From NCBI RefSeq assembly GCF_006345805.1, contig NW_021835686.1, forward strand, positions 1 to 38,175: 38,175 nt of DNA. Direction: 5' to 3'. Made by a program: the position numbers and the translations under genes. This document shows, in pieces, positions 1-38,175 of the stretch. The stretch is from Octopus sinensis. Lineage: Eukaryota. The notes under the pieces are model-generated. The model did not search any database. It saw only the letters and a list, made by a program, of their open reading frames with translations, and had not been told where the DNA came from. How positions within the stretch are numbered: position 1 is the first letter of the stretch; each line of letters begins with the position of its first letter.

Positions 1-2536
1 ATGGAATTTGTTAATGTATTCTAGAAATTTTATCAATAAACTGCGTAATTCCAGGCCTCTTGTAGAAAGGGCCTTATGGATAGGCCATTCGTCGACCCTG
101 GGACATCGTCGTCTCAGGCCGATCTTGCGGGAAGGATTGAACCTTTCAGAAGGATCTCCCTCGTTTGGATCGGCGATCACGGGAATAACTATAATTAACT
201 GGCTTTGCCCGTGTTTGGTCTTTAAATAATAATAATAAATAATAATAAATTGGCATACATTGTAGTAGGCTTTAAAAAAACTAAGGTATAGGAACGTCTG
301 ACAACAGTTTTGCATGCAAAAACGTTCATAAAACATCAAAATTGATATATAACAATATTTTTAATTTATTAATTTATTTATTTTCTTATTCAAATTGTAA
401 GTCTGACATCTTAAATTACATCGTACATGGTTCCTTAGTTTGAGATTGCAAAAAGGTTTAGAGGAGGTTGAACATATTAATATAATAGACGATCAAGGGA
501 GGCAGTTGTCCTGAAAAATCAGGTCGATTGGTTGCACACAAGTGGAGATCTCGGGGGGTGTTTTGTCGGGAAATAAAGACTCATTTTTAGTTAGAAATAT
601 CTAAAGTTCAGACAGTTCAGCTTTTCAAATTTGTTAATTGACTGATTTATAATATTTTAGTGAATTTGTTAATGTATTCTAGAGATTTTATCAATAAACT
701 GCATAATTCCAGGCCTCTTCTAGAAGGGTCCTTATGGATAGTCCATTAGCATACATTGTAGTAGCCTATAAAGAAACTAAGGTCTAGGAACGTCTGACTC
801 GAGTTTTGCATGCAAAAACGTTCATAAAACATCAAAATTGATAAATAACAATATTTTTAATTTATAAATTTATTTATTATCTTATTCTCATTGTAAGTCT
901 GACATCTAAAGTTAGATCGTACATAGTTCCTTAGTTTGAGATAGTAAAAAGGTTTAGAGGAGGTTGAACATATTAATATAATAGACGATCAAGGGAGGCA
1001 GTTGTCCTGGAAAAATCAGGTCGATTGGTTGCACACAAATGGAGATTTCAGGGGGTGTTTTGTCGGGAAATAAAGACTCATTTTTAGTTAGAAATATCTA
1101 AAGTTCAGACAGTTCAGCTTATCAAATTTGTTAAATGACTGATTTATAATATTTTTAGGGAATTTGTTAATGTATTCTAGATATTTTATCAATTAACTGC
1201 ATAATTCCAGGCCTCTTCTAGAAGGGTCCTTATGGATAGTCCATTAGCATACATTGTAGTAGCCTATAAAGAAACTAAGGTCTAGGAACGTCTGACTCCG
1301 GTTTTGCATGCAAAAACGTTAATAAAACATCAAAATTGATATATAAAAATATTTTTAATTTATTAATTTATTTATTTTCTTATTTACATTGTAAGTCTGA
1401 CATCTTAAGTTAGATCGTACATAGTTCCTTAGTATGAAATAGTAAAAAGGTTTAGAGGAGGTTGAACATATTAATATAATAGACGATCAATGAAGGCAGT
1501 TGTCCTGGAAAAATCAGGTCGATTGGTTGCACACAAGTGGAGATCTGGGGGGTGTTTTGTCGGGAAATATAGACTCATTTTTAGTTAGAAATATCTATAG
1601 TTCAGACAGTTCAGCTTTTCAAATTTGTAATTGACTGATTTATAATATTTTAGGGCATTTGTTAATGTATTCTAGAGATTTTTATCAATAAACTGCATAA
1701 TTCCAGACCTCTTCTAGAAGGGTCCTTATGGATAGGCCATTAGCATACATTATAGTAGCCTATAAAGAAACTAAGGTCTAGGAACGTCTGACTCTGGTTT
1801 TGCATGCAAAAACGTTTATAAAACATCAAAATTGATATATAAAAATATTTTTAATTTATTAATTTATTTATTTTCTAATTTACATTGTAAGTCTGTCATC
1901 TTAAGTTAGATCGTACATAGTTCCTTAGTATGAAATAGTAAAAAGGTTTAGAGGAGGTTGAACATATTAATATAATAGACGATCAATGGAGGCAGTTGTC
2001 CTGGAAAAATCAAGTCGATTGGTTGCACACAAGTGGAGATCTCGGGGGGTGTTTTGTCGGGAAATAAAGACTCATTTTTAGCTAGAAATATCTAAAGTTC
2101 AGACAGTTTAGCTTTTCAAATTTGTTAATTGACTGATTTATAATATTTTAGTGAATTTGTTAATGTATTCTAGAGATTTTATCAATAAACTGCATAATTC
2201 CAGGCCTCTTCTAGAAGGGTCCTTATGGATAGGCCATAGCATACATTGTAGTGGCCTATAAAGAAACTAAGGTCTAGGAACGTCTGACTCCAGTTTAGCA
2301 TGCAAAAACGTTAATAAAACATCAAATTGATATATAACAATATTTTTAATTTATTAATTTATATTTTCTATTTACATTGTAAGTCTGACATCTTAAGTTA
2401 GATCGTACATAGTTCTTAGTATGAGTAGTAAAAAGGTTTAGAGGAGGTTGAACAAGTGAATATAGTATATACCATCAAGGGAGGCAGTTGTCCTGGAAAA
2501 ATCAGTCGATTGGTTGCACACAAGTGGAGATCTCGA
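1..2536. repeat. Tandem array, period ~495-498 bp, about 4.8 units (may continue upstream of the window)
   Basis: The motif gaatttgttaatgtattctaga (or a close variant) recurs at 4, 662, 1160, 1655 and 2153. Units are highly similar with scattered substitutions and indels. Unit 1 carries a 162-bp insertion. Unit 5 breaks off at ~2536. Confidence 0.97.
90..251 (+). mobile_element. 5'-truncated non-LTR retroelement/SINE 3' end with (TAA)n tail, inserted in repeat unit 1
   Basis: Absent from units 2-5 at ggccatt^agcatac. Ends in tttggtcttt-aaataataataataaataataataa. A second copy lies at 16395-16504. Confidence 0.85.
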
Positions 2537-3249
2537 GTTTATATTGGTGAAAATAAAAACGCACTTTTAGATTAAATAAGAACGCTATTATTTTAGAAGT
2601 GATTCATTATGTTTCTGCCACTAAGAAAAAATTTTGTTGACGTATTTGATCAAATTGAGTAAGATACTTGCGGTTTGATATATTACATTAGGGGACTAAA
2701 TAGATCCGAAGTTGACCCTGATTGCCATCGCACGTGGTGCACCCACTAGAAACAATTAACACCCACCAAATTTATCGCTTTAAAACATATAATTTATAAC
2801 TAAATTAACTAAAATTTGCTCCTGAGCTCGGAAATCACCTCGGTTTCTCCTCAGACCTTCCTAAGAAATCTGGGACAGAATTCATAACTCTCTAGGAAGA
2901 TCGATGATGAGATTCTGAATACAGAAATGAATTTAGAGCGTCAAGATTAACATTTATATATATTTTTTAATTGCTAACTATGTATTTGTGATTTGTTTAG
3001 AATTAATATGTTTTATTACATGTTCGCACTAGAAACATGTTACATCAGTCAAATTAAATTTTAAATATTACCAATTAAGTTGTAATAAAATATAACTATA
3101 TTAGCTAAAATTATTAAATGTTTTCTAGGGTTTTGTCTTGAATATCATCAATCTGTGTTCCTTTAATCGACACCTTTCTAATTAATTTAAAAATATAATT
3201 TTTGTAATTTAGAATTCAGGAGCATATAAGCCATAAAACTTTCTATTTC

Positions 3250-3907
3250 ATAGAATAATGTCCTGAAAGCCAATCGACGTTCTACAAAATATAAATAAAT
3301 AAAATAACAAAGTTATTTTCAGAAGATGTAAGAATATGAGGAAATTCATATAATCTGCAAACTTATCAGCACGTTCTATCAGTTCATTGGATTTATTTGG
3401 ATCGAAATAAGTGCCTGCGAGAACTACGGATAACGGCAAGTCCAATTAGACGAAGGATGAAACATTGGGATAAATTTTTTAATATAACCCAGAGTTAGCT
3501 TGGCTGACAAAACTTAAGGTAAAACATTGATCTCACCTCTTTTTCACTATTCACGTTATATAAATAATATATCCTAAGGCAGTTAGGCTATATCTCATAT
3601 TTATAGTAGGTACCCGTAATTTCACTCTTGTATATTACAAAATATTACAAATACAATTTAGGACATTCAAAAAAATTAATTTCAACATCTTCCCCCTTTA
3701 CCGTCAAGAACAATCTTTGTTCTACCACATTATTTTCATTATACATACTATGGCTGAAGTCAATTTCCTGGTTTCTATTATTGAAAAAACAGTTAATAAA
3801 CAGATATTTTCCTGCAGATGTGATTTGCTTAAAACTAACCAGAAAATTCACACCCATGTATGTAAATTTTTGCGCTTAAACCTACGTGACGACGAATTAG
3901 ATGACAT
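3250..3907 (-). CDS. Small intron-containing gene of unknown product (possibly CS/p23-like fold)
   Basis: ATG at 3907. Removing a 26-nt GT-AG intron (3828-3853) joins MSSNSSSRRFKRKNLHTW to QITSAGKYLFINCFF...EIDFSH. Further micro-intron candidates follow. The 3' structure is unresolved. Confidence 0.3.
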
Positions 3908-4164
3908 GCTTTTTAAAATAATCAAAATAATTTTTTGTAACTAAATAAATAAATAAAGTTAAATTCAACATAATTAGACTTGGTTCTCAAAATATAATCT
4001 TTTACTAGATAGTATTCAAGATTCGCATTTATACGCCTTTTGCTGTGATTTGAACTTTCAGTTATGGATTACTATCCATATGGGCATGCGGCCATTAAGA
4101 TTGGTTGAGGTGGTGACGTACCTCTCTTTGATATGTCTCAAACATGTGTTCTATTCGATCGAGG

Positions 4165-4625
4165 CCTTTACTATTGTTTCTTTTAATGTTAGAGGACTGT
4201 CAGCGAAGTCAAAACGGAATACCTTATGCGACGACCTAGACCGTTACGGGGTCGATGTGTGCTGTCTTCAAGAGACAAAGGTCGCGGAAGGGCAATGAAG
4301 CTTATGGAAAATACCGCCTTATATTTCTCCCTTCTGAGTGCCGACACTACGGATTGGGATCACTGTTCGAGCCTCGCTGGAAAAGAGTGACTCAAAGTGT
4401 GGAGTGTTAATGACCGCATCGCGATTCTTCAAATCAAATTGAAATCGAAAGGAAGTAATATTATCCATCATCAACGTGTACGCACCCCATACGGGGAGAC
4501 TGTTGGTTGCTTCTAATGAGTTGGACAAGTTTTACGCAAGCCTCTCAGAATTATGCAACGTATTAAACAAGACAACAGTCTTATTTCTGACAGGAGACTG
4601 GAATGCCAAAGCAGGCATTAGAGAA
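4165..4625 (+). mobile_element. RTE-like LINE APE endonuclease fragment, degenerate
   Basis: Motifs IVSFNVRGL, DVCCLQETK, NVYAPH and LTGDWNAKAG of the APE/EEP endonuclease, with stops and frameshifts. No RT downstream. Confidence 0.85.
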
Positions 4626-4934
4626 ATGATGAAATATGCATTGGCATTAGCTAAAATTTTCTCGCGAACCCAAAAAAAAAACAGTTCATTTTTGTTTAGA
4701 CATTCTACGTAAAGATAAGGGACCAATTTCTAGATCTCGAAGTTTAAAGGTCTGATCTCATATCTGACAACATTTTTGAATTCAGCGTCCAAAAATAATA
4801 TAAGTTACCTTTTATTATTTTTTTATAAATCTATTAATAATTTAGTTTGTTTTTCAGCTCGATTGATATTACACACGTGAAGATCTTGTATGGATCTTTA
4901 CAATTACACAAATCTTGTTTGAGGTCGACTTAAA

Positions 4935-7560
4935 CCAGGTCCACCAAATCTGGATTGCGGCAAGAGAGATCATGCCCTGGTAGTCTTTAATCCACAAAAT
5001 TCTGCGGCGTCACCGGACTGGACAAACCTGGGTTTCCCTTCGAAACGATAATAGAAGATGGCCTCCTTTGTGATCTGCCGGTTGGAAGACCGCATTTCCT
5101 TATGAACGTCCGTCGTCCAGTCTTCCACTTTCCCGTTAGCCAAAATTGGTTGCTTGTAGTCCATGATTTCCTTTTCCGCAGAAATCATGGCGGAAACCAA
5201 CAACTCTCCACTCCCTCCTTTGTCGAACTTTAACGACTTGACGTTATCGAACATCTAGAGTCGTGTACAGCACATACTTTGATGATGTTCCTGGACACAT
5301 TCGGGTCCTGATGACACATTACCAAAACTGTTAAAAGCTCACAGTTCGTCGTCGAAATAAAGAAAAACCGTAGGAAAACGTTTCGTTTTGACTCGAGGTA
5401 GTCATCAGGAATTTCTGGCATTTGTCGACTCCTGCGGCCAGACTGTTCATTTCGTTCAATCGACCTTTGACGTGACATGCAAATTTGATTCGCGTATTTT
5501 TGGCTGTTTCCCCATGATCTACCGTGGGAGGACGGGAAACCCCTTTGAAGGTCTTTCAAGGCTGTCAAAGACTTTGGCTTCATCTGGAAGTTTCATTCGA
5601 GTGTCTCCGCCAATAAAGATTCCTTCCAAGTACATCCATTTGCGCTGGACGTTGACCCACACCTTCAATTGACTGGGGACTAATACGTCGATCACTTCGG
5701 AGATCGGAGACAAGGACTTTTCCCAGTGCCGCACACTGTTGACAAAGGGAGCTGCGAATCGAGAAGCAGCCATGCTCTGCAAATTGAGGGAGTTGTCGTC
5801 GATGATTTGCAGAATGTCCTCGACACTCCAATTATTTACCCTCGATTGGTAGTGCCCTTGGTGTACATTGAAATGCTGAGGCGCATGTTCGTCCACGTGT
5901 CCTTTATCTCTTTGATTCCCTGAAATAAGAAAAGGATCGCCATTTCCTTGATAGCACATGTCACGATATTCGAGATTTCATCTTGGAAATCGTGCAAATT
6001 CATTTTAAAGACGCTGGAGAGGGGTGAACGTGTCTGGGTTGATATCGAATCTCTTTCCAGTCATTTTCATCAAGTTGTTCCAGTGCCTGGCGGGTTTATG
6101 GGGCTGAGTACCTTTCTCTCAGGGCCTCGTTCTTCAAATCAATAAAAAGGGGCAGCGATTCCTTGAATTGCTTTATTTTGTTTTTGACGATTCCCCAAAG
6201 TTTGAAGACTCTTATTTCTTTTGCTAGCTTTCTCAGCGCTTTCAAAAATTCGTCGATTTTTTCGGTCAAAGTCTGCACATTTAAATCGGACCACAATATC
6301 TCTGCCCAGGTTTCCCGCGCTTTCTACGTGAAAGGTCAAAGGTTCTGAAAATTCTCTGTTCCGAATATATTGCAAAGATTTCCCTCAGTCCTTCCACGTC
6401 TTTCTCAATTCTGTTTAGTTCGGGGTGATTGCTAATTTCCAAATCAAAGAGGTGTTCAGCATTCAAAATTTCCTGCCGTTCAGTGAACAGTTTCTCGAGT
6501 TCTCCACTGAAATCGACCAACAAACTTTCCCTAAATTGACAAAAATCAGGAAACCCGCTTCAATGTCAGTTCCACACAGCCCGGGACCGGATTCAAAGTA
6601 TCGATCGGAGAATTCTTTTACTTTGGTGGAAAACTCGATGATCGAATTTTTGGTCAGCTAATTTTAATGGCGAGCGAATACTTCAATAAAACGTCTCTCG
6701 ACAGGTGTAAGGCCCACGTCTTTGACTTTGGATTGGTACACGAGTGACTGCCATTTCTCGTTAATAGTCTCCACCAACTCCCGTTCCTCGTCTGAATAGG
6801 GGAGTTCGTACATTGACAAATGTCTAATTTGACTTTGTGATTTTTAGCGATAGCCTTCGAGGAGTTGGTATATTTTTACTTCAATCTCCAGTCTATCTTT
6901 TTTGATGTCAGAAATTGCTTTCAAGACAAATTTCAGCTCTTCCAACCTTTCGGGCTCAACCGCCAGTTGTTTGTATTTGTTCTATTGATTATCCAGTTAG
7001 GTGAACATTGACATAATCTCGGACGTGGAATAACGAGTCTCTCACCAAATCGTGCAAATGATTTCCCAGACATTCAGTCCATTTGTTTGCGTGCTTTTTG
7101 AGAGAGCCAATCAAAGGTTGCATGTTTATTCGGAGACACTCAATGTCTTGGATGTCGTTAGCTTTCTCTATTTCTTTGATGATTTTAATGTAGAGCTGAA
7201 ATTGGTCGTCAGAAGCGACGATGGACGGGCCTTTGCTGAACCATTTTTAATGATTGTTGCCTAGATGGGCTGAAAGGCTTTACTTTGTCCACTTTCAAGA
7301 TCGGCCGATATTTTTTCCATTTAGACAAATAATTGTGACTGTTTGTGATAAGTCGCTTGACGATGTTGATCGAATTCTGGTACAATTCGTTGATTGAACA
7401 CAACGTGGACAAATCCCGGTTCTTTCCGTTCGATATGTGAAAGCAAGGCAACTGCCTTACATTTAATATCAAGAACACTGTCAGAGGCGAGTGCAATGAG
7501 GTGTGAGACCACAACGACAGGTTGGACTAACCCAGAGTGGGTAATGTAGCTCAGGAGATT
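4935..7560 (-). pseudogene. DNAH10: Axonemal dynein heavy chain 10 internal fragment (tail end and linker, stops before AAA1)
   Basis: NYLSKWKKYR, DLKNEALRER, VQRKWMYLEGIFIGGD, MFDNVKSLKFDKGGSGELLVSAMISAEKEIM and YQGMISLAAIQIWWTW match DNAH10 as recalled. Micro-introns present, e.g. 5663-5686 (24 nt). Several -1 frameshifts. Both ends truncated. Confidence 0.9.
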
Positions 7561-7587
7561 AACAGAGCAATTCCTTATGCTAATGTC

Positions 7588-7696
7588 CTGAGTCATAATT
7601 TATGAACAAGACAGGATATGAGTCATAATTTATGACTCAGAAATATTTGGGTTATTGCACTGTCCAGTCTAAAATTAATTGAAAATGGCAACCCTG
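7588..7696 (-). mobile_element. Putative hAT-type DNA transposon terminus with palindromic subterminal repeats
   Basis: CAGGGTTGCCA (7696->7686) begins where NIPBL-like coding appears to stop. Followed by duplicated tgagtcataatttatga (7589-7605, 7619-7635). No partner end in the window. Confidence 0.4.
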
Positions 7697-9870
7697 TTGT
7701 TGTATTGGCGGAATGTTCTCGAATGTCTTGTACAAAAGCATAGCAACTTTGTGCTATAATATTAAAGAAGTCACAAACAGGTTGTGTTCTCAGTTTTGGA
7801 ATGATGGACGATAAATATTTCCAGATTAGTTAAAACTTGTATGCATAGCTGCACATTGTTGGCACACTCTTCCAATATTCCAAAATAAAGGACTTTTATT
7901 TCATCTTGAATCATAAATTGATGACCACGCACCAACAAATTACCTATCGATACAACACAGTGACTAACCAAGAGCCATTAAAGATACAAACCGCAGATCT
8001 GAGTCTTCAAATACACAAAAGAAGTAACAAATTTCAAATATTTTGGGTATAATCTGTTCCTATGAATGTCAAAAAACATCCAAACATTCTGAAAATTGAA
8101 AATATCGTTCTCAATGTCAAAAAACCGACAGAGAAGGGCGACGATATAAAGGGATCTCTTGACGTGAGACTTGATACTAGACTCAATAGTTTCACTCCGT
8201 TCGATCTCTTCCTTCTTAATTCGAAGAATATCTTAATTAGTGCTAATAAAAATACTGAAAAATCGATTGAAGAAATCTTGAACGAGTTTTTTGTTATTAG
8301 AAATGCGGACAATTATACTTAGACATTTGACTGAACTGCTAATGACCTAAGATGTGAACTACAAGAATACGTTGATTCCTTGGAGTAGTAGTATTCGTAT
8401 GATCTGTTCTTCCAAATGTGCTAACATTGCATCACCTGGGTGGTCAATAAGGCCTATCGTGTTCTGTACTATTTCTAATGTGCTCTGCAATATCCCACTA
8501 TCTGCCTGAACAATAATCAACAACTGAGTAACCGATCCAGCACTGCTCAAATAAGGCAGAAGTTTCATCAAATGTGGCGTCAATAACGTTGGACGAACGC
8601 GGGAAAATGTCTCAAGTGTCTCATAACATAACACCATTCTGTTTGGATGATACCCCTCCGAACAAGAGTGTCCTTAAATTGTATAAAACATACAACTGGC
8701 AATAGACTCGTCCAGTGCTATTACATTAGTTATTATACAATCAACAATCTGCAATGCTGCCTTCAAGACATTGCCACTGTTCTCCTCAGATTCTTTGAAT
8801 ACCTGCGAGTAACAATTAAAGTATACACTTCTAAGAAATGTCTCGAACCACACTCCTTCGTCTGATAGAGCAGAAACCTGAAGAGCAGTTTAAGAATATT
8901 ACTAACCACATCCGTTATGCTGATGACTCGCTTCATTAGCCCTTTGCTGTCTTTCTTGGTTGGAACCAGTCATAAAGTCATAAACACTTCATTCACCAAT
9001 TTCTTAAAAGCAGTGAAATGATCAAAACTACTTTAACAGTATCTTCGTCATTCACTCTATGTATCATGCGGACACAAATATCCGTAACCCTCGGGTGGTC
9101 TGGATAATTAGAGCAAATTTCTTTGAATATTCGAATTACTTTTTTTCTAACAATAATACTAGTATCCTGTAGTATAAGTTGATTTGAAGATACAATAATC
9201 CTTCCACACATCATTTCGTAGTACGACTCAATCAACTCTGGTTTAGTCAGAATGAAGCGACCCACCAAATCCACCACAGATTCCTGCACATTTGGAGAAG
9301 AGTCTAAAAACCGACAATTTAATGACTTTTGAACATCTTGCTTAAACATTCACACAAACATACAAACCCTAGCAAAAATAGACGAATCGACCTCCACAAC
9401 AAAATTCAAAAATTTTTCTGCCTTACTTCTCAGATTGGCAATTGGCTCACTTAAACATTGTAATATCTACTAGTGCTTTTAAGTAGTATTACTCGGACGA
9501 TGACAAATTTGAGACAACTATCGAAATTGGGGACAAATGGGCCCCGGTATTGAATGAAGACTACGCGAGAACCCACCTTCTCATGATCCAAAGATAATTC
9601 CAGTTTTTTATAAGACTGTTCTTGACGACGGACCTTGACGGACCTTGAATACCTCCATGTCCTCGTGTATGCGGGGGATTGCTATGATCATATAATCCAG
9701 TGCTTGCAGTCGGAAAACGAAGTTCTCAAGCACAACCTTATACCCGTCGTCCCCTTTATTGAAACACCGTTTTATGTACATTAGAACAAACTATAATGCA
9801 CGAGCACGAGCTGTCTCGAATAATGAGACATAATCATTCTCAAATTGTTTCTATCAAAGTGTAATCAAGG
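7697..9870 (-). pseudogene. NIPBL: Cohesin loader Nipped-B-like/Scc2, HEAT-repeat region fragment
   Basis: FRLQALDYM, SVVDLVGRFILTKPELIESYYEMM, DTSIIVRKKVIRIFKEIC, RVNDEDTVK, KRSLYIVALLCRFFD and IQVLTNLEIF align in order with NIPBL as recalled. Micro-introns, e.g. 8232-8255 (24 nt). N- and C-termini absent. Confidence 0.88.
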
Positions 9871-10159
9871 CGGTTATTGTATTTATTTCGCACATAATTG
9901 TCCACCATTTTATTACACATTGAAAAAAGAAGGTTTTCTGACATTTAGAGTTTATTCTATATTAAAAATTGTTTTAAATTAACATACTTTATAAAATTGA
10001 CGGCAAAATATAATGCACTACGTAAAGACTTGTTTGTTCAAATTTCCAGAATTTATTACTCTAAATTTACTTAAATTTAAAATAAATTAAAACATTTGTA
10101 ATATTATATAGCAAACAAATGTTATTTCAAAGAAAAGATTCTATAGACTATTTCAATGG

Positions 10160-10603
10160 TAAGCCCGTTACGGTTTTCATTGTCCGCTTCCACTAATTTC
10201 GTCAACTCTGTTCTTTTTCCCTCTTCTGAACAGTGCGAGTTGTTGGAATATGCGGCTGGTGTCAACGTGTGGGTTTCTCGGGGGCTTAAAGTCCCGGACA
10301 TTCCGTCGGCTCAAAAGAACTGGGACAACATTTATTGTTCTCACATAATTGAAGATATCCGGTCACACGCCGATTAGTTTCAGTTGGCAAGCATTAATTG
10401 TGCTTGTCAACCGCATTCGGGAGATTAGTTGAATGCGTTACCGATCTCGTCAGCGAGCATGTTCCTGGACGACGAATCGGTCCGCATCGGAATCTGTTTA
10501 CGGCTTGGCATAGAGATTTGCCAGCCGCACCATTGCAGATGTGAACAACTCATTGACAGGAGAGGTTTACACCCTCTCTCTTGTCGCCTCAGTGCCGGCA
10601 GGG
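10160..10603 (+). mobile_element. CRE-like non-LTR retrotransposon fragment, cut after the zinc knuckle
   Basis: LNALP...FLDDESVRIGICLRLG..ICQPHHCRC...GLHPLSCRLSAGR; same family as 34904-36091. Confidence 0.85.
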
Positions 10604-11761
10604 GAACCCTTCTCTTGGGGCTGGAAAATACACCTCCATGTGGCAGTTGGTCATCATCCTTGTCTTCAAATTTGTGTTCACGGTGACCACGTTTGGACTG
10701 AAGGTGTTGTGTGGGCTCATTCGAAGGTGCCTGCTGGATTATTCATTCCCACGATTTGTGCGGGGGCAATAATGGGGCGAATCGTGGGCATAAGAGTGCA
10801 GCAGATTGCCCGGTTGGGGACTGTGGTCATTGTAGGACGTTCTACATCAACTCGACTTCTCTGGTGGCTGTGATCAACCCCGGAGTGTACGCGCTTGTGT
10901 GAGCTGCCGCCACACTTGGGGGGTCACCCAAATGACTGGTGTTATTGAGTATTTATAGTAGTGTCCCTGGTGGTGATTATGTACGAGATGACTGGCGGGA
11001 TTTCTTACATAATCCCCATAATAATGGCCACCATGACCAGCAAGTGGATTACTGACTGGTTAGGGAAGGAGGGGATGTAGGCACTGCTTTTATTCCATAG
11101 AAACGACCGACACATCCACCTGAACGGCTTCCCCTTCCTCGACGGAAAGGACGAGATTTCCGAGAGTGGCACGGCCAATGACGTTCTCCACGCAATGTTT
11201 TGTTGGGTATTCACTCGCAGGGACAACTCGGCCGAACTGACTGTCATTGAGCAGAACAAAATGACCATTTCCGAAATCAGTATTCATTTCTCTCCATTTC
11301 AGAACAAATTCTCGAGGAAACGAACTACAACGGATTTCCAGTGGTCGTGTCCAGGCACTACAAAGTGTTGGCGGGGTTTGTTTATCGAAGAGACCTCGAA
11401 TACGCACTGGATACACCTTCTACTTAATGACAGACCGATTGAATGGATTTTCCGACAGCATAATCGTCTATTTTTCTGGTCCTCGCCCGGAACAGCACAA
11501 GTCGGTCAGACTCTCGTCATCCTCGACCAGGTCAGGTCTTTGGGCCAACCACAGAGTCCAATGACAATGACTGTGTTCGGGTCTATCCACATCACGTTGG
11601 AAATGTTCCAAAAGTTGGGAATCCGGCAAGTTTTGATCACCAAAAATAAGTGCGTATATGGTAAGACTGTCGTGTAGTGAGGTGGTGGGAATCATCACCA
11701 AAAAAAACTTTGTCACTATATCGGGGACCTCCGTCTGAGGAACAGACTTCTCAGAAGTTAA
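10604..11761 (+). pseudogene. CLC-3/4/5-type chloride/proton exchanger, C-terminal half with both CBS domains
   Basis: FGLK|VPAGLFIP, PGVYALV*AAATLGGVT, LNGFPFLD, NYNGFPVV, FQKLGIRQVLIT, GIITKK. Introns 10704-10726 (23 nt) and 11531-11554 (24 nt), among others. GGA->TGA stop at 10900-10902. 5' half missing. Confidence 0.92.
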
Positions 11762-12116
11762 TTTTTATTTAATAAAATTAATATACTTTCTACATGGGTA
11801 CATTTAAGCATATGGCTAGAGATGTAGAGAAAGCAGCACTTACTAAAGAGCATCTTCTCATACTGGTTTTTGGTCCTCATTTTTGGAGGCCATATTCTTG
11901 GTTGTCTTCGAGACATCTCTATTTCGGTGATTTGGAGGGATTGGTCAACAAATCTGACAAGAATGCTGACAACGCTCACTTTTCTAATGGATCTTAACGC
12001 CTTTAAGGAAGATTGCAATAAATGTGCCAAAAATATTTGACCTTGTACACTGATTTTCAGATCACTTTTAAACGGTGTTATAACATACCTGACTTGTTTG
12101 TGTATCGTAAGTATGT

Positions 12117-12586
12117 CAAAAAGTAAATGGTTGGGGACTTACACCAATTCGACATTCTCCTTGCAAAACGTGCAAAACTTCTTGATCAGTAAACACAAGC
12201 CAATTAAACTTTTTACTTGACGTCAAAAAGGCTAGTCTTAAACAAAACCTTTACTTAATTTTCAACTAAAATTAGACAATTTCCTCAAATATGTTCTTGT
12301 TCTATTCGATCAGGGCCATTTACTATCGCCTCATTTGATGTTAGAGGACTAGCAGCGAGTTCAAAAAAGTAAACCCTGTACAAGGATCGTTATGAAATGG
12401 ATGCATGTTGTCTTCAAGATACACAAGTCGAGGGAGGATGACGTTTTCGGAAAATACCACCTAATATACTAACGTCAAAGTGCCGACACTACAAAGAACA
12501 TTGCACAAGCGAAACAATAAATACTGTTTATTGGTAACGCAAACGTCCTATAACTAACTAACAAAAAGTAAATGGTTGGGGACTTA
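12117..12586. repeat. Perfect 25-bp direct repeat pair
   Basis: caaaaagtaaatggttggggactta at 12117-12141 and 12562-12586. Confidence 0.9.
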
Positions 12587-13130
12587 AATTAATGATGGCA
12601 TTGTTACTCAAGATAATCCGCATTGAAGTCATTCGATGTGAACAACGACACGAGGAAAAATGGAAACATACAAAGAAACTCTCTTAGGAGATACAGAAGA
12701 CATGATACGAAGAAAATCACTAGAAACTTTTGCGCTTAAAAGATTAAACAACGTATGGTTGAGAGGTAAACAAATTTCTGCGTCTTAAAAATCAAACTAT
12801 ACAATATGTTCGTAAAACCAGTCTTATTGTACAAATCCTCCTCTTGGGCACTCACAGTGCACGAAATGGAAAATCTGAATTTCTTCCATAGAATGCAGCT
12901 GAAATACATTCTATAAATCTTTTGGCCAAAGCCCATATCAAACAAACATCTCTACTCCAATTACAATGTACATCCTTCGGACGAAGAAATAAGAAGTAAT
13001 AGATGAGGCTTATCCGGTCACATCATAAAAATGGACAGGAAAACTCCCGCAAATCTCGCAATGGAACACCACTACGCTCCTCATTCGGGAACGACCTTCC
13101 GAGTAAGACCACGAATTAACGGGACTACGC
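12285..13130 (+). mobile_element. RTE-like LINE relic (APE start plus RT C-terminal region, internally deleted)
   Basis: 12285-12495 is homologous in DNA sequence to ~4135-4350. 12840-13075 encodes WALT...FHRMQLKYIL...SNKHLY...GHIIKMDRKTPANLAM, typical of the RTE C-terminus. Confidence 0.7.
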
Positions 13131-13329
13131 TAAAAAGAAAAATGTTGAAGATCTTTTTATTTTACCGTGTTTACAACAACGCGGGAGCCGATTGGTTTAT
13201 CTATCCATTAATGCAAATAAATCTGAAATTGTGAATATCCACCTTCAACAAAGTTTATTCTCTGCCGCCTCTTCTGTTTGCCGCAATATTTTTCCAGACA
13301 TTCGTATTACCGAACTTTTTTAATTTAAA

Positions 13330-14080
13330 GACTTTATTTGAAAGGGAAAATCGAAAAATTAGTCATTCCTTTGGACTGTCTAGCGGAGATAGAGACCCAT
13401 GCTCGTTCTCTACGCTTGATGTCTTACGAAGGCGTCAAAAAAATTGAATTTCTCTGTTGCCGGAATTACTTTATCGTGAAAAGTGAGGTCGTAGGAAAAG
13501 TCATATTAGAGTGCGATGTCTGCAAGTTTTCTCTTTCACTTAAAGTTAAGTTGTTTTAGTAATGGTTTAGACCCGAATGAGCGGTTTCAAATAGATCTTA
13601 TTGATCTGAAAAGGTTTGAAAACGTTAACGGAGAATACAAATGGATTCTATCCGTTATTGACGTCTATAGTCGGTTTTATGATTATAATTATCATAGTTT
13701 TGCTTTTTCTAGGCCACTAATTAATAAGTCAGGAGTCGAGGTTTCAAAAAATCTCGAGTCCCTATTTTATCTAAACGGTCCCTGTCAGATTCTACAATCC
13801 GACAATCGGACAGAATTCGGGTTCTTTGCGAGTTCAAAATTCAACAGATCCACGGCAGTTTTGATTTTTAAATCAAACAAATTCAGGGAAGGCCCAACAA
13901 TCCACGGACACAAAGGATTGTAGAGAGATTCAACCACCAACATTTAACAAGAAAGTTACCAAAAATGCTTGATAACAGCGAGAAAAAGTGGATAGTAGAA
14001 TTAGAAAGATGTGTGTACAGTTATAGCATCTCTGTACATTCATTTTCTAATGAGAGCCCCTTTGAAAAATATAGGGGAAT
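13330..14080 (+). mobile_element. rve/DDE integrase element (Ginger/KRBA2-like), intron-containing, degenerate
   Basis: CxxC zinc finger (ECDVC), ERFQIDLIDL, WILSVIDVYSR|FAFSRPL, ILQSDNRTEF, IVERFN. 24-nt intron at 13674-13697. Confidence 0.85.
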
Positions 14081-14149
14081 TAGGGGAATAAATCCAATAA
14101 TTGATGGTTATATATAATTATGTTTTAGAATCTAAAAATTGACACTGGG

Positions 14150-15350
14150 TGCCGTTTTTTAACAACGAATGGAACCTTAAATACTGTTTCATCGAATTCA
14201 ATAAAAATGCTGTGTGTGTCATATGCAATGACAAAATTGCAGTTATGAAAGAATACAATATTCGACGTCACTATGAAACCAAACATGGACAAACATATTC
14301 ACAATTAACGAGTGATGTCCGTTTAAAAAAATTTGAATCACTGCGTCGAATTTTATTATCTCAACAAATAATGTTCAAAAGAAAATCTAATGAAAATGAA
14401 TCAATTACTATGGTAAGCTATAAAATAGCTTATCTCTTGGCTAAAAATTCAAATGTCTAGATGACCAGAATGTCGATATAGAAACGTCAAGTGGGTGGCT
14501 TTCAGTATAAATGTTTCTCCCAAAAGTAAAACACAATATTGCCTACTGCAGGACAAAAATCTGTTCTTTTCAACCAAGGGAGCATTGTGCAATCATTGTA
14601 TGAGAAGCAAAAAACGGTTGGGCATTTGGCAACAAAAGTTTAATCCAACAAACCAGACTATGACAAAACTAAACAAAAGATAACCCTAATCGACGTTGGC
14701 ATCACTTCCAAAATCGCCTCAAACAAGTCGAAACCGAGAAATTTCATAATATGATATGCTCGCATGATGCAAAGGTAAACGAACTTTCAATACTTTATGA
14801 TGCAAAGGTAAAGATTATCCCGGTTGTCTTGGATGGCGTTGCTTCGAGATACTTCAAATTAAATAGTCTAGTAACTAGACTTCTTGTTTAAAAAGTGTAA
14901 TTTCCACCACATCGAATGTTGATATGAGTTATAAAGTGAAAATAACAGGATTATAGTTAGAGACACGTTTTGAAATTTTTCGTGAACTTGAAAAAGAATT
15001 TACTGTTTTTCGATTACCATTCATTGCAAATATTACAGATCTTGCAGCTAACTTACAATTGGAAATTATTGATTTGAAATATGACTCAGATATGAAAAAT
15101 AAATTTACCATGGTGGGCTTAGACACCTTTTATAAATATCTCTTGCCGAAGTATCCCAACTTAACAGCCTTAGCTGCGAAAATCTTGTCAATGTTTGCAA
15201 GTACATATCTAAGTGAACAACTTTTCTTTTAAACATAAACAAAACAAAATTTCGATCAAGGCTCACCCACACTCATTTAAGCGATATTCTAAGATTGACG
15301 GTAACTCAGGATTTCACTCCAGATATTGACACTATTATAAAGAAAAAAAG
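14150..15350 (+). mobile_element. hAT transposase relic (GTF2IRD2/SPIN-like), internally deleted
   Basis: N-terminal VCVICNDKIAVMKEYNIRRHYETKH and C-terminal dimerisation region QLEIIDLK...YPNLTALAAKILSMFASTYLSEQLFS...SRLTHTHLSDILRL. The catalytic core is absent. Confidence 0.85.
14500..14880 (+). mobile_element. R4/Dong-like RLE retroelement fragment inside the hAT relic
   Basis: CLLQDKNLFF...CNHC...GHLAT, NKPD, TLIDVGIT remnants with many lesions. Confidence 0.7.
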
Positions 15351-15539
15351 AATAACACATTTATAACTTAGATGAAAATATTGACGCATCGTTAGAAACA
15401 AATAACACTATTTTTAATTTTTCGCCCACAGATATGAATTCATCGTATTTTAAAAGAATAAATAAAAAGATGGGAGTGCACATATCGAAGTATGATTTTG
15501 AAGAATGGAATGACGTGTAATTAATTAGTAACATTATAG

Positions 15540-16390
15540 GTTCGAATATTAAAAGATTATGGAACAAATCCATCATTAAAACTAAGCAGATTTGAATCCC
15601 CATATGAAGAAAAGGAAACAGTGAAAGAAGGTCGCTGCATGTGATCTCGCATAAAGGGATAAACAAAATAGAATTTCTCTGCCGTCAAAACTACTTTATT
15701 ATAAAAAGTAGCGCTATAAGAAAAGTTATTACTGAATGTGAGATATGTAAGTTTTCCCTCCCTCTTAAAGTTGTCCTTTTTAAATAACGTCTTAGACTGT
15801 TGACGAGAATAATCATGTTTTGGCCACCGTTCCAAATGAGCGTTTTCAAATTGATGTGATAGATTTGAAAAAGTTCCAAAGTGTCAACCAAGGATATAAA
15901 TCCGTGATTAATATTTATAGCCGGCATTAATTTATATATAACCAAATTAGTTTCGCCTTTGCAAGGCCATTGTTTAATAAGTCGGCAATTGAATTATGCC
16001 ACAATTTGGAGGATCTTTTCTACGTACATAAGCCATGTAAAATTCTACAGTCGGACAACGGGACAGAATTTAAAAATGCAGAAATTCAAAGTTTATGTCA
16101 AAGGTTCAGAACACTTCACATTCATGGAAGATCAAACAATTCTAGATCTCAGGTTATTCTACCAATTAATTTTTAGGGTATAGTGGAACGTTTTAAACAA
16201 GCGATAACAAGATCAATCGCCAAACATTGAAGCGCTTTATCAATTTGAGGGAGATGACGAAAACGAGGAAATAGATTATAAAATCATTGAAAATCTCAAA
16301 AAAGCGGGAGAAAAAATGATAAAAAAAGATGGAAATTTGACGAAGAAGATATCGAAGTGGAAGACTCAGTAATTTTGAGAAACGACATGG
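15540..16390 (+). mobile_element. Second rve/DDE integrase element, degenerate, two micro-introns
   Basis: YSR|FAFARP, KILQSDNGTEFKN, HIHGRSNNSRSQ|GIVERFKQ. Introns 15924-15950 (27 nt, GC donor as assembled) and 16153-16176 (24 nt). Confidence 0.85.
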
Positions 16391-16394
16391 GCAG

Positions 16395-16504
16395 AATCGA
16401 ACCTTTCAGTAGGATCTCCCTCGCTTGAATCGGGGACCGCGGGGATTATAATAATTAACTGGCTTACCCGTGTTTGGTCTTTAAATAAATAAAAAAAATA
16501 AATT
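16395..16504 (+). mobile_element. Second copy of the TAA-tailed retroelement 3' end
   Basis: gaacctttcag.aggatctccctcg...ataattaactggct...cccgtgtttggtctttaaata matches the 3' part of 90-251. Confidence 0.85.
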
Positions 16505-17438
16505 GGTGATTTACGAAACAAAGCTGTAGAAGAACTTGCAAAAAATAATCAGATTGAGAATTCCGCTTTTAAATATTGGTATCAATGCCAGGACTGCAAA
16601 TATTACCAGTTTTTTGATAAACCACAAAGATCGCAAAAAAAAGGAAAACCATTTGATAGACTCAACTAGACTCTAGTCGATAAATCAATAACAACAGTCA
16701 CTCCGGTCAATTTAGGCCCCCAAAAGAATTTGAGGCTCGAGGACGTAATTAAAGAATCAAAGCGAAAGAAAGGCAACTTCATAGTTTATAAAAATGATAG
16801 AATAGACCAAGGGGTTTCCGATTATAACAATTTAGCCTTTATGTATTGTCCGGCTCATTCTGACGACATCAGAACAGAAGAGCTTTTAGTGAGCTCTGCA
16901 TGGGAGTCATTGATCCCCAGAGAAAAGATAACGGGAAAAATCTACTCTTGGCAGCAGGAATTTTTCAAGCTGAACTGTTACATCAGAGATTATGAGAACA
17001 GATCATCTGAGGTAGTCAGGTATCAAGGTGTGATCAGGATTACTGATGAGTTCTCCTTTGTTTTATGCAACTTCTTTTATGTGGAATGCCTTATGGATGA
17101 TCAGATGGCACTATTATTCCTCGATACTAGTTTTATTCTCTACATCGCAAAGACATTGGGTAGATTCGTCAACCCAAGTTACTTCACAAAAGATTTTTTA
17201 CCAAATCACTTTTCCAACTGGGAAGCTTGTGGTCCTCCTTATATCAAGGCGATCTATTAATCTTCGCCATAAGAGGGGAGTAGCAGAAAAAGAGGGGCAC
17301 AACTGCGCCAGGTTAGTCACAGGATATGCAAAGTATTTGGATGAAGTGGTTAAACAAAGATTTAAGGTGGACAAGAATTGGTTTTCACACGTGGAGAAAG
17401 CAGTGGGGAAGAGATTCGTCAGGTGTAGCCCAGACTAG
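16505..17438 (+). other. Orphan intronless reading frame, ~310 codons, one TAG and one frameshift
   Basis: Frame from 16505 continues into the 16730-17260 ORF with one internal TAG near 16667. A shift near 17255 leads into NLRHKRGVAEKEGHNCARLVTGYAKYLDEVVKQRF...PD*. No family recognised. Confidence 0.5.
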
Positions 17439-18249
17439 TCACCACTTCTGCCTCCACTTGATTCCGTATATTATCACATCTGGCATGGAGCCATCGAGCA
17501 CACTCCCCACACTTCAACAGCAATTCCCCTTCTTTGGTGGGCGCATTGCAGCATGTTTCAACTTAGCTATCTTTAATTTCTTTCTTGTTTAATGAACAAA
17601 GCAGTACAAAAAAAAATTGTTTGAAGTTTATCGATAAATTGACAGATTAACATTAATTGAAGGTCTGTGTAACGCGCATCGCATAAGTATCAATTTGCCC
17701 ATGTCACATATTACATGACTCACCGAATGAACAAATGATAACGAAAAAATCGTCAATCGAATAAAAATTTTTAGTACTTAAAAAATGTTATTTTTATAAA
17801 AATGAAGAAAATTTCAGGCAATTTTACAAAATTGATGCCCCAAATGAAGTTTATACTGTATATAAAAAACTTAACTAGTCGTGGGAAAACGACAAGTATA
17901 TGAAAAAGTACCAAAAAATGATTAAAAATTGAATAAATAAATATTTCAAAAAATATTAGCGTTACAGAAATTTCAAAATGCGTAAAAGAAACAAATTATA
18001 GGAATAAATTCGAAAAATATCACAAAGTGATGAAATTTCAAATAATTTAATCATTAAAAGAAACTGCATCTCGAAATATTCCCACTAAATCCAATTATAT
18101 AAAAAATTAAGAAAAGGGTTAATTATATAAACATCACCACAAGGTGAATCAACTGCGTGCTCACATGTGGAATAATTTATTAGGTTTACCATTAAAAATT
18201 AGGATAATTAACGATAATTAATAAAAAAATAAACTATATTCTAATACAC

Positions 18250-19140
18250 AACATTGCCAAGTAATTCTGCGAATTACGCAAGAACTGCAGAGTCAGACAC
18301 TTGTTAATGTACCTATTGTATTAACATGGGATGGGCTGGTTACTCAAAAATTCCTACAATCTGCACTTTTTGATCAATCAGGTCTTTTTGGGAGATCATC
18401 ACAATCTCTATAAGCAGATTGTGCTTCTCATGTCCGCCTCGTTACTCTGGACTTTCGTATTTGTATTTATTGTTGTATCGATACGAATCTTCACAGAGTA
18501 ATTCGCACTCTTCGACTAAAAAAAATAGATTTTCAACCTTCGATTTCGTAATTCTATACTACCTGCACAACATAGTTCACTGTGTCTTTGTAAATAGTCA
18601 CTAGCATTCAATCACACCTTGTCGCCAAGTGATCAACCGTCTTCTTGGCTGAGTTACAATGACTGCACATTATTCCAGCATTATAAAAAATAGAATACTT
18701 TTCTGTATGAAACAGAGAGCCTTCACTGTTTTCGGTAAGTTTTTTCTATGCAATAATCAACTGGAAAATTAGATCATTTAAAAAATCTGAGAGAGTTGCA
18801 TGCAATTGCTTGTTCTTTATTTGCTCAATCATAAAGTTCCTCTGCAATTCTTTCAGCATGTTCAAAAAAAGATTCCCATTTCATGAAATGTATATTTGCG
18901 CTTGAGGTATTCCGTGATTGTAAGCAAATAGACCACTCCCGGGCATTGTTTCCCCTCCCCATTTTTTTTGTTGTGTGGCCGATTAAGACATCCGGTTCCG
19001 CAGCGATAAAACTGATGACGGCGTCAGTCGTCAATCCGGGTGCATATTGGATACATTGATCCTTCAAGGAGTCTATTAGTCTAAATGATGATGAGCCCTT
19101 TCTTTTAATACAATCCCGTCTCTCATTCAGCAAATTGGAT
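18250..19140 (-). mobile_element. R4/Dong-like RLE non-LTR retrotransposon 3' fragment
   Basis: KMGRG, IKNKQLHATL, MCSHCNSAKKTVDHLATRC and KIRIDT remnants. Confidence 0.75.
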
Positions 19141-19519
19141 TGTATAATTTGATGTCTCAGACAGTTTATGAATTTTTTGCTTTTATATTATTTATAATTA
19201 CGAAATGAACAGAAAAAGTAACTTTCTAGCAAAGTAAAATGGAAATTACATAATCCAACCAAAATAATCCGAGTAGGAATAAAGCAAAAAAAAACTTTAA
19301 AAGTCTATCAATTAAACATTCCATATGCCCATACGCGGAGCAGTTACTCCAGTTTAGGGATCGGTTTTTGATAATCAAGTTTTCTCAATGTCGCTTTCAC
19401 CCATTTGTTAATCGCCTTTCATACATAATTCTGAAAGTCACAAATAAAAATAATTAATAGTTATTCAGTTTTCGTTTTCGTAATTCTTAGTATTTTGTTA
19501 CATCAACGTCACCCTCTTA

Positions 19520-20380
19520 GGGCTCACCTACGTTCAGTGAACGAATGTCCAGATTCATATCAACGCGAGTCTAGATTCAGTAGCTACCTTCTCAACAGAC
19601 ATTGAAAACCCGTGCCTTGTCTCGGCTTGCATGCTTTCTAAGGTCTTCCGCAACACCAGTGTCTGAATCTATGCCTTCGCCCTTTCTTCCACGACAAGCG
19701 CCTTCAGGCGGGTTTTAAAGAATTTTGACACAAATCCGTCCAAGGTCATAATGACAGAGACGATCTTCACTTTTGCGCGGTGGATCGCTTCCAGTTTTTT
19801 CGCCATCAAGTCGTATTCCACTTTGACTTGACTTGCCAAGTTGCAGTGACTGCATTTATTCTCTCCGTTATTGAAAAACAAATTTCGGTCTTGCAGTAGT
19901 GACAGGCTTGGGGAATTGTTTCCATGGGTTAACAACCCGCAAGCATAATTAACATCAACTTCAGTATTTTTTATGCATTGAAACAAAATAGATTGGAAGG
20001 GCTTCTTTTCAATTTTTTCCCATAAATATTCACGTTGAATTTTCAGCAGGTCCGATACTGTCAATTCATATACATTTTCATTGTATTTTCAAGATAAGAA
20101 TTCTACGGTAGTGGCCATATGTGTTTTCTTTGGATTAATGGACGCAGAATTTCTGTTCTTTTTAGGCAGTATTTCAAATCACTATAAAATTGAAGAAGCA
20201 TTCTTCCCGCTTTATTGCTAACTGACTCCAGGCTACTCCCAAATTCCTTTCTTAAAAGATAAAGTCTTTTTTGCCGGTTTCAAGTGGATATGACTGTCCA
20301 TAAGAATTCGACCGATATTCTTATCAATCACTCTCCTTGCTCAATCACTTCTATTGATTTTAACTTGTCCTGAAATATAG
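19520..20380 (-). mobile_element. R4/Dong-like RLE element fragment with internal deletion
   Basis: RLYLLRKEFG..LESV, LLQDRNLFF..KCSHC joined directly to KVEYDLMAKKL..KVKIVSVIMTLDG, then IQTLVLRKTLES. Confidence 0.85.
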
Positions 20381-20826
20381 GTTTTTTAATTAAATATTAG
20401 ATTTTTATTTATGATATGAATACTGGAGTACATACTGTGATCAGTATTACGCCAAATATAGTCAAAATCAATTTGTTAGAAAATATCATTTTATTTTTTC
20501 CCCATTTTTTCTTGAATGTCAAATATGTAAGAAAGTCGTGACAAAGATCAGGAAATAAGGAAAGTTAAATTAATCATAAATTAATCGGCCAGCAAGCCGG
20601 ATGGAACAGCTGTTCCCGCGCACAACGGCCAACAGGATCCTTTGGATTAGGAATGTAAATTCCCTAGGATCCTTGGAGCTTGAATGTTAACTTGAACTAT
20701 ATTTTTTAAAATCAATATTTTCGTAAAAAAATACAAAGTAATTTATTTAATAAATAAAGTTTAATTATTATTAGCATATTGATTACTATTTAAATAATTA
20801 AAAAAGAAATTGTTTTGTGGACGCAC

Positions 20827-23800
20827 ATGACTGACCTCATAGATATCCTGACCAGGGATTTAAACTCTCTTAAAAATCAAGCAAAAAGAAAGTCCGAGCA
20901 CCTAATAACAGTAATCCAAATCTCCTAAATATAGTCGTGTGTAAACACAATAAAACTGCTTTCAGATATTAAACAAGATGAATTTCTGATTAAAGCCATG
21001 CGAGAAAACTCAGTCCCCTTTCTTTCCCCTTTCTTCGAGGCAGTCAATTCGCGAATTCCCTCAGCCGTGAAAATCGGTCTGCAGTCGATCAGATACTGCA
21101 CCACAAAGTCTGCCCTGGACAACGCAGTGACCAGACTTATTCTCAGGCAGGCGTGGACCACCTGGTCTCCCTCCTCTCCCTTCTTGCCAATAACGGAATC
21201 GAGGAACTCCGGGTCCTCCAGACGTGTTCTTCGCTGGTGGCAATGTACGAGCACATATCCTCGGATGTCCTCCGACGGGTCATTTCCCTCTGTTTCGGGG
21301 TTATTGGGTCACCAACACAAACCACGTGCATGGCCGGCCTGGCCGTGGTCAATCAGTTGGCCTCCTCTGTATTTGATCGTGCACTGACATTGAACGACGA
21401 CCCGTCCACTTCGCGGAGAGTGAGTGACTGTCCTCTCCCCCCGGGACTCAACTCCTATGAGGGGGACACCTACATGTTCATTCAGGTCACTTTTGCCTAT
21501 ATTTCAGGACTTGTGTGCAGTGGCCGGAGGCGACAAATCCAAGTGGATTCAGAAAATGGGGGGCATGGCCCTTTCTATTGAACTAATTATTTCAGTATTG
21601 AACAACAAGCTGTTTAGCACGGTTTGGGTGTCACATCATTCCAGAAAGAGGTCTTCCGAGACCTGGTTAGGACACAGGTCTGCTCGGTCGTCGTCCAACT
21701 CTTGTCCCACGGCCGTACATTCGAAAATCAATATCTGCACGTGTCTTTTTCGGCAAGACAACAATTGATGAAATTGGTATTCCTACTAGTCAGGACATTT
21801 GACTTTCTGGTTTGGACACGTTTTGATGTGGTAGGCACTGGAGAGTCATCTCATTGCCGGTCTCCTGTCTAAACTGGTCCTCATGGGAGACCGGGACGTC
21901 TTCTTTTATTCTCTTGCCGCAGACACCCTGCAGGCTTTCTTGAGGACGCATTTGTTAGAAGGTTTGGTTGGCGAGAAAGTGGCAGGGCGGTGGAGTTGGA
22001 GGACAGTGAGAGGAGGTCCTGCTACTTTAAGGTCATCAAAGTGAGTCTGAGTACATATTCTGCTCTCTGCTGGAGTGAATCCATTTTGTGGAGTCAAAAT
22101 CACGGAATTGCGGAATTTTATGACCAGCTGGGATTCCGTGTCGGAAACGTGTTTTATCCTCTCATCAAACTGGTCTACACGGACGGGTGTTCAGTGCACT
22201 GGTAGGTGACCCTCCTAATCGTCCAGTGTCAATATGGGGGAGGGGGAGGCACCCTCGGTTAGTCCTGCACACGTGCTGAATCTGATCTATGACCAGGTGG
22301 AGGACATGTTGGCAAACTGACCCTCTTTCTGGACACGTTGGGAGGTCGTCTGCTCATTTCTCTTGTTTTGGAGGACATTGTGAAATCCCTCAGTCTGTTT
22401 ATGATATCCTGGTGGCCTCTCGTTGTTATTTGTAGTACTTGCGACTCTAAATGACTAATTTGCTTTCTTTGGTGGAGGGAGTAGTGCGAGAGTGGAATAG
22501 GCGGGGACTGACTTGCCAAGTCGACTTGTTGGTGGCACTCGTGTCCTCCGCGATGCTCCCTCGGAGATTCACGGGAGTGTTATCCTACGACAATGTGCAC
22601 ACGTATTTGGAGAACTGTACTGGTTACTGTCGACTTGCAGATTTCGGGTACTCCCACGTGTACGAAGATGTCTATGGAAGTATTCATAGTGTGGTCATAT
22701 TTCTCTGTACACTCATAGGAACGTCGTAAAAGGGAAATGGCAGAACAGGTCCTCATTCGATTGGTTTCCGAGGGAGGATTGGAGGCTGGGTGGGGTCCTC
22801 TTGTGTTGTGTTTTAATGTGGGTGTGTTTGATATTCCCAGAACATGGCCATTTTGCGTGGAATGAGACCTACGTTCAATTTCACTGCAGTCATGGATGTG
22901 CTCTCCACCTCCAACTGCAGTGCCTGTGAAGGACCCCCCTTCGAGATTGTGTGGGATAAGATGTGTCTGATCCCCGGACTATGCCGATATGTCAGGTTGG
23001 TGTGTTTGTCCATTTGCAGTGCTAAGGACGACCAGCTGCAAGTCCTGTCCCATATCGCCAGACTGGGCAAACTGAGTCACCACGAGGTAGAGGCACCCTT
23101 CATGTTAGGAGGACATGCAACTCCTTTTTGCTGCCTGGATTGGGGAGTTGTGTGGACTGTGTGCTGCCAAGGTCGATGTGTGGTGGAATATGGCCACCGA
23201 CTGTCTTCTTCAACTCCTTTCCTTCTCTAACAAACGACTAAGGACAGCCACTCTCGGTCTTGTCTCAGGACTTGTCATATTCGCTCTCGTCAAATCGTAC
23301 AGTTCTTTTGATGGTGGCCATTCTATTGCATGTTGAAGTTACTCGGGTGGTCGCCTCCTTCCCCCACGACGAGGAGTGCAGACGAGTTCAACTGGATTGT
23401 ATCAATTTGATATTATCAACATGTCCGACGGAGGGAGAAGTCTGGTCACTCTTATTGAACAGTCTGAGGGGAGTGTAATGGCCTGTTGTGACATGACAGT
23501 GATACCAAGAGGGCATTCAAGACTGTCCAGACAATATCCGAACGACACTTGGAGTATATGTGTGTGGAAAATGTCCACATTCTCGCTGATTTGGTCGTCC
23601 AATTTGCCACGAGGAAGGTGGATTTGAATACGAGTCTGTCCTGCATAGGATTACTGGTAGTGGGGAATGTGCGACCAGATGTGTTCATGCACCCGGATAT
23701 GTTCTGTCACATATTCGCCAATCTGTCGGCCTGCTGCATGGATGAGAGATACTCCCTCCGTCGGTCTGCCGTCAACTCACTCTATTCGGCCATCACTGCT

Positions 23801-25269
23801 AACAACAAGTCCATCGAGGACTCCCAGTGGGTTACACTCCTCAAAGGTCTCTTCGACACACAGACCATGATTTGGGAGACTGTCCTCACTTCCATTACTC
23901 ATTCGGAGTGGGTCGACACTTTTGTGCAATATTTTGACGGATTATCCCGCATATTCTCCCTCAGAATGCCTCTTCTCATCAAAGAGGGTATTTTCCGTGC
24001 TCATTTCAGGTGTGTTTGACGGATTCTGGGACAAGTATCTCGACTTGGTGGTCAGGGGTTCACTTCACTCCTCTGAGACCTTGGCGTTGGCCGTTATTTT
24101 TTCTTTCTGTCATACTTTGGAGAGATTCCCGAGCTCGGAGGAAATGGAGAGATCTCTGACCCTCAGTTGGAACAATTGGATATCCCTTGGCACGTACTTT
24201 GGCCGACTCCGATACACGGATCTAAAGGACAGTCCCAGTCTTCCCTACAGTCAGGCACACTTGGCCACGTTTGCCCAAGCATTCGGCCTGATGCTACAAG
24301 TCACTCCTTTTTTAGAGTTGCCTTCTAATTTGCTTACGTGGCAGTTTGGATGACGGGAGAATCGGGTCATTTGTGAGGGTCAACTACGAGTTCCTGAGTG
24401 TCCCCGTCCTCGGCGAGTTTGCTTCCGTCGTTCAGTCAAAGTCCGTCAACTCACTTACTCAGCTGCAGAACGCTGTCGTCGAAAATTTAATGTTTTTGTG
24501 TCAGGTTGTGCCAGTTCAGTTAATAGCAGAGGTTTGAGGTCCATTCCTCTTCTTTCCACGTGGAATTTGTTACACAATTACTCCAATTTATCACTCTGGG
24601 TCTCAATAACCCGGTTTTTGAGGACACTCCACTCAAACTGGTGTCGGAGGGGGATTATGGCACGGTTAGACGACAGTGACTAATTCCAGGCGGATTTGGT
24701 GCATTTTGGACACGTTTGTTTATCCGTTAAAGTGGTCTCCATTCTCTCCGGACACTGCTCGGTTCTCCGTGGTGGGAAATTTGGATAGACTGCTTCAAAA
24801 AGATAATCGAGGTTGATGTGATTGGTGAGTGGTAGACATTGGGGTACGTTGGATCGTGCAAATACGCCTGTTCCCCGAACTTGTGGAGTGCGGCGTTTCT
24901 GGCCTTGATTGAGGTGTTGGAATGGAATATGAGTGGTAGTCCTCGTTCTTTCATCTTTGAGAGGAATATTTCTGTGAAATCGACATTGGGGACGTTTTTT
25001 CGAGGATTATCTTCAATTCGCGGTTGATTAGGTTGTTTTATTGCAGTGTCCCTTCTTCAATTTACCCAACCGAAGACCTCAGGATTGACGAGGATGTCGA
25101 CTGCAGATTTGTTGCCTTCCTTCGAGTTCTTCTGAGCGAGAATTCCCACGTGTTGGACGACTCGCTGATCTCTGTGATATTAGGTTGGCTGAAGAAGGGG
25201 TCCCTCCATCAGTCGGAAATTGACTGTATTGTCATATTAGTATCCCAGTGTGGACCATGCGAGACCTAG
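20827..25269 (+). pseudogene. MON2: MON2 homolog, near full length, 3'-truncated by a retroelement
   Basis: ATG at 20827 (MTDLIDILTRDLNSLKNQAKRK); NNGIEELRVLQT, QDLC, RYSLRRSAVNSLYSAI, GWLKKGSLH follow MON2 order as recalled. Many ~22-26 nt introns. The C-terminal part after KGSLH is missing. Confidence 0.85.
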
Positions 25270-25289
25270 CGAGTTACTCCGCTCAAATT

Positions 25290-26130
25290 TGATATATTTT
25301 TCCACGTCTTTCTTGGTGGTCGCACACTTCTTCGCAATGGCTATCGAAAGGGAACAATGGTCTACGAAGCGAGGCATTGTACTGTCTTTTGCAAGATAGG
25401 AATTTGTTCTTTGCATACACGGGATCACTATGCGTCCACTGCAAAAAAAGCAGGCAGACTGTTGACCATCTAGCCACGCGGTGTGGTAGGATGCTAAACA
25501 GTGATTATTTCCGAAGACACAACGAAGTGGTAAAGTGTATTTATCACCACTTGTGTCGAATGTATAAAATTAAACGAAGTAGGAAATTGAAGGGACATTC
25601 GGTTGTGTCAATAATGTCGACCCAAAATGTCGAAATCAGAGTTGACAATTCAACTGACAATTGCAGAGTCATTATGACTGAAACGAAATTTCAATTCAAT
25701 AAACCTGATATTTTCGTTTATGACAAGAGGAAAAGAGAAATTCATTTAATCGAAGTGGGAGTTACCTCGCAAGACCGTTTAAAGCAAGTTGAAGTGGAGA
25801 AATTTCACAAATACGACCTGCTTGCAAACGAACTGTCGGTTCTCTATGAAGCAAAAGTGAAGATTATTTCAATTGTCTTAACATGGAATGGAGTTGTCTC
25901 AAGGTTCTTTAAAAGTCATATGGACAAGTTATCCATTGAAGAAGGAACGAGGACATACATCCAGTCGGTTGTGCCGAAGAGGACTCTAGAGAGTATGCTT
26001 ATTGAACACAGACATGGGATAAAGGTGGACAACGAGGAGTACGCCTCTGCCGCCAATCAACTTGCGGAGCTGGCATGTCGTGAGGACACTCAGCTAAACA
26101 ATTACTTTGACGCAGAAATGAAAAAATGAT
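25290..26130 (+). mobile_element. R4/Dong-like non-LTR retrotransposon 3' part (CCHC knuckle plus RLE)
   Basis: 250-aa ORF 25377-26129: CVHC..TVDHLATRC...RRHNEVVKC, NKPDIFVYDK, HLIEVGVT, EKFHKYDLLANEL. Confidence 0.92.
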
Positions 26131-26285
26131 AAGAATTTTGTTGCAAACTCTTCTTCCAAGCAAAGAAGAGAAACCACTGACGATCTGGATTCTTAAATAA
26201 TTTAAGATAGAATTTACATAATTATTATTAACTTTCATTGTTAAAATTTGCTAATATAAATAATAATAATTTGATCGTATTTTCA

Positions 26286-27880
26286 ATGTCCAAAGTCGAC
26301 TGCATCACTGAAAATATTAATTTAGATCTAAATGAGGAAGAAGGTCACAATATTCGCCAAAGAGTTGAGAAAGACGATTCCCCCACAGGGTTATCAGTCG
26401 AGGAGATTTTGACTCAGTCAAATACTCCATTCTGGAGAAGGGTAGTGCTTTTAAGATTATTTGTAGCTAAGATATGGTCTGCTGGCCTTGTTTGCATTGG
26501 TATTTGTCGCATTGATTATATCCGTGGTTGTTTTGGTGACTACTAACCCTATCTGTACTGTTCCCTGGGATCAAAAATGGTACCAAAACTCCGTCATTTA
26601 CCGAATTAATGTCAAATCTTTTTTTGACTCTGATAATGACGGAATTGGAGACTTAAAAGGTCAAACATTCAATTGACATTTCTAGGAATTATTCAAAAAT
26701 TAGATTATCTTAAATCTCTTCATGTTGGTGCAATTTGGATCGAAGTTTTCAAAACAACCGATGTTTTTGAAAAAAATTTGGTCCCTACGTTGGAGCCGTA
26801 TAAAGACCTGGCTATTTTAAGCAAAGCATTACGCCAATATGGTTTGAATTCACTATTCTAAATTGACAGACATTAATCTCCTAATTGACTTCAAAACAGA
26901 AAATATGAGCAATGCTGAAATGAAATCTGCATTGTTGAAAGTGGTGTATTACATCGACGGAATTGTTTTAGACGACCTTGATCCGAATTTATTTTCTTCC
27001 GTTTACCAAAACTTGAAAAAAGTCCTTCCATCGGACAAGTAGTGATACATTAATAATTTTCAGGATAATTGCAATGCAGTTAAAAACTAACATGCAAGAG
27101 CACAAAGAGCTTGATTTAATTATTAGTAAATTCGAATGCACAACCGTATCCCAATGCTCTCAAAACATCAAACAAGACGGGACTCGCTTTAGCACTAAAC
27201 CTTACCGAGCTTATACAGTCTAACCAATTATTTAAATCTGTTTAGATCAGTGATGAAACCAATTCACCCTCACGCAAAAACTTAAGTTTACCAATGTTCT
27301 TCCAAGGGTGGTCAATCGTCATAAATTATGGAGACGAACTCCTCTCGGTACCAAGTAAGGGATGTTTTTATTTAATAAAAGCTACTGTTATTCTCATGGA
27401 TAGTCAGCCAATCATGAATTGGAATGATGGAGCCGTAAGTAAAGGATTTAGCTCATCTCAAATAACTAATTTTGGATTTTCACGTAATTTCTTCATGCAC
27501 GGCCTAAAAGTTGGAATTTGATAAAAATGTAAAGATTCAAACTGCTGCTGAAACTGAAATTAAAGGATTCTCAACCATTTCCTTTTATCTGGACATTTAT
27601 AACCAAGATACATTCAAATGGGGAAGCTATAATGTGAATTCTGAAAACGATGTGATTATATACACTGTGAAACGGGACGGATTTCAGTCATACTTTATTG
27701 CAGTTTCTTTAAACAATCAATCAATATCAATGTTCTAACGTTGTTTTAACTGTAAAGGATGTCGCGAAGATAACTCATGTTTCACATGGAATGATTATGA
27801 ACATTGACGGGACAAAAAATTCTGTGGAACTCAAAAATCTATTCATCGAAGCCGGGGATATATTATTAATAACTTACTAA
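26286..27880 (+). CDS. SLC3-family heteromeric amino acid transporter heavy chain (rBAT/4F2hc-like)
   Basis: GLSVEEILTQSNTPFWRR|LRY, one TM helix, KWYQNSVIYRINVKSFFDSDNDGIGDLKG|IIQKLDYL, NYGDE. Introns 26442-26466 (25 nt) and 26660-26685 (26 nt). Stop at 27878-27880. Two apparent 1-bp frame slips in the 3' half. Confidence 0.85.
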
Positions 27881-28128
27881 CTAGCTTTCCGAGGATTAAT
27901 AACAAAATTAAAAAAATACTAATTCGTAATAACAAGAGAAACCATAAATTACCTTAGATTTCTTTATTGTTCTTTTCATTGGCTTGAGGTTATCGTTTAG
28001 AACTTTTGAAGAGCGCATATTAGTGACTTTCTAGAAGTCGATAATCCCACAAAAAACACAATTTGCTGTCCATAATTAAAGAATTAAGATTTAAATAGCA
28101 CCAAAATAATTTAAACAAGTATGATTAG

Positions 28129-28965
28129 TTAAAGTAACTCAGTAAGAGGGGCCTCTTCGGTAAGGTACAAATCTTCTTCTTTTGCAAAGTCAGAAACAAG
28201 GATAGTTTGTAAAAAGATCGAAAAGCGTTCTGAGGTAATAGAAAATGAATTTACTTGAAAGTTCCTTATATTTTGAATTTTTTGAAATTCCTTTGACAGT
28301 AATAAAGTAAACTGGGGTTCCAGCCAGAATGATGAGGAAGGCTCATCCACACCACTTTGGTTTGGAATAGAGTGTGATTGAAAGGAGATAGATTGAGACC
28401 ATTATAAAGAAAATTGAAAAAAATATATTGACCTGTTACTTTAAATGCTGGCTTGTATTCCTTGCCGTACTTTTTCATGTAAAAAATAGTGGAAATTGTC
28501 AACGCCTGGAACAGAGTTTCAGCAAAAGTGGTAAAATTAACGATCGAATCAATATCATTAGCTGAGACAATGATGAAGGAAGTCAGGGCCTACAGTGATC
28601 ATGTTGAGATACCGTAAAAATCAGGGGGACTGCTGGTGTCTTCAGATTTATTGTGACCAGGGAGAACAACCGAAGAAGATTTCCGTCCCTTCCTGCAGCA
28701 AAAAAAGCTCTGAAAAAAAATAAAATAAAATTACCTCCACAAAGACATAATCCTCCATTCATACTCCCAAAGGTCGAGAGGGTGACAATGGGAAGGATTG
28801 TATACATTACTGTTGATATTTCTTTTCCAAAAGACTAAAATATTGAAAAATGAAGAGAGAACTAATCCAATTGTGCTGGTCGCCAAAAGTTCTTGTTTGG
28901 GGATGACAACAAAGTAGGCCAGGTTGACAAACATATATATTGCTATGATGGAGACCACCGAGAAG
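28129..28965 (-). pseudogene. SLC7 (LAT/b0,+AT-type) light chain, C-terminal half
   Basis: IYMFVNLAYFVVIPKQELL, LSTFGSMNG, FFAAGRDGNL, KTPAVPLIF, IILAGTPVYF. In-frame TGA at 28343-28345; terminal stop at 28129. 5' half replaced by SMC4 sequence. Confidence 0.88.
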
Positions 28966-29465
28966 TCTTTCCAACACGTGTTCAGTTCTTTTCTTATCGG
29001 TCCCCAGTCCATCAAACTATCCGAAATATTCTGTCTTTGAACTTCCAGATCTTCTTCACCAACTAAGAATTGTCATTTTATATCATACAGTCTCCAGTTT
29101 CTGCTCGGAAATCAACAATGTACTTGAATTGGCTCCTTTTTGGTAGTCAACCGACGATAATCCCATTTTGTTACTCAACCTTCTACTTCCACCACCACTC
29201 AATGTTCCTATATCGATTAAGAGACACAATCTACCAGATGTTTCTATTAGTTGTCCATCCAGGGTCACTACTCGGTAACGAACACTTCCGAATGCCACGG
29301 AAGATGCCTTGTCGATGTTATCTGTCACCAACGTGTTTCCAATTGCAAAGAAAAAGGCAACGGAGAACCGTTCTTCTGTTGGTGTAATCAGGTCAAACAG
29401 CCTCTGCGACCCTTCCGGCCTAAATACAATGATTGGCCACAAAACTACACTTTCACTCTCTTTGA
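28966..29465 (-). pseudogene. SMC4: Condensin SMC4 hinge fragment
   Basis: PEGSQRLFDLI...AFFFAIGNTLVTDNIDKASSVAF..RYRVVTLDGQLIETSG|TLSGGG. Introns 29208-29234 (27 nt) and 29063-29088 (26 nt). Confidence 0.88.
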
Positions 29466-29469
29466 ACTA

Positions 29470-30110
29470 CAAACAGTGTAACCACTGTAAGAGTAAGGCA
29501 ATGACCGTTGACCATTTAGCCACGAAGTGCGGAAGTATGCTTTACCATGATTACACATGGAGGCATAACGAGGTGGTGAGGTCCCTCCATCTTTTGCTCT
29601 GCAATAAGTATGGCTTGAGGCGGTCCAGAAAGTTGCGAACCCATCGAGTTCAATCGGTGTGAGAACTCGCGGGTGTGCATTAAAGTGGATGTCCCCATAC
29701 GCACCTCGATTGTTGTCCAGCACAACAGACCCGATATTGTGATCAATGATAAAGTCACCGGGGAGATTGTTATCGTGGAGGTGTGCATCACGTGTGTGAT
29801 GACATGGGATGGACTGGTCACCAAATACCACAAGCGGTACTTAAGACAGTTGGGTGTAGATAAGTCTCTACAGGCTTATATGGAGTCAACTGTTCTTAAG
29901 AGGACTCTGGAGAGTGTCTCGTTTGATGCTCGCCTATTCAGGCCTTTCCTGACATTTAGTCAGCAAGTGGCGCTGAACTGCACTTTCTTGGAGGTCTACG
30001 GTACCGGAGAAGAGAAGGAAGAAGGGAAGGAGGTGCTTGGAGTGCCATCCTCTGCTCACTTCGATGGCTCTGGACTTATTTAGAAGAAATACTTAGTTAA
30101 TTAGTTTCTT
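29470..30110 (+). mobile_element. R4/Dong-like RLE element 3' end
   Basis: QCNHC..TVDHLATKCG..YTWRHNEVVRSLH, HNRPDIVI, VMTWDG, VLKRTLESVSFD. Internal deletion between EVCIT and CVMTW. Confidence 0.92.
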
Positions 30111-30542
30111 TTTTTTATCAATAAAGGTGGTCTCAGCGAGTAAGAGAAACAATAATTATTTCGCAAAAATTCAGAAATTTTTGAAATTTAAACTCAATTA
30201 CTAGAGATTTAATAAGTGCGAGTCCTTAATTAGTTTTTTTTAATCAAATTATGACGTTCTCTAGTGAATTGAGAATAGTGATGATTTGTAGATGGGATGT
30301 TAAAAAACATGATCTCGGTTGTAGCAGGAAAATTTTAATATGAAACAGAAAATATGATTACTTTCAAAAAAATCTTTATATTGCCCGACCAAGCCTCATT
30401 TAAGTTATATTTCAAAGTTTAAAAATCTATTAAATATTCTAACAATGTCACTTTTGTCACCTTGTTTATAGATAAATGTCAATGTACCACTTTTGGTCAT
30501 AAAATAACGTAAAATAGCCCCAAATATTGTTAGTTGTTAAAT

Positions 30543-30876
30543 TTATATTAAGAAGAAACTAATTAACTAAGTAATTTTAACTAACTTCCAGAGCCTTCGA
30601 AGTGAGCAGAAGGCGGCACTCCACCACACTCTCCCCTTCTTCTCCTCTTCTCTGGCACTGTAGACCTTCGAGAAGGTGCAGTCCAGCCCTCTTGCTGACT
30701 AAACGTCAGGAAAGGGCTGGATCGGCGAGCACAAACGAGACACTCTCCAGAGTCCTCTTAAGAACAGTTTACTGTATATAAGCCTGTAAGACTTATCTAC
30801 ATCCAACTGTCTTAAGTACCGTTGTGGTATTTGGTGACCAGTCCATCCCATGTCATCACACACGGGATGACATGGA
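30543..30876 (-). mobile_element. 5'-truncated copy of the same element with a 14-bp target-site duplication
   Basis: Reverse complement of ~29791-30110. Flanked by identical gttagttgttaaat at 30529-30542 and 30877-30890. Confidence 0.93.
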
Positions 30877-31296
30877 GTTAGTTGTTAAATATTAAATTGG
30901 TCATTTAACTGGCATATTATTGCTGTTCTGCGCTTAATCCATGTTGGGCTTGCTTTTGCGTATTAAGAAGCATAAAAATCACGAATTAGTCGAATGTCCT
31001 GTGTTGAGTTCCACGTCTTTCAAGTGTTTATACACCGGACAGACGTATCTAAGCACATTTACATGAATATAAAAACCTATGATGGTATTTTTTTAGAATT
31101 TGATTATAAAAATTATGAAGTCTAATTGGAATAAGAAGAACTGATGGCGATCCTGTTTCCCCTCACTATTGCTTGGGACACGTTCTGGAGGAGCCATCTC
31201 GTCTCCAGTTTGGGTATTTCATTTATTAAGTGTATGAAATATCTAATTAGGGTAGGGTCCCTTCAAGCCTGGGGTCCTTCCGTGCCTGTGACAATA

Positions 31297-31590
31297 AATT
31301 AAGAAAATGTATTAATTAAGAAAAAGTATTAACAAATATAAAAACATTTTAAAAGAATTAAAAAAATTTAATTCTCTACCGTCTCCTCAGGGACCTACCC
31401 ACGTGTTTAAAATCCCCGTTTTTATATCTTATAATTAATAAATTTTCTTAATTTATTAATACTTTTTCTTAATTAATTAATACATTTTCTTAATTTATTA
31501 ATACATTTTCTTATACATTTTATTAATTAAGTAATACATTTTCTAAATTTATTAATACATTTTCTTAATTAGGTAATACATTTTTTATAT
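31297..31590. repeat. AT-rich ~21-bp minisatellite with an inverted partner block
   Basis: Repeats of taatacattttcttaatttat at 31440-31590. The reverse-complement version aattaagaaaatgtattaattaagaaaaagtattaa lies at ~31297-31332. Confidence 0.75.
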
Positions 31591-31859
31591 TACCTAATAA
31601 CCCTGTATAACAATTAAAAATCCTGATTTTAAAATGATACCTCGAAATATAATAAAAATTATTATTTTTAATCGATAATCGTAACAAAAACGGTGTTGGC
31701 TGTATAATGGAACAGTACCGATATGGTTACCGTTATTTTATAAAATTACTAAAAAAATGTAATAAATATTCAAAAAATGTAAAAATATGTAGTGTGAATA
31801 TTAAATGCACGGATCGCAGATAGCAAGTTTTCAAACTGTCTATCTCATCCAGCATATTT

Positions 31860-32070
31860 CCTTCACATGAACTGGATAAAATACCGAGCATGAGTCTAGC
31901 TGTCCCACGTTGGGCTTTATTTTACACTCCCCAGAGCCGTTCAATTGTTGGGTGTAGACAGCAGTCAGAGGATTATCATGTCCAAACGCATATCATGTTT
32001 TTTAGGACAATAGGGAACTTTAGGTAGTATACCTGACCGAAATAATTCCCAAATTGTCAGTATTTATGTC
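31860..32070 (-). mobile_element. Probable Merlin/IS1595 (ISXO2-type) transposase relic
   Basis: With one base restored it reads DNPLTAVYTQTIERLWG, matching the recalled Merlin motif DPxTGxHTQxIExxW. Upstream LFRSGILPKVPYCP resembles the N-terminus. No TIRs found. Confidence 0.45.
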
Positions 32071-32633
32071 CGAACATAAGAAAATAAAAATAAATTTAAA
32101 AAGCCAACTAAAACAGGTTAATCAATGTAAGCGTATCCCCGAGTAAGTCTGAGGGAGGTGGGGACCTTTAATATTTCGATCCATGAATAGAAAACTTTCT
32201 GGCAGCGTTGGGATTGTCTCCCTTGAGAGGAGGCACAAAAACCAAGACAAGAGCACAAAGACGACTACCACAACCGCAATAATCTACATATTGTTCTACA
32301 ATCACATCAAAAAATACTTTTATTTTGTTTTTAATGTACATAATTAATTGATTATTGAGTTGATGCTACCTTACTCGTCTTTGGGAGAACCTCGCATGGC
32401 AGAAAATATTATAATTTTTAAAAAATGTAAAGAATGAACTAAAATGTAACTTTTTTCTTACTTTGTATCTCTTTCAAAAACAATACCACTGGTGCCATTG
32501 GTAACATGCTCTTCTTTCTGAGATGAGGGCATGGATGCACAAAACTCAGGACTATGATTTCTGTTCTCATCTGGTTTTGTTGGAGGTAGATAATTAAGTA
32601 AAAAATAATCAACAAAAAATAATCAAAAAAATA

Positions 32634-32933
32634 TTAGTTACGTTGATAAATTACAATGTCTTTATATTGTGTTCTAAAATAAATGTACTTGTTAGGCGCA
32701 TGTCTTATCGAAAAGTTTTCTAAATTAATAAAACTGTTCCAAGATCCTCCGTATTCATTTTTCATTTTTTGAGTAATTTGATAAGGAATTTGATTACCGG
32801 CATATTTATCGATACTCTCATCGGTAAATCTAATTGCTTTGTCTTCCATAGTTTTATCCATTTCAGAACAATATATTTTAGGAGGTTCATAATAAAAAGG
32901 AAGTTTTATATCATAATATTCACCAATCACCAT
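32634..32933 (-). CDS. Divergent LC8-type dynein light chain, intronless
   Basis: IYCSEMDKTMEDKAIRF..SIDKY..QIPYQITQKMKNEYGGSWNSFI..RHAPNKYIYF..IVIYQ follows the DLC fold pattern. ATG at 32933. Confidence 0.8.
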   Translation of the reverse strand: MVIGEYYDIKLPFYYEPPKIYCSEMDKTMEDKAIRFTDESIDKYAGNQIPYQITQKMKNEYGGSWNSFINLENFSIRHAPNKYIYFRTQYKDIVIYQRN

Positions 32934-33280
32934 TTTGGTTTTATCTTTTATTTCCACTTTAAAATTTATAATAGTAAATTCAAATTAAATTTTATTGAAT
33001 AATATTTTATTAAATAATTATTTTTTTTTCATTTTAAAAATGCCATTTTGGAATTTTTTTGTAGTTAGCCAATAAGGAGACAAAAGTACAAAATGATAGC
33101 ATCGTAGAACCTTCCAATCAAAAATTTTAATATAGAAAGAATATCCTCGATGATGAGGTTCCTTATAACCTTTTCGCAAAAAATAAAAAAATATATTTTC
33201 TGGGTTTTGGTTAAAACAAACCACAATTGGCTAATTTTTTGTTAATTATTATATATTGTTAGAAATCAATACAGAAAACG

Positions 33281-33613
33281 TTAATTGTGAAAAATAACTT
33301 CATAAGGACCAAAAACGAATTCGATATGAGAATTATAACTATAATGATGAGCGAACATTTCTTCAGTTAACCCAATAACTACACTCCACTTACCCCCATA
33401 TTTTTCAACCATTTCTTTATTACACATTTTTGCTGCCTCCAAAACGGTGTTAAACATTTTTAGGTTTAATTTAAGGCATTCGAATATAAACTTGCATTGT
33501 TCTGGTGATAAATTTGTTTTGCTTATTTTCATTTGATATATTTTATTTTTAAATACAACTTCATAAATGTGATCTACTCCCTTTATCCCAGCGTGTTCAA
33601 GTACACCACCCAT
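33281..33613 (-). CDS. Second divergent LC8-type dynein light chain, intronless
   Basis: ISKTNLSPEQCKFIFEC..AAKMCNKEMVEKYGGKWSVVIG..HIEFVFGPYEVIFH. ATG at 33613. Confidence 0.75.
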   Translation of the reverse strand: MGGVLEHAGIKGVDHIYEVVFKNKIYQMKISKTNLSPEQCKFIFECLKLNLKMFNTVLEAAKMCNKEMVEKYGGKWSVVIGLTEEMFAHHYSYNSHIEFVFGPYEVIFHN

Positions 33614-33739
33614 TTATTTATTTTTTTAAATGAATTGTTTTTTTTATTTGAAATACAAAAATAATAACTATTGTCAATAATAAATTAATAGTTAATCAGA
33701 AATTAAGCAGATCTCACTCCAGCTCGCTGATATCCACTC

Positions 33740-36700
33740 TCCTGCTCTTGAAAGAAAAGCCTACCTCCAGCTACCTCTTACTCCCCATTGCCACATCTGA
33801 TTCAACCATCGTATCTTCTTTAGCACTCATTGGGTCGTCACCATTGCATGCCATCTCCACAAACGGGTTGGAAGCAGAAGCGTTTTCTTCATCGGATACC
33901 TTCTCGAGCGTCTTTTTCAGTAGAACGGATTGGATGTATGTCCTTGTTCTTGCTCCATTAGATAGTTTCTTTATATAATTTTTGAAGCATTTCGAGACAA
34001 CCCCATCCCATGTCATAACCACAGGAATTATTTTAACTTGACAATTATACAGAAGCGAAAGCTCACTTGCTAGTAAATTATACTTGTGACACTTTTCAAC
34101 TTCCACTTGATTGAGGCTATCCTGTGAAGTAATACCCACTTCAATCAGAGTTATTTCGTTTCTGAATTTGTCGTGAACAAAAATATCCGGCTTGTTGAAT
34201 TCAGTTTGAGGACGCACGTAAATCAACATTAGGTTCATCCATACTCTTGAAGAGCACAGAATGTAGTGCTTTAGAACTAATTTTCTTTTACAAATGTTGT
34301 ATCTGACCGGACTTTAGAGACTCAATAGTAATACTCTTCTTTTCAATAATTGCATATTTAGAGGATAGAAATCCTGCGATCATAGGTAAATACGATTTAT
34401 TCATTTTAATAACAGGCAGAATCCCCGCCATCCGCAAGCATATAGTTGCCATATTTTCCAGACTCGTAAGGAACTGAAAAAGTATTAGTTTACTTTTGAG
34501 ATTAACTTATGAAAGCCTTCTTGAGCATATTCATTATAGCACGAAATAAATTCACAGAGTTAGGTTTTGTTTTCGATAGCATAGTTATCCTTTTCTTAAC
34601 ATTCTCAAATATAGAATCCATAACTTTATTCTTAAGAACATTGCTTCCATTATCTTCAAGTACACTCAAATACCGGTATCCATTGATTCCGTTAATAGTC
34701 TCACAACATGATAATGATTCCAAATTAGACGCTGATTTTTGAATTTATCTCCAAACCAACAATTTAATAAAATCTGTGAACAGCTTCCATCATTATGAAT
34801 AAAATGTCTTTTTGAGAGCAAATATTTTTAGATCGTCAATAAATAGTAAATGATTAGTAGAATATGTTAACATATTGGGATCTTCCTGGTTAATTTCAAG
34901 TTTGGATAGTCACATTGGGCTCTTTTTATTGAGGAACTGTCTATCTATTCCAAAGTTAACATATGTTTTGAGGACGGCCTAGTGCTATAATGAAACAGAC
35001 CTTCTCGAAGGTTATTCCGAATACATGAGGGCTTGCACTGAAGACATCCTTAACACTAGTTTCGATGCGCAGTCGTGGAGACAGGCGGCCCTTCCAATTT
35101 CCTTTGAAAGGATTGGTCTGACCACACCGGCTGACTCAGCGTATGGTGTTTATTTTTCCTCAGTCCTCTCGTCCAGAGGTATGATCGACACTGTTCTCTC
35201 TCAAATAAATGAACAGAGGAATTCATTTGCTGTGGATGATTGTGCCGCCGTTTGGGAAGCTAGGACTGCCTTTACCGTCCGAAGTAACTTGCCAATCAGA
35301 ATGGACATCGAAAGTCCACGCCAATAAATATGTAAAGCTAAAGGAAAGCATTGACCAGAGAACGTTGGCTTGCTTACAAGTGGGTAGCCAGCTCCTAAGT
35401 GGCTAAACTTGTTACCCTTGTAATACAACTGGCTGCCTTCTGAATGATGAATCAATGAGAATTGGAGTGTGCCTACGCCTCGGTCTACCCGTTTCAGCAA
35501 AACACCAATGCCGCTGCGGGGTACGGACCGACGAATACGGCTATCATTCTCTTTCATGTCGCAATGGATTTGGACGCTCCGTACGGCTTGGAGAACTAAA
35601 CCAAATCATCCGTCGGTCTCTCCAAACTGCGGGATTCCACACCCAACTGGAGCCTACGGGAATCTTTGCCGGGGATTGGAGGAGACCCGATGGGATGACT
35701 ACCTTTCCTTTTCAGAGGGGAAAGTGTCTGGTTTGGGACGTCACGTGTGTGAATTCCTTCTCCAACCAGAACATACAATTGTGCCTTGAAAATCCTGGTG
35801 CCTTGTCTGAACGGCCTGAGAAACGAAAAGTGGACAAATATGGTGGAGTCGGGGCGTTTTTCTCCCTGGCATTTGAGACCTCAGGAGTACAGGGGCCCTC
35901 TGCCCGTATGCTACTTCGCCGGATTGGTTCACTCATGGAATGGGTTACCGGCGATCCCTCCGAGCACCGGTACTTGAACGAACGATTCTCTCTGGCCATA
36001 GTTAGGGGTAATGCCCTGGCTATCTGCCATTAACCTACCTTAATTTAAACTAATTAATTATATGGTCATTGAATTAATAAAATAATCTCTTATTTCAAGT
36101 TTTAGAAACCCCGAATTAAGGATCCTGCTTAGAGGATCCAATACTATAACAAATAGTAAAGAAGACAATGAGTCTCCCTGTAAAATTCCTCTGTTTAACT
36201 TCACTGAACCAATTCTTCTACCGTCAATATGCAGCTTTACTGCCCACTACCTAACTACGCTCTTCACAAAGTTTACGATCCAAAGCGGGATTTCAGAGCA
36301 ATCCAATACGTGAAACAAAAAATCATGATCAACTGAATTATTATGCTTTCTTCACATCGACCCAAGCAGAATAAAAGGCATTCCCGTACTCCTTGTTTGA
36401 ACATTGATTAATGAGCGCTTGCTCCTTAGCGCCTTGGCAATGCTTCTTTGTTCCAAGTTGGTTGTCTGAAATTAGGCCAAATGCCTCGACGCAATCGGCC
36501 AGTTTTACATTAACACATTTGTGACAAGTTTATACAATGTCGGCAACACGTTATAGGACGTAAGTTCTTCGGGGTCTTGCAATCATCTTTTTTAGGAATT
36601 AAATATGTTATCCCAGTGTAAAACCAACTTTCAGGCATGTACTCTCCACTCCCCATTAATTATTCGGATTATCTCGTGACACAGAAATCCATGCAATGAC

Positions 36701-36960
36701 TCCATCTTCTTAATGAAAAAGTTATATATTCCATCACACCCACATGCCTTCCAGTCAGGAAGATACTTAATAATATCTCCAAGAAACTCTTCCGTGAACT
36801 CTGTAAGTTCAACACAAGTAGTTCGTTTTCCAACAACGTCATATGATTCAGGCCTCTCATTTCTCTTGCTCCAGAATTTTTGCCAAAAAGAGACACATTC
36901 TTCATCATCCAATCCTTATAGTGTCACTTCCTCTTTCATTGTTAAATTTCGATAAAATCT
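33740..36960 (-). mobile_element. Long R4/Dong-like non-LTR retrotransposon relic (RT plus RLE), interrupted by a CRE-like insertion
   Basis: In order: WKACGCDGIYNFFIK, NQLGTKKHCQGAKEQALIN, WVDVKKA, RGILQGDSLS, [insertion], NHLLFIDDLK, NKPDIFVHDK, TLIEVGIT, VMTWDG. Confidence 0.92.
34904..36091 (+). mobile_element. 5'-truncated CRE-like non-LTR retrotransposon with an 11-bp TSD
   Basis: LLRNCLSIPKLTYVLRT, SWRQAALP, CRCG..GYHSLSC, RRPDG, LVWDVTC, FETSG, AIVRGNA, then an AT tail. atttcaagttt at 34893-34903 and 36092-36102. Confidence 0.93.
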
Positions 36961-37064
36961 TTTTCGATTTAATTCAAAGCACTGATTATCTATACGAAAT
37001 TGCTTTTCGATTTTACTTTTTTTTATTATTATTTAAATGTTAAAGAAAATCTGTTATTTAGTAT

Positions 37065-37290
37065 TTAATTAGCAGCAGAGGATAAGATGGAATGGCAATT
37101 CCCACGCAAGATGGCTATTGATATGCGTTGGAAAACCCATGTCCGTTCCCGATGATCCTTTCTTCTTCTGCTTGCCAAATCCCCCAGTTTGATAAGGAAC
37201 TTTTTAGTTCTGGGGCCGATGACTCCCGATGTCTCCACTGCGATCGGAGCAAAGATATGACGGTGCGATAAAGCCGGTTCCAACTGTGAT
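37065..37290 (-). mobile_element. CRE-like retroelement 3' end
   Basis: FAPIAVETSGVIGPRT...WVFQRISIAILRGNCHSI* followed by a TAA-rich tail. Confidence 0.85.
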
Positions 37291-37499
37291 GGGAATCCGG
37301 CAGTTGACTCGAGAGAACCAATGGGCAACAGAGAAACGGTGAACCTCATAACTAGGGCCACATTTTTTTTCGAAACCTTTAAAAAGGTGGAAAATTTAAC
37401 TCTTAAAAAGTTACTTCTTATTACCTATTCCCAAAATTGCAAAATAACCTTAAAATTACAAAAAATTATACTTTATGTATTCTCAGGTTAAAACCTTAT

Positions 37500-37995
37500 A
37501 AGTTCGCCTCAGTACCAACCCGGCCGTATACCCAACATGCCGCCTTAATGATATGTCAAGCGCGCGCTCACGCGCTGGATTCCCTCGGTCCTAGAGCCGG
37601 TGGTTAGACCGTGGCGACGGTAAAACGTCCCGACGGTTCCACGCTATTCCCGGGCAAGGGGGACTCGCTCTCGTTTGGGACGTGACCTGTGTCACTCGTT
37701 TTCCTCGTCACTCTTGCTCATGGACTCTGCCTCCCTCCCCTGGCTCAGCCTCCGCACATGCCGAAAAAAAAAATAACAAAGTATTCTCCTGAGACCCCTG
37801 CCTTTTCGTCCCCCTGGATTTTCGAAACGAGCGGGATATCGGGCCCAAAGCTCTTGAGTTCCTTTCGGAAATCGGCTTAATGATCTCAAGGAAGAGTCAC
37901 GAGAGACGTGAGTCTAGTTGGCTTTTTCAGCGCATGTCGCTCGCGATATTGCGCGAAACTGCCTATCTATTCGCGCGTCCTCTCAATCAAAGAAT
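37500..37995 (+). mobile_element. CRE-like retroelement 3' end, degenerate
   Basis: LDRGDGKRPDG, FETSG..GPKALEFL, WLFQRMSLAILR remnants across frameshifts. Confidence 0.8.
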
Positions 37996-38175
37996 TAACA
38001 TCATTAATTTACTTAATTAACAATTATTTTAGTTTAAAAAAAAAAAACCTGTAAAGTATAAATAAGAAACAATAAAATACTTTAAAGACTATTTATTGAA
38101 ATGGACATAACATAATTTTCCAAATTTTGTGTAGCAAAGTTTCTGTTTGACCTCATAAAACTCTAAATTGCGAAA

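Follow-up and report, generated by a model that had tools for sequence, protein, structure and literature searches.

In this work we describe a block of DNA (4935..29465) that holds truncated pieces of six genes, DNAH10, NIPBL, a CLC-3-like channel, MON2, SMC4 and an SLC7 transporter, within a window of 38,175 nucleotides (the whole stretch analysed, from contig NW_021835686.1 of the Octopus sinensis assembly). Truncation and at least one frame-breaking change are found in six of six pieces, and a nonsense codon in four. They are young, unprocessed pseudogene pieces, about 1% from the functional state. On balance, and with a modest lean, we think that these are DNA-level duplicates that lie beside a satellite under no selection and have been eroded and fused through deletion and end joining. 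The block looks like a dumping ground of a sort known from other genomes rather than a working gene-shuffling system. The features are listed here in order of position.

249..2535, no strand: 496-bp tandem satellite, 4.6 copies; flanks the mosaic and lies outside the finding
4137..4660, plus: 5′ piece of an APE-endonuclease LINE (Pfam Exo_endo_phos, E 9e-5); 72% to 12284-12492; 3′ part gone
4935..7400, minus: DNAH10 (axonemal dynein heavy chain) stem and linker fragment; both ends cut; 11 introns
7397..7405, minus: direct NIPBL-to-DNAH10 junction; the NIPBL match stops at ~7402 and the DNAH10 match starts at 7415-7397; no transposable element (TE)
7402..9454, minus: NIPBL HEAT-region fragment; both ends cut; 13 introns; possible reach to ~9790
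10150..10603, plus: decayed non-LTR piece, presumably CRE-like by its motifs; in-frame stops; 3′ end gone; joined to CLC
10604..11760, plus: CLC-3-like 3′ fragment; own stop codon kept; 9 introns; PDB match
12284..13140, plus: APE LINE lacking its middle, with a putative C-terminal part; a 25-nt exact copy of 12117-12141 lies in the join, at 12562
13429..14117, plus: rve integrase piece (Pfam rve and Integrase_H2C2)
14143..15340, plus: hAT transposase remnant (Pfam zf-C2H2_12 and Dimer_Tnp_hAT)
19579..20088, minus: RLE non-LTR piece; aa 17-56 run directly into aa 165-252, an internal deletion of ~108 aa
20828..25290, plus: MON2 fragment, from the start codon to ~aa 1630; 3′ end absent; ~21-24 introns
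25293..26200, plus: 5′-truncated non-LTR copy, probably RLE by its zinc-knuckle and endonuclease motifs (Pfam just E 0.095); open 278-aa frame; 3′ end kept
26286..27880, plus: SLC3A2-like gene (Pfam SLC3A2_N and Alpha-amylase), start to stop; 8 introns
28127..28964, minus: SLC7 3′ half; own stop codon kept
28965..29466, minus: SMC4 hinge fragment (PDB, E 6e-16); 3 introns; 1 probable frameshift; joined straight to SLC7 at about 28965 with no TE
29470..30122, plus: 5′-truncated RLE copy adjoining SMC4; 3′ end kept

The identity of the gene pieces comes from domain, structure and homolog matches. DNAH10 shows Pfam DHC_N2 in five frames and is among the named homolog matches; the piece spans aa 688-1419 of P0023, a partial homolog; of the AAA-bearing homologs P0001 and P0027 it matches just aa 13-285 and 30-583. 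The NIPBL piece (PDB matches, E 5e-23 and 1e-4) corresponds to about aa 657-1203 of a 1652-aa chain, and frames upstream of 9454, 5′ in the gene sense, gave no NIPBL homology. The CLC-3-like piece begins at aa 492 of 818, MON2 (Pfam DCB and Mon2_C plus homolog P0042) covers aa 15-1630 of 1864, the SLC7 piece (Pfam AA_permease_2, E 0.0017; PDB match just E 0.11) starts at about aa 272 of 523 and the SMC4 piece is aa 702-785 of 1305. A preliminary description had each gene cut in mid-gene; all six are indeed truncated, but CLC, MON2 and SLC7 have one cut side only. Its statement that the absent parts do not resume stands for the window, where there is no second DNAH10 or MON2 homolog match by tblastn and CLC, SMC and permease domains do not occur again, in a search that took in 240 of the 242 frames of at least 55 aa and is a weak test for NIPBL. 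The SLC3A2-like gene, which that description lacked, is apparently complete inside the block, with one doubtful frame change near 27730. The frames at 3564, 11761, 16670 and 18828 gave no identity in the searches made.

All six fragments keep their micro-introns, as had been proposed: there are 62 modelled introns, of which 58 are GT-AG introns of 20-31 nt, although the 21 in MON2 rest mostly on a codon-model parse with a preference for 22-27 nt, and are therefore partly circular. The pieces fail as retrocopies or LINE-mRNA chimeras, as introns are present and SMC4 is antisense to its RLE element. The median intron is 24 nt (quartiles 23/24/26), and two introns of 27 nt, which keep the frame, appear as gaps of 9 residues in comparisons with solved proteins. 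The supplement row for Dicyema japonicum gives quartiles of 23/24/25, and among animals introns this short are reported in myxobolids and Dicyema only (PMC13644364). The window itself gave no sequence match to a dicyemid. A myxozoan source, raised by the intron size, was judged less likely; myxozoans are not known to have axonemal dynein. From the 24-nt median and the axonemal dynein, a dicyemid source is likely rather than proven.

The lesions differ from piece to piece. DNAH10 carries ~9 one-base frameshifts, a nonsense codon (5838) and two altered donors (6847, 6352); the adjacent NIPBL has no one-base frameshifts (p 0.005), with one nonsense codon (~8971) and two frameshifting templated insertions at 7589-7636. 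In the CLC-3-like piece we find a nonsense codon (~10900), three frameshifts and an altered donor (11411), and in SLC7 a nonsense codon (~28344), an intron shortened to 7 nt (28439-28433) and a probable frameshift. MON2 has 2-3 frameshifts and no stop codon was found in it; the count is a lower bound because the codon-model parse masks frameshifts as false introns (1 in DNAH10 against ~9 by homology). Part of the seed stretches of this parse, and part of those from which GC3 was taken, lay out of frame, which makes the GC3 values approximate. Frameshift lists for NIPBL and MON2 from single-homolog spliced alignments were too noisy and were excluded. In total there are 4 nonsense codons, 3 altered splice donors, ~17 one-base frameshifts and templated insertions, although some one-base changes may be read errors, and the divergence from the functional state is about 1.0% (95% interval 0.4-2.1%). 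Lesion loads that differ several-fold between pieces suggest different ages.

Functional split or scrambled genes, restored by trans-splicing or programmed DNA rearrangement, are scarcely credible here. Each of the six is normally an important single-copy gene, and most splice sites are intact, yet the pieces break within exons, four hold nonsense codons, NIPBL and SLC7 have multi-base lesions and the junctions have no pointer-like repeats beyond chance.

The cuts had been placed mostly at transposon remnants. Three of the seven junctions are at TEs (10603, ~25290 and ~29468), which is the level expected by chance (P(>=3/7)=0.71), given a TE share of 47% in the non-gene DNA. Two others (~7400 and ~28965) are gene-gene fusions without a TE, and two (~4930 and 9454-9790) adjoin DNA without a recognised match. 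A hAT-like end had been placed at 7696, but NIPBL continues to about 7400. The supposed hAT end is the end of a NIPBL exon, followed by a 24-nt GT-AG intron (7692-7669, minus strand); the reading frame is open across this intron, and the model has 544 codons against 547 residues in the solved chain. A search for a partner to the 7696 motif, allowing up to 2 mismatches, gave 5 matches where 5.95 are expected.

Direct or inverted repeats between junction neighbourhoods are no longer than in random pairs; inverted repeats in 55 junction pairs run to 8-13 nt against 8-15 nt in 58 random pairs. The direct-repeat comparison found no target-site duplications around the cassette. Terminal inverted repeats flanking captured pieces were not found in the window, Helitron-like 3′ ends (hairpin and CTRR, strict pattern) number zero on either strand and no Rep or helicase Pfam match appears in 240 frames. 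Together with the chance-level TE adjacency, the TE-free fusions and the reassigned hAT end, this leaves the earlier suggestion of TE-mediated shuffling unsupported. That transposon capture (Pack-TIR or Helitron) or retroelement template switching built the mosaic is likewise very improbable, and for this window largely refuted. In its favour, three junctions do adjoin non-LTR pieces, including two RLE 5′ ends at which MON2 and SMC4 may have lost sequence as the RLE inserted, there are remnants of hAT and integrase elements, and Pack-TIRs exist in animals, as PMC8277862 describes; set against this are the null results above, the retained introns, the antisense SMC4 and the CRE piece, which had already decayed where it meets CLC.

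The transposon pieces carry a record of loss of their own. The CRE-like piece matches aa 3-61 of a 208-aa frame at 35407. The integrase piece has a relative at 15608-16380 (64% aa identity). In the hAT remnant just 500 nt separate the N-terminal zinc finger from the C-terminal dimerisation region, and between the hAT ends sits a 3′-truncated RLE piece (14522-14858) in which aa 25-55 are followed by aa 131-207, with ~75 aa missing. TEs next to gene pieces have lost hundreds to thousands of bases from within, and these deletions also account for the lost LINE 3′ ends. Such loss had been remarked on before and is real, but it affects a minority of the non-LTR pieces, 5 of 18 in the window and 3 of 8 inside the finding, a tally that leaves out one ambiguous 45-nt piece. 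Over 5 copies the satellite departs from its consensus by 66 substitutions, 9 deletions and 4 insertions. Neither the satellite nor the window yielded a tRNA or an Rfam match (E up to 1), and two common telomere motifs had no matches in the window.

Short copied tracts are in excess. Local exact repeats of at least 16 nt number 3, where 100 null simulations gave 0.05 on average and never more than 1; tandem duplications number 4, where 0.4 are expected and 20 simulations gave at most 2. Templated copies occur in the LINE deletion join (12562) and within NIPBL (7589/7619). The deletion-to-substitution ratio implied for DNAH10 is about 0.2 (by hand), between the satellite (9:66) and a pair of RLE copies (10:31), the latter being 29470..30122 and its inverted sister at 30541-30872.

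By intron GC the gene models form two classes, one at 0.42-0.44 and the other at 0.21-0.28 (chi-square p 6e-10). The NIPBL-DNAH10 fusion joins both classes (p 2e-5); MON2 differs from SLC3A2 (p 3e-6), while SMC4 and SLC7 do not differ clearly (p 0.36). One unlikely reading of these data is an assembly or library chimera, perhaps of two co-sequenced dicyemid species, one AT-rich and well polished, the other GC-rich and poorly polished. One-base frameshifts are indeed commoner in the GC-rich class (15 in ~8 kb against ~3 in ~5 kb) and lie mostly in short base runs, as in a poorly polished long-read consensus, and one RLE copy shows 10 deletions over 340 nt when set beside its sister. However, the frameshift rate per kb in GC-rich MON2 is as low as in the AT-rich class, and templated insertions or multi-base intron loss occur in NIPBL and SLC7, which are AT-rich. 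Local exact repeats, tandem duplications, a 7-nt SLC7 intron, the nonsense codons and the altered donors are not usual products of read errors. Random ligation should also sample mostly working genes, yet four of the six pieces have nonsense codons. Finally, the window contains no N bases and no matches to the three adapter motifs checked, and the gene-gene joins have no common repeat that could mislead an assembler.

The same composition data bear on a second, rather unlikely reading, in which one colinear block, a degenerating homologous haplotype or a single segmental duplicate, was eroded in place. NIPBL and DNAH10, and likewise SMC4, SLC7, SLC3A2 and MON2, would already have been neighbours, fused by deletions of ~3-5 kb. 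This fits the co-oriented genes at both direct fusions, the SLC3A2 and SLC7 3′ ends, which lie tail to tail across an intact spacer of ~250 nt, and the ~1% decay, which is close to the 1.24% heterozygosity given for D. japonicum in PMC6736024. It sits badly with the sharp differences in intron GC (not seen for SMC4 and SLC7) and with the several-fold differences in lesion load. The nearly intact MON2 and apparently complete SLC3A2 do mean that part of the block could be a native locus.

The retained introns, the inactivating lesions, the internally deleted neighbouring TEs and the 496-bp satellite 2.4 kb away support a sink of duplicated and deleted DNA-level copies, as first proposed. We infer the duplication, because no parent copy was found; intact parent genes would lie elsewhere, because the genes are essential. 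Three homolog searches and one exhaustive protein search gave no close relative of the fragments, the best identity being 60%. That value came from the DNAH10 exon query, with 39 matches from 194 candidates in a length range that does not take in full-length dyneins. The MON2 exon query gave none among 1782 candidates in one search and 9 distant matches in another, and the NIPBL exon query gave 2 matches among 160 candidates.

In the duplicate-and-erode explanation that we favour, the block would be genuine genomic DNA free of selection. Copies made at the DNA level, several kilobases long and taken from gene-dense sequence in two or more neighbourhoods of different composition, would land near the satellite amid old transposon debris. 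Double-strand-break end joining would then delete hundreds to thousands of bases per event and fuse whatever sequence came next, gene to gene or gene to transposon, leaving short templated insertions. Meanwhile new RLE retroelements would insert and point lesions would build up. The same deletion process is seen in TEs of which both halves survive (two RLE copies and one hAT). We infer that the joins formed in vivo through end joining and that the pieces derive from several sources. Inserts templated by sequence close by have been described as a sign of polymerase-theta end joining (PMC4490562), but the enzyme is not established here, because the kilobase losses far exceed the 7-13 bp deletions given there as typical of Caenorhabditis elegans.

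Several known systems are similar. The pericentromeric segmental-duplication mosaics of PMC2566985, formed by duplicon seeding and swapping, also place partial DNA-level gene copies beside satellite with later LINE insertions, although the pieces here are 0.5-4.5 kb in a micro-intron genome and are known from sequence alone. B chromosomes (PMC6316868) and songbird germline-restricted chromosomes (10.64898/2026.02.16.706238) are described as gathering genes and gene fragments of the standard chromosomes, many truncated or with stops and frameshifts; however, both are defined by a supernumerary or tissue-restricted state, which lies beyond what sequence can show. The scars of polymerase theta share inserts identical to nearby sequence at deletion joins, but are mostly much shorter. 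Pack-TIR, Pack-MULE and Helitron capture (PMC8277862) also sets intron-bearing host gene pieces beside transposon sequence, but with the terminal inverted repeats, target-site duplications or Helitron ends that the block lacks. By analogy, then, the block resembles pericentromeric, B-chromosome or germline-restricted mosaics. No such mosaic in a dicyemid was described in the literature searched, which covers subscription journals thinly.

It is also possible, but quite unlikely, that the block is germline-restricted or somatically eliminated DNA, or re-ligated excision products, tied to developmental genome rearrangement in dicyemids. Chromatin elimination and extrachromosomal circles have been reported in this group (as cited in PMC6543705), the songbird chromosomes are rich in truncated pseudogenes from other chromosomes, and seven junctions within ~1% decay is a high density of rearrangement. 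The sequence gives no direct sign of this, junction repeats are at the level of random pairs and the dicyemid source is itself no more than likely; moreover, PMC6543705 describes the circles as mostly non-coding or mitochondrial and doubts diminution there. We give equally little weight to a stronger form, in which a germline-limited or continually rebuilt dicyemid compartment re-ligates pieces excised in developmental rearrangement and the window is a sample of it. In that form essential-gene fragments would be joined at a rate of roughly one junction to 17 substitutions, well above what passive decay gives.

As most likely read, the block would mean that a very compact parasite genome still keeps a region in which essential genes become duplicated, broken and joined. 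Regions of this sort raise gene counts and mislead annotation. Kilobase joins this dense, set against ~1% point decay, indicate strong pressure towards deletion, and this is relevant to the shrinkage of such genomes. If the block were germline-restricted, the question of chromatin elimination in dicyemids would become directly testable, and if the rebuilt compartment were real, the window would be a first sequence handle on eliminated dicyemid DNA and on the joining of its cut ends.

The six gene fragments within 4935-29465 are genuine. We scanned 240 of the 242 stop-to-stop frames of at least 55 amino acids against Pfam and positioned exons by comparison with homologs and solved proteins, which gave six gene pieces and a seventh gene.

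4935-7400, minus: DNAH10 fragment, stem and linker only (residues 688-1419 of the homolog P0023)
7402-9454, minus: NIPBL fragment, about residues 657-1203 of a 1652-residue chain
10604-11760, plus: CLC-3-like channel (CLC) fragment, from residue 492 of 818 to its own stop
20828 to about 25290, plus: MON2 fragment, from an ATG start to near residue 1630 of 1864
26286-27880, plus: SLC3A2, the seventh gene, reading from start to stop; one change of frame is doubtful
28127-28964, minus: SLC7 fragment, starting near residue 272 of 523 (a weak match that Pfam backs)
28965-29466, minus: SMC4 fragment, hinge (residues 702-785 of 1305)

Each of the six matches only part of its homolog or solved chain. 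AAA-bearing dynein homologs match the DNAH10 piece no further than the stem and linker, and the Pfam Mon2_C match in MON2 spans 593-654 of 819. The six models retain 62 introns, of which 58 are canonical, so the pieces are DNA-level; on truncation and introns the preliminary description was right. The SLC3A2-like gene and SLC7 are arranged tail to tail with about 250 nt between them, and we take them to be the heavy and light chains of a heteromeric amino-acid transporter.

The same description had the genes cut mostly at transposon (TE) remnants, including a hAT-like end at 7696. Instead, a NIPBL exon ends at that site and is followed by an intron of 24 nt. The reading frame continues across the site without a stop and stays colinear with the solved chain (544 codons for 547 residues); in the window, partners for the motif do not exceed chance expectation. 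NIPBL joins DNAH10 directly near 7400, as SMC4 joins SLC7 near 28965. The seven junctions comprise three at a non-LTR piece, two gene-to-gene and two at unidentified DNA. In our own annotation TE pieces make up 10,191 of the 21,883 non-gene bases, so three TE-adjacent junctions are what one expects (P=0.71). The longest inverted repeats, 8-13 nt in 55 pairs from 11 junction or boundary points, agree with those of 58 random pairs, 8-15 nt. Short minus-strand frames at 4850-4935 and 9790-9945 adjoin the DNAH10 and NIPBL ends; these could be ends of further genes, giving extra gene-to-gene joins.

The gene pieces are young pseudogenes. DNAH10, NIPBL, CLC and SLC7 contain nonsense codons, three splice donors are altered and one SLC7 intron is reduced to 7 nt. 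A divergence of 1.0% (0.4-2.1%) follows from seven lesions of the substitution type among about 690 target sites, assuming equal rates. One-base frameshifts number about nine in DNAH10, three in CLC, one each in SLC7 and SMC4, and at least two or three in MON2; NIPBL has none, and carries two insertions instead. Their patchiness (DNAH10 versus NIPBL, p 0.005) and their location in short base runs resemble an unpolished long-read consensus, which counts against reading them as decay. However, deletion-to-substitution ratios are similar in repeats of the window, at 9:66 in a satellite and 10:31 in an inverted RLE pair.

Intron GC falls into two classes, 0.42-0.44 in DNAH10, CLC and MON2 and 0.21-0.28 in NIPBL, SMC4, SLC7 and SLC3A2 (p 6e-10), which suggests that the pieces may derive from more than one source neighbourhood. 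Two co-sequenced species would also fit these classes, which leaves some probability for a chimera. For the right-hand part, erosion of one colinear block is plausible, given that both direct fusions are co-oriented and that the introns of SMC4 and SLC7 fall in the same GC class.

Further features of the window are as follows.

249-2535: 496-bp satellite, 94% matches between copies
3564-3944, plus: 126-aa frame
11758-12280, minus: 126-aa frame that runs towards the CLC stop and probably has an intron upstream
13429-14117 and 15608-16380, plus: related zinc-finger and rve integrase pieces
16500-17440, plus: broken, apparently intronless frame of ~300 codons, CxxC motif near the start
18825-19187, minus: 120-aa frame
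29782-30122 and 30541-30872: inverted RLE 3' pieces with 418 nt between them
31290-31600: AT-rich 21-bp minisatellite and, in inverted orientation, a partial copy of it
32634-32984 and 33281-33613, minus: two intronless frames in tandem that resemble dynein light chains (Pfam E 3e-10 and 3e-6)

The satellite has no Rfam match, and its last partial copy has five deletions within 297 nt, where the other copies have 0-2. The frame at 11758-12280, which matched nothing in Pfam or PDB, may be another gene fragment; those at 3564-3944, 16500-17440 and 18825-19187 have no significant Pfam match. Both dynein-light-chain-like frames look intact. No reverse transcriptase lies near the integrase pieces, which we take to be possibly Ginger-type DNA transposons. 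The RLE and CRE names of non-LTR pieces are putative and follow from sequence motifs, with a weak endonuclease match as the only Pfam support.

Deletion has scarred the transposons too. From the interior of one RLE copy about 75 residues are missing, and from that of another about 108. In a hAT, 500 nt separate the first domain from the last, and a 3'-truncated RLE piece lies in the gap. The inverted RLE pair differs by 31 mismatches and 10 deletions, all deletions on the second copy. The middle of an APE LINE is gone, and the join contains 25 nt identical to a stretch 445 nt upstream. Local exact repeats of at least 16 nt number three (null mean 0.05) and short tandem duplications four (0.4 expected); with a threshold of 13 nt, the six repeats observed do not significantly exceed the null (mean 2.6, maximum 7). 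Inserts templated in this way have been described as a mark of polymerase-theta end joining and are common to both systems, although the deletions described there are small (PMC4490562). The reported loss of LINE 3' ends is real in 5 of 18 non-LTR pieces, few enough that ordinary 5'-truncated insertion followed by deletion suffices. Two short element 3' tails, at about 90-253 and 16389-16506, are 82% identical and end in A-rich repeats; one of them splits a satellite unit, as a 5'-truncated insertion normally would.

The DNA of the window is eukaryotic: its genes are those of an animal, and its introns are very short (quartiles 23/24/26 nt, 70 modelled introns). A supplement row of PMC13644364 gives 23/24/25 for D. 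japonicum, and the available part of that source names only myxobolids (medians 22 and 27) and Dicyema as animals with such short introns. Flatworms gave the best named protein matches to the axonemal dynein piece. Axonemal dynein is not known from myxozoans, and its presence here favours a ciliated dicyemid. The protein searches returned no close relative of the encoded proteins, so we only infer this taxon. The D. japonicum genome has 49% repeats and 1.24% heterozygosity, and such a mosaic is not described in the accessible portion of that paper (PMC6736024).

We lean towards an unselected sink of DNA-level duplicates. Gene duplicates would be held without selection beside the 496-bp satellite, where deletion and end joining would wear them down and fuse the remnants. 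This keeps the sink of the preliminary description and drops its TE-bounded shuffling. Pack-TIR capture, as outlined in part of PMC8277862, does not describe the block, nor do Helitron capture (no Helitron-like ends were found in the window), retrocopy origin or functional split genes. The block would work like pericentromeric duplication mosaics (PMC2566985), B chromosomes (PMC6316868) and germline-restricted chromosomes (10.64898/2026.02.16.706238), as the available parts of these sources present them. Dicyemid chromatin elimination and DNA circles are reported, as cited in PMC6543705. It is improbable that the block is a compartment confined to the germline and built from chromosome pieces ligated back together; if true, this would be of high interest.
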